In this document: in pieces, positions 1-64,000 of the stretch
Layout: the number at the start of each line of letters is the position of its first letter
Position numbering within the stretch: the stretch's first letter is position 1
Assembly (NCBI GenBank): GCA_038234075.1
Contig: JBBSUV010000001.1
Span: forward strand, 93,925 to 157,924
DNA from: Flavobacteriales bacterium
GTDB lineage: Bacteria; Bacteroidota; Bacteroidia; Flavobacteriales_F; PHOS-HE28
DNA: 64,000 nucleotides
Direction of reading: 5' to 3'
Program-made: the position numbers and the translations under genes
Notes under the pieces: model-generated
Seen by the model: the letters and a program-made list of their open reading frames with translations, nothing else
What the model was told of the DNA's origin: nothing
The model's database searches: none

Positions 1-491
1 ACAACGTTCACCGGATCGCATTTGGAGAACGGTTCGGTCAGCTGGCCGGTGACCACGAGCACACGTGCCGTGTAGTTCGCGTTCAAGGGCATCGTCCAAC
101 CTTCCTTATCGATGTAGAAGCCGGTGCCGTCCGCGTTCACCACCCGTACGATCGGCTCCCGCTGGCGGGCTTTCACATGCAGCACACCGTCCATGGTGTG
201 GTAGACGTCCGCCTCGGCGACGCAGGGAATGGCCCGTAGGCGTTGTTCGATACCGGTCTCATCCACCTTGTCGATGGGCGTTCCGATGACGGGGCCGGCA
301 CCCTTGATCACTTCCAGCCGCAAGGCCTCGGTATCAATGAAATGCATGCCACTTCCCATGTCGATCTCCACAGCAATATCCCGCACAGGCGTGCTGCCGC
401 TGTTCTTCTCCACGAAGCCCAGCGCAGCGACCACAGCACAGCCAGCGAGGACTTTCGCCGCTATCCGCAGGATATGCTTCGTCTTGCTCAT
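1..491 (-). CDS. ftsQ: Cell division protein FtsQ (N-terminal part, runs off the window edge)
   Basis: Minus-strand ATG at 491..489 overlaps the murC stop (ATGA). The translation MSKTKHILRIAAKVLAGCAVVAALGF... has an N-terminal TM segment followed by a POTRA-like region. Its position after murC matches the dcw cluster order. The ORF track omits it because it is incomplete. Confidence 0.6.
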   Translation of the reverse strand, partial: MSKTKHILRIAAKVLAGCAVVAALGFVEKNSGSTPVRDIAVEIDMGSGMHFIDTEALRLEVIKGAGPVIGTPIDKVDETGIEQRLRAIPCVAEADVYHTMDGVLHVKARQREPIVRVVNADGTGFYIDKEGWTMPLNANYTARVLVVTGQLTEPFSKCDPVNV

Positions 492-1867
492 TCGTGACTG
501 TTGACCATTGCCGCAACTCCCGGTACCAGCCTATCGATATCACCGGCGCCAAGGGTGAGCAAGATGTCCACATTCCGGGCATCCAAAAGCGGCATCAGTT
601 GCTCCTTTGTGCACACCATCTTGTTAGTCAGCTTCACCTGATCGAGCAGCCACTGGGAGGTGATCCCGGGGATGGGCTCCTCCCGAGCAGGGTAGATCTC
701 CAGCAGAATAAGCTCGTCCAGCTGGGCCAGGCTGCGGGCGAAATCAGCAGCTAGATCACGTGTACGGCTGAAAAGATGTGGTTGAAAAATACCGGTGACC
801 TTACGCCCGGGAAAGAGCTCTTTCACGCTCCGGATGCAAGCGTCCAGCTCGGTGGGATGGTGGGCATAATCATCGATGTAGACGCTCTTTCCGGTCCGTG
901 CCCGCACCTCGAAACGGCGCCTTACGCCCTTGAAACCGGCCAGCCCCTTCCGCAATGCCTCGGGGTTTACACCCGCATGAAGGGCCATGGTCGCAGCGGC
1001 CACGGCATTCTCCACATTGTGCCTGCCCGGCATGCCCAGTGTGAGGTCGCGCAGCACATGGCCGGCCGCTACCAGATCGAAGTGGTAGGCCCCGTCGCGC
1101 ACCTCGACGTTCTCGGCATGCGGCCCTTCGGTCGCATCGATGGCGTACGGCCACACATCGCGAAGTACCGCGCCACTTTGCTGGAGCCGTGGCAATACGC
1201 TCCGGTGTACCAGCATGCGCCCGGTGACCAAGGCCGCGAAATCGGCATAGGCCGCATACATCGCCTCGGGTGTGCCATAGATATCCAAATGGTCCGGATC
1301 CATCGCTGTGATGATGGCCTCGTTCGGGTGCAGTGCCAAGAAGCTGCGATCGTACTCATCGGCCTCCACCACGTTCAGTTCTGCCTTGGAATTCAGCAGC
1401 ACGTTGGTGTCATAGTTCACGCTGATGCCGCCCAAGAAAGCATTGCACGGCACGCCGCCAGCGGTAAGCAGGTGTGCGAGCATGGTGCTGACGGTGGTCT
1501 TTCCATGCGTTCCAGCCACGGCCATGGTGCGGCGGTCCTTGGTCACCAAGCCCAACACCTCGCTCCGTTTCTTCACGGCCGCGCCACGCCCCAACCAGTA
1601 TGCGATCAACGGATTGCCCATCGGCACGGCGGGCGTGCGTACGACGAGGACCTTCGCCGGGTCGGCGTCGAGGAAATCCTCCGGAATGTGGCGGGGATCG
1701 GGATCATAGCTCACGTCGATCCCTTCCAGGGAAAGTTGTCCCGCGAGTTCGCTCGGGGTCTTGTCATAGCCGGCCACACGGGCACCTTGCCTGCTGAAAT
1801 AGCGCGCCAGGCCACTCATACCGATGCCACCGACACCTATGAAATAGAGGAATTCCGGACGTTCCAT
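488..1867 (-). CDS. murC: UDP-N-acetylmuramate--L-alanine ligase
   Basis: FIGVGGIGMSGLA N-terminal motif, GTHGKTT P-loop, Mur ligase architecture, dcw context. Confidence 0.92.
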   Translation of the reverse strand: MERPEFLYFIGVGGIGMSGLARYFSRQGARVAGYDKTPSELAGQLSLEGIDVSYDPDPRHIPEDFLDADPAKVLVVRTPAVPMGNPLIAYWLGRGAAVKKRSEVLGLVTKDRRTMAVAGTHGKTTVSTMLAHLLTAGGVPCNAFLGGISVNYDTNVLLNSKAELNVVEADEYDRSFLALHPNEAIITAMDPDHLDIYGTPEAMYAAYADFAALVTGRMLVHRSVLPRLQQSGAVLRDVWPYAIDATEGPHAENVEVRDGAYHFDLVAAGHVLRDLTLGMPGRHNVENAVAAATMALHAGVNPEALRKGLAGFKGVRRRFEVRARTGKSVYIDDYAHHPTELDACIRSVKELFPGRKVTGIFQPHLFSRTRDLAADFARSLAQLDELILLEIYPAREEPIPGITSQWLLDQVKLTNKMVCTKEQLMPLLDARNVDILLTLGAGDIDRLVPGVAAMVNSHE

Positions 1868-1868
1868 G

Positions 1869-3011
1869 TCAAGCGATGGCTTTGTTATCTAACGTTCCCG
1901 ACCGGCCAAGGCGTATCACTTCCGCAGCAATGGCCTCCGCCGCATTCTCCATACCCATGCTCTCCATGGCTGCGCGAAGGCGTTCGCGCTCCTTGGCATC
2001 CCCCACCAGACGGAGGATCTCCGAGCCCAGCTTGTCAACGGCCTCCGCATCCTTCACCAGTACAGCAGCGCCGCGGTCGGATAGCGAGCGTGCATTGCTC
2101 GTCTGATGATCTTCCGCAGCGGTGGGCAGCGGTATGAGTATGGAGGGCAGTCGCGTAAGGCAGAGCTCGCTCACGCTGATGGCGCCGGCCCGTGCCACGG
2201 CCACATCGGTCACCGCATAGGCAAGGTCCATCCGCGAGATGAACTCATGCACATGCGCATCGGCATAGCCGGCGTCCTTCACAGCCTGAAGGGCCTGCGC
2301 ATGGAACGGGGTACCGGTCTGCCAGATCAGTTGCACGCCTTTATCGCGCAGTTGTACCAAAGCCGCGGCTATGCCGAGGTTGATACCACGCGCTCCCAAA
2401 CTGCCGCCGGTGACGAGCACTACCGGAGCGTCCTCACGCAGGCTGAAATGTTCCATTCCTCTCGGACGTTTGCCGGTGAGGCGCACCATGTCCTGCCGTA
2501 CCGGATTGCCGGTGAGCCTGATCTTCTCCTTCGGGAAATAGCGTTCCATGGCGGGATACGCCACACAGATGATGTTGGCCCCTTTGGCCAGCATGCGGTT
2601 GGTGGCGCCGGCATGGCTGTTCTGCTCCTGCACGAGCGTGGGAACCTTCGCGCGTTGAGCGGCAGCAAGCAAGGGGCCACTTGCATAGCCTCCAACACCG
2701 ACAGCCACGTCCGGCTTGAACGTGCGCACGATGTCCCGTGCCATCCACATGCTCTTGATCACGCGCCATGGCAACCCCACATTCTTCCAGAGGGCGCTCC
2801 GTTGGAAACCGCGGATAGGCAGGCCGGTGATCTCGTATCCCGCGGCGGGCACCTTCTCCATCTCCATTTTCCCGATGGCGCCCACGAAGAGGAAACGGGT
2901 GCCCGGCTCCCTTTCCTTCACAGCATTCGCGATGGCGATGGCCGGGAAGATGTGCCCGCCCGTGCCGCCTCCGCTGATCAATATGTTAAGCGGCCGCTGC
3001 GACATGATCAC
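1869..3011 (-). CDS. murG: UDP-N-acetylglucosamine--N-acetylmuramyl-(pentapeptide) pyrophosphoryl-undecaprenol N-acetylglucosamine transferase
   Basis: ISGGGTGGHIFPA motif, glycosyltransferase family 28, dcw context. Confidence 0.92.
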   Translation of the reverse strand: MIMSQRPLNILISGGGTGGHIFPAIAIANAVKEREPGTRFLFVGAIGKMEMEKVPAAGYEITGLPIRGFQRSALWKNVGLPWRVIKSMWMARDIVRTFKPDVAVGVGGYASGPLLAAAQRAKVPTLVQEQNSHAGATNRMLAKGANIICVAYPAMERYFPKEKIRLTGNPVRQDMVRLTGKRPRGMEHFSLREDAPVVLVTGGSLGARGINLGIAAALVQLRDKGVQLIWQTGTPFHAQALQAVKDAGYADAHVHEFISRMDLAYAVTDVAVARAGAISVSELCLTRLPSILIPLPTAAEDHQTSNARSLSDRGAAVLVKDAEAVDKLGSEILRLVGDAKERERLRAAMESMGMENAAEAIAAEVIRLGRSGTLDNKAIA

Positions 3012-4182
3012 TGGAACGGGTGGTACTTGGCTTGCCGTCCTCCGGCTGGTCGTAAACGCTGCGGCTCACGCTGAGCATGATGCCAAGGGATAGGCAGGTG
3101 AACCACATGCTGGTGCCGCCCATGCTCACGAGCGGCAGGGGCTGGCCGGTCACTGGAACAAGGTTCACGGCAACGGCCATGTTCACCAACGCCTGTAGGA
3201 CCAAGCTGAGAGCCAGACCTACTGCGACCAGTGCCCCGAATCGTTTTTCACAGCGGTTGGCGATGCGCATGGCACGCGACAGCAGGATGAGGTAGAGCAA
3301 CAGCAATCCCAAGCCACCGATCACCGAGCCGTACTCCTCGATGATGAAAGCGTAGATCATGTCGCTTTCCGGGTGCGGCATGAAGTTGCGGGACGTGCCG
3401 GTGCCCGGTCCGTTGGGAAGGAAGCCGCCATGGACGATGGCGATCTTGGCGTTGTTCACTTGATAGTTCGCATCGCGGTCGTCCCCGCCGTGGGTCGTAA
3501 GGCGTGATTGCCACGTCTGCAAGCGCGGCAACAGTTCCGGATTGGCCTTGGAAAGCAGCAACAGGATACCGAACGCACCGACAGCGATACCCGCGACGGA
3601 GAGCATGTGCCGGATGGGCACCTGACCGATGAACATCACGATCATGCAGGTACCGAAGAGCAATGCGGCGGTGGAGAAGTTGGCGGGCAGGATGAAGCCG
3701 CACACCGCTCCCACCGGAAGGATCAATTTCAGGATCACCTCGCGGAAGCTCCACGGCTCCTCCCTTTGGCGGCCCAACACCCGGGCGAGGTAAACGATGA
3801 TGACCACGCGTGCGAGGTCACTGGTCTGGAAGGTGATGCCCACGCCGGGGATCGCCAACCAGCGTGATGCTCCGTTGACGTTGGAGCCGATCAACAAGGT
3901 GAGCAAAAGCAAGGCGATGGTGGCGCCGAGGAGCACTTGGGAGAGTTTGGAATAGACCGTGTACTTCAGCTTGCTGGCGCCATACATGATGCCGCCGCCC
4001 GCGGCCAGCATCAGGCCATGCTTCACCAGGATCCGGAAGGTCCCTCCATCATGGCGCCACCCCATCCACGAGGAGGCGCTGTACACCGCGAGCAGGCTGG
4101 TCACGCCCAGGAGCAACGCCACCATCCAGATGGTGCGATCGCCCTTGAGGTGATCATTGAAGAGGTGATTTATCCGGTCCAT
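2986..4182 (-). CDS. ftsW: SEDS family cell division protein FtsW (peptidoglycan polymerase/lipid II flippase)
   Basis: Multi-TM SEDS/FtsW-RodA family sequence. Located between murD and murG. Confidence 0.88.
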   Translation of the reverse strand: MDRINHLFNDHLKGDRTIWMVALLLGVTSLLAVYSASSWMGWRHDGGTFRILVKHGLMLAAGGGIMYGASKLKYTVYSKLSQVLLGATIALLLLTLLIGSNVNGASRWLAIPGVGITFQTSDLARVVIIVYLARVLGRQREEPWSFREVILKLILPVGAVCGFILPANFSTAALLFGTCMIVMFIGQVPIRHMLSVAGIAVGAFGILLLLSKANPELLPRLQTWQSRLTTHGGDDRDANYQVNNAKIAIVHGGFLPNGPGTGTSRNFMPHPESDMIYAFIIEEYGSVIGGLGLLLLYLILLSRAMRIANRCEKRFGALVAVGLALSLVLQALVNMAVAVNLVPVTGQPLPLVSMGGTSMWFTCLSLGIMLSVSRSVYDQPEDGKPSTTRSSDHVAAAA

Positions 4183-4196
4183 CGTCCTTTTTCCGA

Positions 4197-4694
4197 TCAG
4201 AGGTCCATCACGGCCCGTTTGAATTCCGCGCCGCGTTCGGCGTGGTTCGCGGTGCCATTCCCGCTGGAGCAGGCCGGGCTGAATAGCACCTTCCCGCCAT
4301 CCGTCGCCAGTTCCCGCGCGGCAAAGACGGCCGTGCGGAGATCATCCGCATTGTACACGCATCCCATTTCCGCATCCATGGCGTCCACGCGGTCCTGTTC
4401 CACTTTTCCGAAGAACACAGTGCCGTCCACATGTTCCATCATGAACTCCTTCATCCGTTCATCGATGGCCGTGATCATCGAGGCGTCCACCACCCACACC
4501 AACGGGCGCCCGAGATCCATGATGGAGAGCAGGGAGGCATCAAGGAAAGTGCTCCTGCTGTCATCCACGTACTCCACTCCCGCCACGGTGGCAATGGTGC
4601 GAAGGCTGTGCGGTCCTTGGCGCACTTCGCTCAGGCCGTTGTCGCGCATAGCGAGCAGCAGCCGTGCCAATTCCGATGTTCTCGTGCCTTCCAT
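4197..4694 (-). CDS. MurD C-terminal domain-like ORF, a diverged duplicate of the murD 3' end (possibly a pseudogene remnant)
   Basis: The translation GVEYVDDSRSTFLD...GKVLFSPACSSGNGTANHAERGAEFKRAVMDL aligns colinearly with the last ~150 aa of the adjacent MurD ([14 protein letters not shown]...[31 protein letters not shown]). The first internal Met (MEGTRTS) was chosen as start so the ORF does not overlap murD. Confidence 0.4.
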   Translation of the reverse strand: MEGTRTSELARLLLAMRDNGLSEVRQGPHSLRTIATVAGVEYVDDSRSTFLDASLLSIMDLGRPLVWVVDASMITAIDERMKEFMMEHVDGTVFFGKVEQDRVDAMDAEMGCVYNADDLRTAVFAARELATDGGKVLFSPACSSGNGTANHAERGAEFKRAVMDL

Positions 4695-4722
4695 TCCTTG
4701 GTCCTTTCCGGATCGATCCGGC

Positions 4723-6057
4723 TTAAAGTCCGCGCACGGCGGTCTTGAAGCGGCGGCCGCGGTCCTCGTAGTTCTCGAACAGGTCGAAGCTGGCGCAAGC
4801 GGGGCTGAGCAGCACCACATCACCGGGCTCGCTGAGTTCGTAGCTCGTGTTCACGGCTTGATCGGCGGACAGGACATCCACCATGTTCGTCACGATGTCG
4901 CCGAAGGCCTTGTGGATCTTCTCATTGTCCACGCCGAGGCAAACGATGGCCTTCACCTTCTGGCGCACGAGGTCACGCAGCTCGTTATAGTCGTTCCCCT
5001 TGTCCTGGCCTCCCATCACCCAGATCACCGGCTTCTCCATGCTCTCGAGCGCATACCATGTGCTGTTCACGTTGGTGGCCTTGGAATCATTGATGAACTC
5101 CACGCCGTTCACCATGCCCACGCGCTCCAAGCGGTGCTCCACGTTCTGGAAATCGCCCAGCGCCTCGCGGACCACGTCCTTTCGCACTTCCAGTACGCGC
5201 GCTGCGATGCCCGCCGCCAGGGAGTTGTAGACATTGTGCTTGCCTTGCAGGGCCAGTTCCAAGATGCTCATGTTGAAGGTTGTTTGGTTCGTGGTGATGT
5301 GGATGTTGTCGTTCTGGAGATACCCGCCTTGCTCGACCGGCACACGGATGGAAAAGGGCCATTGACAGGCCTTCACGCTGTGGCGCCGCATTCCCTCGCG
5401 GGTCTGCGGGTCATCGGCGCAGTAGATGAAATGGTCGCCCGCATCCTGGTTCATGGTGATGCGGAACTTGCTGTCCACGTAGTTCTCCATCCGGTTGCCG
5501 TAGCGGTCCAGATGGTCCGGCGTGATGTTGGTGAGCACGGCGATATGCGGCTTGAGGGTGCGCGTGCCGTCGAGTTGGAAACTGCTCAGCTCCAATACAT
5601 ACATAGGATGGCTTTCCTTCGCTACCAGTCCGGCGAAGGAGGTGCCGACGTTCCCTGCCAATCCGACGTCCATGCCGGCTTTCGAAAGGATGTGGTGCAC
5701 GAGCAGCGTGGTGGTGGTCTTTCCATTGCTGCCCGTGATGCCGATGATGGGCGCATTCACGTAGCGCACCGCGAATTCGATCTCTCCGATCACCGGTACA
5801 CCTTTATCGCGGAGTGCGCGAATGATGGAGGCCGTTTCCGGGATGCCCGGGCTCTTCACCACCTCATCCGCTTCAAGCACCGTTTTCACGGTGTGGCCGC
5901 CTTGCTCGTAGGGAATGCCCGCCTGGTCCAAACGCTTGCTGAAATCCTCCGGGATCAGGCCCGCATCGCTCACGAACACGGGGATACCCTGCTTCTTCGC
6001 GAGGAGCGCCGCCCCCACTCCGCTTTCCTGTGCACCGAGCACCACCAGCTTCTTCAT
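4723..6057 (-). CDS. murD: UDP-N-acetylmuramoylalanine--D-glutamate ligase
   Basis: [13 protein letters not shown]-loop, Mur ligase family, dcw position between mraY and ftsW. Confidence 0.92.
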
Positions 6058-7301
6058 CGCAGCTTGAGGGTTACAAGGGTGAGAACCGCGAGCATCACGC
6101 CCACGATCAGGAAACGGGTGACGATCTTGCTCTCGTGGTAGCCGAGCTTCTGGAAATGGTGGTGCAGGGGCGCCATCTTGAAGATGCGTCGACCTTCACC
6201 GTAGCGTTTGCGCGTGTATTTGAACCAAGAGACCTGCATCACCACGCTGAGGTTCTCCACGAGGAAAACACCGCAGAGCACGGGTATCAAGAGCTCCTTC
6301 CGGACCAGGATGGCGAGCACGGCGATGACACCGCCCAAGGCCAGGCTCCCGGTATCGCCCATGAAGACCTGAGCCGGGTAGGCGTTGTACCAGAGGAAGC
6401 CGATGCATGCGCCCAGCAAGGCGCCGATGAACACCACCAGCTCGCCGATGCCGGGGATGTACATCACATCCAAGTACTGCGCGAAGACGATGTTGCCACC
6501 GATGTAAGTGAGCACGCCCAGTGTTAGTACGATGATCGCGCTGGTGCCCGCCGCAAGCCCATCGATGCCGTCGGTGATGTTCGCCCCATTGCTCACCGCC
6601 GTGATGATGAAGACCACCACCAGCACATAGAGGATCCACGTGTATTTGCGCGCCTCGCGGCCGAAGAGGCCCATCACTGATGAATAGTTCAGCTCGTTGC
6701 CTTTCACGAAGGGAATGGTCGTGTTCGGCTGGCGGCGGTCCAGCAGGTAATGGACGTTGCCGTTCTCCTCGGTGAAGGAGGTGACCTCGTTCGCCTCGAA
6801 CTGCTCCGCGATCACCTGCGGTACTTCCACCTTGGTGCGAACGGCGGGATGGAAATAGACGGTGAGTCCGATCACCAATCCGATACCGATCTGTCCGATG
6901 ACCTTCGAGGTACCGGCGAGCCCGCGCTTGTCCTTCTTGAAGACCTTGATGTAATCGTCGATGAAACCGATGGTACCGAGCCACACGGTGGTCAGCAACA
7001 TCAGCAGGATGTAGATGTTATCCAGACGTGCGAAGAGCAGCGCCGGTATGATCGTTGCGGCGATGATGATGAGACCGCCCATCGTCGGCGTGCCCTGCTT
7101 TTCCACTTGCCCTTCCAGTCCGAGGTCGCGCACGGTCTCGCCAACCTGCATGCGCTGAAGGAGACGCAGGATGCCCTTGCCGAACCACAGCGTGATCACC
7201 AAGGAGAGGATGAGCGCCATGCCCGCCCGGAAGCTGATGTACTCGAAAACGCCGCTGCCGGGGATCGCGGGACCGAGCCAATGGAACAGGTGGTACAGCA
7301 T
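6054..7301 (-). CDS. mraY: Phospho-N-acetylmuramoyl-pentapeptide-transferase
   Basis: Polytopic membrane protein with MraY family motifs (DDxxD, NxxNxxDGIDGL). Follows murE. Confidence 0.92.
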
Positions 7302-8764
7302 TATTTCCGAAGCATTTCGAGGGTTTCCTTCAGCACCTCCACATCATCGAAATGATGGCGTTCGCCGCGCACTTCCTGGTAGTTCTCGTGACCCTTGCCG
7401 GCCACCAGCACCACGTCGCCGGGCGCGGCCATGGCCACTGCCTGTCGGATCGCCTCGCGCCGGTCCGTGTTCACGAAGGCTCTTGCCAGATCGGTGGACA
7501 GCAGTCCTTTGCGCATCTCCTCGATGATCGCCATCGGCTCCTCGTTCCGCGGGTTGTCGCTAGTGAGGATGATGTTGCGGCTGTTGTTCACCGCGATGGC
7601 TGCCATCAACGGGCGCTTGGTCCGGTCACGGTCGCCGCCGCAGCCCACCACGGTGATCACGTGCTCCCTATCGCCGCAGACCGCGCCGATGGTGGAGAGG
7701 ACATTCTTCAGTGCGTCCGGCGTGTGCGCATAATCCACGATGCCGATCACGCCGGTGGAACCGCGCACCACTTGGAAGCGGCCCGGCGGCGGCTCCAGGT
7801 CGCTCAATGCCGTAAGCACGTCCACCGGATCAAGACCGAGAAGGATAGCGGAGGAATAGACCGCCAAGAGGTTGCTGGCATTGAACTCGCCGACAAGCCG
7901 CGAGAACATCTCATGCCCGTCGATGTTGAGCTGCAGGCCAGTGAGCTGGTTCTCGATGATCCGCGCCTTGTGGTCGGCCATGTTGCGCACGGCGAAGGAG
8001 CGTTTAATGGCTTTGCTGTTCTGCACCATCACCGCACTGTGGGAATCGTCAGCGTTCACCAAGGCGTAGGCGTCCGCAGGAAGCCCGTCGAAGAAGGCCT
8101 TCTTCGCATGGATGTAAGCATCGAAGGTGCCGTGGTAGTCGAGGTGGTCGTGGGTGATGTTGGTGAACACGCCGAGCACGAAGCGAAGGCCGGCGATGCG
8201 CTCCTGGACGATGGCATGGCTACTCACCTCCATGAAGCAATGCGTGATGCCCGCCTCCACCATCTGCGCCAGCAGCTCATTCAGCCGTAGCGGATCCGGT
8301 GTGGTGTGCGTGGCGGGAACAACGGTGGCTCCGATACGGATCTCCACGGTGGAGAGCAGCCCGCTCTTATGGCCGAGCTTCCGGAAGAGCTTATACAGCA
8401 GCGTGGCCACACTGGTCTTTCCATTGGTGCCGGTGACGCCGATCAACTTCAGCTTCTGGTCCGGATGCTCATAGTAGTTGCCCGCCATGATGGCCAGCGC
8501 ATGCCGCGAATCCGCGACGCGCACATAGGTCACCCCTTCCTTCAGGTGCTTAGGAAGGTCCTCGCAGATGATGGCCGCGGCACCCTTTTCAATGACCGTC
8601 CCGATGAATTGGTGGCCATCACTCGCGGTACCGCGGATGGCGACAAAGGCGGTGAACGGAACCACCTCGCGGCTGTCGAATGCGACATGTTCGATGGCGG
8701 TGTTGGTGTCACCCACCACCTGCTCCAGCTGCGTTCTATAGAGTATGTCCTTGAGCAGTTTCAT
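7301..8764 (-). CDS. murE: UDP-N-acetylmuramoyl-L-alanyl-D-glutamate--2,6-diaminopimelate ligase
   Basis: [11 protein letters not shown]-loop and Mur ligase domains. Located between ftsI and mraY. Confidence 0.9.
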
Positions 8765-10875
8765 GTTACGAGCTCTAGGGTCACGGTGCTTCCTTTCACG
8801 GACCGGGTGCCAGGGGCGGGCGATTGGCGCTTCACCATCCCGCTGCCGGTCAGCCGCACGCGCAGACCATGGTTCTCCAGGATGTACATGGCGTCGCGAA
8901 GGCCCATCCCGATCACATTCGGCATCATGCCCGTCTCGTCCGAAGGCACTCCGCGGGTCCCGATCACCACGGTGCTATCGGTGGCTTGGGTGCTGGCCCA
9001 TTCACCTTCGCCCTGCACCTCGACGGGGATCTTCAGCGCATCCATCACCAGCAACAGATCGGCGCGATCCCCACCGAAGGTCACGGGTGCTTTGTACACC
9101 GTGTCCACCTGTGCGGTGAGCGTCTGCATTTCCAGGCGGTTGCTGTAGATCTTGTCCGCGATCTCGGTGAACACCGGCCCGGCCACCACGTTGCCATAGA
9201 CGCCGCGCATGCTGGGCGAGCTCACCACCACGATGCAGGTGTACTTGGGCGCCTGTGCCGGGAAGTAGCCGACGAAGGAGGCCTGGTAGCTCACGCCGTT
9301 CACCTTGTAGCCCGCTTTCTCCGAGGCGATCTGCGCCGTACCGGTCTTGCCGGCGATCTTGAAATGCGCACTGCGCAGGTTGGTGGCGGTACCGGAGTCC
9401 ACCACGGCTTCCAGCAACTTGCGGAGCTTCTGCAAAGTGGCATCGGTGCAGATACGCTCGTTCAGCGTTACCGGCGGGAAACGTTCCAACACCTTGCCAT
9501 CGCGGGAGACGGCACGCACGAACTGCGGTTGCACCATCCGCCCGTCATTGGCGATGGCATTGTAGAAGGTGAGCATCCGCAGGGGCGTCTCGCTCACTTC
9601 ATAGCCGATGCTCATCCACGGCAGGCTGATGCCGCTCCATAGTTTTTTGTCCTCCGGTCCGCGAAGCACAGGCAGTCCTTCACCGGGGATGTGAAGGCCC
9701 AACGTCGATCCGAAGCCCAAGCGGCGCAGGCCCTCCACGAAGCGCGCCGGGTCCTTCTTGTATGCCGAATCAATGGCCTGCGAAATGCCGGTGTTGCTGC
9801 TCACCTCCAAGGCGCGCCCCAGCGTGATGAAGCCCCATCCTCCCTCGTGGGAGTCCTTCATGATGCGGTCGTAGAACCTGCGCTTGCCGCCCCGGGTATC
9901 CACGATCTGGTCCGGGGATGCCCGTCCGTCGTCCATGGCCACCATCAATGCCGCCGTCTTGAACGTGCTGCCCGGCTCGGTGCTGGCACCCACGGCGTAG
10001 TTGTAATCCTCGGCGTAGGTGCTGTCGCTCTGCAGCGTGAGGTTGCTGATGGCCTTGATGTAGCCGGTCGCCGTCTCCATCACCACCACACAACCGTGGT
10101 GTGCGCCGTTCTTCTTCAACTGCGCGGCGAGCGCGGCATCGGCCACGTCCTGCAGGTTCATGTCGATGGTGGTGTGGATGTCACTTCCCGGCACCGGGTC
10201 CTGCCCTTCACCGCCGTCCACAGGCATCCATACGCCACCGGTGAGGCGCCTTTCCAAGCGCTTGCCGGTAATACCCTGGAGCCATTTGGCATAACCAGCT
10301 TCCAGCCCGATCGCCGTGCTGTCCTTCAACAAATAACCCACTGTCCGCGAGGCCAAGCGGCCGAACGGACGGATCCGCACCATGTGCTTATCGGCGATGA
10401 AGCCGCTCTTATGGCGACCCAAACGGAGCAGCGGCAAACGACGGAGTTCCTGCAATTGCTCATGATCGCAGCGTCGCTTCAGCAGGAAATAACGTTCTCC
10501 ACGGGCGTGCGCATCGATCAGGTCCCTGCGGTACTCCTGCATGGTGCGGTCGCCGAGGAGGTTGGCGAGGCCCCAGCTGAGCGAGTCGATGTTGGCGGCG
10601 AAAAGCGCATTGGTAAGCCCGTCGGCTTGCATGTCCATGCGGAGCTCATATTCGGGAACGCTGGTGGCCAGCAGGCGATCATCATCACTGAAGATGTGCC
10701 CGCGCTCGCTTTGGACGCTGCGCATGGCGGTGGCCACATTCACGGCTTTGGCGCGCCACTTGTCGCCCTCGGCGATCTGGATGGTGAAAAGCTTCACCGC
10801 GATGGCGGCGCCGAACAACATCAGCACGGCATACACCAAGGTGATGCGCAGGCGAAGGACTTTATCCTCGTTCAT
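8761..10875 (-). CDS. ftsI: Penicillin-binding protein (FtsI/PBP3-like transpeptidase)
   Basis: N-terminal TM, PBP dimerisation domain, transpeptidase motifs (STFK, SSN, KTGT). Follows ftsL. Confidence 0.9.
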   Translation of the reverse strand: MNEDKVLRLRITLVYAVLMLFGAAIAVKLFTIQIAEGDKWRAKAVNVATAMRSVQSERGHIFSDDDRLLATSVPEYELRMDMQADGLTNALFAANIDSLSWGLANLLGDRTMQEYRRDLIDAHARGERYFLLKRRCDHEQLQELRRLPLLRLGRHKSGFIADKHMVRIRPFGRLASRTVGYLLKDSTAIGLEAGYAKWLQGITGKRLERRLTGGVWMPVDGGEGQDPVPGSDIHTTIDMNLQDVADAALAAQLKKNGAHHGCVVVMETATGYIKAISNLTLQSDSTYAEDYNYAVGASTEPGSTFKTAALMVAMDDGRASPDQIVDTRGGKRRFYDRIMKDSHEGGWGFITLGRALEVSSNTGISQAIDSAYKKDPARFVEGLRRLGFGSTLGLHIPGEGLPVLRGPEDKKLWSGISLPWMSIGYEVSETPLRMLTFYNAIANDGRMVQPQFVRAVSRDGKVLERFPPVTLNERICTDATLQKLRKLLEAVVDSGTATNLRSAHFKIAGKTGTAQIASEKAGYKVNGVSYQASFVGYFPAQAPKYTCIVVVSSPSMRGVYGNVVAGPVFTEIADKIYSNRLEMQTLTAQVDTVYKAPVTFGGDRADLLLVMDALKIPVEVQGEGEWASTQATDSTVVIGTRGVPSDETGMMPNVIGMGLRDAMYILENHGLRVRLTGSGMVKRQSPAPGTRSVKGSTVTLELVT

Positions 10876-11288
10876 GGCCGCGTGCGTTGTGCCTCCATTT
10901 CCTTCTTGTCCACCGTCAGGCGCAGTGGCGGTTCCCTGCTTTCGCGCAGTCCCATGCCTCCTATATCATCGGCCACTTGGCTTTGGCGTTCGGCTTTTTC
11001 CAAATGGCTGCGGATGGTGATGTACTCGGAGCGCATCTCCTTCAGCTCGCCGCTGGTGCGATCCAGGTCGCGCACGGTGCGCTCGGTCCAATAGCCGTAG
11101 CCGATGTAGAAGAGCATGAGCCCGGCGATGAACAGCAGGAAAGGCATGTTGGCGAGCACTTTCTCACGCGTGAGGAAACTGCCGTTCAGCACGTTCACCA
11201 GACCACGCGAGAAGGTGCGCCTGCCCTTGGCCTGCGGAGCCTTGGCCTTGGCCTTCTTCTCCGGTGCTATTTCCTTGACCTTATTCAC
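10872..11288 (-). CDS. ftsL: Cell division protein FtsL (Bacteroidota type)
   Basis: Small bitopic protein with one TM plus a coiled-coil region, located between rsmH and ftsI. Confidence 0.75.
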   Translation of the reverse strand: MNKVKEIAPEKKAKAKAPQAKGRRTFSRGLVNVLNGSFLTREKVLANMPFLLFIAGLMLFYIGYGYWTERTVRDLDRTSGELKEMRSEYITIRSHLEKAERQSQVADDIGGMGLRESREPPLRLTVDKKEMEAQRTRP

Positions 11289-12199
11289 TGCCGTACCGCT
11301 GTTCTGAGCCTCGCACTACGTGCACGCGGGTTGCTCATTTGTTCCTTTTCCGATGGCTGCACCGCCTTGCTCTGCGTGGGCTTGAAAGGCCGCTTGCTGT
11401 TGCCGAACACATCCTTGTCCTCCTTGCCGTCCAGGCTTCCGGTCTTCATCCAGTTCTTCACCAAGCGGTCCTCCAAGCTGTGATAGCTCATCACCACCAA
11501 GCGCCCTCCCGGCTTGATCACTTCAGCGGTCTCCTTCAGCAGGCGCTCGAGCGAGCCGAGCTCATCGTTCACCGCGATGCGCAGCGCTTGGAAGACCTGC
11601 GCGAGAAAGCCATGCTCTTCACCACGGCGCGCCATCGGCTTCAGCACCTCCACCAATTGGCCGGTGGTCTCGATGCGTTCGCTGCCGCGTGCATACACGA
11701 TCTGGCGTGCCACTTTATGCGCTTGCTCCACTTCGCCGTATGTGCGGAGAAGCTCTTCAAGCGCGCGCTCATCGAGGCTGTTCAGCAGGTCCGCGGCAGT
11801 GCGCTTGTCCTGCTGGTTCATGCGCATATCCAATGGCGCGTTGAAGCGGAAGCTGAAACCGCGTTCAGCGGTATCGAACTGGTGGCTGCTCACCCCGAGG
11901 TCAGCCAACAGGCCATCCACCGGCAGTTTCTCGAGATAGCGCAGGTGGTTCCAGATCCAGCGATAGTCCGAAGGGACCAGGGTGAAGCGCGGATCCTTGG
12001 GGGCGTTCGTGCGCGCATCGGCATCGCGGTCGAAGGCGACCAAGGAGCCTTTCGGCCCGAGCTGTTCCAATATGGCGCGGCTATGGCCACCACCACCGAA
12101 GGTCACATCCACATAGATGCCGTCCGGGCGGATGGCCAGTGCTTCGATGCACTCGTGAAGAAGTACCGGCTCATGATATGTGTCCTGGGGCCTCGTCAT
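11285..12199 (-). CDS. rsmH: 16S rRNA (cytosine1402-N4)-methyltransferase
   Basis: HEPVLL motif, SAM-dependent MTase fold, second gene of the dcw cluster. Confidence 0.92.
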   Translation of the reverse strand: MTRPQDTYHEPVLLHECIEALAIRPDGIYVDVTFGGGGHSRAILEQLGPKGSLVAFDRDADARTNAPKDPRFTLVPSDYRWIWNHLRYLEKLPVDGLLADLGVSSHQFDTAERGFSFRFNAPLDMRMNQQDKRTAADLLNSLDERALEELLRTYGEVEQAHKVARQIVYARGSERIETTGQLVEVLKPMARRGEEHGFLAQVFQALRIAVNDELGSLERLLKETAEVIKPGGRLVVMSYHSLEDRLVKNWMKTGSLDGKEDKDVFGNSKRPFKPTQSKAVQPSEKEQMSNPRARSARLRTAVRQ

Positions 12200-12647
12200 T
12201 GCCCAGGCTGCCCATTACGTCCTCCGCCAACTTGGACAGATCCACTTTCTCTCCACGCATCTGCGCGTAGCCGGCCTTGCTCCACACTTCCACCCGATCG
12301 CCCAGCCCCACAAGCTTCAGCTCCTTGCCCAGCTTCGGGTCGTCCATCAAAGCCTTTGGCAAAAGCAAACGCCCACTGCTGTCCAATTCCATGTGAGTGG
12401 CACCGGCCGTGAAGCGCCGTATGAAATCCATGTTCTTCTCCACGAAGCGGTTCAACCGGCCCAGCATACGATTGGTGCTGTCCCACACCTGCTGCGGATA
12501 GAGCACCAAACAAGGGCGGAACACGTCGCGATTGACCACGAAGCCCTGCGAGAGCGAATCCGCCAGCTGCTTCTTCAGCCCGCTGGGCAGTACCAGACGC
12601 CCCTTGGCGTCCAGCCGCACATCGTATTCCCCGAGCAGGTTTAGCAT
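12171..12647 (-). CDS. mraZ: Transcriptional regulator MraZ
   Basis: Tandem MraZ domains (DxxGRL motifs). First gene of the dcw cluster. Confidence 0.9.
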   Translation of the reverse strand: MLNLLGEYDVRLDAKGRLVLPSGLKKQLADSLSQGFVVNRDVFRPCLVLYPQQVWDSTNRMLGRLNRFVEKNMDFIRRFTAGATHMELDSSGRLLLPKALMDDPKLGKELKLVGLGDRVEVWSKAGYAQMRGEKVDLSKLAEDVMGSLGNDEAPGHIS

Positions 12648-12689
12648 TCGTGTTCATCGTGGGTGTGCTGGCCGCGAAAATAGGGTCAC

Positions 12690-12816
12690 TGCCCCACTTT
12701 GCTCCCTATAACCCCACTTTGTTCAAAACTATTGTCCGGCAAAGCTATGTGATTTCATCCAACGGCCACACAATAGCCCAATTATAGGCGAATATAGACG
12801 GGTGGAGCAAAGTGGA
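12690..12816. promoter_or_regulatory. Divergent promoter region with three copies of GA(G/A)CAAAGTGG(G/A)G, candidate MraZ operator repeats
   Basis: CAAAGTGGGG occurs twice as direct repeats 20 bp apart (12694-12703 and 12714-12723 on the + strand as ccccactttg). An inverted third copy gagcaaagtggagca lies at ~12801-12815. They flank an AT-richer ~75-bp core immediately upstream of mraZ. MraZ operators in other bacteria are GTGG-type direct repeats. Confidence 0.35.
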
Positions 12817-13071
12817 GCATTCTCCCAACAACCCACGCAAAAGCAGCAATTGTGGAAAACCGTCAGGCACCACCTCAAGGCACTCCTTTACTTGCTTGTG
12901 CGCCGAAGAAGTCTTCCCTTGGAAGGCGTTCCTCTATGGCCACGGACCGGTCCCTGCCTCCTGGATCATGCCCTCTGCCCACGGTCTTGGCGTGCTTCTT
13001 TCAGCATGGTTTCAGCATGTCCGTTTACCCACTATCCCCTGTGCCCTACATTTGGGCATCCACGAGCAAGC

Positions 13072-13836
13072 ATGGCGCAAGAGCTGAAGGAGGCGGGGGA
13101 ATTCCGATACATCGACGCGGGCGAAGGCCCTCCATTGCTGTTCCTGCACGGCCTTTTTGGGGCACTCAGCAACTTCGAGGAGACCATCGCGCATTTCTCC
13201 GGCCGCTACCGGGTGGTGATGCCGATGCTGCCGCTCTACTCCCTACCGATGCTGAACACGAACGTGAAGGCCTTGGCGGAATTCCTGCGGCGTTTCATCC
13301 AGCAGCTCGGCCTTTCGGACATCAACCTGCTGGGCAATTCCTTGGGTGGCCACGTGGCTTTGGTGTATGCCAGCAAGCACCCGGAAACCGTGCGCTCACT
13401 GATCCTCACGGGCAGCAGTGGCCTGTATGAGAACGCTTTCGGCGGCAGCTTCCCGCGCCGCGAGGACAAGGAGTTCATCCGCAAGAAGGTCGCTGTGACC
13501 TTCTATGATCCGGCGTTCGCGACGGACGCATTGGTGGACGAATGCTTCGTAACGGTGAACGACCGCGCGAAGCTGATCCGCATCCTATCGCTTGCCAAGA
13601 GCGCGATCCGCCACAACATGGCAGCGGAACTTCCGAAGCTGAAAATGCCTGTCTGCCTCATCTGGGGCAAACAGGATCAAATAACCCCACCGCACGTAGC
13701 GGAGGAGTTCCATGAAATGATCCCGAAGAGCGATCTGTTCTGGATCGAACACTGCGGCCATGCCGCCATGATGGAACAACCGGCGGAATTCAATTCCATC
13801 CTGGACGGATGGCTCGCGAAGACGTTGAACGCGTAA
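13072..13836 (+). CDS. Alpha/beta-fold hydrolase
   Basis: GNSLGGHVAL nucleophile elbow and LHGLFG oxyanion region. The start was moved to the internal MAQELKEAG because the upstream ORF extension is compositionally non-coding. Confidence 0.75.
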   Translation: MAQELKEAGEFRYIDAGEGPPLLFLHGLFGALSNFEETIAHFSGRYRVVMPMLPLYSLPMLNTNVKALAEFLRRFIQQLGLSDINLLGNSLGGHVALVYASKHPETVRSLILTGSSGLYENAFGGSFPRREDKEFIRKKVAVTFYDPAFATDALVDECFVTVNDRAKLIRILSLAKSAIRHNMAAELPKLKMPVCLIWGKQDQITPPHVAEEFHEMIPKSDLFWIEHCGHAAMMEQPAEFNSILDGWLAKTLNA

Positions 13837-14456
13837 TGGAGAACCTCAAAGCCGAGCATCTCGGCAGCGGTCGCGAGGCAGCGCACTGGCCCAAGCCGAA
13901 CCTGCCTGAGTACGCTTTCATCGGACGAAGCAATGTGGGCAAGAGCTCATTGATCAACATGCTCGTCGGCATCCATCGCCTTGCTCGGGTGAGCACCACA
14001 CCGGGCCGCACGCGCAACGTGGAGCATTTCCGCGTGGAGCCTGTGAAGGGTAAAGGCCAAGCTTGGATGCTGGCTGACCTGCCCGGGTACGGCTTCGCAA
14101 AAACGAGCAAAGCGGAGCGCGCTCTTTGGTTGGAAATGATCCGCACCTACTTGCGTGAGCGCGAGAACCTACAATGTGTCTTCCTGCTCGTCGACGTCCG
14201 TCACGACCCCCAGCAGAACGACCTGGACATGATCCAGTGGCTCGGCGACGAACAGATCTCCTTCGTCATCCTTTTCACCAAAAGCGACAAGCTGAAACAG
14301 CCGTCCATCGTCAGCAATATCGCGCTGTTCAAGAGGACCTTGAAGAAAACCTGGGACACATTGCCGCACCTGATCATCACCTCTTCAGAGGATGGGAAAG
14401 GGCGGGATGAGGTGCTCTCCTTCATCCTGGACGTGAATTCGCGCTGGGGCGCTTAG
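13836..14456 (+). CDS. engB: Ribosome biogenesis GTP-binding protein YihA/EngB
   Basis: GRSNVGKSSLIN G1 motif, EngB family. The start overlaps the hydrolase stop (TAATG). Confidence 0.85.
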   Translation: MENLKAEHLGSGREAAHWPKPNLPEYAFIGRSNVGKSSLINMLVGIHRLARVSTTPGRTRNVEHFRVEPVKGKGQAWMLADLPGYGFAKTSKAERALWLEMIRTYLRERENLQCVFLLVDVRHDPQQNDLDMIQWLGDEQISFVILFTKSDKLKQPSIVSNIALFKRTLKKTWDTLPHLIITSSEDGKGRDEVLSFILDVNSRWGA

Positions 14457-14468
14457 TTGTCAATTTTC

Positions 14469-14623
14469 AGTTGTCCGTTCTTAGTTGTCCGTTGTCATGC
14501 GGGCGCAGAGTCCTTTATTCTTGGCTCGTGCATTTGGCCCCATGGGCCACGGAGCTGCGAAGCCGAAACCTGCGACGGATCGGCCAAGGGCCCTGACAAC
14601 GGACAACTAAGAACGGACAACTA
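14469..14623. repeat. 155-bp element bounded by 29-bp perfect inverted repeats (MITE-like or large hairpin)
   Basis: agttgtccgttcttagttgtccgttgtca at 14469-14497 is the exact reverse complement of 14595-14623. Each arm is two tandem AGTTGTCCGTT units. The 97-bp GC-rich core contains the cccatggg palindrome. The element lies between convergent engB and gldC. Confidence 0.7.
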
Positions 14624-14953
14624 CTTATTCTTCAACTCCGGCAACATGTGCTCGGCGAAGTAGGCCGCGAAATCACGCATCTGCGCCGCCATCTTGTCCT
14701 CGTTGGTGGCCCGCTCGAAGGTGTCGGCCAGTGTCAGGATGTTCTGGTGGAAGAAGGCCTTCATTTCGTCGGTGGTCATATCCTTCGTCCACAGGTCGAT
14801 GCGCATGGTGTTGAGCTCCTCGGCATCCCAAAAGCTGAGCAGCATGGCCTTGCTCACGCCTTGGTTATCCCCGTCCTCGGCCTTCCATTCGATATTCTCG
14901 GGAACGTGGTTCTCATCCATGTGGAGCCGGATGGTGATGTCGGTTTCTTTCAT
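14621..14953 (-). CDS. gldC: Gliding motility protein GldC
   Basis: About 110 aa with LWTKDMTTDEM and ADTFERAT motifs recalled from Flavobacterium GldC. Sits immediately downstream of gldB as in the known gldBC operon. The start was taken at MKETDITIRL. Confidence 0.65.
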   Translation of the reverse strand: MKETDITIRLHMDENHVPENIEWKAEDGDNQGVSKAMLLSFWDAEELNTMRIDLWTKDMTTDEMKAFFHQNILTLADTFERATNEDKMAAQMRDFAAYFAEHMLPELKNK

Positions 14954-15065
14954 GTTCAATGCAGTGAATGGTGGCTGGTGACCGGTGATTGGTGGCGGCT
15001 GGTAATAGGTGGTAAGTGAGAGTGCCGTGCATATCCGATCACCTATCACTAGTCGCCTATCACCA
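14954..15065. repeat. Imperfect inverted repeat of GGTGAT(A/T)GG units in the gldB-gldC spacer
   Basis: ggtgattggtggcggctggtaataggtgg ... cacctatcactagtcgcctatcaccactacc. The motif is related to repeats at 34790-34835. Confidence 0.4.
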
Positions 15066-16073
15066 CTACCTGGGTTTATAGGTTTTCAAGATCGCTTGCG
15101 GGTCGTGCATCGCGAATATCTCTGCAAAGGTGGCCTTCGGGTTGGCATTCATATAGCTCGTCACCATCCGGTAGCCGATCCATTCGCCGATGTGGCCGGG
15201 GCTTTCGCGCGGGAAGCCCGGCGTGAACGGGCCGTCGTTCATGAAGCGGTCGATCTCCTTGGGATCCTTGCTGTACAGCAGTTCCTTGCTCACGATCTCC
15301 CGCCACACATTGAATTCGTTGTCCTCGCACCACTTCAACTGCTTGGGCGTGAACGCGAACTTCAATGTCGCATCGGTCCCCGGTAACAAGGCATCCAACA
15401 GGGCCATCACTTTTCCGATGACCACAAAATTCGTCAGCAGGTTCTCATCGCGGACATCCCGTGTGTAGTGGACCTGCAGCCATCCCTTCACTACGCTGGG
15501 GACCAGCATTTCCGGACGCATGCGCTCCTTGCGGTACTGCGGGAACACATCCGGCGACAGGTACTTCACCACGGGACTGTCCTTGCCGACGAACCATTCC
15601 ACACCAAAGCCCAGTACGCTGTCCGTAGGCAGTACGCCGTAATTGAAGCCGGAGTTGAACGCAATGATGCGCGGCGTGAGACTATCCGGGAAATACTCCT
15701 TCAGGTGCCCGAACGCCTCATTGAACTCGGCCTCCTGCTTGTTCATATCTCCCAGTATGCTATCCGCCGAACGCTGGACTTTGCTCCAGTCGGGATCATG
15801 CACAAAGCGGGAAAGGGCCATCGGCAAACGCGGATCATTGTACGGCGCCGCTTGAAGGACACGTTCCACGTACAGCTTGTAGAACTCACCGTATTCAGCG
15901 TACAGTCGCAGGTTAAAGTTCCCTGCCGTGTCATCGACCGTTCGGAACAGGTCCTGGTCCAACCGCTCGATCTTGAGGTGCACCTGAGCCGACCGGGGAA
16001 TGTCCTCATGGCTCTGGCCTCCTCCACAAGAGAGAAGGGACAGGAGAACAAAACACCCCATGGTGCTGTTCAT
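15066..16073 (-). CDS. gldB: Gliding motility lipoprotein GldB
   Basis: Lipoprotein signal (LLSLLSCGGG). C-terminal GWIGYRMVTSYMNAN...KTYKPR matches the remembered F. johnsoniae GldB C-terminus. Adjacent to gldC. Confidence 0.75.
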   Translation of the reverse strand: MNSTMGCFVLLSLLSCGGGQSHEDIPRSAQVHLKIERLDQDLFRTVDDTAGNFNLRLYAEYGEFYKLYVERVLQAAPYNDPRLPMALSRFVHDPDWSKVQRSADSILGDMNKQEAEFNEAFGHLKEYFPDSLTPRIIAFNSGFNYGVLPTDSVLGFGVEWFVGKDSPVVKYLSPDVFPQYRKERMRPEMLVPSVVKGWLQVHYTRDVRDENLLTNFVVIGKVMALLDALLPGTDATLKFAFTPKQLKWCEDNEFNVWREIVSKELLYSKDPKEIDRFMNDGPFTPGFPRESPGHIGEWIGYRMVTSYMNANPKATFAEIFAMHDPQAILKTYKPR

Positions 16074-16090
16074 GTAACTCACCTCGATCT

Positions 16091-16098
16091 TACCTTTG
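16091..16098 (+). promoter_or_regulatory. Candidate Bacteroidota sigmaA -7 element (TAccTTTG)
   Basis: TACCTTTG matches the TAnnTTTG consensus, 27 bp upstream of the ATG of the beta-barrel OMP gene. Confidence 0.3.
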
Positions 16099-16125
16099 TC
16101 CATCATTCAACCAGCCCGCAAACCT

Positions 16126-16845
16126 ATGAAGAAGGTCTACGTGACGTTACTCGCCCTATTGCTCGGGGCTCCCAGCATTTTTGCACAGAGCGAGAACTCG
16201 AACGCGGTGCGCTTGGGCATCAAGTTCGCACCGAACCTGGCTTGGATCCGATCGGACACCAAAGGTCTGGAAAGCGATGGGACCTTGATCGGATACAGCT
16301 TTGGCCTCATGACGGAATTCCCGTTCGGGTCCAACGGCAACTACCGCTTTGCAACAGGGCTTTTCCTGAACAACGTCGGTGGCAAGATCAAGCAGACGTA
16401 TTCCTCCGCTCCGGATACGACAGGCCTCACGACCGATATTTTGAGGACATCGACAGTTAAGCTGCGATACATCGAATTACCGGTCACCATGAAGTTGATG
16501 ACCAATGAGATCGGATACATGCGTTACTACGGCCAACTTGGTGTTGACCTCGGCGCGAACATCCGTGCAAAGTCCAATGCCGAAACGATCATGACCTCGG
16601 GTGGGGCCTCTCGCCCTACAACGGAATCTGATATCGACGTGAAAGAGTCGGTGAATGTCTTCAAGGCCGGATTGGTGGTCGGTGCAGGCTTGGAATACAA
16701 CTTCAGCGGTAGAACATCCGCAGTGGTCGGAGTCACTTATCACAGCGGCTTCACCAAACTCTACAAGAAGTCCACATTCACAGGTCTGGACAATGCGAAG
16801 TCTTACGCGGACTACATCGAATTGACGGTGGGAGTCTACTTTTGA
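16126..16845 (+). CDS. Outer-membrane beta-barrel (porin/OmpA-like beta-barrel domain) protein
   Basis: Signal peptide MKKVYVTLLALLLGAPSIFAQ, alternating amphipathic beta-strands, C-terminal aromatic residue (…VGVYF). Confidence 0.6.
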   Translation: MKKVYVTLLALLLGAPSIFAQSENSNAVRLGIKFAPNLAWIRSDTKGLESDGTLIGYSFGLMTEFPFGSNGNYRFATGLFLNNVGGKIKQTYSSAPDTTGLTTDILRTSTVKLRYIELPVTMKLMTNEIGYMRYYGQLGVDLGANIRAKSNAETIMTSGGASRPTTESDIDVKESVNVFKAGLVVGAGLEYNFSGRTSAVVGVTYHSGFTKLYKKSTFTGLDNAKSYADYIELTVGVYF

Positions 16846-16864
16846 TCAAGGTTGACCGGCTAAA

Positions 16865-16908
16865 AGCCCCGTGCCTCTCCACAAGCTGAGGTACGGGGCT
16901 TTTCTTTG
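16865..16908 (+). terminator. Rho-independent terminator
   Basis: GC-rich stem agccccgtgcctc / gaggtacggggct with one G-U pair, followed by tttctttg. Confidence 0.6.
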
Positions 16909-16946
16909 CACATCGCCTTCGCCCCATGCGCTTCGGCGGACCAAGT

Positions 16947-17747
16947 ATGCTGAACGCGGAACGCACGATCGACCACATCACGGACTGGCTTCGTGAATAC
17001 TGCTCGGCCAACAAGCAGCGCGGCTTCGTCATCGGCATCAGCGGCGGCATCGATAGTGCCGTTACCAGTGCACTTTGTGCGCGCACGGGTTTCCCATTGC
17101 TCTGCGTGGAAATGCCGATCCATCAGGCGGAGGGCCAGGTCCAGCAGGCGCTAGACCACATCGCATGGCTGCGCGAACGGTATCCGACGGTCTCCCTGGA
17201 ACACGTGCAGCTCACACCTGTGTTCGATGCCTTGGTGAAGGAACTACGCTCGCATGAGGATACGGCAGCGCTCAACCTCGCGCTCGCTAACACCCGCGCC
17301 CGTTTACGCATGACAACGCTCTACTACTTCGCCGGCGTTGAGCGCTTCCTGGTCGCAGGAACGGGCAACAAGGTGGAGGACTTCGGCGTGGGCTTTTACA
17401 CCAAGTATGGTGATGGTGGCGTGGACCTCTCGCCCATCGCCGACCTCAACAAAACAGAAGTTTTCGCTTTAGCGAAGGAGCTCGGCATCATCGAAAGCAT
17501 CCAGCAGGCCAAGCCCACCGACGGCCTCTTCGGCGACGACCGCAGCGACGAGGACCAACTGGGCGCCAGTTATCCGGAGCTGGAATGGGCCATGGGCTTG
17601 CGCGATGCGGGCACTGCGGTGAATGCGGATGAACTCACCGAAAGGCAGCGTGACGTGCTCAAGATCTACGACCGGTTGCACGCCGCAAATGCGCACAAAT
17701 GGCGGCCGATACCGGTTTGTGTGATACCGCAGGAGTTGCGGAAGTAG
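16947..17747 (+). CDS. nadE: NH3-dependent NAD+ synthetase
   Basis: GISGGIDSAV PP-loop motif, NadE family. The alternative start at 16926 cannot be excluded. Confidence 0.85.
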   Translation: MLNAERTIDHITDWLREYCSANKQRGFVIGISGGIDSAVTSALCARTGFPLLCVEMPIHQAEGQVQQALDHIAWLRERYPTVSLEHVQLTPVFDALVKELRSHEDTAALNLALANTRARLRMTTLYYFAGVERFLVAGTGNKVEDFGVGFYTKYGDGGVDLSPIADLNKTEVFALAKELGIIESIQQAKPTDGLFGDDRSDEDQLGASYPELEWAMGLRDAGTAVNADELTERQRDVLKIYDRLHAANAHKWRPIPVCVIPQELRK

Positions 17748-17750
17748 CGC

Positions 17751-18785
17751 TTACTTGATCGTCCAAACATTCTCCCCGCGCAGCAGCGCATCGAGATCCC
17801 CGGGGCCTTTCTTCTGCTTGGCCAAGGCCATTTGGGCATTCATCTTCGTCTCGTGCGTGTGACGGTCGCTGACGAAGAGCACGCCGAATGGCCGCGGTAG
17901 GGCGCCTACCTCACGCGGGTCATCGAAGAGGCGTACGAGAATGCTGCCTTTGAAGGTGTCACGCTCGTCATGTATCCAGAGGTCATCCACGGAAGCTTCG
18001 CCTAATGAAAGGTCCACCACGACGGGTGTCATCCCGTCGAGCTTGATGCCCTTGGTACCATTGCTGAAGAGCAGGGGCTTGTCGTGTTCCACAAAAACGG
18101 TGTGCTCTGCTTTGCTTGCTTTCTCCGTGAAGATCTCGAAGGCGCCGTCGTTGAAGACGTTGCAGTTCTGGTAGATCTCCAGCAGGCTGGTGCCGCGATG
18201 GGCATCGGCACGCAGTAGCATCTCACGCAGGTGCTTCGGGTCGCGGTCCATGCCCCGTGCGATGAAGGTGGCATCGGCGCCCTTGCACAAAGCGAGCGGA
18301 TTGAACGGATGGTCGGTGCTGCCCATCGGCGAACTCTTCGAGATCAGACCCTCCGGTGAGGTAGGCGAATATTGCCCTTTGGTGAGGCCGTAGATCTCGT
18401 TGTTGAAGAGCAGCACGTTGAGGTCCACGTTGCGGCGCAGCAGGTGGATGAGGTGGTTGCCACCGATGCTGAGCGAATCGCCGTCGCCGGTGATCACCCA
18501 CACGCTGAGGTCGGGCTGCACGCTGCGCATGCCGCTGGCGATCGCTGGGGCGCGCCCGTGGATGCTGTGCATACCGAACGTGTCGAGGTAGTAAGGGAAA
18601 CGGGAAGAGCAGCCGATGCCGCTGATGAAGACGATCTCCTCCTTCGGGCGGCCGTGCTGCGAAAGCACGCTCTCCACCTGTTTCAATATGGAATAATCGC
18701 CGCAGCCGGGGCACCAGCGCACTTGCTGGTCACTGCTGTAATCGATCTTCTTCGGCGCCGGGGCAGCAGGTTGGATCGTGCTCAT
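17751..18785 (-). CDS. korB: 2-oxoacid(2-oxoglutarate):ferredoxin oxidoreductase beta subunit (TPP-binding)
   Basis: WCPGCGD Fe-S/TPP region and GDG TPP motif. The start overlaps the korA stop (ATGA). The long N-terminal extension in the ORF track was rejected. Confidence 0.8.
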   Translation of the reverse strand: MSTIQPAAPAPKKIDYSSDQQVRWCPGCGDYSILKQVESVLSQHGRPKEEIVFISGIGCSSRFPYYLDTFGMHSIHGRAPAIASGMRSVQPDLSVWVITGDGDSLSIGGNHLIHLLRRNVDLNVLLFNNEIYGLTKGQYSPTSPEGLISKSSPMGSTDHPFNPLALCKGADATFIARGMDRDPKHLREMLLRADAHRGTSLLEIYQNCNVFNDGAFEIFTEKASKAEHTVFVEHDKPLLFSNGTKGIKLDGMTPVVVDLSLGEASVDDLWIHDERDTFKGSILVRLFDDPREVGALPRPFGVLFVSDRHTHETKMNAQMALAKQKKGPGDLDALLRGENVWTIK

Positions 18786-20668
18786 GAGTTCAACATTTTG
18801 AGAATGCCCACACGGATCTCCGCGGAGGTGAACGGCATGCCTTGCACCTTGTTGAGACCTTGTGCGTCCACTAAGTATTCCGCGCGCAACAGTTGAAGCA
18901 ACTGGCCGCTGTTCATCTCCGGCACCAGCACTTTGTCGTAGTGCTTCAACAGGCCGCGAAGGCCCTTGTTGAAGGGGAACATGTGCCGCAGGTGCACGTG
19001 CGCCACGCTGAGTCCTTCCTTCTGCAGCTCCAGCACCGCCGTGCGGATGGCGCCGTAGGTGGAGCCCCACCCGACGACCAACAATTCGCCGCTCTCGGGG
19101 CCGCTGTCCAAACGGATGGGACGGTAGGTGTCGGCGATACGCTGCACCTTCTCGGCGCGCAGTTTCACCATCAGCTCATGGTTCTGCGGGTCGTAGCTGA
19201 TGTTGCCGGTCTTGTCCTCCTTCTCAATGCCACCGATGCGGTGCTGCAGCCCTTTCATCCCAGGGATAGCCCATGGGCGCACGCCGCGTTCGTCGCGGGC
19301 ATAGGGCAGGAAAGCTTCGGCATCCTCGGTTTCACGCGGTTTCGCATAGGGCGGCGTGATCGGCCGAAGGTCCTTTGCCTCAGGGAAGCGCCAGGGCTCA
19401 GCGCCGTTCGCGATGTAGCCATCGCTGAGCAGGATCACGGGCGTCATGTGTTCCACCGCCAGCTTCACCGCTTCGAACGCCATCTCGAAGCAATCCGTAG
19501 GGCTGCTCGCTGCAAGGACCGGGATCGGCGCTTCGCCGTTGCGGCCGAAGATGGCTTGCCAGAGATCAGCTTGTTCCGTCTTCGTAGGCAGCCCGGTGCT
19601 GGGGCCGCCGCGCTGTACGTTCACCACCACCAAAGGCAGTTCCAGCATAAATGCCAACCCGAGTGCTTCGCCTTTCAGCGCGATGCCGGGACCGCTGCTC
19701 GCTGTGGCACCGAGGGCACCGCCATAGCTGGCCCCGATCGCGGAGCAGATAGCGGCGATCTCGTCCTCCGCTTGGAAGGTCTTCACGCCGAAATGCTTGT
19801 TGCGTGACAACTCGTGCAGGATGTCGCTGGCCGGAGTGATGGGATAGCTGCCGTAGAAGAGCCCCAGACCGGCCTTCTCTGCGGCTGCGATCAGGCCGAT
19901 GGCGATGCCCTGGTTGCCGGTGATGTTGCGGTAGTTGCCACTGGGCATCGGCGCGGGCTTCACCTCATAACGCGTGGTGAAGGTCTCGCTCGTGTCACCG
20001 TAGTTATAACCGGCTTGCAGCACCTTCAGGTTCGCTTCCAGCAGGTCCGGCTTGCTCTTGAACTTAGCCTCGAGGAACTTCTTGTTGCGATCCAGCGAGC
20101 GGCTGTACATCCAGCTGATGAAACCGAGCACGAACATGTTCTTGCTGCGGTCCTTCTCCTTCATGCCGAGGGTGGTTCCCTCAAGCGCATTGCGTGTAAG
20201 CTTGGTGACGTCCACGGTGTGCAGCACATAGTTGTCCAGCGAGTGGTCGTTCAACGGGTTCTCCTCGTCTGGATAGCCGGAAAGCCGCAAGTTCTTCGCA
20301 TCGAAGCCGTCGCTGTTGGCGATGATGGTGCCGCCGTGCTTCAGCTTGCCGAGGTTGGCTTTCAGTGCCGCCGCATTCATCACCACCAGCACATCGCAGA
20401 CATCGCCGGGCGTGAAGACGTCCACGCTGCCGAAGTGCAACTGGTAGCCGCTGACGCCGGCCAGCGTGCCCTGCGGCGCGCGGATCTCCGCCGGATAGTT
20501 CGGGAAAGTGCTCACGTCGTTGCCGAAGAGCGCGTTGGTGTCGGTGAACTGGGCTCCAGTAAGCTGAATGCCGTCGCCGCTGTCCCCTGCAAAGAGTATC
20601 ACGACCTTCTCGCGGGCCTCGACGATCTTCGGACGGGTTGTGGGTATCGTGTCCATATTGGGGCGCAA
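18782..20668 (-). CDS. korA: 2-oxoacid(2-oxoglutarate):ferredoxin oxidoreductase alpha subunit
   Basis: About 620 aa KorA-type alpha subunit (pyruvate-flavodoxin oxidoreductase domains I/II), immediately upstream of korB. Confidence 0.8.
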   Translation of the reverse strand: MRPNMDTIPTTRPKIVEAREKVVILFAGDSGDGIQLTGAQFTDTNALFGNDVSTFPNYPAEIRAPQGTLAGVSGYQLHFGSVDVFTPGDVCDVLVVMNAAALKANLGKLKHGGTIIANSDGFDAKNLRLSGYPDEENPLNDHSLDNYVLHTVDVTKLTRNALEGTTLGMKEKDRSKNMFVLGFISWMYSRSLDRNKKFLEAKFKSKPDLLEANLKVLQAGYNYGDTSETFTTRYEVKPAPMPSGNYRNITGNQGIAIGLIAAAEKAGLGLFYGSYPITPASDILHELSRNKHFGVKTFQAEDEIAAICSAIGASYGGALGATASSGPGIALKGEALGLAFMLELPLVVVNVQRGGPSTGLPTKTEQADLWQAIFGRNGEAPIPVLAASSPTDCFEMAFEAVKLAVEHMTPVILLSDGYIANGAEPWRFPEAKDLRPITPPYAKPRETEDAEAFLPYARDERGVRPWAIPGMKGLQHRIGGIEKEDKTGNISYDPQNHELMVKLRAEKVQRIADTYRPIRLDSGPESGELLVVGWGSTYGAIRTAVLELQKEGLSVAHVHLRHMFPFNKGLRGLLKHYDKVLVPEMNSGQLLQLLRAEYLVDAQGLNKVQGMPFTSAEIRVGILKMLNS

Positions 20669-20774
20669 AGGTACGGGGGGGCGAAATGGTACATAGTTGA
20701 GCTTTGTCAGGGCTGGATCCTCACCACCTCAACCTTCAGTCTTTATCTTTGGGAAACGAACCTATCAGGTTGAA

Positions 20775-21005
20775 ATGGATTGGCACGACCATATAAGCTC
20801 CGACCCGAAGATCATGTTGGGTAAGCCCTGTTTTCGAGGCACACGTATCCCTGTATACCTGATCTTGCAGAAGATCGCGTTCGGAGAGCACTTGGAAGAT
20901 CTCTTAGCCGGCTATCCCGGCCTTACGAAGGAGAGCATCAAAGCCGCTCAGCTTTTCGCCGTTGACGCGGTCAACAACGACATTGTCTACCCGGCGTTGC
21001 CTTGA
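20775..21005 (+). CDS. DUF433 domain protein (putative antitoxin-like)
   Basis: MDWHDHISSDPKIMLGKPCFRGTRIPVY is typical of DUF433. Followed by a DUF5615 gene with overlapping stop/start. Confidence 0.65.
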   Translation: MDWHDHISSDPKIMLGKPCFRGTRIPVYLILQKIAFGEHLEDLLAGYPGLTKESIKAAQLFAVDAVNNDIVYPALP

Positions 21006-21370
21006 AGCAAGTTGCCATGGAGTTCGTTGCGGATGAATGTGTGGACGGCCATATCTTAAGGGCATTGCGTTCCGCAGGTCATATCGTGCGTGACATCCAT
21101 GAGACAGATCCCGGGGCATCCGATGAGCAGGTGCTTAGGATCGCTCATTCAGGGGCTACGATCTTGATCACGGAGGATAAGGACTTCGGGGATCTAGTGT
21201 TCGCTAGCAAATCTCAACATTCCGGCATCTTATTGATCCGATTGGACGGGTTCTCGCCGCCTGACAAAGTTGCACGCGTGATGATGGCACTTGGCCACCA
21301 CATCAATGAATTACAAGGCGCCTTCACCGTGATAGACAAGAACAAAGTGCGGATAAGGAAACATTCATGA
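21002..21370 (+). CDS. DUF5615 (PIN-like) domain protein, putative toxin partner of DUF433
   Basis: Conserved DUF433-DUF5615 gene pair with overlapping reading frames. Confidence 0.55.
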   Translation: MKQVAMEFVADECVDGHILRALRSAGHIVRDIHETDPGASDEQVLRIAHSGATILITEDKDFGDLVFASKSQHSGILLIRLDGFSPPDKVARVMMALGHHINELQGAFTVIDKNKVRIRKHS

Positions 21371-21487
21371 TCGCGATATGACTCCCGCATCGTGGTCACA
21401 TTTTTTTGTGATCGACCTCTTGAATTGATCATCACAAGCTCATTCCCGTCCTTGCCACTTACTTTGTTCGCGCACTGAGCCCCGATC

Positions 21488-22324
21488 ATGATCCTGAAGA
21501 ATCCCCTCTCCCGCCCGCTCTTCGGACTTGGTCTGCTGCTGTTGGCCAGTTGCCATCCGGTATCCCAAACCACCAGTACCTCGCTGCCACCTGCGCCCAC
21601 GGTGGTGAATGTATCCGCGCAACTGGCGCAGCAAGGCGTGGATGGCACGGTGTATCAGAATGCTTCCGCGGAGGTGCATCGGCTCTACCAGCAGGGCTAT
21701 GAACTGGCACGGATCCGGTTGGACGCCAACCTGGCCCGGCCTTACGCTCTTCCCCCGGCGGTGATCGTGGACATCGATGAGACGGTGCTCGACAACAGCC
21801 CCTACCAAGCAGCCAACAGCGCCAAAGGCCTCACCTACAGCCCGAAGACCTGGAAAGAATGGACCGCTTTGGCCAAGGCGAAGGCGTTCCCCGGCGCGGT
21901 GGAGTTCCTCAACTACGCGGTGAGCAAGGGTTGCACGGTGTTCTACATCTCCAACAGGGAGGAGGACGAAGAGGATGCCACGGTGCGGAACCTCATCAGT
22001 GAAGGCTTCCCCATGGCGGATGCGGCGCACGTGGTCCCCATGATCGGCACCAGCGATAAGACAGCGCGTCGCGCGGAAGTGGCAAAGACACACAGCATCC
22101 TATTGCTGGTGGGCGACCAGCTCACCGATCTCGATGAGAGCTTCAAGGACCGTAGCGTTGGCGAGGGCAAGCCGCACGTTGACGCGATGCGCGACTCGCT
22201 GGAACGCTACTTCATCATGCTGCCCAACAGCATGTACGGCGTGTGGTTGAACGCAGTGAGCGGCAAACCCGACAGCGCAAAAGCCGGGAACAAGGAGCGC
22301 TACCTGAAAGCGAAGGGATACTGA
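21488..22324 (+). CDS. 5'-nucleotidase, lipoprotein e(P4)/class B acid phosphatase family (HAD superfamily)
   Basis: Lipoprotein signal (LLLASC), DIDETVLDN HAD motif I, e(P4)-family conservation. Confidence 0.75.
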   Translation: MILKNPLSRPLFGLGLLLLASCHPVSQTTSTSLPPAPTVVNVSAQLAQQGVDGTVYQNASAEVHRLYQQGYELARIRLDANLARPYALPPAVIVDIDETVLDNSPYQAANSAKGLTYSPKTWKEWTALAKAKAFPGAVEFLNYAVSKGCTVFYISNREEDEEDATVRNLISEGFPMADAAHVVPMIGTSDKTARRAEVAKTHSILLLVGDQLTDLDESFKDRSVGEGKPHVDAMRDSLERYFIMLPNSMYGVWLNAVSGKPDSAKAGNKERYLKAKGY

Positions 22325-22776
22325 TGCGTGCGGTGGTACAGCGGGTGTCCGAGGCAGCTGTGCGTATCGCGGGGAACGAGACCGCGAGGATCGGCAAAGG
22401 CTACTTGGTGTTGCTCGGCATCGAGGTGGACGACACGGCCGAGGAACTCGAATGGACCTGTGGAAAGGTGGCACGCATGCGGCTCTTCCCGGACCTCGAC
22501 GGGGTGATGAATCTTGACCTGAACGAGGCTCAAGGCGAATTGCTCTTGGTGAGCCAATTCACGCTTCAGGCCAGCACGCGAAAGGGCAACCGGCCCAGCT
22601 ACATCCGTGCAGCTCGTCCTGAAGAAGCCATCCCGCTCTACCTGCGCGCGAAGCAATTGTTCAGTGTAATGGTGCAAGGGCGTGTGAAGACCGGCGAGTT
22701 CGGCGCGGACATGCAGATCTCCTTGGTGAACGATGGCCCGGTGACCATTGTGATCGACAGTCGCCTGAAGGAATAA
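22324..22776 (+). CDS. dtd: D-aminoacyl-tRNA deacylase
   Basis: MRAVVQRV N-terminus and SQFTL/NDGPVT motifs. The start overlaps the preceding stop (TGATG). Confidence 0.85.
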   Translation: MRAVVQRVSEAAVRIAGNETARIGKGYLVLLGIEVDDTAEELEWTCGKVARMRLFPDLDGVMNLDLNEAQGELLLVSQFTLQASTRKGNRPSYIRAARPEEAIPLYLRAKQLFSVMVQGRVKTGEFGADMQISLVNDGPVTIVIDSRLKE

Positions 22777-22781
22777 GGACC

Positions 22782-23129
22782 ATGGAGAACAACAGCAGCC
22801 AAGGAGAAGTCACCGTACTGCAACGCGAGGTGGACGAATGGATCTCGCGCGTGGGCGTGCGCTACTTCAACGAGTTGACGAACATGACCATCCTCAGCGA
22901 GGAAGTGGGCGAAGTGGCACGCATCATCGCACGCCGCTATGGCGAACAGAGCGAGAAGGAGAGCGACAAGGGGAAGGACCTCGGCGAGGAACTGGCTGAT
23001 GTTCTTTTTGTGGTGCTATGCTTGGCGAACCAAACGGGGACTGACCTGCAGGCTGCTTGGAAAAAGAAAATGTCCGTCCGCACAGAGCGGGATGCGGAAC
23101 GCCACAAGGCGAACCCAAAATTGGGGTAG
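22782..23129 (+). CDS. MazG-like nucleotide pyrophosphohydrolase
   Basis: EExGE motif context (EEVGEVARII...EELADVLF), small MazG family. Confidence 0.7.
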   Translation: MENNSSQGEVTVLQREVDEWISRVGVRYFNELTNMTILSEEVGEVARIIARRYGEQSEKESDKGKDLGEELADVLFVVLCLANQTGTDLQAAWKKKMSVRTERDAERHKANPKLG

Positions 23130-23134
23130 CTCCT

Positions 23135-24400
23135 TCAGAGCACCTCCAGCACCCGTCCGAGAACTTTACTGGAGGCGCCGGTGCGATCCTGGACATACCG
23201 CGATGCCGCTTCTGAGGCGGTCTTCAAAGCACTCGGATCCTTGAACCAAAGATCCAGCGCCGCGTTCAGGTCCTTTTCCGAACTCACCTCTATTCCCGCG
23301 CCCGCATTGATCAGGCCGCGCGCCTCCGGGAATTTCTCATGGTCCGGCCCGAAGATCACCGGCACGCCCCAAGCAGCGGCTTCCAACAGGCTGTGAATTC
23401 CATCGGTGAAGCCGCCGCCCACGTAGGCAACACTGCCATAGCGATAGAGCCGTGCGAGCAGACCCATCCGGTCCACCAGCAGCGTACCGTGTTCCTCCTT
23501 CCCCAACGTGGCGGCCACGTTGCCTGCCGGCGCCTGCTCCAGTTCGGACCATCGCGCCAATGGCTTGGGAAAAAACTGTTCTGAATCCGCCAGTTGCTGC
23601 TCGTGCAGTTCATGCGGCACAACGATGCATTTCGGAGCCCCGGCCTTCATGGCATCCAGTGCAGAGGAGAGCAGTTTTTCATCGGCGGGCCAGGTACTTC
23701 CGCAGATAAGCACAGGGCCTTTACCCGCGAAGGCTTTCGCCAGCGGCAGCTCTTCTTGCTGGGCGACGATCTCAGAGACGCGGTCAAAGCGGGTATCACC
23801 TCCGATGGACACCTGGTTCAGGCCGAGGCCTGCCAATAGCTCCTGCGAAGCTTCATCCTGCGTGAAGATCCGGGTGAAGAAGGAGAGCATCTTCCGCCAT
23901 GCGCTCCCGTACCAATGAAAAAAGGGCTGCTCCTTGCGGAAGAGGGCCGATACGAGGAACGTGGGGACATTCTTCTGCTGAAGCGCTTTGAGGTGGTAGA
24001 ACCAGAACTCGTACTTCACGAAGATCGCAGCCTTGGGGGCGATCAAATTTTGCAAACGTTCCGCATTGCCCGCATTGTCCGGCGGCAGGTATTCCACCAC
24101 GGTGGCCAGTGGATAGTCCTTCCGGGCCTCATAGCCGCTGGGGCTGAAAAAGGTGAGCAGCACAGGAAGATCCGGGCGTTCTTTTTTGATCGCTTCCAGC
24201 AGCGGCCTGCCCTGTTCGAACTCGCCCACACTGGCGCAGTGCATCCATAAACAGCCTTTCAATGCCGGCGCTGCTTTCTCCAATCGGTCCCAAAGTTTTT
24301 CACGCCCTTTGACCCAAGCTGCGGCTTTTGGGTTCCAAGGGGCCATGCACCGGACCCCGACGTGGTACGCCCCGACGCCCAGGTCATACAGCAACGGCAT
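23135..24400 (-). CDS. waaA: 3-deoxy-D-manno-octulosonic acid (Kdo) transferase
   Basis: CASVGEFEQGRPL motif of the KdtA/WaaA N-terminal domain plus a GT-B C-terminal domain. Confidence 0.8.
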   Translation of the reverse strand: MPLLYDLGVGAYHVGVRCMAPWNPKAAAWVKGREKLWDRLEKAAPALKGCLWMHCASVGEFEQGRPLLEAIKKERPDLPVLLTFFSPSGYEARKDYPLATVVEYLPPDNAGNAERLQNLIAPKAAIFVKYEFWFYHLKALQQKNVPTFLVSALFRKEQPFFHWYGSAWRKMLSFFTRIFTQDEASQELLAGLGLNQVSIGGDTRFDRVSEIVAQQEELPLAKAFAGKGPVLICGSTWPADEKLLSSALDAMKAGAPKCIVVPHELHEQQLADSEQFFPKPLARWSELEQAPAGNVAATLGKEEHGTLLVDRMGLLARLYRYGSVAYVGGGFTDGIHSLLEAAAWGVPVIFGPDHEKFPEARGLINAGAGIEVSSEKDLNAALDLWFKDPSALKTASEAASRYVQDRTGASSKVLGRVLEVL

Positions 24401-25158
24401 CAGCGATAGTACTGGCGGTCGTCGCGGGCCTTGTAGATGGGCAGCGTCCAACCGAATCGCAACCCGTTCAAGCCATCGTAATGCGTGCCTTCATCGGCCC
24501 GTCCCGTATCGAAATTGAATGGTCGCAGAGATCGTGTGAAGCCGATGTTCATCTCGAAACCGATCATGAAATTGATGAAGCGGTTATTGCTTAAGTGCTG
24601 ATATCCCGCGAAGAACATCGCCATCGGCCCCGAGGTCAGGCGGTCGTAGCCTTTTACATACTCCCCTTCCAATGCGGGCACCACGTCATTCTGGCTCTGG
24701 ATGAGCAGCTTGTGCCGCATGTAGCCCCCACCCAGTTTCAGCAGCATGCCACTGTTAGGGTTCGGACCTACGATAGGGATCACTTTACCCGCAAAGGCGA
24801 TCACCGTATAGCCTCTTTCAAAGAGCAGGATGTTGGCCGGGTCACCGTCCTGGTTCACGATCACCCCATTGGAGGTGGTCATGCCGCGCAGAATGGTCCG
24901 ATCGACCACCTTGTTGCCGAAAATGAACGAGCCTTCCAGACCGATGGAATAGTTGCTCTTGAACTTCCGCGAGACACTGAACCCGAGGTTGTTGTTGGCC
25001 CCGAATTGCTGCGCGAGATCGCCACCCGGAAGCTGGTAGGCATAGCTCAAGGTGATCGGCACCATGGTGATGGATGTATCCCGGAGGCCGCTCTGCGCGT
25101 AGGAGTGCGCTTGGAAAAGCAGGACCACCGCCAAAATGAAAAAAGGATGTCTGCACAT
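24400..25158 (-). CDS. Hypothetical secreted/outer-membrane protein
   Basis: Signal peptide MCRHPFFILAVVLLFQAHSYAQ. No recognisable catalytic motif. Its stop overlaps the waaA start. Confidence 0.45.
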   Translation of the reverse strand: MCRHPFFILAVVLLFQAHSYAQSGLRDTSITMVPITLSYAYQLPGGDLAQQFGANNNLGFSVSRKFKSNYSIGLEGSFIFGNKVVDRTILRGMTTSNGVIVNQDGDPANILLFERGYTVIAFAGKVIPIVGPNPNSGMLLKLGGGYMRHKLLIQSQNDVVPALEGEYVKGYDRLTSGPMAMFFAGYQHLSNNRFINFMIGFEMNIGFTRSLRPFNFDTGRADEGTHYDGLNGLRFGWTLPIYKARDDRQYYR

Positions 25159-25306
25159 GGGGTGGCGAAGGTAGAAGGATGGAGTTGATGTCATATATCC
25201 TTGAACCCTACCCGGTCACCGTTGTCGCAGCATCGGTGCCGAGCGGACATTACCTTCGCCTCCTTGTTTCCACCCGTTCCAGCGGAGCCAACCCCTTTCT
25301 TCTTGC

Positions 25307-26434
25307 ATGAAGCCCATCCAGATGGTCGATCTTGTCGGCCAATACGAAAAGATCAAACCCGAAGTGGATGCCGCTTTGTTGGATGTGATCGCGGGTGCGG
25401 CATTCATCAATGGCCCGGAAGTGAAGGCCTTCGAAAAGGAACTGGCAGCCTACCTTGGAGTGAAGCATGTGATCCCTTGCGGCAATGGTACAGACGCCCT
25501 ACAAGTGGCCATGATGGCCTTGGGGCTGAAGCCGGGCGATGAGGTGATCACCGCCTCGTTCACCTTCGTGGCCACGGTGGAAGTGCTGGCGCTGCTCGGC
25601 CTCGTGCCCGTCTTTGCCGATGTGTTCCCCGGAACCTTCAACATGGACCCCGCCGATGTGGCGCGCAAAGTGACCCCGAAGACCAAGGCCATCGTGCCCG
25701 TGCATCTCTTCGGTCAATCCGCTGACATGGACGCGATGATGGCGATCGCCAGGGAATACAAGTTGCACGTGGTGGAGGACGCCTGCCAGTCCATCGGCTC
25801 GGACCACAGCGGTGCGAACGGCAAACGCAAGTCCGGCGCCATCGGCGACATCGGCGTCACCAGCTTCTTCCCCAGCAAGAACCTCGGCTGCTACGGGGAC
25901 GGTGGCGCACTCTTCACGAACGATGATGAACTGGCGCACAAGATCCGCCGCGTATGCAACCACGGCAGCGATGAACGCTACTACCATGAAGTGGTGGGCG
26001 TGAATAGCCGATTGGATTCATTGCAAGCGGCCGTGTTGCGGATCAAACTGCGGCACCTCAACGAATACGCCAAGGCGCGCAGTGTTGCCGCTGCAGCCTA
26101 TGACAATGCATTCTCCGGGATCGAAGGCGTCAGCGTTCCTGAACGCAGTTCCTTCAGTACCCACGTCTTTCACCAATACACCCTTCGGATCGCCAAGGGT
26201 CGGCGGGATGAGCTGAAAAAGCACCTGGAAGCGGCTGGCGTGCCGGCGATGGTCTACTATCCCGTGCCGTGCCATCTACAGAACGCGTACAAGAGCGAGC
26301 GCTTCCCTGCCGGATCACTGCCGGTGACGGAATCACTGATCACGGAAGTGATCTCACTCCCCATGAGCACCGAACTGGACAACGATCAACTCACCCACAT
26401 CACCACAGCGGTGAAGAGCTTCTTCAACGCATAA
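25307..26434 (+). CDS. DegT/DnrJ/EryC1/StrS family PLP-dependent sugar aminotransferase
   Basis: Fold-type I aminotransferase of the WecE/ArnB class (GNGTDAL motif, SFF.SKNL lysine region). Confidence 0.85.
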   Translation: MKPIQMVDLVGQYEKIKPEVDAALLDVIAGAAFINGPEVKAFEKELAAYLGVKHVIPCGNGTDALQVAMMALGLKPGDEVITASFTFVATVEVLALLGLVPVFADVFPGTFNMDPADVARKVTPKTKAIVPVHLFGQSADMDAMMAIAREYKLHVVEDACQSIGSDHSGANGKRKSGAIGDIGVTSFFPSKNLGCYGDGGALFTNDDELAHKIRRVCNHGSDERYYHEVVGVNSRLDSLQAAVLRIKLRHLNEYAKARSVAAAAYDNAFSGIEGVSVPERSSFSTHVFHQYTLRIAKGRRDELKKHLEAAGVPAMVYYPVPCHLQNAYKSERFPAGSLPVTESLITEVISLPMSTELDNDQLTHITTAVKSFFNA

Positions 26435-26495
26435 CAAGATCCCCAGCGAGAGGATGAGCGCGCCGATGTAAGGGCGCGAGATCTCGCGCCCCAAC

Positions 26496-27827
26496 ATGAA
26501 CATAGCAGTAGTAGGAACTGGATACGTAGGCCTGGTAACGGGCACTTGCTTCGCCGAGACCGGCAACAACGTGATATGCGTCGACATCGACAAGGAGAAG
26601 GTGCAGAAGCTGAAGGACGGGAAGGTCCCGATCTATGAGCCCCATCTGGACGTGCTGTTCGAGCGCAACATCCGCCAAGGCCGCTTGGTCTTCACCACGG
26701 ATCTGAAGGAGGCTGTCGACAAAGCGCAGATCATCTTCTTGGCCCTTCCCACGCCTCCCGGCGAGGACGGCAGCGCCGACCTGAAGTATGTGCTGGGCGT
26801 GGCAGATGACCTGGGCAAGATCATCACCGACTACAAGGTGATCGTGGACAAGAGCACGGTTCCCGTAGGCACTGCCGAAAAGGTGCGTGCAGCCGTGGCC
26901 AAGCATGCCAAGGTCCCCTTCGATGTGGTGAGCAACCCGGAATTCCTGCGGGAAGGTTTCGCAGTGGACGACTTCCTGAAACCGGACCGGGTGGTGGTGG
27001 GCACCAGCAGCGCGCGTGCACAGAAGGTGATGGAGGACCTCTACAAGCCTTTCGTGCGGCAGGGCAACCCCATCATCTTCATGGATGAGCGCAGCGCCGA
27101 ACTCACGAAGTACGCGGCCAACGCCTTCCTCGCGGCCAAGATCACCTTCATGAACGAGATCGCGAACTTCTGCGAGGCTGTGGGCGCGGACGTGGACAAG
27201 GTGCGCATCGGCATCGGAAGCGACAGCCGGATCGGCAAGCGCTTCCTCTTCCCCGGGATCGGCTACGGCGGCTCTTGCTTCCCCAAGGACGTACAGGCTT
27301 TGGCCAAGAGCGGGAAGGACGCCGGCTATCAGTTCCAGATCATCGATAGCGTGATGAAGGTGAACGAGCGCCAGAAGACCACGCTCACGGACAAGGTGAA
27401 GGCGCACTACGGTGAGGACCTGCGCGGAAAGCATTTCGCGCTTTGGGGCCTGGCTTTCAAGCCGGACACGGACGATATCCGCGAAGCTCCGGCGCTTTAC
27501 ATGATCGATGCGCTCCTGGAGGCAGGCGCCACGGTCACCACCTTCGACCCCGAGGCCATGGACAACGTCCGGAAGCTGATCGGTGACAAGGTGACTTATG
27601 CCAATGACGAATACGCGGCGCTTGAGGGTGCCGATGCGCTGATCATCGCTACGGAATGGGCGCTGTTCCGCACGCCCGACATGGCCCGCGTGGAAAAAGC
27701 CCTGAAGGAAAAGATCATCTTCGATGGCCGCAATCTCTACGACCTCGACGAGATGAAGGATCTCGGCTACCACTACGTGAGCGTAGGGCGGCAGCCGGTG
27801 AACGCACCCATCAAAATGAAAGCCTGA
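26496..27827 (+). CDS. ugd: UDP-glucose 6-dehydrogenase
   Basis: [12 protein letters not shown] Rossmann N-terminus, catalytic GGSCFPKD motif. Confidence 0.9.
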
Positions 27828-27828
27828 A

Positions 27829-28920
27829 ATGGTGAAGAAGAGCACCGCAAAACCTGCAAAGGTCAAAGCATCGCCACAGAGTACTAAGCCTGCGGCAAAG
27901 CGGGGACGGATGAGCGTGGTGAAGCCTGCCGAGAAAGAGCGCGTGCTGATCACCGGGGCTGCGGGTTTTCTGGGCTCCCATCTGTGCGACCGGTTCTTGA
28001 AGGAGGGGTATCACGTGATCGCGATGGACAACCTGATCACCGGCCGCCTGAAGAACATCGAGCACCTGTTCAAGCGGAGCGATTTCGAATTCTACCATCA
28101 CGACGTTTCCAAGTTCGTGCATGTGCCCGGCAAGCTCAAGTACATCATGCACTTCGCCTCGCCCGCAAGCCCGATCGACTACCTGAAGATCCCCATCCAG
28201 ACGCTGAAAGTGAGTTCCTTGGGCACACACAATCTGCTCGGACTTGCCCTGCAGAAAAAGGCGCGCATCCTGGTGGCCAGCACCAGCGAGGTATACGGAG
28301 ACCCACAGGTGCATCCACAGACAGAGAGCTATTGGGGCCACGTGAACACCGTGGGTCCACGCGGCGTGTACGACGAGGCCAAGCGTTTCCAGGAGGCCAT
28401 CACCATGGCCTATCACACCTATCATGGATTGGAGACGCGCATCGTGCGGATCTTCAACACCTACGGCCCACGCATGCGCCTCAACGACGGCCGGGTGCTA
28501 CCGGCATTCATCGGTCAAGCGCTTCGCGGTGAAGACCTCACCATCTTCGGCAAGGGCAACCAAACGCGCAGCTTCTGCTATGTGAGCGACCTGATCGAAG
28601 GCATCTACCGTCTGCTGAAGAGCGATTGCTCAGACCCCGTGAACATCGGCAACCCGGCGGAGATCACCATCAAGCAGTTCGCCCAGGAGATCGTGAAGCT
28701 GACCGGAACCAAGCAGAAGCTGGTCTACAAGCCGCTTCCACAGGACGATCCCATGCAGCGCCAGCCGGACATCACCTTGGCCAAGAAGCTGCTGAAGTGG
28801 CAACCGAAGATCTCCCGCGCCGAAGGCTTGAAGATCACCTACGCTTATTTCAAGGGCCTTTCAGCTGCGGAACTCCACGAGAAGGACCACAATTCCTTCG
28901 AGGGATACGTGCGAAAGTGA
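27829..28920 (+). CDS. UDP-glucuronate decarboxylase (UDP-xylose synthase, SDR family) with Lys/Ala/Pro-rich N-terminal extension
   Basis: [12 protein letters not shown] Rossmann motif, YxxxK motif, UXS-like conservation. Translationally coupled to ugd (2-bp gap). Confidence 0.8.
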
Positions 28921-29040
28921 GGGTTTAGTTGATAGGTGTTGCAGCGTTGTCTTCGCTCGTGACTGATCTGGCGAGTGTGGACCATTCCTCACGGGTGAAA
29001 GGCATCCGCGCCGAATTTGAGGATTGCTTAACTTTACCTG

Positions 29041-29496
29041 ATGCAGACGTTCGATATACGGTTCGACCCGGCATTGGCCACTTCCGCGTTAATGCGCTCG
29101 CTCGAAGGTGTCCATCTGCAACGTGGTGACCATGTATGCGTATCGACTTTGTACAAACCTTCCCAAGCGGAACTTTACACATTACTCCTTGTCATTGCCA
29201 ACTCGATCGCCAAGGGCATGGATGCGCGGAAGGAAAGAGACGGCGCCCGGGCAAAAGGCGAGTATTTGCTGAAGGACTTACTCTCCCAATATGGCAACGC
29301 CGAAGATCTCGAACGCGGCCTTGAACGCGAATATGGCGTGGAGATCACCGTTGTGACAAGGGATACGGAAGATTCGGATTGGCTGGCCCTGTCGTCAAAA
29401 GGGGCAGAAGCGGCCTATGGCGAGAACGAACCGGACTATTCCAATACTGAAGTCCGTGAACCCAACCCGTACTACCGCAAGCACGCCAGCGAATGA
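29041..29496 (+). CDS. Hypothetical protein, putative non-canonical antitoxin partner of the downstream PemK/MazF toxin
   Basis: ORF overlaps the toxin start (ATGA) in a local GC dip (about 52%, visual estimate). No recognisable antitoxin fold. The true start is uncertain (internal Mets at aa 18 and 60). Confidence 0.35.
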   Translation: MQTFDIRFDPALATSALMRSLEGVHLQRGDHVCVSTLYKPSQAELYTLLLVIANSIAKGMDARKERDGARAKGEYLLKDLLSQYGNAEDLERGLEREYGVEITVVTRDTEDSDWLALSSKGAEAAYGENEPDYSNTEVREPNPYYRKHASE

Positions 29497-29837
29497 TCGC
29501 AGGGAGCATCATTCTGCTGGACTTCGTTCAATCGAACGGGGTCGTGAAGAAGCGGCCAGCACTTGTGGTTGCCATATTACCGCGTTTCAGCGACCTCCTG
29601 CTAGCCGGTATCAGCACACAACTGCATCAAGCGATCCCACAGGTGGATATCGAGCTTCTCGACGGGCAACCTGGATTCAGGGACTCAGGCTTGAAACGAT
29701 CCAGCATTGTGAGATTGACACTATTGAGCCGGATCGAGCGCAAGGACCCAAGCATCTTTGGAACCATTGGCACCCTTGACCCTGCGCTACTGATCCGGGC
29801 GAAACGCAATTTAGCCGACCTGATCCTTCGAGCGTAG
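29493..29837 (+). CDS. PemK/MazF family toxin (type II TA endoribonuclease)
   Basis: KKRPALVVA ... GISTQL ... SIVRLT ... IGTLDPALL pattern matches PemK_toxin family members. Confidence 0.65.
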   Translation: MIAGSIILLDFVQSNGVVKKRPALVVAILPRFSDLLLAGISTQLHQAIPQVDIELLDGQPGFRDSGLKRSSIVRLTLLSRIERKDPSIFGTIGTLDPALLIRAKRNLADLILRA

Positions 29838-29851
29838 GGTACGGATCCGAA

Positions 29852-30790
29852 GTGACCGCTACGACCAATTTAAGCCCTGAACAAATCCTTATCAAAGTGA
29901 AGATGGACCACCCATCTCCGGCAGTGATCCGCGTTTGTGGCGTGCCCGAACCGTTCAATCTGCCGTGGCGGCTAGGCGTTGAGAGTGGCGCATTCCTTCT
30001 TGAAGGCATCGACCTGCAATGGCGGGATGTGCCCGAAGGCACGGGAGCCATGTGCCAGTTGTTGCAGAACGGAGCCACGGACCTGGCCGTGCTGGTGACC
30101 GAAGGTGCGGTGCGCGATGTGCTGGTCAGCAGCGGAAATTCCGTCGTGGCCACCTTGGTGGATTCACCGCTCCGATGGGGAGTACATGTGGGTTCAGGCA
30201 CCGATCTACAAACCCCGGCCGATCTGGTGGGCGTGCCTTTCGCTATCAGCCGCTTCAACAGTGGAAGCCACCTGATGGCCATGGTCTATGCAAAGCGCTT
30301 AGGCTGGACACCGAAGGAAAAGGACTTCATCGTGGTACACGACCTGGACGGCGCAGTGGCTCTGCTGAAAAGCCCGAGACCGGCAGTGTTCCTGTGGGAG
30401 CAGGCCATGACCGCCGCATTCGTGGAAGCTGGCGCACTGCGCATGGTGGACGTTATGGAAGCGTCATGGCCCGCCTTCACGGTGGTGGCCCGGAAGGAAT
30501 TCCATCACCGCCATCCGCAGGAAGTGGAGCGGGTGTTACGCATCGTCCGCGAACAGGCCAAGGCATTCACGGCCGGTCAGGGAGCTGCCGAGCAGGTGAC
30601 CACGCGTTATGGCCTGCCAGCAACCGAGGCCAGGCGTTGGTTTGCGGCCGTTCGCTGGAACACGGATGGCCGGATCGACCTTCCGTCCTTATCCCTTGCC
30701 GCACGGACGTTGGCCGAAGCGGGAATGCTGACGGGGGCACCACCGGAGGATCTCTGGGGGGATCGGCTCAAGGGAAGCGCCAATTCTTAA
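29852..30790 (+). CDS. NMT1/THI5-like (periplasmic-binding-protein fold) substrate-binding protein, cytoplasmic
   Basis: SsuA/NMT1-like layout with no signal peptide. Weak recollection-based assignment. Confidence 0.35.
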   Translation: MTATTNLSPEQILIKVKMDHPSPAVIRVCGVPEPFNLPWRLGVESGAFLLEGIDLQWRDVPEGTGAMCQLLQNGATDLAVLVTEGAVRDVLVSSGNSVVATLVDSPLRWGVHVGSGTDLQTPADLVGVPFAISRFNSGSHLMAMVYAKRLGWTPKEKDFIVVHDLDGAVALLKSPRPAVFLWEQAMTAAFVEAGALRMVDVMEASWPAFTVVARKEFHHRHPQEVERVLRIVREQAKAFTAGQGAAEQVTTRYGLPATEARRWFAAVRWNTDGRIDLPSLSLAARTLAEAGMLTGAPPEDLWGDRLKGSANS

Positions 30791-30812
30791 AGCCCATACC
30801 GGCACGGGACGA

Positions 30813-31652
30813 TCACAATTGTTTGACCAATCGGCCGCTCACTAGGAACCTGCCATTCACCGACAGGTTCAGGATGTAGGCCCCCGCAGGCAGTTCATGA
30901 ACATCCAGTTGCATCCCGTTTAACTCGTTCGCATTCACGACCATGCGCTTCAAGGTCCGACCCTGCAGATCGGTGATCGATATCTCAATCACCCCGGAGA
31001 GCCAACCTTCCACACCTGTCATTTGCACCGTGACCTGATCGGACGAGGGAACAGGCCGGACCAACAAGTTGATCTGTTGTTCCAAGTTCTCCGATATGCC
31101 AACAGGGATCGAATGAAAAGTGCCGCATTCGACCGCACCCTTATTGAAATAAGTCAGATCAACACTCTGCCATTGATTGGTCTGGTCGCTGTATGTGTGT
31201 GAATAGGGACCTCCGCAACCTTGAACAAACCGACTATATCCATAGTTAGGTCCCAAGTCGTCACCTGTTCCAATTTCCCAAACGGCCATACCACACATTC
31301 CGGGGTTGACGTAGAGTGTGTCGTACTGCATCTCCCACTGCCAGGCAGGCTCGTCAAGTGAGAAGTAGGTCGTCGAGATGACCTGATCTGAAAAGCCGGG
31401 GGGGAGTCCGGGGCCGCTGGGAGGGGTGTAGGTTAAGCGATGTATTCCATAATTCACCGTATCACCAGCGGGAGAATCGGTCCTTTCCAAGATGGTCGCC
31501 GTTATCGTGGTAGGAGGACCATTACTATAAGTGGTCGTAGATTGAAATACATCCCCCACCTCGAAGTCATATACCTCGCCCGTGGTAAGCCCTTGGCCCA
31601 GCGCAAACTGGGCGAAAAACAGGAACAGGATAAGGATCCAATACCGGTTCAT
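30813..31652 (-). CDS. T9SS C-terminal-sorting-domain secreted protein
   Basis: Signal peptide MNRYWILILFLFFAQFALGQG. C-terminal about 80 aa matches the Por/T9SS CTD (…AGAYILNLSVNGRFLVSGRLVKQ). Confidence 0.65.
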   Translation of the reverse strand: MNRYWILILFLFFAQFALGQGLTTGEVYDFEVGDVFQSTTTYSNGPPTTITATILERTDSPAGDTVNYGIHRLTYTPPSGPGLPPGFSDQVISTTYFSLDEPAWQWEMQYDTLYVNPGMCGMAVWEIGTGDDLGPNYGYSRFVQGCGGPYSHTYSDQTNQWQSVDLTYFNKGAVECGTFHSIPVGISENLEQQINLLVRPVPSSDQVTVQMTGVEGWLSGVIEISITDLQGRTLKRMVVNANELNGMQLDVHELPAGAYILNLSVNGRFLVSGRLVKQL

Positions 31653-31812
31653 GATGTGTAATGTACGGAATACTTCACCCACTCCATCGGGGCCCGTTCT
31701 TGCACGCTCCCCCCTTGATCCCGGCAACTGCCCAAAAACGCCGTGCCATCGGTACATTCGCAGCCCCTAAAGCAGCTTGTCCGACCTTCCGGCCCTGCCC
31801 CTCTTTGCCCCC

Positions 31813-32385
31813 ATGGAATACACCGCCCACCCCACCGCCGTTATCGACGAGGGTTGCACCATCGGTGAGGGCACCCGCATCTGGCACTTCAGCCACATCA
31901 TGCCGGGCTGCGTGATCGGCAAGGGATGCAACATCGGCCAGAATGTGGTGGTGAGCCCGGATGTGAAACTGGGCGACAACGTGAAGGTGCAGAACAACGT
32001 GAGCATTTACACCGGGGTGGAATGCGAGGACGACGTCTTCCTTGGCCCTTCCTGCGTATTCACCAACGTGATCAATCCGCGCAGTGCGGTGAACCGGCGC
32101 GGGGAATACCTGCGGACGCTGGTAAAGAAAGGCGCTACGATCGGAGCCAATGCCACCATCGTCTGCGGACATGACATCGGCCGCTTCGCCTTTATCGCGG
32201 CAGGTGCTGTGGTGACCAAGGAAGTGCCCGACCATGCTTTGGTGATGGGAAACCCGGCGCGCAGAACAGGTTGGATGAGCGAGCATGGTCACAAGTTGGC
32301 ATTTGACGCCAGTGGATCTGCCACCTGCCCCGAAAGCGGCCAGCACTACGAATTGAAGAACGATAAAGTCACCCGCACCGCATGA
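31813..32385 (+). CDS. Hexapeptide-repeat sugar N-acetyltransferase (WbpD-like)
   Basis: Left-handed beta-helix hexapeptide repeats ([18 protein letters not shown], …). Located next to WbpB/WbpA-like genes. Confidence 0.7.
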
Positions 32386-33416
32386 GATCCCCCGAAGACA
32401 AGGTGAAGTTCGCCGTGATCGGATGTGGCCACATCGGCAAGCGCCATGCGGAAATGATCTCGCGCAACCCGGAGAGCGAACTGGTGGCCCTGTGTGATGT
32501 GAAGCCCAAGGAAGCCCTGGGCATTGACATCTATGACGTGCCATTCTTCACCGACGCTGAGACGATGCTTGCTGCGGTCCCTGATGTGGACGTGGTGAGC
32601 GTCTGCACGCCGAACGGACTGCATACCCGGTTCAGCCTGATCGCTTTGGAAAATGGCAAGCACGTGGTGTGCGAGAAGCCCATGGGTCTCACCAAGGCCA
32701 GTTGCGAGGCCGTGCTCTACAAGGCCCTTCAAAAGCACCGTCATGTGTTCGGCGTGATGCAGAACCGCTACAGCCCGCCGAGCGAGTGGATCAAGGAAAT
32801 GGTGGAGCAAAAACGTCTAGGCGATATTTTCCTGGTACAGGTGAACTGCTACTGGAACCGCGACGAACGCTACTATAAGAAGGATGGCTGGAAAGGCACG
32901 GCCGACCTCGACGGAGGCACCCTGTTCACCCAGTTCAGCCACTTTATCGACATCATGTACTGGCTCTTCGGCGACATCACCGACATCCAGGGCCGCTTCG
33001 CCGACTTCAACCACAAGGACCTGACCGCCTTCGAGGACAGCGGCTTGGTGAACTTCCGCTTCTTGGATGGTGGGATCGGCTGCATCAACTATTCCACCAG
33101 CGTTTGGGACAAGAATCTGGAAAGCAGCATCACGGTGATCGGCAGCAAAGGCAGCATCAAGATCGGCGGACAGTACATGGACCAAGTGGAAGTGTGCCAT
33201 GTGCAGGACTACACCATGCCCGTGCTGGCACCGACCAATCCAGCGAACGACTACGGCGCGTACAAGGGCAGCGCCAGCAACCACCACTACATCATCGAGA
33301 ACGTGGTGGATACCTTGAAACAGAGAAAAAGCATGACCACCAATGCCTTGGAAGGCATGAAGGTGATCGACATCATTGAACGCATTTACCAGAAGAGGGA
33401 TGAGCGACCTGTATGA
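32382..33416 (+). CDS. Gfo/Idh/MocA family oxidoreductase (WbpB-like UDP-sugar 3-dehydrogenase)
   Basis: [13 protein letters not shown] Rossmann N-terminus, EKP motif. Confidence 0.75.
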
Positions 33417-34698
33417 GCGATTGAAGCGGAAGGAGGCCAAGATGGCCGTGATCGGATTGGGCTATGTGGGCCTTCCCATCGCCTTGGCCTTCGCACGGAA
33501 GATCAAAGTGGTGGGCTTCGACATCAATGAGAAGCGCGTGGACATGATGCGCCGCGGCGAGGACCCCAGCGATGAGCTGTTGCCAGAGGATTTCAAGGGC
33601 GCGGATATCCTCTTCACCGCCGACATTGAGGACCTGAAGGACGTGGAGTTCTTCATCGTGGCTGTGCCCACGCCGATCGACCAGCAGAACATCCCCGATC
33701 TCACTCCGCTTTTGGGCGCCACGCGCACCGTGGGCCAAGTGCTGAAGAAGGGCGACCATGTGGTGTATGAGAGCACCGTTTATCCCGGCTGCACCGAGGA
33801 GGATTGCGTGCCGCTGCTGGAGCAGCTGAGTGGATTGAAATTCGTCACCGACTTCAAGGTGGGCTATTCGCCGGAGCGGATCAATCCGGGCGACAAAGTG
33901 CATACGCTGGAGAGCATCGTGAAAGTGACAAGCGGCTGCGACGCGGAAAGCGCCGAGACCGTGGCCAAGATGTACGAGCTGGTGGTGAAGGCTGGCGTGC
34001 ATCGCGCGCCCAGCATCAAGGTGGCGGAAGCCTCCAAGATCATCGAGAACACCCAGCGCGACGTCAACATCGCGCTGACGAACGAGCTTTCCATCATTTT
34101 CAACCGCATCGGCATCAACACGTTCGACGTGCTGGAGGCCGCTGGCACCAAGTGGAATTTCCTCAAGTTCCAGCCCGGTCTGGTGGGAGGCCACTGCATC
34201 GGCGTGGACCCTTACTACCTCGTTTTCAAAGCCAAGGAACTAGGCTACCACGCGCAGATCATCGACAGTGGCCGCTTCGTGAACGACAGCATGGGCGGCT
34301 ACGTGGCCAAGCAGACGGTGAAAAAGGTGATCGCCTCCGGAACCAACCCCGCCGATGCGCGCGTGCTGGTGATGGGCGCCACCTTCAAGGAGAACGTCAC
34401 CGACATCCGCAACAGCAAGGTGGCCGACGTGGTGAAGGAGCTCAAGAGCTTCAGCTGCCAAGTGGACGTTGCTGATCCGCATGCCGACTCCGATCATGTA
34501 AAACACGAGTACGGCTATGCACTGACGGCGGAGATGAAAGGCCCGTACGACGCGATCATTGTTGCCGTGAACCATGCGGAATATGCCGACAAGGACGAAG
34601 CCTGGTTCAAGAGCATGTTAAAACCGAAAGGCGTGCTGGTGGATCTGAAGGGAACCTATCGCAAAAAGGTGAAGGACCTGAATTACTGGAGCTTGTGA
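33400..34698 (+). CDS. Nucleotide-sugar dehydrogenase (UDP-N-acetyl-D-glucosamine/mannosamine 6-dehydrogenase, WbpA/WecC-like)
   Basis: MAVIGLGYVGLP motif, UDPG/MGDP dehydrogenase family. The start was chosen at MSDLYE… and M23 (33442) is also possible. Confidence 0.8.
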   Translation: MSDLYERLKRKEAKMAVIGLGYVGLPIALAFARKIKVVGFDINEKRVDMMRRGEDPSDELLPEDFKGADILFTADIEDLKDVEFFIVAVPTPIDQQNIPDLTPLLGATRTVGQVLKKGDHVVYESTVYPGCTEEDCVPLLEQLSGLKFVTDFKVGYSPERINPGDKVHTLESIVKVTSGCDAESAETVAKMYELVVKAGVHRAPSIKVAEASKIIENTQRDVNIALTNELSIIFNRIGINTFDVLEAAGTKWNFLKFQPGLVGGHCIGVDPYYLVFKAKELGYHAQIIDSGRFVNDSMGGYVAKQTVKKVIASGTNPADARVLVMGATFKENVTDIRNSKVADVVKELKSFSCQVDVADPHADSDHVKHEYGYALTAEMKGPYDAIIVAVNHAEYADKDEAWFKSMLKPKGVLVDLKGTYRKKVKDLNYWSL

Positions 34699-34737
34699 GT
34701 AGTTTCACAACAGAGGCAGAGGGAGCACAGAGGCGGA

Positions 34738-34835
34738 GTTGTCAGTTGTTCGTTGTCGGTTGTCAGGCTGCCGATGGCCGCAGTGGCAGTGCGTAGTCGC
34801 CTAATCACTAATCACCAACTACCTATCACCAAGAA
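34738..34835. repeat. Intergenic GTTGTC-triplet and ATCAC/CTATCACC repeat block
   Basis: gttgtcagttgttcgttgtcggttgtcagg followed by tagtcgcctaatcactaatcaccaactacctatcacc. Shares 11-mer agtcgcctat/a with 15042-15055 and the GTTGTC motif with 14455-14497. Confidence 0.45.
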
Positions 34836-34878
34836 AGCCTTCGTACCCTTCGTGCCTCTGTGGTGAACCAACGATAAC

Positions 34879-35934
34879 ATGAAACGCAACCTTCTCATCA
34901 CCGGCGGCGCCGGCTTCATCGGCAGCCATGTTGTGCGGCTCTTCGTGAATAAGTACCCGCAATACCGCATCGTGAACCTCGACGCGCTCACCTACGCGGG
35001 GAACATGGAGAACCTGAAGGACGTGGATGGTGCGGCGAACTACGTCTTCGTGAAGGCGGACATCCGCGACGCCGACGCCATGGACAAGGTCTTCGCGGAG
35101 CATGCCATCGATAGCGTGATCCATCTCGCTGCGGAAAGCCACGTGGACCGCAGCATCAGCGATCCCATGGCCTTCGTCAACACGAACGTCATCGGCACGG
35201 CCAACCTGCTGAACGCGGCCAAGGCCTATTGGAAAGCGGACTTCGCAGGAAAGCGCTTCTACCATGTGAGCACCGATGAGGTCTACGGCTCGCTGCATGA
35301 TGGTGGCTTCTTCACGGAGGAAACACATTACGATCCGCAAAGCCCATACAGCGCCAGCAAGGCGGCGAGCGACCACTTCGTCCGCGCGTACGACAATACC
35401 TACAAACTGCCCTTCGTGATCAGCAACTGCAGCAACAACTACGGCAGCCACCAGTTCCCCGAGAAGTTGATCCCCTTGATGATCCATAACCTCCGCGAAG
35501 GCAAGCCGCTGCCCGTGTACGGCAAGGGCGAAAATGTGCGGGACTGGCTTTGGGTGGAGGACCATGCTCATGCGATCGATGAGGTGTTCCACAAAGGCAA
35601 GGATGGCGAGACCTATAACATCGGCGGGCACAACGAGTGGAAGAACATTGACCTCGTGAAAGTGTTGTGCTCCATAATGGACAAGAAGCTGGGCCGCAAC
35701 GCGGGCGATAGCGCGAAGCAGATCACCTACGTCACCGACCGCGCGGGGCACGACCTGCGCTACGCCATCGATGCCGGCAAGATCGAGCGGGAGTTGGGCT
35801 GGAGGCCGAGCATCACTTTCGAGCAGGGCTTGGAGCAGACCGTGGATTGGTATCTTGCCAATGACCAGTGGCTCCAGGATGTGACTTCCGGAGCTTACCG
35901 GGATTATTACGACGAACAGTACGCCAAGCGTTGA
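34879..35934 (+). CDS. rfbB: dTDP-glucose 4,6-dehydratase
   Basis: ITGGAGFIGS motif, YSASK catalytic motif, RmlB family. Confidence 0.9.
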   Translation: MKRNLLITGGAGFIGSHVVRLFVNKYPQYRIVNLDALTYAGNMENLKDVDGAANYVFVKADIRDADAMDKVFAEHAIDSVIHLAAESHVDRSISDPMAFVNTNVIGTANLLNAAKAYWKADFAGKRFYHVSTDEVYGSLHDGGFFTEETHYDPQSPYSASKAASDHFVRAYDNTYKLPFVISNCSNNYGSHQFPEKLIPLMIHNLREGKPLPVYGKGENVRDWLWVEDHAHAIDEVFHKGKDGETYNIGGHNEWKNIDLVKVLCSIMDKKLGRNAGDSAKQITYVTDRAGHDLRYAIDAGKIERELGWRPSITFEQGLEQTVDWYLANDQWLQDVTSGAYRDYYDEQYAKR

Positions 35935-36683
35935 TGAGCATCTTGGGAAACCTCTTCGGAAAAGGGCGGCAGGCCATGCCTCCCGTTGACCTTGGGGTGC
36001 TCAAGTGCGATGTGCATTCGCACTTCATCCCGGGTATCGACGATGGCGCACCTACCGTCGAGGCCAGCTTGGAACTGCTCCGGGCCATGCACGACCTCGG
36101 CTACCAGAAGGTGGTCACTACGCCACACAGCATGGCCGACGGTTATAAGAACCCGCCGGAGGTGATCCTGGGAGGCTTGGAGAAAGTGCGGCGTGCGATC
36201 AAGGAGGAAGGTCTGGCGATCGAGATCGACGCAGCTGCGGAATACTACCTGGACCACGACTTCTTGGAAAAGACCAAGACGCAGAAGCTGCTCACCTTCG
36301 GTATCGACATGGTGCTCTTCGAACTGCCTTTCATCAGTGAGCCTTCCATGCTATTAAGCGCCGTGTTCGAGCTGCAGACGCAAGGCTACCGCGCGGTGTT
36401 GGCCCATCCGGAGCGCTACCAGTACTGGTACACCGACATGAGCATGATGGAAAAGCTGAAGGACCGCGGCGTGCTCTTCCAGCTGAACATGATCGCACTC
36501 GCCGGTGCTTACGGGCCCGCCACGAAGAAGGCGGCGGAGAAGATCGTCGACCTGGGCTGGTACGACCTCGTGGGAAGCGATTGCCACAGCATGAAGCACA
36601 TCGAGGCGATCCACGCGGCTCGTACCGAACCCTATCTGCACAAGCTCATCGACAGCGGGAAGCTGCTGAACGCGACGTTGTAG
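35934..36683 (+). CDS. Capsular polysaccharide biosynthesis protein-tyrosine phosphatase, PHP family (CpsB/YwqE-like)
   Basis: CDVHSHFIPGIDDGA PHP-domain metal-binding motif. Confidence 0.75.
   Translation: MSILGNLFGKGRQAMPPVDLGVLKCDVHSHFIPGIDDGAPTVEASLELLRAMHDLGYQKVVTTPHSMADGYKNPPEVILGGLEKVRRAIKEEGLAIEIDAAAEYYLDHDFLEKTKTQKLLTFGIDMVLFELPFISEPSMLLSAVFELQTQGYRAVLAHPERYQYWYTDMSMMEKLKDRGVLFQLNMIALAGAYGPATKKAAEKIVDLGWYDLVGSDCHSMKHIEAIHAARTEPYLHKLIDSGKLLNATL
36597..36683. repeat. 87-bp direct repeat, copy A (3' end of cpsB)
   Basis: About 90% identical to 38017-38103. Confidence 0.8.
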
Positions 36684-36689
36684 GCGGGT

Positions 36690-37853
36690 CTAATCCAGTG
36701 CATTTTCCAAGAGTTTCCAGACCGAAGCCAACGAACACACTTGAATGCCGTGCCCGAATGAGTGGTCGCGTGCATTTGGTGTGATCACCAATCGCACTGG
36801 TGCATTAACCGCTTCAAAGGCCAAGCGGTTTCCGGTGGTCAGTTCCGGCGCATTGCTCGTCTTGATCTCGATGGCCACCTTGGCCTTGGTACCTTGAGTG
36901 ATCACCAGATCCAGTTCAGAGCCGTCCTGTGTACGGAAGAATGAAAGTTCCGCGCGGCGGTCCAGCCAGGCCCGTACCTGTTGCACCACGAAGCCTTCCC
37001 ACGAATGGCCGCGGATGGGAACCGCAAAGAGCGCATCGTGAGAACGGACCGATGCCAGTGCATGCAATACGCCGCTGTCCGTGATGTAGATCTTCGGGGC
37101 CCGTGTCAGCCGCTTGCGCACATGCACGTGGTGACTGGGCAAGGTGAATGTCATGTAGGCCTGCTCGAAAAACCGCAGATAGGTCTTGATGGTAGGCCCG
37201 CTAAGACCCATCGATTTACCCAGCATGGCCATATTCAGCACATTTCCGTGTACAGCGCTGAGCATCCGGAGCAACTGGGTGGTGCTTGCCGGGTCTGCGC
37301 CAAGTCCCAACGCGGGCAGGTCCCGTTCCGTGAAGGAGCGCAGGATGTCCCCGACCACTTGGAACGCATCCGCATCTGTTCCCGCAAGGAACGCGTCCGG
37401 ATAACCTCCCCGGAGCCATAGCTTATCCACTTGCTTGGCCCCGACTTCTTGCAGCGAGAATGGGAACAGGTCCAAGTAAGTGATCCTTCCAGCCAAGGAT
37501 TCCGAGGCTGCTTGCACAATGGCCGGCGAACTCGATCCCAGCAGAAGGAAGCGACCCGGCCTGCGGTCCCGGTCGATCAAGGTGCGTAGCAAGGGGAAGA
37601 GTTCCGGCATGCGCTGCACCTCATCGATCACTACCAGTTCATGTGCATGGGCCAAGAGGAACGGCTTGGGGTCAGCAAGAACAGCGACGTCATCGGGGTC
37701 CTGAAGGTCCAAGCGCACGTATGGAAGTCCAAGCTCCTTGACCAACTGTACGGACAAGGTGGTCTTGCCCACCTGCCGGGCACCGAGTATGGCCACAGCG
37801 GGGCGTTTCCGCAAGCGGTCCAAGGCAAAAGAGGCCAAACTGCGTTTGATCAT
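36690..37853 (-). CDS. AAA+ ATPase with C-terminal DUF4143 domain
   Basis: Walker A GARQVGKTT and Walker B VVIDEVQ, typical ATP-binding protein/DUF4143 architecture. Confidence 0.8.
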   Translation of the reverse strand: MIKRSLASFALDRLRKRPAVAILGARQVGKTTLSVQLVKELGLPYVRLDLQDPDDVAVLADPKPFLLAHAHELVVIDEVQRMPELFPLLRTLIDRDRRPGRFLLLGSSSPAIVQAASESLAGRITYLDLFPFSLQEVGAKQVDKLWLRGGYPDAFLAGTDADAFQVVGDILRSFTERDLPALGLGADPASTTQLLRMLSAVHGNVLNMAMLGKSMGLSGPTIKTYLRFFEQAYMTFTLPSHHVHVRKRLTRAPKIYITDSGVLHALASVRSHDALFAVPIRGHSWEGFVVQQVRAWLDRRAELSFFRTQDGSELDLVITQGTKAKVAIEIKTSNAPELTTGNRLAFEAVNAPVRLVITPNARDHSFGHGIQVCSLASVWKLLENALD

Positions 37854-37865
37854 GCGTGCCGAATA

Positions 37866-37902
37866 CCCTGCAAATGTAAAATTTCATTTTAGAATTGCAG
37901 GG
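37866..37902. repeat. Palindromic hairpin ccctgcaa-N21-ttgcaggg upstream of the ATPase start
   Basis: 8-bp perfect outer stem plus an inner taaaat/atttta stem. Followed on the + strand by tacggcttttgtg. Confidence 0.4.
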
Positions 37903-38016
37903 TACGGCTTTTGTGCGCCTTGGGTTTTGCGGGGCCAAAGACGATGTCCACTGTTAGAAAGCCACAACAGATCGAAACGCAGGGTCCCGAGACGGAGACC
38001 CGGCGCGAGGGAATAG

Positions 38017-38103
38017 CACATCGAGGCGATCCACGCCGCAAGTACCGAACCCTACCTGCACAAGCTGATCGAAAGCGGGAAGTTGCTGAACGCAACGTTG
38101 TAG
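38017..38103. repeat. 87-bp direct repeat, copy B (in-frame remnant of a cpsB-like 3' end)
   Basis: Translates to HIEAIHAASTEPYLHKLIESGKLLNATL*. Differences from copy A are mostly synonymous. A TAG immediately precedes it. Confidence 0.8.
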
Positions 38104-38142
38104 ACATCACGTAAGGCCCGAGAGCCTGATAATGCAGCTGGA

Positions 38143-38176
38143 ATAAAGAAGGGCCGCCCGAAGGCAGTCCCCCGCT
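38143..38176 (-). terminator. Rho-independent terminator downstream of lipoprotein gene
   Basis: Minus-strand hairpin gggactgcc-ttcg-ggcggccc followed by ttctttatt. Confidence 0.45.
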
Positions 38177-38194
38177 CATTCGCATTTACAGGAG

Positions 38195-38650
38195 CTACTT
38201 ATCATCCAACTTGAAGTAGGCCTTCACCTTATCATAATTGGTGACGTCGAGATCGGTCGGGATCATTCCTGAACTCGAAATGGCAACCACCTCGAATGTC
38301 GTCGATGGGGTGCTTGTGCCCGTATGAAGAATTGAAACTGTACCTGAATAATATATATATCGATGATCAACTCCATTAGCGGTGTAGGGCATGGCGAAAG
38401 TCAGTGAACCTGACTTTTCATAGACCAATACGGCACCTGTAGCGATAATGTCATCCGTAATGAAAGGGACCTGGATATCGACATTAGACCAACCCAGAAA
38501 ATAATACCAATCGCTGGCGTTCACAGTGAAGGTCTGGGAATGGACATTCGCGTTCCCTTGGGGTCCACGGGGTCCTTCAACAGCATCTTTTTTGCATCCG
38601 ATCAAGAAAGATACAATGATGGCAACTGCGAGGAGTGTGTTCGTCTTCAT
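38195..38650 (-). CDS. Hypothetical lipoprotein (low-GC islet)
   Basis: Signal peptide plus lipobox (FLIGC). GC clearly lower than the surrounding DNA by inspection. Confidence 0.55.
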   Translation of the reverse strand: MKTNTLLAVAIIVSFLIGCKKDAVEGPRGPQGNANVHSQTFTVNASDWYYFLGWSNVDIQVPFITDDIIATGAVLVYEKSGSLTFAMPYTANGVDHRYIYYSGTVSILHTGTSTPSTTFEVVAISSSGMIPTDLDVTNYDKVKAYFKLDDK

Positions 38651-38930
38651 TCTTGTTCAGGTTCTGGAACCAAATCTAGGATACATCGCCCCAACGCGAG
38701 CGGTCCACATCACAGGTGGCGAAATGCGCATCACCATGCACGTGAACAGCACTCCGATCCAGAGACCGATGGGCAAAAAATGGATCCGCATGTTCCGTGA
38801 TGGTTCCATTGCAAACAGGAACACGGCGATGATCGGCGCCCGGATCGCAAAGGGAAAATGCCCTCGCCGATCAGATCAAGCTTTTTCCTCCATCCATTAG
38901 GCACCTACCGTGGATGGAAAAAAGGAGCTT

Positions 38931-39806
38931 TCACGCCGCGCTCGTTGCCACTTCCTTGTCCACCTTCTTGAACAAGCCTTGGAGCACATTGCCGGGGCCG
39001 CATTCCACGATGTTGTCGGCACCATCGGCAAGCATGTTGCGCATGATCTGTGTCCAACGCACCGGGGCGGTGAGTTGAGCGATGAGGTTGGCTTTGATGC
39101 GGGCGGGATCCTTACGGCCCGTGGCATCCACGTTCTGGTAGATGGGGCAGCGCGGGTCCACGATGGGCGTAAAGGCAATGGCCGTGGCCAATTCGGCGCG
39201 GGCGGGCTCCATCAGTGGGCTATGGAAAGCACCACCCACAGGCAGCAATAAGGCGCGTTTCGCACCGGCGGCCTTCAGCGCTTCACAAGCGGCATTCACC
39301 GCTTCCAGCGTACCACTGATCACCAACTGGCCGGGGCAGTTGTAGTTGGCAGGCACCACGATACCGGGAATGGACCTGCAGATCTCCTCCACCTTTTCAT
39401 CCTCCATGCCGAGGATGGCAGCCATGGTGCCGGGCTGTGCCTCACACGCTTTCTGCATGGCATTGGCACGTGCGGCCACCAGCTTCAGTCCATCGCTGAA
39501 CTCCATCGCTCCGGCGGCCACCAAGGCGCTGAACTCACCAAGAGAGTGCCCCGCGACCATGTCCGGCTTGAAGGCATCGCCCATGGTCTTCGCCTTGATC
39601 ACACTATGGATGAAGATCGCCGGCTGTGTAACGTTGGTCCGCTTCAGGTCCTCATCGCTGCCGGAGAACATCACATCGGTGATGTTGAAACCGAGGATGT
39701 TGTTGGCATGCTCGAAAAACACACGGGCGTTGGCATCGGACTCATAGAGTTCCTTGCCCATACCGGGAAACTGGCTGCCTTGGCCGGGGAAGACGTATGC
39801 TTTCAT
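38931..39806 (-). CDS. fabD: Malonyl CoA-acyl carrier protein transacylase
   Basis: GHSLGEFSAL active-site motif, FPGQGSQ N-terminus. Start at MKAYVFPGQGSQ. Confidence 0.9.
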   Translation of the reverse strand: MKAYVFPGQGSQFPGMGKELYESDANARVFFEHANNILGFNITDVMFSGSDEDLKRTNVTQPAIFIHSVIKAKTMGDAFKPDMVAGHSLGEFSALVAAGAMEFSDGLKLVAARANAMQKACEAQPGTMAAILGMEDEKVEEICRSIPGIVVPANYNCPGQLVISGTLEAVNAACEALKAAGAKRALLLPVGGAFHSPLMEPARAELATAIAFTPIVDPRCPIYQNVDATGRKDPARIKANLIAQLTAPVRWTQIMRNMLADGADNIVECGPGNVLQGLFKKVDKEVATSAA

Positions 39807-39823
39807 TCCGCAGAATATGGTTT

Positions 39824-39831
39824 CAAAGATA
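39824..39831 (-). promoter_or_regulatory. Candidate Bacteroidota -7 promoter element TAtcTTTG upstream of fabD
   Basis: Minus-strand tatctttg lies about 20 nt upstream of the fabD ATG and is preceded by a 9-bp-stem hairpin (gggtccgcc/ggcggaccc at 39832-39852). Confidence 0.35.
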
Positions 39832-40008
39832 GGGTCCGCCTGTGGCGGACCCATCATGACGTTTTAACCACAGACCGTGCTTCGCCGAAGCGGCTTCGCC
39901 TAGGCGCAGTGATGCAGATGGCGCAGATAAATTCAAAGACGGTGACCCTTCACTTATGCACGCTTCAGATCTGCCTTGTCCAGTCCTTTCCGCGTCATCT
40001 GCGTTCCG

Positions 40009-40752
40009 TTACTTACGGTTCCCGAAGAGGCGCAGCAACGAGAGGAAGAGGTTGAGGAAATCCAAGTACAGGCTCAGCGCGCCCATCAGGGCCATTTTCT
40101 GGGCGATCTCCGTACCGCTGATCATGGTCCCACCCAAGTTCTTGAGGCGCTGCATGTCATAGGCGGTGAGGCCGGTGAAGATGATGACACTGATCACACT
40201 GATCACATAACCCATGGTATCGCTCTTCATGAACATGTTCACCACCATCGCGATGACGATGCCGATGAGGCCAATGAAGAGGATGCTGCCCAACTTGGTA
40301 AGATCCGTCTTCGTTGTGTAACCGGCGATCGCCATCAGGCCGAATACCGCAGAGGTGACGAAGAACACCGTGGCGATGGAAGTGGCCGTGTACGCCAGGA
40401 AAATGAATGACAGACTGGCACCGGTGAGTGCCGAATAGGCAATGAAGACCGTCAGTAACATACTTCCGCTCAATCGGTTCATCATGCCGCTCATGACGAA
40501 CACCAAGGCCAAAGGTGCCAGCATCACCACCCAGCCAAGGATGGTCATGCCTCCGGTCTCGACGTTGATCAAGCGGGAGATCAGGCTCATGTCGTGCCCG
40601 AACCAGTAGGCCACGCCGCCGCTAATGACCAGAGCTAAGGTCATGTAAGTGAAGACCTTGGCTAGGAAGGCGCGCACTTCATCGGGATTGGCGACGAAGC
40701 CCGGGTGCATCTGCTGATCGGGTGCGAGGGAGGAAAGGGAGCTACGGAACAT
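40009..40752 (-). CDS. Bax inhibitor-1/YccA family membrane protein
   Basis: Seven predicted TM segments, BI-1 family conservation (…TAYDMQRLKN…). Confidence 0.8.
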   Translation of the reverse strand: MFRSSLSSLAPDQQMHPGFVANPDEVRAFLAKVFTYMTLALVISGGVAYWFGHDMSLISRLINVETGGMTILGWVVMLAPLALVFVMSGMMNRLSGSMLLTVFIAYSALTGASLSFIFLAYTATSIATVFFVTSAVFGLMAIAGYTTKTDLTKLGSILFIGLIGIVIAMVVNMFMKSDTMGYVISVISVIIFTGLTAYDMQRLKNLGGTMISGTEIAQKMALMGALSLYLDFLNLFLSLLRLFGNRK

Positions 40753-40773
40753 GGTTCTTGAGGTGGGTTGTGA

Positions 40774-41457
40774 TCAGTGGAGCTTGGAAGAGATGAGCTT
40801 AATGAACTCATCCCTGGTGCGATGGTCATCAAGAAAGATGCCGGTAAAGGCCGAAGTGGTGGTGACGCTGTTCTGTTTCTGGATCCCGCGCATCTGCATG
40901 CACAGGTGTGAGGCCTCGATCACCACGGCCACTCCGTAGGGTTTCAGGGTGTCCTGGATGCAGTCCCGGATCTCGTTGGTAAGGCGCTCCTGTACCTGCA
41001 GTCGGCGGGCGAAAGCATCCACCACACGGGGGATCTTGCTCAGCCCGGTGATCTGGCCCTTGGGAATGTAGGCCACGTGGGCCTTTCCGAAGAAGGGCAG
41101 CATGTGGTGCTCGCAGAGGCTATAAACCTCGATATCCTTCACGACCACCATTTGGCTGTAGTCTTCCTTGAAAAGAGCCTTGCGCAGGATGGCCGCAGGG
41201 TCCAGGTCGTAGCCATGGGTGAGGTATTGCAGGCTTTTGGCCACGCGCTCAGGGGTAAGTCGCAGGCCTTCGCGCTTAGGGTTCTCGCCGATGGCTTTCA
41301 GGATGTCCGTGTAGTGGGCACTGATGCGCTCCACGCTTTCCGCATCATACTTGTCTATTCGCTCGTAGCCGTCGAACAACTCCTCCGGGCCTGTGCCCTT
41401 GGAGGTAGGACCGGCCTTCACGGCCACGGTCGGCTTCTTTCCTGTGGTTTTCGCCAT
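40774..41457 (-). CDS. folE: GTP cyclohydrolase I
   Basis: [20 protein letters not shown] active-site region. Confidence 0.9.
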
Positions 41458-41459
41458 GG

Positions 41460-41879
41460 CTATTCACCGAAATATTCAACGCTGTTGTTCTCGGTTTCCT
41501 GGACCTTCACGCAGTGCAACGTGCCGCCGATCTTGCTGATGGCGGCCTCCAACTGCTTCCAGATACCTACGGCCAGATTTTCCGTGGTGCTGCCCACGCC
41601 CTTCATGAAGGGAACGTCCATATCCAGGTTCTTATGGTCGATCAGGTCGATCACATGCTCGTGCATGATGCGGCTCAAGGCGGAGAGATCCACTACAAAG
41701 CCGGTCTCGGCGCTGGTCTCCCCCTTCACGGTGACCCACAGCTCATAGTTGTGCCCGTGCCAATTGGGGTTGGAGCATTTGCCGAAGGTGGCGAGGTTCT
41801 TCTCGGCGCTCCATTCGGGGCGGCCGAGCCTGTGCGCGGCGCTGAAGCGTTCGCGGCGAGTGATGTGTACTACGGGCAT
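41460..41879 (-). CDS. queD: 6-carboxy-5,6,7,8-tetrahydropterin synthase / 6-pyruvoyl-tetrahydropterin synthase
   Basis: FSAAHRL and CxxxHGH zinc-binding motifs. Start at [10 protein letters not shown]. Confidence 0.85.
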
Positions 41880-42026
41880 GGTGTGCAAAAGGGCGTGCAA
41901 AGCTAAGGACTGGCCTCAGGGCTTCCCATCCCGGCAGGATCAGACTTCCGCAGAGGTATGCCGGAGCATAAAAGCGCCCAGCACCACCCATCCTTACCTT
42001 CGCGCGTTCCTACCGAAACCATTCCT

Positions 42027-43304
42027 ATGCTCGAAACCGCCTACCTGCGCAGCAAGCCCGACGAGGCCCGCGCCCGCTTGGCCAAACGCAACCTCGATGC
42101 CAACACGCTGCTTTCCAAGGCCGCTGAGCTGGACGAGCACCGCCGTACCACCCAGAACGTGCTGGATGCGAAGCTGGCCGAGATGAACGACCAGAGCCGC
42201 ACCATCGGGGAACTAATGAAGGCCGGCAAGAAGGACGAAGCGGAAGCGGCCAAGCAAAAGACCGCCGAGCTGAAGAACCGCATCGGAGAATTGAAAGAGG
42301 AACTGACCGAAGCGGAAAGCGCCTTGCACGAACACCTCTGCACCATACCGAACGTGCCTCAGGACCGGGTGCCACCGGGAAAAACGCCGGAGGACAACCT
42401 GACCGTCGCGCAGAACGGCGACCTGCCGCAGCTTCCCGACAGCGCCAAGCCGCACTGGGACCTCGGTGAGGAATACAAACTGTTCAGCTTGGAGCAGGGC
42501 GTGAAACTTACCGGCGCGGGCTTCCCTGTGTATACCGGCCAAGGGGCGAAACTCCAACGGGCACTGATCGCCTTCTTCTTGGACCGCGCCATTGAAGCAG
42601 GTTATGTGGAAGTGATGCCACCGCTGATGGTGAATGCCGAATCAGCATACGCCACGGGTCAACTGCCCGACAAGGAGGGCCAGATGTACCACGCCACGGC
42701 CGATGAGCTGTACCTGATCCCTACGGCCGAAGTGCCCATCACCAACCTGTTCCGCAACGAGATCCTGGACCAGGCCGAGCTGCCGATCAAGCGCGTGGGC
42801 CACACACCCTGCTTCCGCCGCGAGGCGGGTAGCTACGGCAAGGACGTACGCGGGCTGAACCGCGTCCACCAGTTCGACAAGGTGGAGATCGTGCGGGTGG
42901 AAGCCCCGGAGAACAGCGATGCCGCCCTGGAGGAGATGACGGAGCACGTGAAAGGCCTGCTGAATGCCTTGGAACTGCCTTGGCGGCAACTGCTGCTCTG
43001 CGGCGGCGACATGGGCTTCACCAGCGCTATCACTTACGACATGGAAGTGTATGCCGGTGCTCAGAAACGCTGGCTGGAAGTGAGCTCGATCAGCAATTTC
43101 GAGACCTACCAGAGCAACCGCTTGAAACTGCGTTACCGCGGCGATGACAAGAAGGCACGGCTGGCACATACGCTGAACGGCAGCGCGCTGGCTTTGGCAC
43201 GGATCGTGGCGGCCTTGCTTGAAAACAACCAAACGCCGGAAGGCATCCGCATCCCCACAGCGCTGAGGCCTTATACCGGTTTCGACCTGATCGTGAAAAA
43301 ATGA
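42027..43304 (+). CDS. serS: Serine--tRNA ligase
   Basis: N-terminal coiled-coil arm plus class II aaRS motifs (FRRE, GGDMGF). Start at MLETAYLR. Confidence 0.9.
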   Translation: MLETAYLRSKPDEARARLAKRNLDANTLLSKAAELDEHRRTTQNVLDAKLAEMNDQSRTIGELMKAGKKDEAEAAKQKTAELKNRIGELKEELTEAESALHEHLCTIPNVPQDRVPPGKTPEDNLTVAQNGDLPQLPDSAKPHWDLGEEYKLFSLEQGVKLTGAGFPVYTGQGAKLQRALIAFFLDRAIEAGYVEVMPPLMVNAESAYATGQLPDKEGQMYHATADELYLIPTAEVPITNLFRNEILDQAELPIKRVGHTPCFRREAGSYGKDVRGLNRVHQFDKVEIVRVEAPENSDAALEEMTEHVKGLLNALELPWRQLLLCGGDMGFTSAITYDMEVYAGAQKRWLEVSSISNFETYQSNRLKLRYRGDDKKARLAHTLNGSALALARIVAALLENNQTPEGIRIPTALRPYTGFDLIVKK

Positions 43305-43843
43305 TACGGACCATACCGGCGGTGGTCCTGCTTGCGTTGGGTTCGGGCGGCCTGCTGACGGCCTGCACCAACCACGCTGACCCCTCGGAAATGGCGACCG
43401 TGGAACGGATGATCGAAGAGACGGATAGCATGCGAATGGAACTGATCGGCATGGACACCACGGCCTTGCACCACATGCATGCGCTGTTCGAGGCGGAGCG
43501 GCCCGGCATTGACCAGCGCTTCCGGGACACCCTTCTCCCGCATGAGGCACAAGTGCTCGGCAACTATCACCAGGCCATGGCGGAGCGTTTGCCGCGACTG
43601 CTCTCGGACCGCAACGTGGAGGAGGCCCGGATCGACAGCACCCTGATGCGGCTCCGCAACTTGCGCCACGATATGGACCAAGGGCTGATGAACAAGAAGG
43701 CCCGTGAAAAAGCCCTTGCTTTGGAAAACGAGTGGAACACTTCCCTGCGGAACGATCTGGACCGGGTGGAAGTGGCCACCAAGCAGCTCATCCGCGACCG
43801 CACCATCTACCGGGCCACCATCGATTCCCTGCTTCGCCAATGA
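43301..43843 (+). CDS. Hypothetical lipoprotein
   Basis: Signal peptide plus lipobox (LLTAC). Overlaps serS stop and TPR-protein start. Confidence 0.5.
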   Translation: MIRTIPAVVLLALGSGGLLTACTNHADPSEMATVERMIEETDSMRMELIGMDTTALHHMHALFEAERPGIDQRFRDTLLPHEAQVLGNYHQAMAERLPRLLSDRNVEEARIDSTLMRLRNLRHDMDQGLMNKKAREKALALENEWNTSLRNDLDRVEVATKQLIRDRTIYRATIDSLLRQ

Positions 43844-45726
43844 CCTCCTCCCCTCTCCTACACAGCCTACGCGGCCTCCTGTTCGGCCTGACATGCATTC
43901 TGTCCATGGGCGCCTGGGCACAAGGAGGCACGGACGAGCAGCTTCCCGCCGAATACATGCGGCAGGGTGAATATGCCAAGGCCATCCTCTACTACGAGAA
44001 ACTCTATGGCCAGCAACCCACTGCGCTCTACTATGAGCAGTTGCTCAAGGCCTATGTGGGGGTGAAGCAGTTCGATCAAGCGGAGAAGTTGGCGAAGGAC
44101 CAGATGCGGAAGCAAGGCGGTGATCCGCGCTATTTGGTGGACCTGGGCATGGTAAAGAAGTTGGAGGGCGACACCAGCAAGGCTGACCAGGAGTTCACCA
44201 AAGCGCTGAAGGCATTGAAGCCGGACCAAGGCTCCATCCGCAACCTCGCCAATGCCTTCACCCGGAACAATGAGCTGAACTATGCGCTCCAGACCTACGA
44301 ACGCGGGCGGAAATTGCTGAAGGCCAGCTCCACGGATTTCTTCTATGAAACGGCCAACCTCCGAGCCTCCATGGGGGATGTGGCCGGCATGATCAGCGAC
44401 TACATGGACCTGCTGCAGACCAACCCCAGCTATCAGCAGGCGGTGCAGAACGGGCTGGCGCGCTTCATCGACTTCACCAGCACGGACGAGCGTTCGGACC
44501 TCCTGCGGACCGAACTGTTGCGGCGTGTACAGAAGAACCCGGACAACACACTCTTCCAAGAGATGCTCATCTGGATGTACATCCAGCGGAAGGACCTCAA
44601 CAGCGCCTTCGTGCAGAGCAAGGCCATGGACAAGCGCTTCAATGAAGGCGGCCAGCGGCTGATGGCCTTAGGCGATATCGCGGTGACCAACAAGGAATGG
44701 GTGGCGGCCACGAAATGCTATGAGTACGTGGTGGCCAACGGTGCGGACTCCCCTTGGTACGGCGCCGCACGTATCGGATTGGTGAATGCACTGGACGCGC
44801 AGGTACACGACCAAACAAACCCGCCGCAAGAGCAATTGGACCGGCTGCGCCAGCTCTATGAAAGCACCTTGAGCGAACTGGGGCGGATCCCCGCGAACAT
44901 CAAGCTGGTCAGCGGGCTCGCGAACCTTAAAGCGTACTATCTCAACGATAGTCCGGGTGCGGTGGTGCTCCTGCAGGAAGCCATCAACATGCCCGGGCTC
45001 GGGCGTAAGGAGCAGGCCCAGTTGAAACTGGAGCTTGGCGACATCCAAGTGCTGGAGGGCGACATCTGGGACGCCTCCCTGCTCTACTCCCAGGTCGATC
45101 TCGATTTCAAGCAGGACGTACTTGGCCATGAAGCACGGTTGCGCAACGCCAAGGTGAGCTTCTACTCCGGCGATTTCCTCTGGGCGAAAGCACAGCTTGA
45201 CGTCCTGAAAGCCAGTACCAGCAAGCTCATCGCCAACGATGCCATGGAGCTTTCCCTACTGATCACCGACAACCTTGGCACCGACACGCTCAGCCCGTCG
45301 CTCAGCCTTTTCGCCAAGGCCCAGCTGCTCACCTTCCAGCACCAGTATGACAGTGCGCTGGTGGTCCTGGACACGCTCACCGCGCGCTTCCCCATGGGCA
45401 GCCTCGGCGACGATGTGCTCTACGCCCGCTACAACATCGCACATGCCCGCCACCAGTATACCGAGGCTGCCGGTTATCTGCAGAAGGTGGTGGAGCTCTA
45501 CCCGAACGACATCCTTGTGGACAATGCCATGTACGACCTCGGCAAACTCTACGAGTACGACCTCAACGACAAGGAGCAGGCGAAGAAGTGGTATGAAAAG
45601 CTGCTGTTCGAGCAGAGCGGGAGCATCTTCGTGGCCGATGCCCGCGAGCACTACCGGCGCTTGCGCGGCGACCACGACAACCTGACAACACCCGAACAAC
45701 AATTCCTCAACGGCCCCGCCCAATGA
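43840..45726 (+). CDS. Tetratricopeptide repeat (TPR) protein, secreted
   Basis: Signal peptide MTSSPLLHSLRGLLFGLTCILSMGAWAQ followed by multiple TPR-like helical repeats. Confidence 0.65.
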   Translation: MTSSPLLHSLRGLLFGLTCILSMGAWAQGGTDEQLPAEYMRQGEYAKAILYYEKLYGQQPTALYYEQLLKAYVGVKQFDQAEKLAKDQMRKQGGDPRYLVDLGMVKKLEGDTSKADQEFTKALKALKPDQGSIRNLANAFTRNNELNYALQTYERGRKLLKASSTDFFYETANLRASMGDVAGMISDYMDLLQTNPSYQQAVQNGLARFIDFTSTDERSDLLRTELLRRVQKNPDNTLFQEMLIWMYIQRKDLNSAFVQSKAMDKRFNEGGQRLMALGDIAVTNKEWVAATKCYEYVVANGADSPWYGAARIGLVNALDAQVHDQTNPPQEQLDRLRQLYESTLSELGRIPANIKLVSGLANLKAYYLNDSPGAVVLLQEAINMPGLGRKEQAQLKLELGDIQVLEGDIWDASLLYSQVDLDFKQDVLGHEARLRNAKVSFYSGDFLWAKAQLDVLKASTSKLIANDAMELSLLITDNLGTDTLSPSLSLFAKAQLLTFQHQYDSALVVLDTLTARFPMGSLGDDVLYARYNIAHARHQYTEAAGYLQKVVELYPNDILVDNAMYDLGKLYEYDLNDKEQAKKWYEKLLFEQSGSIFVADAREHYRRLRGDHDNLTTPEQQFLNGPAQ

Positions 45727-46031
45727 TCATCTACAACGTCACGGTAAGCGTGGACAACGAAGTACACGAGATGTGGCTGGCCTGGATGCGGCATACACAC
45801 CTCCCGGAGGTGATGGCGACCGGCCACTTTCTGGATGCGCGCATTTGCCGTGTGCTGAGCGATGGTGATTCCGGCGCGACCTACGCCGTTCAGTACACCT
45901 GCGCGGACATGGCGACCTACGAGCGCTACCGCGATGAGCATTCGGAACGGCTGAAGGCGGAGTCGGAGAAATACTACGGGGGCAAGGCGATCGCATTCCG
46001 CACCCTCTTGGAAGTGCTCCACACCGTCTGA
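45723..46031 (+). CDS. DUF4286 family protein
   Basis: About 100 aa with MIIYNVTVSVDNEVHEMWLAWMR… characteristic of DUF4286. Confidence 0.6.
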   Translation: MIIYNVTVSVDNEVHEMWLAWMRHTHLPEVMATGHFLDARICRVLSDGDSGATYAVQYTCADMATYERYRDEHSERLKAESEKYYGGKAIAFRTLLEVLHTV

Positions 46032-46801
46032 TGCAGGTCCGGGCGAAGAAGCACCTCGGGCAGCATTTCCTGAAGGACGAGGACATCGCGCTGCGTATCA
46101 CACAGGCGCTCACCCATCATGGCGGCTACCGCGATGTGATCGAAGTGGGCCCCGGCACCGGCGCGCTCACCAAGTACCTCCTCGGCCGCACCGACATCGA
46201 TCTTACCTGCATCGAACTCGACCGTGAATCCGTGGCGCATCTCAACGTCACTTGGCCGGAACTGCGCGTGATACAGGGCGACCTGTTGGGGATGGACCTT
46301 TCCCGGGTCGGCGAGGGCCCCATGGCTGTGATCGGCAACTTCCCTTACAACATCAGTACGCAGATCGTCTTCAAGGTGCTGGAGAACCGCGAGCGTGTAA
46401 CGGAGCTGGTAGGCATGTTCCAGAAGGAGGTGGCGGACCGGCTTTGCGCAGGTCCCGGCAGCCGGACCTACGGCATCACCAGCGTTCTATCCCAGGTTTG
46501 GTATCACATGGAAGTGCTCTTTCTTGTGGAGCCTGATTCCTTCATCCCTCCGCCCAAGGTGCGCAGCGCGGTGATCCGGATGCAGCGCAACGAACGGTTG
46601 CATCCGCCATGCGATGAGAAGATGCTCTTCCGCGTGGTGAAGACGGCTTTCGGCCAGCGCCGGAAGACACTTCACAATGCCTTGAAGGGCTTTGCCCCAT
46701 TGACCGGCGGCGTTCCCGCGGAATTTGCCCGAAAGCGTGCCGAGGAGTTGTCCGTGGACGATTTCATCACGCTTACCAATGCGTGTGAAGTCGCGCCGTA
46801 A
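46031..46801 (+). CDS. rsmA: 16S rRNA (adenine1518-N6/adenine1519-N6)-dimethyltransferase
   Basis: LGQHFL and VIEVGPGTGALT SAM-binding motifs, KsgA family. Confidence 0.9.
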   Translation: MQVRAKKHLGQHFLKDEDIALRITQALTHHGGYRDVIEVGPGTGALTKYLLGRTDIDLTCIELDRESVAHLNVTWPELRVIQGDLLGMDLSRVGEGPMAVIGNFPYNISTQIVFKVLENRERVTELVGMFQKEVADRLCAGPGSRTYGITSVLSQVWYHMEVLFLVEPDSFIPPPKVRSAVIRMQRNERLHPPCDEKMLFRVVKTAFGQRRKTLHNALKGFAPLTGGVPAEFARKRAEELSVDDFITLTNACEVAP

Positions 46802-46930
46802 AGCCGTCGGGGTGGTCTCCTTGTGCCGGGTGTAGGAGCGGATCCACCTTCGGAATACCTTTCCCGCAGATCGGACGCTGTGCTATGCCCAGGGATAGGT
46901 GCCGGTCGGGCTCAAACACTTTCCTTCCCC

Positions 46931-49270
46931 ATGCATCATAACCTCTCCAAGGTCGCACGCATCCATTGCGTGGCGCTCACTGTTCTTCTAGGCTCCGGCC
47001 ATGCATGGGCGCAATGTTGCGATTACACGGTGGCTATGCAGGACAGCTACGGTGATGGCTGGAACGGTGGTGCGCTGGAGGTGCGCGTGAACGCTTCGAT
47101 CATTGGCACCTATTCCGCGCAAGGCCACGGCAGCACCGCCACATTCACCATTTGCGATGGTGATGCCCTTCAGCTCGTGTACAATGCGGGTAGCTATGAG
47201 AATGAGAATACCTACCAGGTCTTTGGGCCGGCGGGCAACGTGGTGTTCGTTGCCGGTCCCTCGCCTTCAGCGGGAGTGGCTTACAACGGGACCGGTGATT
47301 GTGAAGCAGTGGCCGACCCCGGTACCGTACCGTGCACGGCATTGCCGATCGACACCTTGGATTGCGTCACTGTGGACAACACGGGCATCGCAGGGTCGGG
47401 CATTGCTCCCGGCTGCGCAAACTATCAGGGAGGCGATCTCTGGTACCGGATGCCCGTTCCTTTCTCCGGGAATGTTTCCATATCCACCTCCGATGCGGGC
47501 GGGCTCACGGACACCGGCCTGTCGATCTGGACGGGGAATTCCTGCTTCGGCCTACAGCACTGGACCTGTGACGATGATGCCGGGGCCGGCTACTTCTCGC
47601 GAGCTGCGCTCTATGATCTTCCTCCGGGGGATACGCTCTACATCCAGGTCTTCGGATATGGCGGCGGCCAAGGTGCATTCCAGCTCTGCGTGCAGGACCT
47701 CGGCTCGGTTTCACTGGATAGCACGGAACTGCCTTTGGTGGAGATCAACACCCTTGGGCAGACCATTCCGGACGAACCCAAGATCGATGCCTTGATGCAG
47801 ATCACCTACAACGGCCCGAGCCTTGCCACGCACGTGGACGACCCGCCGAACGTATACAACGGCCATGTGGGGATCGAGGTGCGCGGGTCCTCATCAGCAG
47901 GCTATCCGCAACAACCTTATGGTTTTGAGACACGCACGGATCTCGGGGATGCGAACGATGTTCCCTTGCTGGACATGCCGGTTGAAAGCGATTGGGTGCT
48001 GCTGTCCAACTACAACGACCGCTCCTTGATGCGCAATCAATTGGCCTTCCATATCGCCCAGCAAATGGGGGACTATGCACCCAGGAGCTACCTGTGCGAA
48101 GTCCTGTTGGATAGCGCCTACCGCGGCATCTACCTGCTCGGCGAAAAGATCAAGCGCGACCATGGCCGGGTGGACATCGCCAAGCTGGACACCAACGAGA
48201 ACAGCGGCGATGACCTCACCGGCGGCTACATCCTATCGCAGAACCTGTGGGACGGGACCGACGGATTCATGTCCAACTATTCGCCCATCGACCAACCGGG
48301 ATCCGAAGTCCACTTTGTGTACGAATACCCCAAGCCGGACGTGATCACCCCGCAGCAGAAAGCCTACATCGCAGCATTCATGGACAGTTTGGAGACCGCA
48401 CTCTACAGCCCGCAGTTCGCCGACCCCGTGATCGGCTACCGGAAGTTCCTGGATCTCCCTTCCTTCATCAACTATTTCCTGGTGAACGAAGTTTCGCGCA
48501 ATGCGGACGGCTTCAAGAAGAGCCGCTACTTCCACAAGGACAAGTACTCGAACGGAGGCAAACTGAAGGCCGGACCCGTTTGGGATTTCGACTGGGCGTG
48601 GAAGAACATCTACGGTTGCTCCAACTCGGATGCCACCGATGGTTCCGGCTGGGCGCATGAGGTGAACGTTTGCAACCCGGACAATGTATCCTGCGGTTGG
48701 TACATCCGCATGCTCCAGGACACGGCCTTCGCGAATGAGCTGCGCTGCACCTATGAAACCTATCGTACCACCATGCTGGACACCGCACAGATCTTCGCCT
48801 ATATCGACAGCGTGGCTTCCCGGGTGGACCTGGCACAGGCCCGGCATTTCCAGAAATGGCCCATCCTTGGCATCAGCGGGCCCGCACCTGAAATGAATGC
48901 CGTAGCGACGACCTATGCTGGGGAGATCGATACGCTGAAGGCTTGGATCAACACGCGTTTGACCTGGTTGGATGCACACCTGACGGGGAACTGCTCCATA
49001 CCGACCGCGGTGCATGAAGCAGCTACGATCGCCGGGCTGCGCTGCTATCCGAACCCCAGTTCCGGCCGGTTCCATATCGAGGGATTGAATACCACCGAGG
49101 GTCCGCTCACCTTAGTGGTCCACGATGTGGCTTGGCGGGTGGTGCAGACCCAGCAGGTACCGAATGGCTCAGCATCGTTGGATATAGAACTGCGGAACAG
49201 TGGCACTTACTTCTTTACGGTGAGATCCAAAGGGGGCGCCCTGCAACAGGGGAAACTGATCGTCTATTGA
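46931..49270 (+). CDS. T9SS C-terminal-sorting-domain secreted protein with CotH-like central region
   Basis: Signal peptide. The central region resembles CotH family proteins (my recollection). C-terminal T9SS CTD (…GTYFFTVRSKGGALQQGKLIVY). Confidence 0.5.
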   Translation: MHHNLSKVARIHCVALTVLLGSGHAWAQCCDYTVAMQDSYGDGWNGGALEVRVNASIIGTYSAQGHGSTATFTICDGDALQLVYNAGSYENENTYQVFGPAGNVVFVAGPSPSAGVAYNGTGDCEAVADPGTVPCTALPIDTLDCVTVDNTGIAGSGIAPGCANYQGGDLWYRMPVPFSGNVSISTSDAGGLTDTGLSIWTGNSCFGLQHWTCDDDAGAGYFSRAALYDLPPGDTLYIQVFGYGGGQGAFQLCVQDLGSVSLDSTELPLVEINTLGQTIPDEPKIDALMQITYNGPSLATHVDDPPNVYNGHVGIEVRGSSSAGYPQQPYGFETRTDLGDANDVPLLDMPVESDWVLLSNYNDRSLMRNQLAFHIAQQMGDYAPRSYLCEVLLDSAYRGIYLLGEKIKRDHGRVDIAKLDTNENSGDDLTGGYILSQNLWDGTDGFMSNYSPIDQPGSEVHFVYEYPKPDVITPQQKAYIAAFMDSLETALYSPQFADPVIGYRKFLDLPSFINYFLVNEVSRNADGFKKSRYFHKDKYSNGGKLKAGPVWDFDWAWKNIYGCSNSDATDGSGWAHEVNVCNPDNVSCGWYIRMLQDTAFANELRCTYETYRTTMLDTAQIFAYIDSVASRVDLAQARHFQKWPILGISGPAPEMNAVATTYAGEIDTLKAWINTRLTWLDAHLTGNCSIPTAVHEAATIAGLRCYPNPSSGRFHIEGLNTTEGPLTLVVHDVAWRVVQTQQVPNGSASLDIELRNSGTYFFTVRSKGGALQQGKLIVY

Positions 49271-49399
49271 TCCGGCGGGACTAAAGATCCATCGATCCGC
49301 CACTGTGCTTGCTCTCGTTCCTTCCCACGGAATGTCCGGGAGTTTTGTACATGCTTAGTTTCGCGGGCCGATCGGCCGAAACGCTCATTTTATCGCGCC

Positions 49400-50794
49400 A
49401 TGACCTTCACCCTCAGTAAAGCGAACCTGGAAAGGATCCAGGAACACATTGCGCAACAGCGCAACGAGGAGCTCTTGGAGTCGGTAAGGGACATCCACCC
49501 GGCCGACATCGCGGAGATCCTCGACCAGTTAGACCTGAAAGAGGCGCAATACCTCTTTGAGCGGCTGGAGCCACAACTCGCCGCGGAAGTGGTGCTGGAA
49601 GTGCCGGAGGACCGGCGCGACGACCTGCTCGGCAATTACACGGGCAAGGAGATCGCCGAAGAGCTTATCGAGCACTTCGATTCCGATGACGCGGCCGACA
49701 TGATCGCGGAACTCCCTGAGGGAGTCCGCGAAGAACTGCTGGCGAATATCGAGGACAGCGAGCAGCGCAAGGAGATCAACGAACTGCTCACCTACGATGA
49801 GAACACCGCCGGTGGCCTCATGGGCAAAGAGCTGGTGAAGGTGCATGCGGACAGCAGCATGTTGGATTGCGTCCGTGAGCTGCGGGGACACGCTGACCTG
49901 ATCGATGACATTTATGTGATCCTCGTAGTGGACGACCACGAGCGCTTGGTGGGCACGATCGCGCTGAAGGCGTTGCTGACCACTTCGTTGCGCACCCCGG
50001 TGAAGGACGTCTACGACCCCGACGTCATCAGCGTGAAGGCCCATGAGGATGTGGAGGAGGTGAGCCGCATCATGGAGAAATACGACTTGGTGATGCTACC
50101 GGTGACGGACGACCGGGGGAGGCTGCTGGGGCGCATCACCATCGACGACGTGGTGGACAGCATCCGCGATGAGGAGACTGAGGATGCACAGCGCATGGCC
50201 GGTATGGAAGCGCTGGAATACTCCTACAGCCATAGCAGCCTGTGGGACATGGTGAAGAAGCGTTCAGGCTGGTTGATCGTGCTGTTCATCGGTGAGAGCT
50301 TCACGGCCACGGCCATGGGATTCTTCATGGATGAGATCCAGCAGGCGGTGGTACTGGCCCTGTTCGTCCCGTTGATCATTTCCAGTGGCGGCAACACCGG
50401 CTCGCAGGCCAGCACCCTTATCATCAGGGCGTTGGCACTTGGAGATATCACAGTGAAGGAGTGGTGGCGCATATTCCGACGCGAGGCCAGCGTGGGCCTC
50501 ATTCTCGGGGTGACCTTGGCCATCATCGGCTTCGCGCGTGTGGCCGTCTGGAGCCAATTCACGAACCTCTATGGACCGCACTGGCTCTTGGTCGGCTTCA
50601 TTGTTGCCGCGTCCTTGGTCGGCGTAGTGCTATGGGGCAATCTGGTCGGTTCGCTCTTTCCTTTGTTGCTGAAGCGCGTCGGCTTCGACCCCGCCACCTC
50701 ATCGGCACCGTTCGTGGCGACCATGGTGGACGTTACCGGTCTGGTGATCTACTTCAGCATCGCCTCGATGTTCCTAAGACAGATCCTGGCATGA
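49400..50794 (+). CDS. mgtE: Magnesium transporter MgtE
   Basis: N-terminal domain, tandem CBS domains, C-terminal 5-TM MgtE domain. Confidence 0.9.
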   Translation: MTFTLSKANLERIQEHIAQQRNEELLESVRDIHPADIAEILDQLDLKEAQYLFERLEPQLAAEVVLEVPEDRRDDLLGNYTGKEIAEELIEHFDSDDAADMIAELPEGVREELLANIEDSEQRKEINELLTYDENTAGGLMGKELVKVHADSSMLDCVRELRGHADLIDDIYVILVVDDHERLVGTIALKALLTTSLRTPVKDVYDPDVISVKAHEDVEEVSRIMEKYDLVMLPVTDDRGRLLGRITIDDVVDSIRDEETEDAQRMAGMEALEYSYSHSSLWDMVKKRSGWLIVLFIGESFTATAMGFFMDEIQQAVVLALFVPLIISSGGNTGSQASTLIIRALALGDITVKEWWRIFRREASVGLILGVTLAIIGFARVAVWSQFTNLYGPHWLLVGFIVAASLVGVVLWGNLVGSLFPLLLKRVGFDPATSSAPFVATMVDVTGLVIYFSIASMFLRQILA

Positions 50795-51741
50795 AGATCA
50801 ATTTCATCGACACCGTACATCCGGTGCTCAGCACGCGCCTCACCGTGGCGGGCCATACCTGTGAGGACCTGAGCGAACGCACCGGCGATGATTTCTTCGC
50901 GCAACTGCACGACTCGCAAGGGCTGGTGGTACGCAGCAGGGTGCTGGACGCGGCCACCTTGGACCATGCTCCGAAACTGAAGTTCATCGCCCGCTGTGGA
51001 GCGGGCATGGAGAACATCGACCAAGCGTACTGCGCCGAGCGCGGCATCAGCCTCTACAGCTCTCCGGAAGGCAACCGCGGTGCTGTGGCCGAACACGCCG
51101 TGGGCATGCTGCTCGCCTTGATGAACAAGCTGACCAAAGCGGACCGCGAAGTGCGCCAAGGCATCTGGGACCGGAAGACCAATTCCGGCAGTGAACTGGG
51201 CGGCAGCACGGTGGGCATCATCGGCTTCGGTCAGATGGGCACGGCATTCGCACAGCGCCTCCAAGGTTTTGACGTGAAAGTATTGGCGCACGATAAATAC
51301 CGCCATGGCTTTGCCAATGAGCAGGTGGAAGAGGTCGCCTTGGATGAATTGCTGGAGCGCAGTGATGTGATCAGCCTGCACCTACCGCTCACTGCGGAGA
51401 CGGATCACTATGCCAATGCGGGCTTTTTTGAACGCTGTGAAAAGCCGGTCTGGTTCATCAACACCGCCCGTGGCCCGTTGACGGACACCGCCGCCTTGTT
51501 GGACGCCATCGATGCCGGGAAGGTGCACGGCGCCTGCTTGGACGTGCTTGAATACGAGGAGCGCACCTTGCTTGGTCTGAACGCAGAACAACAGAACCCG
51601 GTGCTCAAGCGGCTTGACGCGAATGACAAGGTGCTGCTTTCACCGCACGTGGCGGGCCTTACTGCGGAGAGCTACTTCAAGCTGGCGAACGTGCTGGCGG
51701 ACAAGATCCTGAACGACTTCGCGAACGGGAAGCTCTCGTAG
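50791..51741 (+). CDS. D-isomer-specific 2-hydroxyacid dehydrogenase (phosphoglycerate dehydrogenase-like)
   Basis: NAD-binding GxGxxG (GIIGFGQMG) and catalytic-domain conservation. Start overlaps the mgtE stop (ATGA). Confidence 0.75.
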   Translation: MKINFIDTVHPVLSTRLTVAGHTCEDLSERTGDDFFAQLHDSQGLVVRSRVLDAATLDHAPKLKFIARCGAGMENIDQAYCAERGISLYSSPEGNRGAVAEHAVGMLLALMNKLTKADREVRQGIWDRKTNSGSELGGSTVGIIGFGQMGTAFAQRLQGFDVKVLAHDKYRHGFANEQVEEVALDELLERSDVISLHLPLTAETDHYANAGFFERCEKPVWFINTARGPLTDTAALLDAIDAGKVHGACLDVLEYEERTLLGLNAEQQNPVLKRLDANDKVLLSPHVAGLTAESYFKLANVLADKILNDFANGKLS

Positions 51742-51765
51742 TCCCTTCCGCGGTCCCGGAAAAAC

Positions 51766-51920
51766 AGCTCCCTCAGCGGTCTGCCGAAAGGGACCCTGAG
51801 GCAAACCGGCATCAACGTCCACTGCGTGAAACGTTGATGGAACTAGCTCCCTCAGTGATCTCCCGAAGGGGATCCTGAGGACACGCAAGCATCAACGTCC
51901 ACTGCGTGAGACGTTGATGG
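51766..51920. repeat. Tandem (x2, about 79-bp period) dual-hairpin repeat element
   Basis: Unit 1 is 51766-51840 and unit 2 is 51845-51920. Each unit has hairpin A (ccctcag…ctgagg) and hairpin B (catcaacgt-N12-acgttgatg). Confidence 0.75.
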
Positions 51921-51946
51921 GACACTCTACCTTGGCAGCCACAACG

Positions 51947-52780
51947 ATGCTCAACACCACCCAGGTCCACGGCCACCGCGGTTGCGATGATGCCGTGCCC
52001 GCTAACACCATTCCCGCCTTTCTGCTGGCTGCATCCACCGGATGCCAATGGCTGGAGATGGACGTGGTGATCACCGGCGACGGACAGGTGCTCGTAAGCC
52101 ACGAACCGTGGATGGACCATCACATCTGCCGCGATCCGGAAGGGCGTGTGATGAGCGAGGAAGCAGGTCGTGCGATCAACATCTTCGAGCTTCAACTCAG
52201 CGAGGTGCAGCGCTTTGGATGTGTTCCGGCGAACAGCACGAAAGGTCTTGCAACACAAGCCAGCTGGTATAAGCCCACGCTCTCTGAATTGGTCCGCGCG
52301 GTTGACGCTCATGCGGCTGAACGGAATGCGACTCCTCCTTCTTTCAACATCGAAGTGAAGAGCGAGCCGCAGTTGTACGGCACCTATCAGCCTCCTCCGG
52401 ATCGTTTCGCGGAGCTGGTCCTTCGCGAAGTGATGGCCTTGGATATCGAGCACCGCTGCATCATGCAAAGCTTCGACCCTGCGGTGCTGGAAGCCATGCA
52501 CGCCTTGGCGCCCCATCTGCAACTGGCGCTATTGGTGGACAATGCGGATGGCATCCAAGCGAACCTCGCTCGGTTAAGCTTCACCCCATACTATTACAGT
52601 CCTGCATTTTCCATCGCCGATACGCGCTTGGTCGAGGCACTTCGCGAAAAAGGCATCGGGCTGCTGGTCTGGACGGTGAATGATGAAGCCGATATGCTCC
52701 GGATGCTGGACCTCTGCGTGGACGGCCTCATCACGGACAAGCCGAAGCAAGCGATGGCGTTGATCGCCGAACGTCAGTGA
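51947..52780 (+). CDS. Glycerophosphodiester phosphodiesterase family protein
   Basis: HRG motif near the N-terminus and GDPD family conservation (E…D…H). Upstream alternative starts at 51914/51917 are possible. Confidence 0.75.
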   Translation: MLNTTQVHGHRGCDDAVPANTIPAFLLAASTGCQWLEMDVVITGDGQVLVSHEPWMDHHICRDPEGRVMSEEAGRAINIFELQLSEVQRFGCVPANSTKGLATQASWYKPTLSELVRAVDAHAAERNATPPSFNIEVKSEPQLYGTYQPPPDRFAELVLREVMALDIEHRCIMQSFDPAVLEAMHALAPHLQLALLVDNADGIQANLARLSFTPYYYSPAFSIADTRLVEALREKGIGLLVWTVNDEADMLRMLDLCVDGLITDKPKQAMALIAERQ

Positions 52781-53826
52781 CGCGTTTCCTGCAAGAGCGC
52801 CGCTACATCCTTCTCCAGCACATCCAGGTCCGCCGACCATTGCTGCTGGTCCTGTTCCGCGCCGGGTGCCATGAGCCTCGCGCATAAGGGTGCAAAACGC
52901 TCCTCATCGAAGCTGATGAGTTGCGGCTTTAGTGAATGCACCACGCGGGCCACTTTGGCGTGATCACCTTGTTCCCTTGCCTGACGCAGGGTTATCAATC
53001 GCTCCGGCGCTGACTTCCGGAACATCGCCACCACCACCGGGTCCATGGCTTCATCCAAGGCGAATGCCGGATCCTTATACAGGCCACTCTTCGGAATGGA
53101 ACAGGCCACATCTTCCTGAACAGGAGGTTCCTTCAGCCGGTTGACCGGCTTCTTCAAGGTGTCGACCTCGCTGCGCAAGGCTTCGATGGAAGCGTGCAAC
53201 CTGCGGCTCGTGCTACCCATGCGATAGAGCAGGCCGATCACCAGCAATACGCACACGCCGGCCGCAGCCAGCGCGATCCACATCCAGCGGTCCGCATTGT
53301 GCTGCACATCCACGAGCGCCACTGCAATGCGCCGTTCACGCTCCGTTCCCGCCTGCACGGAGCTGTCCCTGTCCGCCATCAAGCGGGCCATTGTCATGGC
53401 ATGTTGGTCGTTCAGGCTGTCCCGTTGACGCGATGCACTTAGGCGTTCCAACGAATCACTCAGCAACAATTCGGCATAAGCCGAAGCCTTATCCCCGGCG
53501 CTGGCATAGCGGCTGGCGAGGTCCCGTCGGACGATGGCCTCCAGGTCGGGGCGGCCCATGTCGTTGGCGATCGCGGTTGCTTGCTTCAGCAGAAGCACGA
53601 CCTCATTTTTCCGGACCAAGTTCACCAAGCGCATTCTTCCGGCGAAGGCGGTAGGTAGGTCACCCGTGCTATCCGCCAAGGCCAATGCAGCGCGCTGCTC
53701 GGCAACCTCAGCCTTCAAACTGTCCGCTGCGATCGTGGCCGGCTGTGCGAAAAGCTGCATGGACCAGCCAAGGCAGAACACCAATGCCAAGCAGGTGAAG
53801 GCATAGCGGGGGATCGATCGGGCCAT
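52774..53826 (-). CDS. Membrane-anchored protein with C-terminal HPt (histidine phosphotransfer)-like domain
   Basis: Signal/TM segments and coiled-coil regions. The C-terminal VARVVHSLKPQLISFDEERFAPLCARL resembles an HPt motif. Confidence 0.4.
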   Translation of the reverse strand: MARSIPRYAFTCLALVFCLGWSMQLFAQPATIAADSLKAEVAEQRAALALADSTGDLPTAFAGRMRLVNLVRKNEVVLLLKQATAIANDMGRPDLEAIVRRDLASRYASAGDKASAYAELLLSDSLERLSASRQRDSLNDQHAMTMARLMADRDSSVQAGTERERRIAVALVDVQHNADRWMWIALAAAGVCVLLVIGLLYRMGSTSRRLHASIEALRSEVDTLKKPVNRLKEPPVQEDVACSIPKSGLYKDPAFALDEAMDPVVVAMFRKSAPERLITLRQAREQGDHAKVARVVHSLKPQLISFDEERFAPLCARLMAPGAEQDQQQWSADLDVLEKDVAALLQETRH

Positions 53827-53915
53827 GGCGCGAATCTATTGACCGACCGCCTATTTTTCGTAGGTCCGGTGCATGTAGCGGCACCGTAGCTTTCCGCCCG
53901 GCCGTCCGCACACCG

Positions 53916-55190
53916 ATGGGAACCTTCGCCACCTTTTCCTTGTTGATCGTTATCGCGGCGCTTTTCGCCTACGTGAATTTCCGGGTGTTGAAGCTGCCTT
54001 CTTCCATCGGCCTCATGTTCTTGGCGCTGCTGTTCTCGGTGCTGCTGGTGGCGGTGGGCAAAGCCATGCCGCACCTGCTGGGCGATATGCGCGGCCTGGT
54101 GGAGCACCTGGATCTTTCGCGGTTGCTGATGAACAACATGCTCGGCTTCCTGCTTTTCGCCGGAGCGATCCATATCAAGATCGACGTGTTGCGGCAGGAG
54201 AAATGGGCCGTGATGGCGCTTTCCACCGTGGGTGTGATCACGAGCACGATGTTGGTGGGCACCGTCATGTTCTACCTGTTGGCAGCCTTCGGTATCCAGA
54301 TGGAATACCTGCACTGCCTCTTGTTCGGTGCGCTCATCTCCCCTACCGATCCCATTGCGGTGCTCGGCATTTTGAAAGAGGCGAAAGTGCCGCCGTCGTT
54401 GGAGATGAAGATCGCCGGGGAATCGCTCTTTAACGATGGCGTGGCGGTGGTGGTATTCCTCACCATCCTGGAGATCTCGGAAAGTCCCAGCTCCTTCGGC
54501 GGGACGGATGTCGCCGTGCTTTTCGTGCAGGAGGCCGTAGGCGGCATCGCGTTCGGGCTCGCCATCGGTTACATCGCGTTCCTGATGATGCGCAGTATCG
54601 ACAACTACAAGGTGGAGGTATTGATCTCGCTCGCGGTGGTGATGGGTGGATACTCACTGGCGCAGGCGCTGCATATCTCCGGGCCCTTGGCCATGGTGGC
54701 GGCGGGGATCTTGATCGGCAACCACGGCAAGAAGCACGCGATGAGCAAGACCACGGAGGAATACGTGGACAAATTCTGGGAGCTGATCGACGAGATCCTC
54801 AACGCCGTACTCTTCGTGCTGATCGGGCTGGAACTGCTGGTGGTGAAACTTGACCCGATCCACTTCGTTGTAGGTGGGATCGCGATAGTGCTGATCCTGT
54901 TAGTGCGCTATGTCTCCGTCTGGGTGCCGGCTCAGCTGATCCGTTTCCAAGAACGGATGCGACATCCGACCCTTTTGATGCTCACGTGGGGCGGACTTCG
55001 CGGTGGCATCTCCATTGCAATGGCCATTTCCTTGGGCGATTCGTTCGATCGCGGGCTGTGGATCACATTGACCTACATCGTGGTCACCTTCTCCATTCTC
55101 GTGCAGGGCACCACCATCGGCAAGCTTGCCCGGCGTTTAAAAAAGCAGAAAAAAGAGCGGGAGGCTACTTCACCACAAAGCGCGCGGTAG
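53916..55190 (+). CDS. Na+/H+ antiporter (CPA1/NhaP type)
   Basis: 10-12 TM segments and cation/H+ exchanger family motifs. Confidence 0.8.
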   Translation: MGTFATFSLLIVIAALFAYVNFRVLKLPSSIGLMFLALLFSVLLVAVGKAMPHLLGDMRGLVEHLDLSRLLMNNMLGFLLFAGAIHIKIDVLRQEKWAVMALSTVGVITSTMLVGTVMFYLLAAFGIQMEYLHCLLFGALISPTDPIAVLGILKEAKVPPSLEMKIAGESLFNDGVAVVVFLTILEISESPSSFGGTDVAVLFVQEAVGGIAFGLAIGYIAFLMMRSIDNYKVEVLISLAVVMGGYSLAQALHISGPLAMVAAGILIGNHGKKHAMSKTTEEYVDKFWELIDEILNAVLFVLIGLELLVVKLDPIHFVVGGIAIVLILLVRYVSVWVPAQLIRFQERMRHPTLLMLTWGGLRGGISIAMAISLGDSFDRGLWITLTYIVVTFSILVQGTTIGKLARRLKKQKKEREATSPQSAR

Positions 55191-56418
55191 TGCGTGAGCG
55201 CTGCTCGATCAACGGCTCCTTGCCGTTCAGCAGGCGCTTCAGTGTAGCCTCATCAAAGTGCCGGACGGTGATCAGTTCGCAGCCTTCATTGTAACGGACC
55301 TCGTATTCACTCTGCAGTTCCTCGATCAGTTGCCGGGCGCGGGGTGAATCATCCACGGCCACGGTGAAAGCCAACGCGCTGTTCTGCATCAGCTCGATGC
55401 GCACCTGTCGGTCAGCGAAGCACTTGAAGATGCCGCTGAGGTTCTCCTCCACGATGAAGCTGAGATCGCGAGGAGTGATGCTGATGAGCAACTGCATCGG
55501 CTTCACGATGAAGGAAGGAACGAGCGTATCGCGATCGGTAGCATCGCTGATGGTGGTTCCTGCTGCATCCGCATCCTGGAAGGAGCGCACGTAAAGCGGG
55601 ATGTTCTTGCGTTGCAAGGGTTGCAGCGTTCGCGGGTGGATCACACTCGCACCGAAATAGCTGAGTTCGATCGCTTCGCGGTAACTGATCCGTTCCAACA
55701 AGGTGGTATCCGGAAAGCGATTGGGGTCCGCGTTGAACATCCCGGCCACATCTTTCCAGATGGTCACGCTTTCAGCATCGAGCAGGTAAGCGAAGATGGC
55801 TGCGGAGAAATCGGATCCTTCACGGCCGAGCGTGGTGGTGGTGCCGTTCTTCGCTCCACCGATAAAACCCTGTGTGACCATACGGAACGGCGTATCCGGC
55901 ACAACAGCCCGCATAAGAGCGGCCCCTTCGGCACTGGCGTCCCAATCCACTCCGGCGCCGCGGTGCTTATTCTCCGTCCGGACCACGGTGCGGGCATCCC
56001 ACCACGTATTTGCAATGCCGCCCGCGTTCAAGTGGGCATTCACGATCACGCTGCTCCAGAGTTCACCAAAGGAGACCACCTGGTCATAATGAAGCTCGAT
56101 GTTCTGTGTCGCCGGATGTCCCAAAATGCTCCGCAAGGCATGGAAGTGGTCGGCTAATAGGTTGCCGGCTTCCTCATCATTCGGGGCCACCTCGCCGAGC
56201 ACTTCGGAATGGACCTGTTCCAATGCATCCACTTTATCAACGGTCGGCCGACTGTCGATCCACGCCCACACCACTTCTTCCAACGCATTGGTGGTCTTGC
56301 CCATCGCGCTTACCACGATCACGAGGTCGTCAAGGCCATAACGCTTCACTACCTCCGCCACGTTGCGCACGCCCGCCGCGTCCTTCACACTGGCACCACC
56401 GAATTTGAAGACTTTCAT
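55165..56418 (-). CDS. lysC: Aspartate kinase
   Basis: [12 protein letters not shown]-terminus, amino-acid kinase domain, C-terminal ACT domains. Confidence 0.88.
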   Translation of the reverse strand: MKVFKFGGASVKDAAGVRNVAEVVKRYGLDDLVIVVSAMGKTTNALEEVVWAWIDSRPTVDKVDALEQVHSEVLGEVAPNDEEAGNLLADHFHALRSILGHPATQNIELHYDQVVSFGELWSSVIVNAHLNAGGIANTWWDARTVVRTENKHRGAGVDWDASAEGAALMRAVVPDTPFRMVTQGFIGGAKNGTTTTLGREGSDFSAAIFAYLLDAESVTIWKDVAGMFNADPNRFPDTTLLERISYREAIELSYFGASVIHPRTLQPLQRKNIPLYVRSFQDADAAGTTISDATDRDTLVPSFIVKPMQLLISITPRDLSFIVEENLSGIFKCFADRQVRIELMQNSALAFTVAVDDSPRARQLIEELQSEYEVRYNEGCELITVRHFDEATLKRLLNGKEPLIEQRSRTTARFVVK

Positions 56419-56894
56419 CGCGCTGCCAAGGTGTGCATTTGTTGTTCTGTCAACTCCCCGTTCAGCCATCCGGTGGAGATGTCTGCCCCGAAACGTTCAT
56501 AGAACCGGATCGCATCCGTATTCCAATCCAGCACCTGCCAACGCATCCAGTGGTACCCGTTCGTTGCACCGTGTTCAACGCATTGGCGGAACAAGCGCTC
56601 TCCGATCCCTTGGCCCCGGGTAGCGGCTGTCACAACAATATCCTCCAAGTAAAGGCAACGGCCCTTCCACGTGGAATAGCGATCATAGCACAAGGCAATC
56701 CCTAGGATCCGGCTATCCGCTTCCGCCGCGACCCATCCGAACCAGATCGGCTTGTCCCCGAAACCAGCATCCAGCATCTCCGCTTCGGTCACGGTCACCG
56801 CTTCCGGCTCCTTCTCGAATAATGCGAGCTCCTTCACCAAAGCCAGCATTTGCGGCACATCGCGGGCTTCCGCCTTGCGGATCGTGATCTCCAT
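56415..56894 (-). CDS. GNAT family N-acetyltransferase
   Basis: RGQGIGERL acetyl-CoA binding motif. Stop overlaps the lysC start (ATGA). Confidence 0.75.
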
Positions 56895-56987
56895 GGTGCC
56901 CAAAGATCGCGCACAGCCGATATTTGCAGCGGATCATTCATCGGCGGTCATTTTCTGATCGTCCGATCTTCTGATCTTCTGATCAAC

Positions 56988-57959
56988 ATGGCGAACATCA
57001 CCACCCTCTCGGAATTCATCATTGAGCGCGAAAAGGATTTCCCTTTCGCCACCGGCGACCTCTCGCAATTGCTCACCTCCATCCGCTTGGCCGCTAAGCT
57101 GGTGAACCGGGAAGTGAACAAGGCCGGCTTGGTGACCGAGATCCTCGGAGAAGCCAACGCGCACAACATCCAAGGCGAGCAACAGCAGAAGCTGGACGTC
57201 TACGCCAACAATCACTTCATCAACGCGATGCGCAACCAGGGTGCTGTATGCGCCGTGGCAAGCGAAGAGGAGGACGAGCACATCGTCTTCGATAACCCTG
57301 CCTCACTGAACGGCAAATACGTGGTGGCCATGGATCCTCTGGATGGCTCCAGCAACATCGACGTGAACGTTTCCATCGGCACCATCTTCTCCATCTACCG
57401 CCGGCTGGATCCGGAAAAAGTGACCTTGGAAGATTTCCTCCAACCCGGTAACCAGCAAGTGGCTGCGGGCTATGTCGTCTATGGCAGCAGCACCATGCTC
57501 GTGTACTCCACCGGCAACGGCGTCAACGGCTTTACGTTGGACCCCAGCATCGGCGTGTTCTGCCTCAGCCACCCGAACATGCAGGTGCCCAAGGATGGCA
57601 GCATCTATTCTGTGAACGAGGGCAACTACTTCGACTTCACCGACAATGTGCGCGGCTACATCGACCGCTGCAAAAGGAAGAAGATGAGCGCACGCTACAT
57701 CGGCAGCTTGGTGGCGGACTTCCACCGCAACTTGCTCAAGGGCGGTATCTACATGTATCCCGGCACCAAGGACAAGCCGAACGGCAAGCTGCGTCTGCTC
57801 TACGAGGCCAATCCCCTCGCCATGTTGATCGAGCAAGCTGGTGGCAGCGCTACTGACGGCACCACCCGCATACTGGACCTTCAGCCCAAGGAACTACACC
57901 AGCGTTGTCCCTTGTTCATTGGCAGCTCGGCGATGGTGGAGGACGTGATGAAGTGGTGA
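56988..57959 (+). CDS. fbp: Fructose-1,6-bisphosphatase class 1
   Basis: [10 protein letters not shown] metal-binding motif, FBPase class I. Start at MANITTL. Confidence 0.88.
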
Positions 57960-57986
57960 TGTAACTTCACGGCTGGATCAACTATC

Positions 57987-58154
57987 ATGGACAAACTGGC
58001 CAATAAGAAATCGCGCCGAAAGGCCGTCATTAAAAAAAGTGTACCCAAAACGCCCAAACGGAAACTTCCGGACGTGCGCAAATTCGCTGGTACCGTACCA
58101 GGCATGGACAAGTGGGCATTGGAGGAAGTAAGGCGCATGCGCGATGAGTGGTGA
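57987..58154 (+). CDS. Small putative antitoxin (55 aa) upstream of VapC
   Basis: ORF MDKLANKKSRRKAVIKKSVPKTPKRKLPDVRKFAGTVPGMDKWALEEVRRMRDEW. Its stop overlaps the vapC start. Absent from the ORF track (under 60 aa). Confidence 0.45.
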   Translation: MDKLANKKSRRKAVIKKSVPKTPKRKLPDVRKFAGTVPGMDKWALEEVRRMRDEW

Positions 58155-58512
58155 GCGCATTCTCGCCGACACGAATGTCCTTATTCGCATGTTTGCTGGA
58201 GATGAGGCGATCGTTGATCTGCTCGATGGGGCTGATATCCATGTTTCTTTCATCACCGAGATCGAACTGCTAGCCACTTCCCGGATCACCGTTGCCCAAA
58301 CAAAGAACATCCGGGCCTTTCTTGATCAGTGCCGCATCATTGGAGCGGAACTGGATGTACGTAAATATGCGATCGAATTTCGCAAGGCGTCCGGACTTAA
58401 ACTACCAGATTGCATTATTGCTGCAACGGCTGCCTATCTGAACATGCCCTTGGTTACCGGCGACAAGCAATTCTCTCAATTGGAAAAGGAAATCGCTCTT
58501 TTCCGCGTGTGA
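58144..58512 (+). CDS. vapC: PIN-domain ribonuclease toxin VapC
   Basis: ILADTNVLI (Asp1), …EIEL…, DCIIAATA and PLVTGDKQF are characteristic PIN/VapC acidic residues. Confidence 0.75.
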   Translation: MSGERILADTNVLIRMFAGDEAIVDLLDGADIHVSFITEIELLATSRITVAQTKNIRAFLDQCRIIGAELDVRKYAIEFRKASGLKLPDCIIAATAAYLNMPLVTGDKQFSQLEKEIALFRV

Positions 58513-58567
58513 CGGATACCTACCTGCCAATTACACGCTTCCTGTGGACAAGCGCTGTGACTTCCAC

Positions 58568-59014
58568 CTACCTCGTCAGCTTGAATATGACCGGCACGGT
58601 AACCCGCGAGTTCACCGTGACGCCATTATTCATTGCCGGCGTCCAAAGGGGCATGGTCTTTACCACGCGGACGGCTTCACGCTCCAAGCCTATACCACCC
58701 GGAACTCCACGCAATACTTGGACATCATCCACCGAGCCATCGCGCTGCACTACGAACTGCAGGATGACCTTGCCCTCGATACGGTCCTCCTGCTCTTCTT
58801 CCGGATAGATGATGTGTCGCCCGAGATAGGCGATCATGGCGGAAAAGCCACCCGGATATTCCGCGCTTCGTTCCACTGAAGTGAAAATGCTGAGCGTATC
58901 GGGTGGGAGCGCTTCGAACGGTACTTCGGTGTCCGGCTCTACCGCGTGTGGCGCCACTTGAGCTAAGGCCGCAACGGAAAGCAGGAAGACCAAAGGAAGG
59001 ATGAGCAAGCGCAT
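58568..59014 (-). CDS. TonB C-terminal domain protein (energy transducer TonB-like)
   Basis: Signal/anchor region followed by a TonB_C-like domain (YPEEEQEDRIEGKVILQFVVQRDGSV…). Confidence 0.65.
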   Translation of the reverse strand: MRLLILPLVFLLSVAALAQVAPHAVEPDTEVPFEALPPDTLSIFTSVERSAEYPGGFSAMIAYLGRHIIYPEEEQEDRIEGKVILQFVVQRDGSVDDVQVLRGVPGGIGLEREAVRVVKTMPLWTPAMNNGVTVNSRVTVPVIFKLTR

Positions 59015-59110
59015 GGCCGAAAGTTAGGTGTGGCCCACCGGCGCTTGCAGCGCGAGCCTGCATGCCGGAGGTATGGCGTGCGAGGTAGGCGCTTGTAGCG
59101 CCAAACATCC

Positions 59111-59545
59111 TTACTCCACCATCATCCGCGCGATCAACGCCCGCACCCGTATTCGGTCCGTCATCCCCGAAATGCGGTACTCGGTCCCTGCCGTGAAGTT
59201 GATCACCAGATCCATGTCGTCCGCCACGCCAAGCGTGAACGGCCTTCCACCGGACCAGCCCATGGCCAGATGCTGCAAACCCGGTAGCTCACGGAAGGTG
59301 TGCCGATCAGGCGCATAGCTCTTCATGGCTTCACCGGCGGTGCTCATCTGTTGCCCTTTCACCACGGTGAACGGGGCATGGTTCCGATACAGCTTCCAAG
59401 CCGTTGCATTCGCCGAGGCGGAGGTGTACTTCCCCGGCGGAAGTTGCTTGAAGACATGGATGCTGTCGATGCGTTGGGCTTGCACAGCACCAACAGCCAT
59501 AAAGAGGCAAAGGCCGAGCAACTGCGGAGCGAGCGTACGTATCAT
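59111..59545 (-). CDS. Hypothetical secreted protein
   Basis: Signal peptide MIRTLAPQLLGLCLFMAVGAVQAQ. No recognisable domain. Confidence 0.4.
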   Translation of the reverse strand: MIRTLAPQLLGLCLFMAVGAVQAQRIDSIHVFKQLPPGKYTSASANATAWKLYRNHAPFTVVKGQQMSTAGEAMKSYAPDRHTFRELPGLQHLAMGWSGGRPFTLGVADDMDLVINFTAGTEYRISGMTDRIRVRALIARMMVE

Positions 59546-59634
59546 GTGGTGCGAATCTACCAGTGCTTCGTCCTGCTCCGAAGCTTGGAATGAACCATTT
59601 TCACCCACACCTGTACTGGGCATAGTGGCCATCT

Positions 59635-61893
59635 TTGCCTACTGCTATGAGAAAAGCCCTTGCCGCTGCCCTATTCCTGGTCTTCGCTACCGCCAACGCC
59701 CAGCAATGGGAGCTCACCACGGCCATCAAGTCGCGCAGCAAATTCCCCGCAGTGCAGATGATGAACGCCACCCTCGGCTACGCACTGGACAACAATGCCG
59801 TACCCGCGATCCTGCGCACACGCGATGGCGGGACCACGTGGGAGCGGATGGTCCACCTCTCGTTCAACTCGCCACAGGACATGTACATGTGGGATGATCA
59901 ACGCGGCATCGTGGTAGGCGGCAGTGGAGGCATCTTCCGCACCACGGATGGCTTCGAGAACACGACCAGCAGCAGTGGCACAAGCACCTACGGCACGCTC
60001 CGCTCCGTCACGTTCGCCAACGATACCTTGGGGCTCATCGGCACCGATGCCGGCCGCATCTATCGCAGCACGAATGGCGGCGTTAGCTGGACACTCATCA
60101 CCAGCGGCGTAGGCAGTAGCTACTCCATCGTTGGGCTCTCCATGCCTTCCGTGGACACGGCCTATGCCAGCGTGTATGGCGTGGGCGTGATCCGCAGCAC
60201 CGATGGCGGCCTCACGTGGCAGCCCACCGCAGCGGCCGCGCCAACCGGCTTACGCGCCCTCCACTTCAGCGATGCGCTCACCGGCGTGGTGGTGGGCAAC
60301 AGCGGCAACATCCATCGCACCAATGATGGCGGTGTCACGTGGGTACAGGCCAGCTCCGGGATCACGCAGAATATTCTTGCGCTCACCGTGCAAGGGAACG
60401 TGATGCTCGCCTCCGGAACCAGCGGGAACATCCTGCGCAGCACCAATGCCGGAGCAACTTGGACAGTGATCACGGTAGGCACCGGCACCACCACCCACCA
60501 GAGCATCTCACTGAGTCCTGAAGGCGTGGGCATCATCGGCACCGATGGTCGCATAAATGGCACGGTGGACTTTGGTGCTACATGGCAACTACTGCGCTTG
60601 GGCACCTACCACACCGTGCTCAACAAAGTGTCCTTCCAGATTGACCTGGTCGGCGTGGCCGTGGGCTCCCTGACCGCCGGCGGCGCGGAAAGTGGCCTGT
60701 TGCGCACCACCGATGGAGGCCACAATTGGAGCAATGCTGGATCAGGCGGTTTGGGCGTTCACCTCCTCCCCAGCGGTGTTGGTTGCTTGGGCGGCGGCAG
60801 TGGCAGTTTCGCCCGCACTACTGACGCCTTCGCAACGCGCATTGCGGCCAACGGTCCCAATGTGGCGATCCGCTGCACATGGAGCTTCAATGCCAACACG
60901 CACATCGTAGCCGGCGGAGCGGTTTATGGAGGCATCTACCGCACCACCAACTCCGGATCCACGTGGACGCATGTCCTTGACGTGGGCAACATCACCATCA
61001 GCGATCTCTGGTTCGTCAACAGCCAACAAGGTTATGCCGTGGGCGAATACGGCGACGACTATCGGACCATGGATGGCGGGCTCACGTGGCAGCCAATGAC
61101 CGCCACCAACGGCGGACATACCATCTTCTTCCTCAACGACACCCTCGGTTGGACCAAGGCCTTCCGCACTATCGACGGTGGCGATACGTGGACCTTCATG
61201 GGCGGCACGCCGCAGGGCACCATGAGCGTTTTCTTCACCGATCCCGACACGGGATACGCCGTAAGCAGTTCTGCGCAAACGGTACGTAGCACCGACGGCG
61301 GCATCACTTGGAACTACTTCTTGCCGGACATCCTTAATGCCCAGATCGGTGATGCCACCTACGTGGACGGCGAGATCGTGGCCGTTGGACGCTGGGGCGA
61401 CATCTACCGTGCGCGCGTGGCGTGCCCGAGCATCGCAGCCATTCCTGTCATTACATCAAGTGGAGAAACCCTCTGCACCAGCACCACCGGAACCGCGCAA
61501 TGGTACCTCAACGGCGATGCGCTTGCTGATGGAGATACGCCCTGCATCGACGCCACAGAGGAAGGTTCTTACACCGTGGTCGTCACCGATGCGCTGAGTT
61601 GTGTTTCGGCAACCTCCGCACCCTTCCAAGTGATCCACACCGTTGTGGCTTCCATGGCTATCGGAACCACGTGCTTGGTGCCCAACCCGGCGAGTGAAAG
61701 GGTCCGGATCGAACGCCTTGGCGACGCCCCAGCCAAGCTCACACTTCGTGATGTCCAAGGGCGCATCGTGCGACACCAAGCCATCACCGGAACGAATGTG
61801 AACCTTGACCTCTCTGGCCTGAAACCCGGAGTGTACTTGGTGCGCATCGCCACCGCAGGCCAAGTGGAAACGTTGCGTTTGGTGAAGGAGTAA
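59635..61893 (+). CDS. T9SS C-terminal-sorting-domain protein with BNR/Ycf48-like beta-propeller repeats
   Basis: Signal peptide, more than 10 repeats of S/TxDGGxTW (BNR-like), C-terminal Por/T9SS CTD (…GVYLVRIATAGQVETLRLVKE). Confidence 0.7.
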   Translation: MPTAMRKALAAALFLVFATANAQQWELTTAIKSRSKFPAVQMMNATLGYALDNNAVPAILRTRDGGTTWERMVHLSFNSPQDMYMWDDQRGIVVGGSGGIFRTTDGFENTTSSSGTSTYGTLRSVTFANDTLGLIGTDAGRIYRSTNGGVSWTLITSGVGSSYSIVGLSMPSVDTAYASVYGVGVIRSTDGGLTWQPTAAAAPTGLRALHFSDALTGVVVGNSGNIHRTNDGGVTWVQASSGITQNILALTVQGNVMLASGTSGNILRSTNAGATWTVITVGTGTTTHQSISLSPEGVGIIGTDGRINGTVDFGATWQLLRLGTYHTVLNKVSFQIDLVGVAVGSLTAGGAESGLLRTTDGGHNWSNAGSGGLGVHLLPSGVGCLGGGSGSFARTTDAFATRIAANGPNVAIRCTWSFNANTHIVAGGAVYGGIYRTTNSGSTWTHVLDVGNITISDLWFVNSQQGYAVGEYGDDYRTMDGGLTWQPMTATNGGHTIFFLNDTLGWTKAFRTIDGGDTWTFMGGTPQGTMSVFFTDPDTGYAVSSSAQTVRSTDGGITWNYFLPDILNAQIGDATYVDGEIVAVGRWGDIYRARVACPSIAAIPVITSSGETLCTSTTGTAQWYLNGDALADGDTPCIDATEEGSYTVVVTDALSCVSATSAPFQVIHTVVASMAIGTTCLVPNPASERVRIERLGDAPAKLTLRDVQGRIVRHQAITGTNVNLDLSGLKPGVYLVRIATAGQVETLRLVKE

Positions 61894-61899
61894 AGCAAC

Positions 61900-62445
61900 A
61901 TGGCGAAACCCGTTACCTACCTCCTCCTTTTCCGCGGTGTTGGCGGAGCCACGCAGTTACCCGTTGCTCAGCTCCGCGAAGCGCTGTCCAAGGCTGGCTT
62001 CACCGGGGCCACCACCTACATCAATAGTGGCAACGCTTTGGTGCGCAGCACGCTCTCGCGCGAAAAGACAATTGCCCAAGTGGCCAAGCTGTGCAAGGAG
62101 CACTTCGGTTTCGACAAGGCCATCTTCGCTCCTACCGCAGCGGAGTGGCAAGCAGTGATCGACAAGAATCCATTCCCAGAGATAACCGAAGGAAAGCATC
62201 TGCATACTGCGCTCCTGGCTGCCACCCCGAAGCCTGAAGCCGTGGAAGCGATACGCGCAGTAGCCGTGGATGGCGAGCACTTGACCATCGTGAACGACGT
62301 GGCCTATATCCACACGCCGCATGGTTTCGGCACCTCCAAGTTGGCAGCCAAATTCGACAAGGGCATCGGCGTGGTGAACACCGCGCGGAATTGGAATACA
62401 GTGCTGAAGATGATGGAGCTGGCCCGGGGGTTGGGGGAGAAGTAG
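61900..62445 (+). CDS. DUF1697 domain protein
   Basis: N-terminal LLFRGVGGATQLPVAQLREAL… and overall length typical of DUF1697. Confidence 0.6.
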   Translation: MAKPVTYLLLFRGVGGATQLPVAQLREALSKAGFTGATTYINSGNALVRSTLSREKTIAQVAKLCKEHFGFDKAIFAPTAAEWQAVIDKNPFPEITEGKHLHTALLAATPKPEAVEAIRAVAVDGEHLTIVNDVAYIHTPHGFGTSKLAAKFDKGIGVVNTARNWNTVLKMMELARGLGEK

Positions 62446-62512
62446 GCTGTCTCATCAGTTCAAACACGAGGAGACGTGATGTGGACCTTGGGAAAGGGTG
62501 GGTACAACTCGT

Positions 62513-62551
62513 ACACCCCTTCAAAGGGAGGGGGAGAATTGCCCCCTCCCT
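62513..62551. repeat. 13-bp perfect-stem hairpin (caaagggaggggg-N7-ccccctccctttg)
   Basis: Perfect inverted repeat downstream of the DUF1697 gene. No U-tract follows it. Confidence 0.45.
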
Positions 62552-62637
62552 TTGGCTTCAGACCAGCGGTGGCAAGCAAAAATTGAATTGCTCGTACACC
62601 GAGAGCCTGTTCCGGATCATGCGAGGACTGACCTTGC

Positions 62638-62645
62638 TACCTTTG
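62638..62645 (+). promoter_or_regulatory. Candidate -7 promoter element TAccTTTG upstream of the DUF4160 gene
   Basis: Matches TAnnTTTG and ends 7 nt before the ATG, implying a very short leader. Confidence 0.3.
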
Positions 62646-62651
62646 TAGGAC

Positions 62652-62957
62652 ATGCCCAAGTTGTATGAATACTTCGGTCTCGTCTTCCTGTTCTACAGCG
62701 ACGACCATGACCCCATGCACCTGCATGTCCAGCATGGTGATCGTGAAGGCATCCTCATGTTGATCATCGTGGAAGGAGAGCTCACGGAGCTTCGTTGGAG
62801 AGCGAAACGCGGTTCGGAAATGCTGCGCGAGAAGGAGCAACGCGAAGCTGAGACTTTTGCCCGAGCCATGAAGGATGATATCGTGGCCAAGTGGACCGCT
62901 TTCTATGTTGAACACAAACGCATCGCGCCCGTGCGCATTACCCGCCGCATCAAATGA
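62652..62957 (+). CDS. DUF4160 domain protein
   Basis: YEYFGLVFLFYSDDHDPMHLHV signature of DUF4160. Confidence 0.65.
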   Translation: MPKLYEYFGLVFLFYSDDHDPMHLHVQHGDREGILMLIIVEGELTELRWRAKRGSEMLREKEQREAETFARAMKDDIVAKWTAFYVEHKRIAPVRITRRIK

Positions 62958-63292
62958 ACATCCCCGAAGACGTACGCATCAAAAAGGCAGAGTACCTCGG
63001 TGACTATGCCATCCGCTTCAATTTCACTGACGGGCACGTTTCCGAGATCGACTTCTATCCGTTCCTAAGCGCAGCTGGTCAGAATCCGATGAACAGCCAG
63101 TACTTGGACGTGCTGCGGTTCCGTCAATTCAAGCTGCACAAGAAGGTGGACGTTTATTGGGACGATTGGGAAATGTGCTTCCGATTCGAAACATTGTACG
63201 GCGGCAAACTTCCGAAAATGCCAAAGCCGGCCGCGGGGCGAAAGACACCCAGCTCTTACGTAGCATCGAAACCGATCGCAAGAAAGAAGTGA
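62954..63292 (+). CDS. DUF2442 domain protein
   Basis: Small protein overlapping the DUF4160 stop. Sequence (…AIRFNFTDG…YWDDWEM…) fits DUF2442, the common partner of DUF4160. Confidence 0.55.
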   Translation: MNIPEDVRIKKAEYLGDYAIRFNFTDGHVSEIDFYPFLSAAGQNPMNSQYLDVLRFRQFKLHKKVDVYWDDWEMCFRFETLYGGKLPKMPKPAAGRKTPSSYVASKPIARKK

Positions 63293-63332
63293 GCACGAAC
63301 AGCCCACCGTAACTTTGCACCCTCCCGAACCC

Positions 63333-63372
63333 GATGCCCGGAATTGCCGGTATCGGGCTTTTGGGGTTTCCT
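63333..63372 (+). terminator. Candidate rho-independent terminator
   Basis: cccgat-gcccggaattgccggt-atcggg followed by cttttggggttt. Confidence 0.4.
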
Positions 63373-63378
63373 GTTTCC

Positions 63379-64000
63379 ATGAAAACAAGCTATCTGCGTC
63401 AAGGGCTGCGTTATGGCATCATGCTCCATGCAGTCATATACCTGTCCTTCATATTTCTTGTTGGATGCGGAATTTCAAAGCGCGGCATGAAAGGCTTTGG
63501 TTCGAGTATTGCCGAGACTGCAACTGGAAGTTCGCTCTATCCATTTTCCGATTCACTCGGATTCACAGGGAGAGACACACTTTGGACAGAGTTCGCATAT
63601 AACAACCAAATAACAAGGATTCATGGCAAGGTCGCGATTGATGTGGCGGGGAAGGCTCGCTTGCTTCGAATAGGTCCTTGGCAAGAGTATTACGCCAATG
63701 GCCAAGTCGGCATTGATGGTGAGTATGGAATAGGTCGTTACATAGAATGTTGCGCTCACGGACATTGCGCCAAGTTCTACAATTTCAAAAAAGGTCGATG
63801 GTGCTTCTGGTATCCCAATGGTCAACTCAGGGCACAAGGGACATTTGAAACTCAAAGAAGACATATGAAGAACAATTGCAAAGGGGATGACCAGCTATTG
63901 TTTGGTGCGGTGCAGGTCAAGCAATGGAAATTCTGGGATGAATCGGGCAACCTGATCAACCCAACGACGGAAATGATCCAGGGCATTGAAGGAGTCTACT
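63379..64000 (+). CDS. MORN-repeat-variant / YwqK-like repeat protein (5' part, continues beyond window)
   Basis: Repeating QEYYANGQ…GEYG / WCFWYPNGQLRAQGTF units. Lipoprotein-like N-terminus (FLVGC). Lower GC than the flanking DNA by inspection. Confidence 0.5.
   Translation, partial: MKTSYLRQGLRYGIMLHAVIYLSFIFLVGCGISKRGMKGFGSSIAETATGSSLYPFSDSLGFTGRDTLWTEFAYNNQITRIHGKVAIDVAGKARLLRIGPWQEYYANGQVGIDGEYGIGRYIECCAHGHCAKFYNFKKGRWCFWYPNGQLRAQGTFETQRRHMKNNCKGDDQLLFGAVQVKQWKFWDESGNLINPTTEMIQGIEGVY

Follow-up and report, generated by a model that had tools for sequence, protein, structure and literature searches.

A conserved stand-alone paralogue of the MurD C-terminal domain encoded between murD and ftsW in Flavobacteriales

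Few gene clusters of bacteria are as conserved and as well studied as the dcw cluster. The Mur ligases are also targets of antibiotics. In the 64-kb stretch of DNA analysed here, referred to as the window, an additional open reading frame (ORF) is found between murD and ftsW on the minus strand (4197-4823). A preliminary description had offered two views of this ORF, a decaying partial tandem duplication of murD or a retained protein made of the C-terminal domain of MurD alone. The locus raises the question of which of the two it is, and of what a MurD C-terminal domain separated from the rest of the enzyme could do. A search of open-access text has revealed no description or characterisation of the protein, in agreement with the earlier remark that such a gene had not been reported in dcw clusters. 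It is referred to below as gene X.

Extent and packing of gene X

Gene X (4197-4694, minus strand) begins with an ATG at 4694, ends with a TGA at 4197-4199 and encodes a stand-alone paralogue of the MurD C-terminal domain together with the linker helix preceding that domain. Its product has 165 residues and not 166 as stated earlier; the identification as such a paralogue is based on BLASTP, the TIGR01087 family, the starts of homologues, an AlphaFold2 model and dN/dS. The ATG at 4694 has been taken as the start because the homologues, which are 157-183 residues long, begin at the same segment, 'ME(G/N)(T/S)(R/K)TSE'. The longer version of 208 residues is obtained when the ORF is called from the first in-frame GTG (4823) following a stop codon. 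The upstream part of this mechanical ORF (4695-4823, minus strand) is outside the protein, and its segment 4723-4823 is the 3' end of murD in another frame. The long out-of-frame N-terminal extension over murD described before is an artefact of ORF calling. The 165-residue frame has a GC3 of 0.76, the neighbouring genes having values of 0.72-0.84.

The preceding gene, murD (4723-6057, minus strand), encodes a full-length protein of 444 residues with canonical motifs, which scores 411 bits with TIGR01087, above the cut-off, and contains the Pfam domains MurD_N, Mur_ligase_M and Mur_ligase_C. It represents the donor lineage of the duplicated domain. The spacer between the stop codon of murD and the start of gene X is 28 nt (4695-4722), and corresponding spacers of 2-100 nt are seen in relatives. 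The stop codon of gene X and the start of ftsW (2986-4182, minus strand; 398 residues; Pfam FTSW_RODA_SPOVE, E=2.6e-66) are 14 nt apart. No promoter-like or terminator-like sites were seen between murD, X and ftsW in a scan of the window, and gene X is predicted to be co-transcribed with the dcw operon. A palindrome, CCGGATCGATCCGG (4708-4721), located 3' of the murD stop codon, was considered and set aside, as it shows no conservation in relatives. The 64-kb window contains no Rfam families, and no further Mur-ligase paralogue was seen in it.

Homology, fold and motifs of the X protein

The C-terminal 156 residues of the ORF are colinear with residues 286-444 of the adjacent MurD (BLASTP: 28% identity, 51% positives, E=2e-16) and include the terminal segment '...LFSPACSS...RGAEFKRAVMDL', both as originally described. 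The sole NCBIfam match of the X protein is the murD equivalog TIGR01087 (model positions 298-439 of 441, E=4.6e-21), and its score of 75.4 bits is far under the curated cut-off of 211.95 bits for full MurD (EC 6.3.2.9). Alignments with MurD, with PDB entries and with TIGR01087 are all confined to the C-terminal domain and the linker helix. The three-domain architecture of MurD is hence absent; the UDP-binding N-terminal domain and the P-loop central domain are missing and cannot be accommodated upstream, because the stop codon of murD is so close.

A Pfam scan of the X protein of the window gives no match even at E<=1. Precomputed matches to PF02875 (Mur_ligase_C, glutamate ligase domain) exist for many of its homologues, and the fold agrees with them. 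As Pfam is silent on the window's own copy, the family assignment rests on NCBIfam, BLASTP, a PDB profile search and the fold. The AlphaFold2 model, which starts without the first two residues, has a pLDDT of 85.7 and finds its best PDB matches in MurD C-terminal domains; in a Foldseek comparison with the PDB the top 33 matches are all MurD. Low pLDDT is seen at residues 142-146, in the central loop of the SPAC region. The X proteins share 25-44% identity with the MurD C-terminal domain of the same genome. These comparisons support the view that gene X is a partial duplicate of murD, the duplication being ancient rather than recent.

Members of this family are named in the databases as 'hypothetical protein', 'glutamate ligase domain-containing protein', 'cyanophycin synthetase' and, in JGI, 'UDP-N-acetylmuramoylalanine--D-glutamate ligase'. 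These automatic names are partly wrong, since the protein is neither MurD nor cyanophycin synthetase, and X proteins at present carry the labels MurD, cyanophycin synthetase or hypothetical.

The residues of the X family (group X, 89 sequences) were compared column by column with those of 141 full-length MurD and 58 members of a wider sister group, group 1b. The latter comprises proteins of 162-190 residues that occupy the same slot between murD and ftsW in all three contexts checked. In E. coli MurD, K348 lies close to D-Glu in the GGxDKG loop of the C-terminal domain, K319 lies close to ADP, and the positions K319, K348, A414 and L416 set substrate choice in MurD and MurD2 (PMC8788868).

The C-terminal domain motifs HxxE, NDSxxT, SPAC and ERG...F, along with the linker helix, are kept in the X protein with substitutions. 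On the minus strand of the window, 'PHSLR' (4599-4613) is the counterpart of 'xHR(L/M)E' of MurD, with His kept and Arg replaced by Ser (Arg is found in about 50% of group X). 'DDSRST' (4548-4565) corresponds to 'NDSKAT' (E. coli D317-T321), with Asp, Ser and Thr kept and Lys replaced by Arg. The segment 'LFSPACSSGNGTANHAERG' (4230-4286) corresponds to residues 408-426 of E. coli MurD and retains SPAC, Ser415 and RG; its central loop is remodelled in group X to a conserved 'PSGNGFANY', from which the window's own copy departs ('GNGTANH' versus 'GNGFANY'). The stand-alone groups retain D317, S318, T321, S415, R425 and G426, and X also retains an aromatic residue at 422. Of these, T321, S415 and the aromatic 422 contact the D-Glu moiety of the product in the E. 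coli MurD complexes.

The major loss is in 'DASMITAID' (4461-4487, minus strand), a degenerate remnant of the 'GGxDKGxDY' loop. The Lys of this loop (K348) is present in 91% of full-length MurD. Groups X and 1b lack any conserved residue in its place, and both keep the other active-site-facing loops. The earlier reading of a divergence from GGQDKGNDY to DASMITAIDE holds for the residues, as the MurD loop does align with 'VVDASMITAID', but its label as the central ATP/UDP-sugar binding region is imprecise. The loop is part of the C-terminal domain, and the domains with the UDP-binding site and the P-loop are absent and not diverged. Compared with MurD, the stand-alone groups have in common the change of LLSP to LFSP, the loss of the K348 equivalent, N322 changed to D/F and A414 changed to S/P. 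Group X itself has mostly Arg at K319, and it has Phe at N322, Pro at A414 and Gly at L416. It has also gained a helix that is absent from MurD, 'LRTAVFAARE' in the window (4311-4340, minus strand), with R, T, F and E conserved in 98%, 86%, 98% and 98% of the group. This 'LRTAVFxARE' helix is a candidate partner-binding surface.

Conservation, synteny and selection

A protein search yielded 217 homologues of 157-183 residues, and a relative is present in the genomes of at least 173 GTDB species, mostly of uncultured Flavobacteriales. The order murD-X-ftsW is seen in all 82 loci inspected, 80 of which have a complete murD. The X frame is intact, with a steady length of 158-178 residues, in 79 of the 82, across 40-94% identity. 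An alignment of 30 diverse members has 18 invariant and 28 nearly invariant columns. The preliminary description had proposed conservation and dN/dS as a check; dN/dS for the three closest pairs is 0.159, 0.148 and 0.199, which is 2-3 times the value for murD (0.05-0.06), and the X protein evolves about 1.7 times as fast as the MurD C-terminal domain.

An assembly artefact, in the form of a collapsed or chimeric duplicate of the murD 3' end, had been named as what would refute the observation and has nothing in its favour except that homologous sequences adjoin; it can be dismissed, as X and the adjacent domain share only 28% protein identity and the same arrangement recurs in short-read and long-read assemblies of many independent samples, including circular contigs of 4.4 Mb and 5.9 Mb.

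The proposal of a decaying, functionless remnant of a partial tandem duplication draws on the facts that X is a partial copy adjoining its parent, has one degenerate catalytic loop, evolves faster than murD and, in the window, is unrecognised by Pfam. It is hardly tenable. The duplication itself stands by homology, but the decay is refuted by the occurrence, in over 80 independent assemblies, of an intact and syntenic frame subject to purifying selection, by the invariant columns and by a coding-type GC3; the identity to the parent domain is likewise too low for a recent event. Frame disruption, variable length and dN/dS near 1, which would be expected of a pseudogene, are not what is seen in X. 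The other view, of a retained stand-alone C-terminal-domain protein, is borne out by the same evidence. As judged from its sequence, X would be classed as a pseudoenzyme, being an enzyme homologue under purifying selection that lacks catalytic residues and domains.

In a neighbour-joining tree group X has a bootstrap of 0.85, and the deep nodes, including the one joining X with group 1b, are weakly supported; a single origin of the two groups therefore rests on their common derived residues and position. In the reading favoured below, gene X goes back to an ancient partial duplication of murD, has been inherited vertically and has become fixed at this position in a large, mostly uncultured clade of Flavobacteriales.

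Possible roles of the X protein

To judge from its domain content the X protein alone cannot carry out ligation, because the UDP-binding N-terminal domain, the P-loop central domain and the Lys loop near D-Glu are all missing. The neighbouring MurD has the canonical features and is under strong constraint, and X is therefore no substitute for a defective domain.

An alternative D-Glu pathway of Xanthomonas (Feng et al. 2017), reviewed in PMC8788868, involves MurD2, a full-length active ligase that adds L-Glu, and MurL, an ATP-dependent epimerase. MurD2 is encoded beside MurL and has K348 replaced by Arg and D182 by Glu; the pathway is listed for some Gamma- and Alphaproteobacteria and rare actinobacteria, Bacteroidetes being unmentioned (PMC8788868). 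Gene X resembles MurD2 as a MurD paralogue altered at K348, A414 and L416 and located beside a partner gene, and the change of Ala to Pro at 414 is common to both. However, X is a single domain, its adjacent MurD carries the canonical Lys ('GGQDKGNDY'), its NCBIfam match is to murD only, and the listed range of the pathway does not include Bacteroidota. An identity of X with MurD2/MurL has therefore been rejected.

The X protein could also be a catalytic subunit acting in trans, which replaces the MurD C-terminal domain on the N-terminal and central core of MurD, or of another Mur-type enzyme, to form a working hybrid ligase whose amino-acid specificity is altered. Such a role would agree with the six residues retained from D317 to G426, with the alteration in X of the four positions known to set substrate choice (PMC8788868), with the Pro shared with MurD2 and with the description of the MurD C-terminal domain as a mobile rigid body (PMC4816537). 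It is nevertheless very unlikely: the K348 equivalent lacks a conserved replacement in groups X and 1b, no Mur-ligase core without a C-terminal domain was seen in the 64-kb window, and X would need to displace a covalently tethered domain from a complete MurD. We also know of no report of an unusual residue at position 2 of the peptidoglycan in these lineages.

Covariation of evolutionary rates was analysed by the mirror-tree approach over 43 loci. For X, partial correlations were obtained with MurE (0.54), MurG (0.42), the N-terminal and central domains of MurD (0.28), MraY (-0.06), FtsW (-0.14) and the MurD C-terminal domain (-0.27); these values are a weak hint, confounded by shared composition and saturation and without a valid p-value.

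A role of X as a sensor or carrier of a small ligand is suggested by its covariation with MurE and by the retention of T321, S415 and the aromatic residue at 422 (see also PMC8788868). The loss of K348 speaks against it, and the amino-acid site of Mur ligases forms between domains, so that an isolated C-terminal domain should bind weakly. This role is rather unlikely.

Alternatively, X may be a scaffold or adaptor that connects the soluble Mur enzymes with the steps at the membrane (MraY, MurG, FtsW) or with each other and leaves the active site untouched. Its fixed place beside ftsW, its own conserved surface helix and its covariation with MurG and MurE are consistent with such a role. A precedent for a Mur-ligase homologue serving as a structural subunit is found among the fold matches of X, namely PDB 8qma chain O of the plastid PEP complex. 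We take this chain to be the MurE-like subunit of the plastid RNA polymerase complex, a protein derived from a Mur ligase and kept for a structural or regulatory role and not for ligation. It differs from X in being eukaryotic, plastid and MurE-derived, and unrelated to peptidoglycan or a dcw operon. The lack of covariation with FtsW or MraY and the conserved active-site-facing loops, which a scaffold leaves unexplained, make this role unlikely.

The reading that we favour, with moderate confidence, is that X is a functional stand-alone paralogue of the MurD C-terminal domain which is non-catalytic and docks on cytoplasmic Mur enzymes or holds ligands. Since X cannot ligate alone, keeps active-site-facing loops and has a conserved helix of its own, a non-catalytic mechanism is most likely. 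Under selection X has kept the loops NDS[R/K]xT and SPAC-PS...NYEERG, whose counterparts in MurD are turned towards the nucleotide and the D-Glu/product site. With its former active-site face X may thus dock on a cytoplasmic Mur enzyme at the catalytic core, or else hold UDP-MurNAc-dipeptide or a nucleotide. One candidate partner is the N-terminal and central module of MurD, for which X would compete or exchange with the mobile C-terminal domain of MurD itself; another is MurE, the next enzyme. The outcome would be that the step from MurD to MurE in peptidoglycan precursor synthesis is tuned or scaffolded. An inhibitor or competitor supplied at a fixed ratio from the operon of its own target is not an obvious design. 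The faster evolution and higher dN/dS of X fit a binding role, and equally a marginal one.

A second set of Bacteroidota dcw clusters contains a gene of 182 residues for a MurD C-terminal domain that lacks K348 and has no adjoining murD; GCA_043806735.1 and 'Bacteroidetes bacterium 4572_112' are examples of genomes of this class. The selection on it is similar in strength to that on ftsI and murE. Since this gene is kept without an adjoining murD, a lone MurD C-terminal domain is evidently worth retaining. A broader proposal would be that, besides its part in catalysis, the C-terminal domain of MurD helps to organise the synthesis of peptidoglycan precursors, and that this second, non-catalytic task has been passed to a separate gene in Bacteroidota, perhaps twice, as the extra gene after murD in the window and the sister group and as the 182-residue remnant alone in the murD slot elsewhere. 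In its strongest form, X would be a swap-in domain that docks in trans on a Mur-ligase core and alters the action of the enzyme. We consider this proposal quite unlikely.

Gene X is a further conserved dcw gene of environmental Flavobacteriales, made solely of the mobile substrate-binding domain of MurD. It would offer a handle on whether the cytoplasmic Mur enzymes form a physical complex and on how the opening and closing of the C-terminal domain is used in vivo.

For annotation, many 'MurD' database entries of 182 residues are fragments that can be confused with X proteins. An apparent split MurD at one locus (253 and 182 residues) proved to be a frameshift in a run of ten A, after which gene calling had resumed from an internal Met that is conserved; most 182-residue database 'proteins' are fragments of this type and were left out. 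A general link of MurD C-terminal domain genes with phages is unsupported, as the matches in a phage genome collection resemble host DNA and a viral structure library gives a single match. One canonical MurD C-terminal domain ORF is situated on a phage-like contig.

Location of the gene in the dcw cluster

The window encodes a dcw cluster of the Bacteroidota type on the minus strand, comprising mraZ (12171-12647), rsmH (11285-12199), ftsL of the FtsL_2 type (10872-11288), ftsI (8761-10875), murE (7301-8764), mraY (6054-7301), murD (4723-6057), an additional gene referred to here as X (4197-4694), ftsW (2986-4182), murG (1869-3011) and murC (488-1867). The mechanical ORF around X spans 4197-4823 (208 aa) and begins with GTG. 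Since all homologues elsewhere have their start aligned with the ATG at 4694 ('MEGTRTSE...') and measure 157-183 aa, X has been assigned to 4197-4694 with a product of 165 aa, and the N-terminal extension overlapping murD that was noted in the preliminary description is not real. The gene starts 28 nt past the stop codon of murD and ends 14 nt ahead of the start codon of ftsW. No promoter-like site was found, nor any terminator-like site between murD, X and ftsW. The third-position GC of X (0.76) is comparable to that of its neighbours. A perfect 14-nt palindrome, CCGGATCGATCCGG, is situated in the murD-X spacer directly after the murD stop codon (4708-4721); in the closest relative (L003) just an imperfect version is seen, and in more distant relatives none.

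No extra Mur-ligase gene occurs anywhere in the window, and no glutamate racemase has been identified among 20 further ORFs scanned, which are most of the ORFs between 10.9 and 37.9 kb. At 14621-16106 and 25307-36683 the window also carries gldC and gldB, involved in gliding motility, and a run of nucleotide-sugar and polysaccharide biosynthesis genes. The latter includes a DegT aminotransferase, two UDP-glucose/GDP-mannose dehydrogenases, epimerases/dehydratases and CpsB/CapC. This gene content fits a Bacteroidota chromosome.

Homology to MurD and conservation of the gene

The proposed similarity of X to the C-terminal domain of MurD has been confirmed by several approaches. In a BLASTP comparison with a query of 163 residues, X without its first two, residues 8-163 align with residues 286-444 of the adjacent MurD (28% identity, E=2e-16). 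The sole NCBIfam match is to the murD equivalog (model positions 298-439, E=4.6e-21), with a score of 75 bits that is far below the cut-off of 212 bits passed by the adjacent murD (411 bits). Pfam does not recognise the X of the window, and a match to PF02875 is present in many homologues. With a profile of the X family, the only PDB chains retrieved are those of MurD, the alignment covering E. coli residues 292-435. The AlphaFold2 model (pLDDT 85.7, pTM 0.82) has as its best PDB matches the MurD C-terminal domains of P. aeruginosa, A. baumannii, T. maritima and E. coli.

A protein search has identified 217 homologues; the 120 matches listed are 132-183 aa long, with identities to X ranging from 94% down to about 42%. 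When each GTDB species was represented by one genome, 173 of the genomes scanned were seen to encode a relative, every one of them labelled an assembly of uncultured Flavobacteriales or Bacteroidota. The gene order murE-mraY-murD-X-ftsW-murG-murC is found in all 82 loci examined; in one of them X and ftsW are separated by an insertion. A complete murD is present in 80 of the 82 and an intact X ORF (158-178 aa) in 79, the other three looking like frameshifted assemblies. For the three closest pairs the Nei-Gojobori dN/dS of X is 0.159, 0.148 and 0.199, and that of murD 0.053, 0.064 and 0.060; over all pairs, for which dS is often saturated, the ranges are 0.13-0.48 for X versus 0.05-0.22 for murD. 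X evolves about 1.7 times as fast as the MurD C-terminal domain, and its distances correlate with the MurD distances (r=0.42), a pattern consistent with vertical descent. The duplication is old, since X shares just 25-44% identity with the MurD C-terminal domain of its own genome.

X is thus a conserved gene and not debris. The preliminary description had left the choice between a decaying duplicate and a retained stand-alone domain; the former is refuted by the intact ORFs and the low dN/dS of the closest pairs, and the intact, syntenic and conserved gene supports the latter. An assembly artefact is also refuted.

Two apparent fusions have been observed in relatives, namely MurG-MurC as one 840-aa product (L001, 7720-10242) and X-FtsW as one 569-aa ORF (L036, 3950-5659). 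The record name indicates a nanopore-based assembly for L001 and also suggests long reads for L036; murG and murC abut in the window. Both probably stem from single-base indel errors.

Full-text searches of the open-access literature have revealed no account of a gene for a stand-alone MurD C-domain, or of an additional gene separating murD from ftsW in Bacteroidota, in agreement with the earlier remark that such a gene was not known to have been described in dcw clusters. The nearest published theme is that of MurD2/MurL, which are full-length enzymes of other phyla (PMC8788868), unlike the single-domain X. The database names of the X family are automatic and partly wrong. With X, a canonical operon gains a genuine, widely distributed gene that is open to direct testing.

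Related groups and residue conservation

A HMMER scan that covered 1.8 billion representative proteins in full yielded, at E<=1e-30, 27 representatives, below which the matches grade continuously into full-length MurD. A second set among the short matches (162-190 aa), referred to as group 1b, forms a wider sister group to X and its close homologues (group X). Of the 758 clusters that the group 1b profile matches at E<=1e-10, the top 120 are all short with the exception of one 312-aa and one 201-aa entry. Group 1b occupies the slot between murD and ftsW in all three contexts checked, of which one is a Salibacteraceae assembly and the others are circular contigs of 4.4 and 5.9 Mb.

Neighbour-joining recovers group X with a bootstrap of 0.85; groups X and 1b lie on one side of the tree with all full-length MurD on the other, a deep split without bootstrap support. 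Shared derived residues are better evidence than the tree for what may be a single origin of the two groups. The 'LLSP' of full-length MurD (L in 92%) becomes 'LFSP' (F in 86% of group 1b and 100% of group X), and the lysine of GGxDKG (K348, E. coli numbering throughout; K in 91% of full-length MurD) is lost in both. N322 (N in 97%) is D in 82% of group 1b and F in 89% of group X; A414 (A in 85%) is S (58%) or P (34%) in group 1b and P in 95% of group X.

In E. coli MurD, D182, K348, A414 and L416 are near D-Glu and K319 is near ADP (PMC8788868). Group X keeps the His of HRxE, D317, S318, T321 (97%), S415 (92%), an aromatic residue at 422 (Y 78%), R425, G426 and the final Phe. Changes affect R302, now R in 50% and S in 35%, and K319, now R in 61% and K in 24%; L416 is G and D417 is N. 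Features gained are a helix with the nearly invariant sequence 'LRTAVFxARE' and a loop conserved as CPSGNGFANYEERG, which is of low confidence in the AlphaFold2 model. The adjacent MurD has all canonical motifs and is under tight constraint, and therefore X is not compensating for a defective domain.

A 182-aa MurD C-domain gene has also been identified between mraY and ftsW in four divergent Bacteroidota lineages with GC of 36 to 53% (L083-L085, 6001-6549; L088, 5001-5549; L092-L093, 10001-10549; L094, 6001-6549), 1-29 nt from the mraY stop codon. No MurD N-terminal or central domain was detected by tblastn within 5-6 kb on either side in L083-L085 and L088, nor was one called within 6-10 kb in L092-L094; a full murD is presumably located elsewhere in these genomes. 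All six representatives have exactly 182 codons, with R, L, T, N, S or D in place of K348. Between L083 and L094 the dN of this gene (0.167) is similar to that of ftsI (0.163) and murE (0.188), with dN/dS of about 0.07. The tree places these proteins with full-length MurD, which suggests that the truncation was independent. This gene shows that a MurD C-terminal domain is worth retaining in the dcw operon even by itself.

Proposed role and look-alikes

Lacking both the UDP-binding and the P-loop domain, X is by its architecture unable to act as a ligase alone. In MurD, four loops are turned towards the nucleotide and the D-Glu/product site; three of the four are still under selection in X, which suggests that the former active-site face is still in use. 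We propose that X could dock on the catalytic core of a Mur enzyme, or hold a nucleotide or UDP-MurNAc-dipeptide, and would thereby tune or scaffold the MurD-to-MurE step. Rival readings make X a specificity subunit acting in trans, a scaffold or a sensor of ligands.

A mirror-tree analysis of 43 loci, with the average distance across the other genes partialled out of the correlations, gives a weak hint of the partners of X: MurE (0.54), MurG (0.42), the N-terminal and central part of MurD (0.28), MurC (0.20), MraY (-0.06), FtsW (-0.14) and the MurD C-terminal domain (-0.27), a signal treated as a lead only because the pairs are non-independent and composition is a possible confounder.

The 253-aa and 182-aa genes at 9210-10549 of L091 are not a split murD; they result from a frameshift in an A10 homopolymer, the gene caller having restarted at the conserved internal Met of 'FNMSIxxLALxGxHN'. 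Many 182-aa 'MurD' database entries are fragments of this type, which dominate searches and are easily mistaken for stand-alone C-domain genes.

Phage and viral-structure libraries do not support a general phage link. A 180-aa ORF, P0153 (L087, 2995-3537), with fully canonical C-domain motifs including GGVDKG (K348 present), is surrounded by small ORFs on a contig of phage-like character and groups with Flavobacteriales MurD in the tree. Three of its neighbours match PHROG families, one of which is annotated as a glycosyltransferase while the other two have no known function, and one neighbour has the Pfam domain Phage_phiTE_072. P0153 could represent either a host fragment that was captured or a MurD decoy carried by a phage.

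Follow-up and report, generated by a model that had tools for sequence, protein, structure and literature searches.

Our analysis of the window (the whole 64,000-nucleotide stretch of Flavobacteriales DNA under study) gives strong grounds for reading its recurrent GTTGTC and GGTGATAGG words as short tandem 7-base repeat arrays that fill three intergenic gaps. The units fall into two families: AGTTGTC, whose complement GACAACT becomes CAACTGA when the register is shifted, and GGTGATA, complementary to TATCACC. We think it probable that these are STRR-type intergenic heptanucleotide simple-sequence repeats, a kind already known in bacteria, and favor explaining them as extragenic palindromes that slippage generates and that turn over quickly. 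The arrays do not constitute a control signal particular to genes for gliding or polysaccharides, at whose edges an earlier, sequence-only reading had placed them; the observation behind that reading is borne out in part.

Arrays and predicted hairpins in three spacers

Significant tandem arrays with a 7-nt period lie in the engB|gldC (14454–14623), gldB|gldC (14954–15065) and WbpA-like|rfbB (34699–34878) spacers, and the arrays are confined to spacers. The features in the window are:

14454–14497, + strand: GTTGTCN heptamers making up the left engB|gldC arm (TRF period 14/7, consensus CTTAGTTGTCCGTT), with orthologous arrays in L002, L003, L005 and L007
14498–14593, unstranded: core, 96 nt between the arms, homologous to the L002 and L007 cores in the opposite orientation relative to gldC/engB
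14594–14623, − strand: right arm, in which the GTTGTCN units are mirrored and read GACAACN on +
14960–15019, − strand (sense): gldB|gldC spacer, 3′ arm, A/C-rich, TTACCACCTATTACCAGCCGCCACCAATCACCGGTCACCAGCCACCATTCAC, period about 7 (TRF 14964–14994, period 7)
15036–15065, − strand (sense): G-rich 5′ arm of the same spacer, GGTGATAGGCGACTAGTGATAGGTGATC, beginning 1 nt past the gldB stop, with TAGTCGCCTA inside (+ strand 15050–15059)
25221–25226, + strand: lone GTTGTC upstream of DegT, outside any array, judged chance
28926–28951, + strand: G/T-rich, weakly 7-periodic stretch just after the UXS stop, TAGTTGATAGGTGTTGCAGCGTTGTC, with one exact hexamer (28946–28951)
34699–34726, + strand: 5′ half of the WbpA-like|rfbB outer stem, directly after the stop codon, conserved
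34737–34767, + strand: GTTGTY array of 4 units, AGTTGTC AGTTGTT CGTTGTC GGTTGTC AGG
34794–34831, + strand: A/C-rich array, TAGTCGC CTAATCA CTAATCA CCAACTA CCTATCA CC, with the rfbB ATG 48 nt downstream
34843–34872, + strand: 3′ half of the outer stem, stopping 6 nt short of the rfbB start (34879), conserved

That there is no element, only short words recurring by chance in intergenic DNA of high GC content, would fit the counts of single words, since across the whole window the GTTGTC hexamer is not enriched (37 versus 30.4 ± 5.7 expected), CTATCACC stays within chance (3 versus 1.07) and ATCACNNATCAC occurs 7 times versus 4.2 expected. Against it stand the tandem doublet GTTGTCNGTTGTC, which with at most one mismatch occurs five times versus 0.24 expected (a count reached in 0 of 100 shuffles), always inside two of the spacers; the 10-mer TAGTCGCCTA, found twice (15050–15059 and 34794–34803) versus 0.00 expected; the perfect inverted repeat between engB and gldC described below; and the conservation of arrays at orthologous junctions. 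We give chance almost no credence overall, and for the three spacers it is refuted. The shared 10-mer had been noticed before, as an 11-mer placed a few bases away. In 248 kb of clade DNA, a biased sample enriched for chosen target junctions, TRF detected 20 period-7 and 2 period-14 arrays (≥2.9 copies) versus about 0.2 expected, and 1–4 arrays at each of the other periods.

In the engB|gldC element the arrays begin at both stop codons of the convergent genes, the engB TAG (14454–14456) lying inside the first left-arm unit and the gldC stop (CTA on the + strand, 14621–14623) inside the last right-arm unit. The GTTGTC tracts after engB (14456–14496, +) and their mirror (14595–14621, −), both rightly recognized by the sequence-only reading, form a 29-nt inverted repeat (14469–14497 / 14594–14622) that is 100% complementary across the 96 nt between the arms. 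The predicted folds reach −98.4 and −100.6 kcal/mol (z −7.4 and −8.9). Sense and antisense strands fold equally well, so nothing indicates that selection acts at the RNA level instead of on the palindromic DNA. The earlier suggestion of a boundary or terminator element comes close to the extragenic hairpins abutting stop codons that we favor, but no U-tract or terminator-like site was found at the element, while canonical hairpin-plus-T-tract terminators are present elsewhere in this organism (16846–16925).

The other two spacers share the heptamers GGTGATNN and NNATCACC, located at 14964–15065 and 34794–34831 in agreement with the earlier description, and TAGTCGCCTA is common to the latter array and the gldB|gldC spacer. 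In the gldB|gldC spacer, about 10 nt separate the A/C-rich arm from the gldC ATG (14953). Between the WbpA-like gene and rfbB, the three exact GTTGTC reported previously are joined by one GTTGTT (34738–34764; TRF period 7, 4.3 copies). The alignment of the outer stem there pairs columns 4–31 with 167–196, which are mostly invariant, with one AU↔UA exchange; the inner arrays (GTTGTC, ATCACC) are not mutually complementary, and the spacer fold has a z of only −2.2. In each of the three window spacers the predicted fold contains a stem joining both end regions. Read on the sense strand, the upstream stop codon is in every case followed by a G/T-rich array, and the end of the spacer on the next gene's side holds an A/C-rich or mirrored array, so that the inconsistent orientation ascribed to the motifs disappears; the views that they are not promoters and that they sit at gene boundaries both stand.

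Turnover at orthologous junctions

Arrays between engB and gldC are kept in five related Flavobacteriales MAGs, with differing unit numbers. Those of L002, L003, L005 and L007 are inverted GTTGTCN arrays beginning in TAG stop codons. A variant unit in one arm has its mirror copy in the other, as with GTTCTTA in the window and G(G/T)TGCCG in L003, and these stems close all five spacers end to end (z −3.0 to −8.5). Orthologous spacers differ by whole 7-nt units: within the conserved outer stem of the WbpA-like|rfbB spacer there are 4 GTTGTY units in the window, 5 in L129, 3 in L133 and 2 in L154, and other heptamers take their place in L153. Inverted arrays of other heptamer words occupy the same junctions in L138 and L141–L148, and the heptamers used at these junctions in relatives include AGTCGTG, CTGGCTN and CAGGGTA. 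Spacer lengths vary as well, from nearly absent (1–27 nt) for gldC|engB in three relatives, to 21–24 nt (L002, L003, L005) versus 111–112 nt for gldB|gldC, 0 versus 239 nt for hydrolase|engB, and 8 nt (L155) versus about 180 nt for WbpA-like|rfbB; the 111-nt gldB|gldC spacer of L007 consists of GTTGTC arrays. Because distant relatives carry other heptamers or lack the spacer, no specific word is conserved, and the three relatives with a 1–27-nt gldC|engB spacer, together with L155, indicate that any function is dispensable. Conservation at orthologous junctions, to which the sequence-only reading had looked, thus holds for the arrays, but for no specific word and for neither of the two single hexamers.

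The same architecture recurs beside unrelated genes (hydrolase|engB in L003, epimerase|MerR in L134, and also in L016), and the family is therefore not tied to gliding or polysaccharide genes. Aligned to its orthologs, the engB|gldC core gives 75 of 98 matches when flipped versus 58 in the same orientation; L002 and L007 agree with each other, and the independent assembly L001 of this organism matches the window exactly, core orientation included. Since the core is flipped relative to its orthologs, the arms probably recombine, the inversion being one piece of support. To this extent the proposal of recombination sites is upheld, but not that of modular gene exchange, as every relative examined keeps the gene order that surrounds the elements.

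Public genomes and known repeat systems

Searching public genomes with (GTTGTCN)3 gave at least 120 matches, mostly in Bacteroidota, Acidobacteriota, Cyanobacteria and Planctomycetota. Among the matches listed, arrays are mixed with GTTATCA units and adjoin unrelated genes in many phyla, and the pair order GTTGTC...GACAAC outnumbers its reverse 35 to 1. Polarity is strong among these matches: the GACAAC strand is the sense strand just 5′ of start codons, a long-ORF ATG lying ≤60 nt downstream in 44 of 109 arrays with GACAAC sense versus 9 of 109 with GTTGTC sense, and the CAACTGA strand is sense 1–25 nt upstream of starts.

Heptameric SSRs are over-represented and intergenic (PMC4692102), and ttgtcagttgtcagttgtca, a GTTGTCA triplet, has 44 copies in Nostoc PCC 7120 (PMC2408588). 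The TAACTGA repeats of Beggiatoaceae, Cyanobacteria and Bacteroidetes, which run forward upstream of starts and in reverse after stops (PMC4679880), resemble the GTTGTC-type arrays in their tandem 7-nt unit (CAACTGA in that register, one base apart), their intergenic placement in Bacteroidetes and Cyanobacteria, their 7-nt indels between relatives and their orientation just upstream of starts or just after stops (PMC4679880), as well as in the mixed GTTATCA/GTTGTCA arrays of public genomes. They differ in that CAACTGA seldom forms repeats in the Beggiatoaceae genome analyzed (3 doublets) and in that the paper reports one indirect repeat in 170 sets (PMC4679880), whereas the window arrays follow stops and inverted pairs close the spacer; the (GTTGTCN)3 range, among the matches listed, also includes many Acidobacteriota and Planctomycetota. 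The STRR of heterocystous cyanobacteria are likewise intergenic tandem heptamers, with many unit types per genome and lengths that vary among relatives at the same junction (PMC4692102), but the host here is a GC-rich uncultured Flavobacteriales lineage and the arrays are short (2–5 units). Xanthomonas heptamer SSRs, mostly kept between the same genes at varying length, include inverted pairs (PMC4692102); the GGGAATC repeats form intergenic arrays, mostly of about 4 units, with convergent pairs capable of a stem-loop or cruciform (PMC4692102), but are G-rich and G-quadruplex-capable, unlike GTTGTC and GGTGATA, and belong to a different phylum.

Like the REP/BIME sequences of enterobacteria and pseudomonads, the elements are imperfect palindromes found after stops and in the spacers of co-transcribed genes, can be missing from any given site, and are putative mRNA 3′ hairpins. 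REPs, in contrast, are copies of one 20–40-nt consensus linked to RAYT (Y1) transposases, whereas the window arms are 7-nt units whose word varies by lineage, and a RAYT link was not found. Rho-independent terminators share the stable hairpin directly after stop codons and its symmetry between convergent genes, but here a U/T tract is lacking, ordinary terminators occur elsewhere, and the 29-bp stem with its 96-nt interior is far larger than a terminator hairpin.

Alternative explanations and possible role

The strongest competitor, though still an unlikely one, holds that the arrays are binding sites for one sequence-specific nucleic-acid-binding protein governing a post-transcriptional or translational regulon that includes these genes. 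The cross-phyla orientation rule and pair order among the matches listed point that way, as does the occurrence of an identical word in distant phyla, unexplained by slippage alone, and for TAACTGA, one base different, MacGregor (2015) suggested ribosomal protein S1 or a cold-shock or CsrA-like protein as the binder (PMC4679880). In the window, however, start codons have no GACAAC array upstream of them, and the arrays instead follow stops or face another one; candidate binding-protein genes were not found beside them; and since relatives use different heptamers or lack the spacer, purifying selection is not maintaining the word at these sites, which also tells against the shared regulator suggested earlier.

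Somewhat less likely again is a small non-autonomous MITE- or REP-like mobile element, with the heptamer arrays as terminal inverted repeats, that reshuffles gene modules. Presence/absence polymorphism at three junctions, the 10-mer in two spacers of this genome, the flipped core and a near-identical arm, AGTTGTCAGTTGTTCGTTGTC, at different loci (window 34737, L003 12273, L129 9845) would suit such an element. Yet the arm ends show no target-site duplications, cores are unrelated between loci, lengths change in 7-nt steps, gene order is conserved, and no transposase lies nearby, the sole Y1 transposase (in L003) being flanked by a different palindrome; moreover, the engB|gldC element keeps its position across genomes with no more than 80–87% GldB identity, and is thus old rather than a recent hop. 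Promoters that flip between inverted repeats are frequent in Bacteroidota, and the differing core orientation between this genome and L002/L007 could be read as a programmed inverton whose 96-nt core, carrying a promoter-like signal, sends antisense transcription into gldC or engB, the conserved TGCATTTG resembling TAnnTTTG, the −7 box consensus of Bacteroidetes promoters. This we consider highly improbable: the box is mismatched at a conserved position and has no correctly placed −33 element, a recombinase gene was not found nearby, the orientation does not differ between two independent assemblies of this organism, and a promoter between two 3′ ends has no gene to drive.

In the slippage-and-palindrome explanation that we prefer, replication slippage would create the arrays and drive their turnover, while intrastrand template switching or recombination would keep the mirror-image arms alike and may also have flipped the core in this genome. 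At gene boundaries such arrays are probably either tolerated or put to use as RNA hairpins, and they would persist there because a self-folding insert does no harm or is mildly useful. An actual role for the predicted hairpins in RNA is conceivable, at rather less than even chances. For convergent engB and gldC they could provide both mRNAs with a long 3′ hairpin, lacking a U-tract, that acts as an exonuclease barrier or RNase III-type duplex; between co-transcribed genes, a hairpin may loop out the extra DNA so that stop and next start stay close.

For the two single hexamers, at 25221 and 28946, two of the five GTTGTC sites that had been counted as family members, chance does stand as the reading. 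The one upstream of DegT, previously put near 25262, aligns with GTTGTG in L129 and is absent in L133, L134, L132 and L007, and the one after UXS has no counterpart in L129, L130, L132 or L134, the surrounding stretch being at most a decayed array and otherwise chance. Separately, gene content downstream of UXS varies among the relatives.

Heptamer arrays in three spacers

The sequence-only reading of this DNA had described a family of GTTGTC motifs at the edges of gliding and polysaccharide gene blocks. What survives of that observation is a set of three spacers with heptamer repeats, including a conserved inverted pair between engB and gldC; as a signal marking gliding and polysaccharide blocks, GTTGTC/GTGATAGG is not real. 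The gene names used there are backed by Pfam, and the words it cited do occur at their sites, displaced by a few bases at most. The window, from an uncultured Flavobacteriales bacterium, has a G+C content of 58.6%, and the genes needed here are the following.

Pfam-supported genes (window coordinates, strand)
13809-14456, +, engB
14621-14953, -, gldC
15066-16106, -, gldB
25307-26434, +, DegT
26496-27827, +, UDP-glucose dehydrogenase
27829-28920, +, UXS-like epimerase
33376-34698, +, WbpA-like dehydrogenase
34879-35934, +, rfbB

As a word, GTTGTC is unremarkable (37 copies in the window versus 30.4 ± 5.7 expected; for CTATCACC, 3 versus 1.07), and 10 of the 37 copies are head-to-tail 7-nt units within two spacers. 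Tandem Repeats Finder (TRF) places arrays of period 7 or 14 at 14452-14497, 14595-14621, 14964-14994, 34737-34766 and 34801-34815, and GTTGTCNGTTGTC, allowing at most one mismatch, occurs 5 times versus 0.24 expected, a count attained in 0 of 100 shuffles. Arrays of at least three units are all confined to three spacers bounded by Pfam-supported genes, namely engB–gldC (14454-14623), gldB–gldC (14954-15065) and WbpA-like–rfbB (34699-34878); both the 7-nt unit in tandem copies and the intergenic position are those of heptanucleotide simple-sequence repeats of the STRR (short tandemly repeated repetitive) type.

The word pair ATCACNNATCAC is not significant alone (7 versus 4.2 expected), and we accept a second unit family (GGTGATA, complement TATCACC) because of the TRF periodicity, a shared 10-mer, TAGTCGCCTA, and conservation in orthologs. 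This 10-mer (2 versus 0.00 expected) had been reported as an 11-mer, a claim that holds for the sharing and not for the length; the surroundings of its two sites differ essentially by one additional 7-nt unit. None of the fetched related loci contains TAGTCGCCTRATCAC; orthologs have CAGTCGCCTGATCAC or CAGTTGCCTGATCAC in its place, and the module is thus only loosely conserved. Two other cited GTTGTC sites are single hexamers, at 25221 (not at about 25262 as proposed) and 28946, with no conserved counterpart in any ortholog examined. Nor is the orientation of the motifs inconsistent, as had been argued: on the sense strand, the upstream stop codon is followed by a G/T-rich array (GTTGTC or GGTGAT), always the first, then by an A/C-rich array (GACAAC or ATCACC) and the next gene. 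For annotation of the window a false lead is removed, its gliding and polysaccharide genes being without evidence of a shared regulator or recombination system.

Repeats of other kinds also occur in the window. The spacer at 39858-40008 has a 9-nt periodic repeat, GGCGCAGAT, in 3 copies at 39903-39928, with inverted partial copies (ATCTGCC, ATCTGCG) further along, a short-period inverted arrangement whose period is not 7. Between two + strand genes, an 80-nt unit lies in tandem ×1.9 (51766-51920; 85% matches), each copy holding two internal hairpins, e.g. GCATCAACGTCCACTGCGTGAAACGTTGATG. Upstream of mraZ (12648-12801), AAAGTGGGG (CCCCACTTT read on the + strand) recurs as direct repeats that are kept in relatives (L003 13267-13623; L007 13018-13375), and we take these to resemble the repeated boxes that MraZ binds in other bacteria.

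Conserved architecture and changing words at orthologous junctions

The same regions were fetched from related MAGs through GldB and RfbB homologues, the closest of which all come from MAGs labelled Flavobacteriales bacterium, and more distant regions from metagenomes through GldC alignment; gene order is conserved throughout. In the window, the array behind engB mirrors that behind gldC; together they form a 29-nt inverted repeat, 100% complementary, with arms 96 nt apart, and the predicted fold of the element reaches -98 to -101 kcal/mol on either strand (z -7.4 and -8.9). Inverted GTTGTCN arrays occupy this junction in 4 of 4 further distinct genomes (L002, L003, L005 and L007; GldB 80-87% identical), where each gene's TAG stop codon falls within the first array unit. 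Unit numbers and arm lengths vary by whole units between the window, L002, L003 and L007, and the arms co-vary, variant units being mirrored in both, while the predicted stems close the entire 136-246-nt spacer in all (z -3.0 to -8.5). A unit number that differs at the same locus between relatives is the slippage signature of simple-sequence repeats.

In more distant relatives, with GldC 70-75% identical, the word is replaced, the engB–gldC junction holding inverted arrays of AGTCGTG, AGTCGTT, CTGGCTN and GCAGGRG, or the spacer is lost, measuring just 1-27 nt in three of them. The gldB–gldC spacer is 21-24 nt long in L002, L003 and L005, and 111-112 nt in the window (GGTGATA/TATCACC arrays) and L007 (GTTGTC arrays). 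Similarly, 8 nt separate the WbpA-like gene from rfbB in L155, versus about 180 nt in the window and in L129, L133, L153 and L154, where a conserved outer stem pairs the bases after the stop with those before the start; inside it lie GTTGTY units (4 in the window, 5 in L129, 3 in L133, 2 in L154) or, in L153, other heptamers (CAGGGTA/GAGTACT). In each of the three window spacers, predicted stems pair the two end regions. Related elements occur at other sites as well: L003 and L005 carry a 239-nt element with GTTGTC/GACAAC arms between engB and a hydrolase gene, which overlap in the window, L134 has one of the same architecture between an epimerase gene and a MerR gene, and L016 has a compound element between two unrelated genes.

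Conservation at orthologous junctions therefore holds for a spacer filled with 7-nt-periodic arrays arranged to fold on itself, and not for any specific word. Within 248 kb of clade DNA, a sample enriched for the chosen junctions, TRF finds 20 period-7 and 2 period-14 arrays of at least 2.9 copies, versus 1-4 arrays each at other periods and about 0.2 in a Markov control; period 7 exceeds its neighbouring periods in this junction-enriched sample.

The 96-nt core between the arms (14498-14593) has homologues in the L002 and L007 cores, which agree in orientation with each other, and lies opposite to them relative to gldC and engB (75/98 matches to L002 when flipped versus 58 in the same orientation). 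Mis-assembly is unlikely, because L001, assembled independently from the same organism, matches the window exactly. We therefore infer that, in the window lineage, the arms either recombined or took part in a template switch, which also fits their perfect complementarity here and imperfect complementarity elsewhere. Regarding an inverton, core orientation does differ between genomes, and the Pfam-scanned genes near the element include no recombinase gene. Core inversion and word turnover at a fixed junction are by-products of following up the motif claim, as are the polarity of GTTGTCN arrays and their range of phyla; the lineage offers a compact case in which one junction can be traced through gain, unit-by-unit change, word replacement, core inversion and loss.

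Relation to known repeat and hairpin families

The arrays belong with the STRR-like heptanucleotide repeats, among which the TAACTGA family is the nearest. The classic case of such repeats is that of the cyanobacterial STRRs. These were described more than 30 years ago and, to our knowledge, bacterial heptamer repeats still have no established function or origin. Bacterial heptameric simple-sequence repeats are over-represented and intergenic, and those of Xanthomonas lie mostly between the same genes across related species, vary in length and include inverted pairs (PMC4692102). For Nostoc PCC 7120, 44 occurrences of the 20-mer ttgtcagttgtcagttgtca are listed (PMC2408588). The TAACTGA direct repeats described by MacGregor in Beggiatoaceae, Cyanobacteria and five Bacteroidetes mostly point forward, a short distance ahead of start codons, and one Flexibacter array is reversed and closely follows a stop codon; they show indels in 7-nt steps and have been hypothesized to be bound by S1, Csp or CsrA-like proteins (PMC4679880). 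A further published hypothesis is that heptamer slippage is favoured by the polymerase footprint.

The window unit, CAACTGA/TCAGTTG, is one base off and so does not match the TAACTGA unit, and TAACTGA units are mixed into GTTGTCN-type arrays only in other genomes. Whereas TAACTGA repeats mostly stand forward upstream of starts, the window arrays follow stop codons instead; those of relatives do sit before starts (7 nt ahead of the engB ATG in L003, 27 nt in L016), and public GTTGTCN arrays follow the same polarity rule among the matches listed. The two ranges have Bacteroidetes and Cyanobacteria in common, to which the matches listed add Acidobacteriota and Planctomycetota, with no Beggiatoaceae among them.

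Identity as a REP/BIME is contradicted by the lack of a single palindromic consensus, given arms that have only the heptamer unit in common, cores without relation to one another and a word that differs from lineage to lineage. A RAYT link is likewise absent: the genes scanned with Pfam at and near the arrays, together with those called in related loci, include a single Y1_Tnp gene, in L003, which is flanked by CCGTCGACTTCCAGTCGGCGG and not by heptamer arrays. A MITE would account for the inverted arms, but there is no flanking target-site duplication and interiors differ between loci. As for an intrinsic terminator, 14300-15200 holds 0 terminator-like sites and neither arm is followed by a run of T; a sigma-70 promoter and terminator scan detected no terminator, and its one weak promoter-like match, inside an arm, comes from a scan that is not informative for Bacteroidota promoters. 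Rfam gave 0 matches at gathering score in the whole window and, searched permissively over 14300-15200, chance-level hits only (E at least 0.4).

Two neighbouring observations concern these families in their own right. In L003, the Y1 transposase gene (6876-7712; RAYT-like, weak PF01797 hit) and the CCGTCGACTTCCAGTCGGCGG palindromes that flank it make up a REP/RAYT arrangement of the classical kind, which has no relation to the heptamer arrays. Between an OMP gene and nadE, at 16846-16925, lies an ordinary bidirectional intrinsic terminator (AAAAGCCCCGT ... ACGGGGCTTTTCTTTG), with a similar one at the same place in L003 and L007; the organism thus uses canonical terminators, unlike the heptamer hairpins.

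Polarity, phylum range and possible roles

Scanning public genomes, one per species, for (GTTGTCN)3 gave at least 120 loci.

Loci with (GTTGTCN)3 among the matches listed, grouped from record titles
Bacteroidota, 36
Acidobacteriota, 33
Cyanobacteria, 17
Planctomycetota, 13
Pseudomonadota, 7
Deltaproteobacteria / Thermodesulfobacteriota, 4
Chloroflexota, 3
Others, 7
Bacillota, Actinomycetota and archaea, 0

The phylum bias in these counts, which are not normalised, is only suggestive; the scan suggests that one particular word is common to four phyla among the matches listed. Within the same matches, arrays have 3-21 units, often adjoin other heptamer arrays and sometimes contain GTTATCA units. 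They show a strict cross-phylum polarity toward start codons: a GTTGTC array precedes a GACAAC array in 35 cases and follows it in 1, and a long ORF starts at most 60 nt downstream of 44/109 arrays in the GACAAC sense versus 9/109 in the GTTGTC sense, with no such bias for upstream stops (26 versus 20), all among the matches listed. A coding/non-coding split of 131 public arrays by stop-to-stop ORFs of at least 150 aa was discarded as unreliable, because the DNA is GC-rich and the GTTGTC strand lacks stop codons; it had put 51/131 arrays 'inside an ORF', clearly intergenic ones included.

We posit that replication slippage would lengthen and shorten the arrays, that intrastrand template switching or recombination may homogenise the mirrored arms, and that a self-folding insert at a gene boundary, doing little harm and possibly helping, would tend to persist. 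Between convergent genes, the 29-bp duplex right after each stop could give both mRNAs a 3' hairpin, which might serve as a barrier to 3' exonucleases or as an RNase III-type substrate; where genes are co-transcribed, the stem that closes the spacer could hold the stop near the next start despite 90-170 added bases. Against a necessary function stand the lack of a U-tract and of a terminator-like site (14300-15200), the use of ordinary terminators elsewhere (16846-16925), the relatives in which the spacer is absent altogether, and the equal folding of sense and antisense strands. On that last point, folding of 12 co-directional spacers as a test for G-U-supported selection acting on the transcript revealed no advantage of sense over antisense, a comparison of little power given the symmetry that puts a G/U-rich arm first on both. 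G-U wobble pairing of GUUGUC with GGUGAU arrays fails in the WbpA-like–rfbB spacer, because the second array there is on the wrong strand (AUCACC).

The polarity might perhaps come from selection that keeps the leader ahead of start codons unstructured and poor in G, an idea that presupposes lineages making little use of Shine-Dalgarno pairing. It seems to us improbable that YAACTGA/TCAGTTR arrays are one cross-phylum element read by conserved expression machinery such as ribosomal protein S1, an element that could span Bacteroidota, Acidobacteriota, Cyanobacteria and Planctomycetota. In that scenario S1 would act where initiation is independent of Shine-Dalgarno pairing; the A/C-rich strand would serve as a leader module immediately ahead of start codons, its G/U-rich complement would be tolerated nowhere but after stop codons, and the paired form in the window would mask or unmask the leader or couple a stop to the next start. 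Polarity provides a testable handle on whether the repeats are read by the translation machinery or merely tolerated in one orientation.

Several features of the surrounding gene map are of separate interest. Downstream of UXS, 28921-31757 is a variable segment of lower GC3 within an otherwise syntenic sugar-nucleotide cluster; it contains two ORFs without Pfam hits, a Ca3427-like binding protein and a T9SS-sorted protein (- strand), and its gene content varies among relatives L129-L134. An insertion of about 2.2 kb (36684-38930), absent in L129-L134, where the acyltransferase gene directly follows cpsB, encodes an AAA_14/DUF4143 ATPase (36690-37853, -) and an ORF without Pfam hits (38195-38650, -), and is flanked by an 89-nt direct repeat of the cpsB 3' end (36595-36683 and 38015-38103; 91% identical). 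At 20697-21370, a DUF433 gene followed by a DUF5615/PIN_10 gene forms a toxin-antitoxin-like pair in an 819-nt gap of lower GC3, unannotated by the GC3-based gene call. Several close RfbB homologues (P0151-P0154, P0159, P0163 and others) are annotated about 40 residues longer (391-393 versus 351 aa), and these longer gene calls may extend upstream through a repeat spacer.

Follow-up and report, generated by a model that had tools for sequence, protein, structure and literature searches.

A probable MazF/PemK toxin-antitoxin operon with a 151-residue antitoxin inside a nucleotide-sugar locus of a Flavobacteriales bacterium

INTRODUCTION

Does a toxin gene have a cognate antitoxin when the protein encoded directly upstream resembles no recognized antitoxin family? 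The question is posed by two adjacent small genes in the 64,000-nucleotide stretch of a Flavobacteriales bacterium genome analyzed here (the window): the second encodes a 114-aa protein with a PemK/MazF pattern, and the first a 151-aa protein that matched nothing in Pfam, NCBIfam, or the PDB sequences. A preliminary description made from the sequence had offered two readings, either an undescribed antitoxin family or a toxin captured next to an unrelated gene. We consider it probable that the pair is a chromosomal type II toxin-antitoxin (TA) operon, in which a MazF/PemK toxin is accompanied by its cognate 151-aa antitoxin, which would neutralize it by means of a C-terminal tail, and that this operon is old at its site.

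RESULTS

Gene layout and composition. The two open reading frames and their junction were as first described (Table 1): both lie on the + strand, antitoxin first and toxin second, and the stop of the one overlaps the start of the other by 4 bases (ATGA, positions 29493-29496). The pair does split a nucleotide-sugar locus, as had been claimed, with genes for a UDP-glucose dehydrogenase and a UXS-like epimerase upstream and for a hexapeptide transferase, a GFO/IDH/MocA oxidoreductase, and a UDP-sugar dehydrogenase downstream. A gene with a T9SS sorting domain, indicative of Bacteroidota or allied groups, adjoins. The dip in GC content reported for this region is real, but its size had been overstated: GC was 54.2% over positions 28921-29850 (not 52-53%), at the 5.7th percentile of the window and against a mean of 58.7 ± 2.5% for same-size stretches of the window, and the sugar genes flanking the pair were at 58-60% (not 62%). 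The contrast was sharper at third codon positions than over the region as a whole, where the GC fractions were 0.60 and 0.64 in the pair versus 0.82 and 0.79 in the two sugar genes on its upstream side.

Table 1. Features of the toxin-antitoxin pair and its upstream spacer, in window coordinates
Feature	Position	Strand	Remarks
Spacer from UXS-like epimerase gene to antitoxin gene; presumed promoter/leader	28921..29040	+	120 nt
Antitoxin gene, long type	29041..29496	+	151 aa; length and start kept in relatives
Antitoxin residues 1-40, strand-helix-strand	29041..29160	+	AF2: E3-8, H14-20, E31-36; pLDDT 77-86
Antitoxin residues 42-67, long helix	29164..29241	+	AF2 pLDDT 86-89; equivalent to the TM-like segment of most relatives
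Antitoxin residues 73-106, helix-helix-strand (LLxDLF ... E.EYGI.I)	29257..29358	+	AF2: H73-83, H87-98, E101-106
Antitoxin residues 109-147, acidic tail (W114..LS..AYG.nEPDYS..V.EPNP.Y)	29365..29481	+	Presumed toxin-binding element
Toxin gene, MazF/PemK fold	29493..29837	+	114 aa; PF02452 match, AF2 model
Toxin Arg21 codon	29553..29555	+	HMM alignment to 4me7/4mdx pairs it with B. subtilis MazF Arg25
Toxin Ser41-Thr42 codons, ISTQL motif	29613..29618	+	Ser41 aligned with Thr48 of B. subtilis MazF (HMM alignment)

The spacer upstream of the pair, which presumably holds a promoter or leader, yielded no sigma-70-like promoter on the + strand and has no conspicuous repeat or operator-like palindrome. 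A GTTGTC/GATAGG motif block had been proposed as the left boundary of the module; we discarded it as a boundary element, since each hexamer occurs just once in the spacer, without repeat structure and without belonging to a repeat family, and both are common (18 occurrences of GTTGTC and 8 of GATAGG window-wide). The counterpart of the spacer in the relative L001 is ~400 nt long, and the two sequences have in common only TTA[AG]CTTTACC, directly before the ATG. The L001 spacer also contains an additional 76-aa open reading frame, which was rejected as a lost part of the module: it has left no trace in the window and matched no family.

The toxin. The toxin itself is ordinary. It matched PF02452 (PemK_toxin) at 28.5 bits (cut-off, 23.1) over profile positions 3-108 of 109, and no NCBIfam model matched it. 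Its AF2 model (pLDDT 92.5, pTM 0.85) has the MazF/CcdB-like SH3-barrel fold; Foldseek aligned it with MazF-mt3 and with the B. subtilis (4me7), S. aureus, and E. coli MazFs at probability 1.00 and TM 0.68-0.76, the best match quoted being MazF-mt3 (5hkc_B, E = 4e-7, TM 0.75). Sequence identity to the solved MazFs is only 14-24%; the toxin family profile matched EndoA (4me7/4mdx) at E = 1.6e-5. The residues aligned with Arg25 and Thr48 of B. subtilis MazF, which we take to be the catalytic pair seen in the MazF-RNA structure, are strongly conserved: among 88 subfamily toxins, position 21 is Arg in 87, position 41 holds Ser 84 times and Thr 3 times, and Thr or Ser occupies position 42 in 85. All near-invariant residues of the subfamily, including R21, S41, and D52, are kept in the window toxin, and its dN/dS of 0.07 relative to L001 indicates strong purifying selection. 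The original PemK/MazF call is thus borne out by the Pfam score and the fold, and the check on catalytic residues proposed along with it came out in its favor. Together with the reading of the pair as a TA operon, we hold it probable that the 114-aa protein belongs to a distinct and widespread subfamily (K-x-RPALV ... ISTQLHQ) of endoribonucleases with the MazF/PemK fold, its RNase activity being predicted from sequence and model.

The antitoxin family. Relatives at 89, 87, 71, and 48% identity have kept the length and the start of the antitoxin, and its overall dN/dS relative to L001 (~0.16) indicates purifying selection over the full length. An exhaustive search with a profile built from the window protein and its close relatives returned 142 representatives. 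About 55 of these cluster representatives are full length (134-157 aa, aligning over positions 1-147), and the members of this long family that carry a taxonomic label are Bacteroidota; a further ~85 short proteins match just query positions ~105-146. The marks that run through the long family from end to end (G29-D30, LLxDLF, E.EYGI, and the tail motif) are all present in the window protein. Searched against PDB sequences, the family profile returned nothing below E = 0.01. The first ~105 residues correspond to no Pfam, NCBIfam, or PDB entry and to no solved relative, and the only label on the proteins that share them is “hypothetical protein.” Pfam and fold searches likewise detected no HTH, RHH, AbrB, or Phd domain, and because no DNA-binding domain is recognizable, the autoregulation by antitoxin DNA binding expected of type II systems is unsupported here.

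In the AF2 monomer model of the antitoxin (pLDDT 74, pTM 0.60), the long helix packs with the N-terminal strands and with strand 101-106 as one compact alpha/beta domain, and the tail is disordered (pLDDT 52-58). Within the first module, Gly29 is invariant and Asp30 at least 90% conserved across 47 relatives. A profile-profile comparison by hhalign (26 columns, probability 89%) also hints, but no more than hints, at a match between this module and the one that opens a class of short antitoxins. The helix-helix-strand region is conserved across the long family, and relatives of ~113-120 aa start near it. We rejected these short forms as proof that the N-terminal module is dispensable, as at least one of them (L030) is an artifact, namely a frameshifted full-length gene.

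A tail shared with short antitoxins. The acidic tail is the most constrained stretch of the protein (dN/dS 0.08), with W114, Y126, E130, E140, P141, and P143 at least 90% conserved and N142 invariant. The last 40 residues (W..LS..AYG.[DE]EP[DE]Y..EPNP) recur among short antitoxins from many phyla. A scan with a degenerate DNA pattern for EP[DE]Y-x6-EPNP located at least 119 loci, and among the matches listed, the next open reading frame encoded the same toxin subfamily in 96 of 115 cases (E = 1e-6 to 1e-41). These short antitoxins (70-100 aa) thus share with the window protein both the tail and the kind of toxin directly downstream, but their N-terminal modules are only 30-45 residues long, are of several unrelated kinds, and never include the hydrophobic helix or the helix-helix-strand region. 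One of them (L075) carries a PF04014 MazE/AbrB domain (37 bits, above the Pfam cut-off), and two others have weak N-terminal matches below the cut-off, Phd/YefM-like in L054 and DUF2281-like in L116; the N-terminal domains of most belong to no Pfam family, and most of these proteins are unannotated. Judged from these sequences, the tail is a portable module that has been fused elsewhere to unrelated short N-terminal domains. The earlier statement that the 151-aa protein has no resemblance to MazE-type antitoxins therefore holds for its first ~105 residues but not for its tail, which it shares with the short antitoxins that accompany this toxin subfamily, the one with PF04014 among them. In the same way, “undescribed antitoxin family” is apt for the uncurated N-terminal ~105 residues, but the presumed toxin-neutralizing part is a module shared widely among antitoxins.

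The recurrence of the tail beside one toxin subfamily suggests how the antitoxin would work. The acidic, Trp-containing residues ~109-147 most likely bind and neutralize the toxin. Unstructured when alone, the tail would cover the groove in which the toxin dimer binds RNA, by analogy with the C terminus of MazE on MazF. In the window protein, this putative toxin-binding element appears fused to an uncurated module of ~105 residues made up of a strand-helix-strand unit, a long helix, and a helix-helix-strand unit.

Pairing and age at the site. Long antitoxin and toxin occur together at more than 20 loci with differing neighbors, the exceptions being toxin stumps or losses, and nearly all long-type representatives with a readable context are followed by the same toxin subfamily. 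The antitoxin-toxin order, mostly with a short overlap, was seen in L001, L003, L004, L013, L014, and L016, likewise in L020, L021, L022, L025, L030, L032, L055, and L130, and in 7 of 12 metagenome loci; in L010, only a toxin stump lies beside the antitoxin. The pairing persists in relatives just 25-30% identical to the window antitoxin, so that the neighborhood check suggested at the outset, co-occurrence of 151-aa homologues with PemK toxins, had a positive outcome.

The pair occupies the same spot in relatives as remote as 48-57% protein identity, and it is in the same place in L001 and L004, to which the flanking DNA is 86% and 74-82% identical, respectively. Relative to L001, the pair itself is ~70% identical versus 86% for the flanks, a faster divergence compatible with rapid evolution of the TA genes as well as with allele replacement. 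No tRNA gene lies within the window, no direct repeats were found flanking the pair, there were no matches to phage or defense-system families, and no relatives were found among viral contigs. A recent mobile insertion was rejected on these grounds and because diverged relatives also carry the pair at this site; its residence here is old. The toxin has been lost or truncated in some relatives, and individual copies may be decaying. In the close lineage, a PBP2_Ca3427-like gene (solute-binding fold) always follows the toxin at this site. It was discarded as a third component because it is absent beside the pair in distant relatives.

Alternative readings of the pair. A domesticated or decaying remnant, in which the toxin has become harmless and the 151-aa protein perhaps been repurposed for the polysaccharide locus or for the solute-binding-fold gene, would account for the persistence of the pair at one chromosomal site through long divergence with the PBP2_Ca3427-like gene always next to it, for the loss of hydrophobic character from the helix in the window lineage, for toxin truncation or loss in other family members, and for the failure to find a DNA-binding domain. 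We nevertheless judge it improbable: it sits poorly with a toxin dN/dS of 0.07, a full set of near-invariant toxin residues, and an antitoxin most constrained in its tail, and distant relatives have the pair without the solute-binding-fold gene. Chance adjacency, with the true antitoxin missing, encoded as RNA, or located elsewhere, gains some appeal from a protein about twice the usual antitoxin length that belongs to no Pfam or NCBIfam antitoxin family. A pairing kept down to 25-30% antitoxin identity, the 4-base overlap of the genes, and a tail common to the short antitoxins of the same toxin subfamily, one of them MazE/AbrB, make such a capture next to an unrelated gene very improbable.

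The antitoxin might also be shorter than annotated, as the preliminary description had allowed: an in-frame ATG at codon 60 would yield a protein of ~92 aa, nearer the usual antitoxin size, and leave the upstream part as an untranslated leader. This reading is hardly credible, given that Met60 is replaced by Ile in P0004 and Leu in L004, that codons 1-40 evolve at a dN/dS of 0.14 with saturated synonymous change, and that the alignment with the ~55 distant relatives begins at residue 1, with G29 and D30 conserved as described above. A TA operon with a full-length antitoxin is thus the reading we retain.

Hydrophobicity of the long helix. By the Kyte-Doolittle (KD) 19-residue maximum, 39 of 47 relatives have a TM-like segment at about residues 42-60 that exceeds 1.6, with several passing 2.5, and Lys/Arg-rich residues come after it; the segments FALTAIVVVIIIAFVLVEL and LAVMVAAFIIMMVVVYAVV, for example, both reach KD 3.0 and are followed by KKK/RRK clusters. 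These segments vary in length and show no conservation besides hydrophobicity. The corresponding window segment, QAELYTLLLVIANSIAKGM, reaches only KD 0.95, scores +9.1 kcal/mol on a crude insertion scale without position weighting, and is not TM-like. These profiles suggest that the long helix is a single transmembrane anchor in most family members, which would hold the tail and the bound toxin at the inner membrane on its cytoplasmic side, and that in the window lineage the helix has become too polar to span a membrane, this copy being probably soluble.

A fuller scenario can be offered tentatively, as a possibility somewhat short of probable. Most family members would be single-pass inner-membrane proteins, N terminus outside and C terminus inside, that tether a MazF-type RNase to the membrane through the cytoplasmic tail; the toxin would be set free by membrane proteolysis or in response to the state of the envelope, not by soluble Lon/Clp. 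The window copy would be a derivative that no longer has the anchor. The hydrophobic helix could instead be a buried core or oligomerization helix of a soluble alpha/beta domain, with the window protein typical of the family and not derived; if the compact alpha/beta model is also true of the hydrophobic relatives, the helix would be buried core and not an anchor. We regard this reading as doubtful, as hydrophobic segments of variable length that are followed by basic clusters and otherwise lack conservation bear the signature of an anchor and are unlike core helices. No paper describing a membrane-anchored antitoxin was found within the limited collection searched.

DISCUSSION

The tail can now be named and bounded as a putative ~40-residue, portable toxin-binding module of one large MazF/PemK subfamily found in many phyla. 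Its motif is directly usable for annotation; most antitoxins that bear it are labelled “hypothetical protein.” Our analysis further exposed an uncurated antitoxin family of ~145 aa whose members mostly look membrane-anchored. Such anchoring, if true, would be an unusual form of control over a cytoplasmic RNase toxin and would tie TA activation to the cell envelope.

Among characterized systems, the pair is most readily set beside MazE-MazF (E. coli chpA; B. subtilis EndoAI-EndoA, or YdcD-YdcE) and PemI-PemK/Kis-Kid, with which it shares an upstream antitoxin gene overlapping that of a ~110-aa MazF-fold toxin, as well as the toxin Arg and Ser/Thr that align with the catalytic pair of B. subtilis MazF. 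The C terminus of MazE is acidic and intrinsically disordered and has a conserved Trp, like the tail of the window antitoxin. In contrast, the window antitoxin is 151 aa long versus about 80-90 aa, and most of its relatives have a TM-like helix. It also falls outside the MazE/AbrB type (PF04014) with its SpoVT/AbrB swapped-hairpin N-terminal domain: its N-terminal 105 residues lack a PF04014 or RHH match and a match to the swapped-hairpin fold.

The TA pair has stayed fixed within a surface-polysaccharide cluster through long divergence, which fits TA modules that stabilize or regulate variable surface loci, and a comparable surface-locus case is known from Synechocystis (PMC4963859). Two PemK-type pairs of that organism have “hypothetical” antitoxins, sll1130/ssl2245 and slr1062/slr1062a, the latter within the cell-surface gene transcript TU355 (PMC4963859). 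By description only, these resemble the window pair in having an unclassified upstream partner and, for one of them, in lying inside a long operon for cell-surface modification (PMC4963859).

DUF2281 proteins (PF10047/COG5559) are similar in being small partners encoded upstream of RNase toxins. They are treated as antitoxins paired with PIN or PemK toxins, with examples in Synechocystis (ssl0385, ssl2138, and ssr8013) and a validated marine VapC/DUF2281 pair (PMC4963859, PMC12654330). Neither the window protein, P0004, the L004 homologue, nor the isolated tail matched PF10047. The gene before that of a Proteiniphilum relative of the toxin (P0015, 43% identity) encodes a DUF2281 protein of 74 aa (30.6 bits), whose tail is unlike that of the window antitoxin.

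Toxin identity

The 151-aa antitoxin gene and the 114-aa PemK/MazF toxin gene inside the nucleotide-sugar locus form, on sequence evidence, a genuine type II toxin-antitoxin pair that is conserved in relatives. What is new is the antitoxin, which joins a common tail to an undescribed module, the toxin being of an already known kind. Both open reading frames (ORFs) lie where the preliminary description had placed them and meet at an ATGA junction in which the antitoxin stop codon overlaps the toxin start.

Coordinates of the pair and of neighboring features in the window
Feature	Position	Strand	Remark
Antitoxin ORF (151 aa)	29041-29496	+	ATG start
Toxin ORF (114 aa)	29493-29837	+	ATG start
PBP2_Ca3427-like / SsuA-like solute-binding-fold gene	29852-30790	+	Start at 29903 according to gene callers
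T9SS C-terminal sorting-domain protein gene	30813-31757	-	Low third-position GC (0.55)
Antisense ORF (509 aa) opposite UDP-glucose dehydrogenase	26424-27953	-	

By profile match and predicted fold, the toxin is an ordinary member of PF02452. It scored 28.5 bits against Pfam PemK_toxin (cut-off, 23.1) over nearly the full profile, and an AlphaFold model built from an alignment of 15 relatives (pLDDT 92.5, pTM 0.85) matched solved MazF toxins, including M. tuberculosis MazF-mt3 and those of B. subtilis, S. aureus, and E. coli, with a probability of 1.00 and a TM of ~0.7 to 0.76. The toxin subfamily profile retrieved B. subtilis EndoA/MazF (4me7, 4mdx; E = 1.6e-5), the alignment placing Arg21 on Arg25 and Ser41 on Thr48, which we take to be the catalytic pair of B. 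subtilis MazF. K19, R21, P22, S41, and D52 each occur in at least 84 of 88 subfamily toxins, and the window toxin has all five. Because of this alignment and these near-invariant residues, the catalytic residues cannot be regarded as lost; with the Pfam cut-off passed, the fold matched, and key residues kept, the PemK/MazF identity first proposed holds. The toxin dN/dS against its homologue in L001, the locus whose flanks are 86% identical in DNA to those of the window, was 0.07.

A full-length antitoxin of an uncurated family

Word-indexed searching of 5.8 billion proteins yielded just four close antitoxin relatives (100, 89, 87, and 71% identity), all 151 aa and aligned without gaps; a homologue on the JGI contig L004 was 48% identical across all 151 residues, also gap-free. 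The preliminary description had suggested an internal Met start, an idea at odds with these comparisons: the position of Met60 is Ile in the related protein P0004 and Leu in L004, and dN/dS against L001 (Nei-Gojobori) was 0.14 for codons 1-40, 0.08 for codons 109-151, and 0.16 for the whole ORF. Because Met60 is variable and the codons upstream of it are constrained, M1 is well supported as the translation start, and so is the 151-aa ORF as a real, full-length gene.

Exhaustive HMMER searching of 1.84 billion cluster representatives with a four-sequence profile (E <= 1e-3) returned 142 proteins, ~55 of them 134 to 157 aa long and aligned from residue 1 to ~147 (the long type) and ~85 short (42-100 aa), matching query positions ~105-146 only. 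Among 47 full-length members, none matched an antitoxin family and no Pfam family was common to more than two; where given, source labels read "hypothetical protein" (e.g., Puia sp., Chitinophagaceae), and no PDB sequence matched the long-type profile. In the family alignment, M1, G29, and N142 were invariant and D30, W114, Y126, E130, E140, P141, and P143 were at least 90% conserved. The window antitoxin belongs to neither PF04014 nor PF10047 and is a member of this uncurated family without the hydrophobic helix that most members have. An "undescribed antitoxin family" thus describes the N-terminal module but not the tail, which is shared with short antitoxins.

That the toxin had been captured beside an unrelated gene was the alternative originally raised, and it is rejected because the pairing of long-type antitoxin and toxin recurs across divergent relatives. 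P0073 (134 aa), P0175 (134 aa), and P0055 (142 aa) each have a 4-base overlap with a downstream gene, encoding respectively a 101-aa PemK toxin, a 100-aa protein hit by the toxin subfamily HMM (4.5e-28), and a 110-aa PemK toxin. Among the matches listed, a toxin lay downstream in all eight further long-type loci of the genome scan (L020, L021, L022, L025, L030, L032, L055, and L130). Twelve full-length metagenome loci had a toxin in seven (two cut to 51 aa), a contig end in two, and no toxin in three, two of which (L141 and L142) carry the same antitoxin sequence. Such missing or 51-aa toxins, seen beside the long antitoxins of L139, L141/L142, L143, and L144, indicate recurrent toxin decay among metagenome copies. 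P0057 (146 aa) is an orphan long-type antitoxin with an ATGA-overlapping "MKGGDIVL..." stump downstream, a truncated toxin (L010 3438-3560, also L011 and L012); all carrying contigs end ~230 nt farther on. At L030 4959-5406, a frameshift splits a long-type antitoxin, leaving the N-terminal module in another frame, and this kind of artefact may account for several database entries of 113-120 aa ("short forms").

The tail as a portable module

Scanning one genome per species for DNA encoding EP[DE]Y-x6-EPNP revealed at least 119 tail loci, distributed, among the matches listed, over Bacteroidota, Chloroflexota, Acidobacteriota, Ignavibacteria, Planctomycetota, Verrucomicrobiota, Deltaproteobacteria, and others. 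In 96 of 115 listed matches, the toxin subfamily HMM hit the ORF whose start coincides with or closely follows the stop codon (mostly E 1e-26 to 1e-41), and most of these ORFs had their start 1 to 19 bases ahead of the end of the upstream one; where the HMM missed, the motif had matched a large protein by chance, the locus ended, or the locus was decayed. The listed upstream partners were mostly 70-100 aa with the tail alone in common. The tail of the window antitoxin also recurs in the 68-aa partner of L006 (37% identity over 30 residues). Of 10 partners scanned against Pfam, that of L075 matched PF04014 MazE/AbrB at 37 bits (above the cut-off), those of L054 (Phd/YefM-like, 26 bits) and L116 (DUF2281-like) fell below it, one had weak, unrelated hits only, and six had no match at E <= 0.1.

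No other part of the antitoxin is as constrained as this acidic tail, in which a Trp is near-invariant and for which the monomer model shows disorder. Like MazEF and PemIK, the pair places an acidic-tailed antitoxin ahead of a MazF-fold toxin. The C-terminus of MazE binds MazF, and by analogy we infer that the tail would bind across the RNA groove of the toxin dimer. In P0129, a 95-aa protein among the cluster representatives, the tail motif occurs twice in tandem and could engage both sites of the dimer. An Ignavibacteria genome carries two tandem tail-bearing pairs (L047 6302-7080, minus strand). DUF2281 proteins are an accepted class of antitoxin for PIN and PemK toxins (PMC4963859), one VapC/DUF2281 pair having been validated (PMC12654330). 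In Synechocystis, PemK toxins have "hypothetical" partners, one of them within a long cell-surface operon (PMC4963859), a parallel to the window locus in its described setting.

The N-terminal 105 residues

An AF2 model from 26 aligned sequences (pLDDT 74, pTM 0.60) predicted strands at 3-8, 31-36, and 101-106, helices at 14-20, 42-67, 73-83, 87-98, and 109-125, and then a disordered end. Residues 1-40 matched the N-terminal module of one short-antitoxin class ("MKTVIIKIEKDNTLKQVLDFVKKLKLKV" and similar; profile-profile probability 89%, 26 columns), a thin hint that a short antitoxin of strand-helix-strand build may have given rise to the long type.

The segment at ~42-60 exceeds a Kyte-Doolittle value of 1.6 over 19 residues in 39 of 47 relatives (>2.5 in several; e.g., FALTAIVVVIIIAFVLVEL and LAVMVAAFIIMMVVVYAVV). 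It is followed by Lys/Arg clusters and varies in length, hydrophobicity alone being conserved: the signature of a putative single-pass anchor with the C-terminal part cytoplasmic, the compartment in which toxin binding has to occur. The window segment, QAELYTLLLVIANSIAKGM, scores 0.95, with a crude insertion energy (no position weighting) of +9.1 kcal/mol; its close relatives behave alike, the same sum giving +12.9 for P0004 and an intermediate +3.8 for L004. These values suggest loss of the anchor in the window lineage. As a caveat to the anchor reading, the AF2 model of the window antitoxin packs this helix into a compact domain. Literature searches by phrase and broader terms returned no described membrane-bound antitoxin among the papers covered; the relatives may be such antitoxins, a lead that concerns them more than the window copy.

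The site and its neighbors

The window, L003 (identical to it), L001, and L004 share the order UDP-glucose dehydrogenase, UXS-like epimerase, 151-aa gene, PemK toxin, PBP2_Ca3427-like gene, and further sugar genes; an aminotransferase heads it in L001 and L004, the L003 contig beginning too late to show one. The PBP2_Ca3427-like gene directly follows the toxin in all four, but distant relatives have the pair without it. Window flanks are 86% identical in DNA to L001 and 74-82% to L004, the pair itself only ~70% and 66-70%, which marks the module as old at this site and as evolving faster than its neighbors. Farther downstream, the window holds the T9SS sorting-domain gene, L001 an 835-aa gene, and L004 nothing, and thus a variable slot lies inside the nucleotide-sugar locus. 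The spacer upstream of the antitoxin is ~400 nt in L001 (120 nt in the window) and contains an additional 76-aa ORF (L001 5703-5933) with no family match and no trace in the window.

The proposed low-GC islet was borne out as a dip (54.2% in 28921-29850, the 5.7th percentile; same-size window stretches, 58.7 +/- 2.5%) but not in its flanks, put at 62%: the adjoining sugar genes have 58-60%. The contrast is sharper in third-position GC (0.60 and 0.64 in the pair, 0.82 and 0.79 in the two genes upstream). A bounding "GTTGTC/GATAGG block" dissolved on counting, each hexamer occurring once in the spacer and 18 and 8 times, respectively, in the window. We found no repeat family in the spacer, no direct repeats bordering the islet, and no tRNA gene within the window. 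The sugar genes have a high third-position GC (~0.8), which probably accounts for the long ORFs antisense to them, such as that of 509 aa; these ORFs are probably not real genes.
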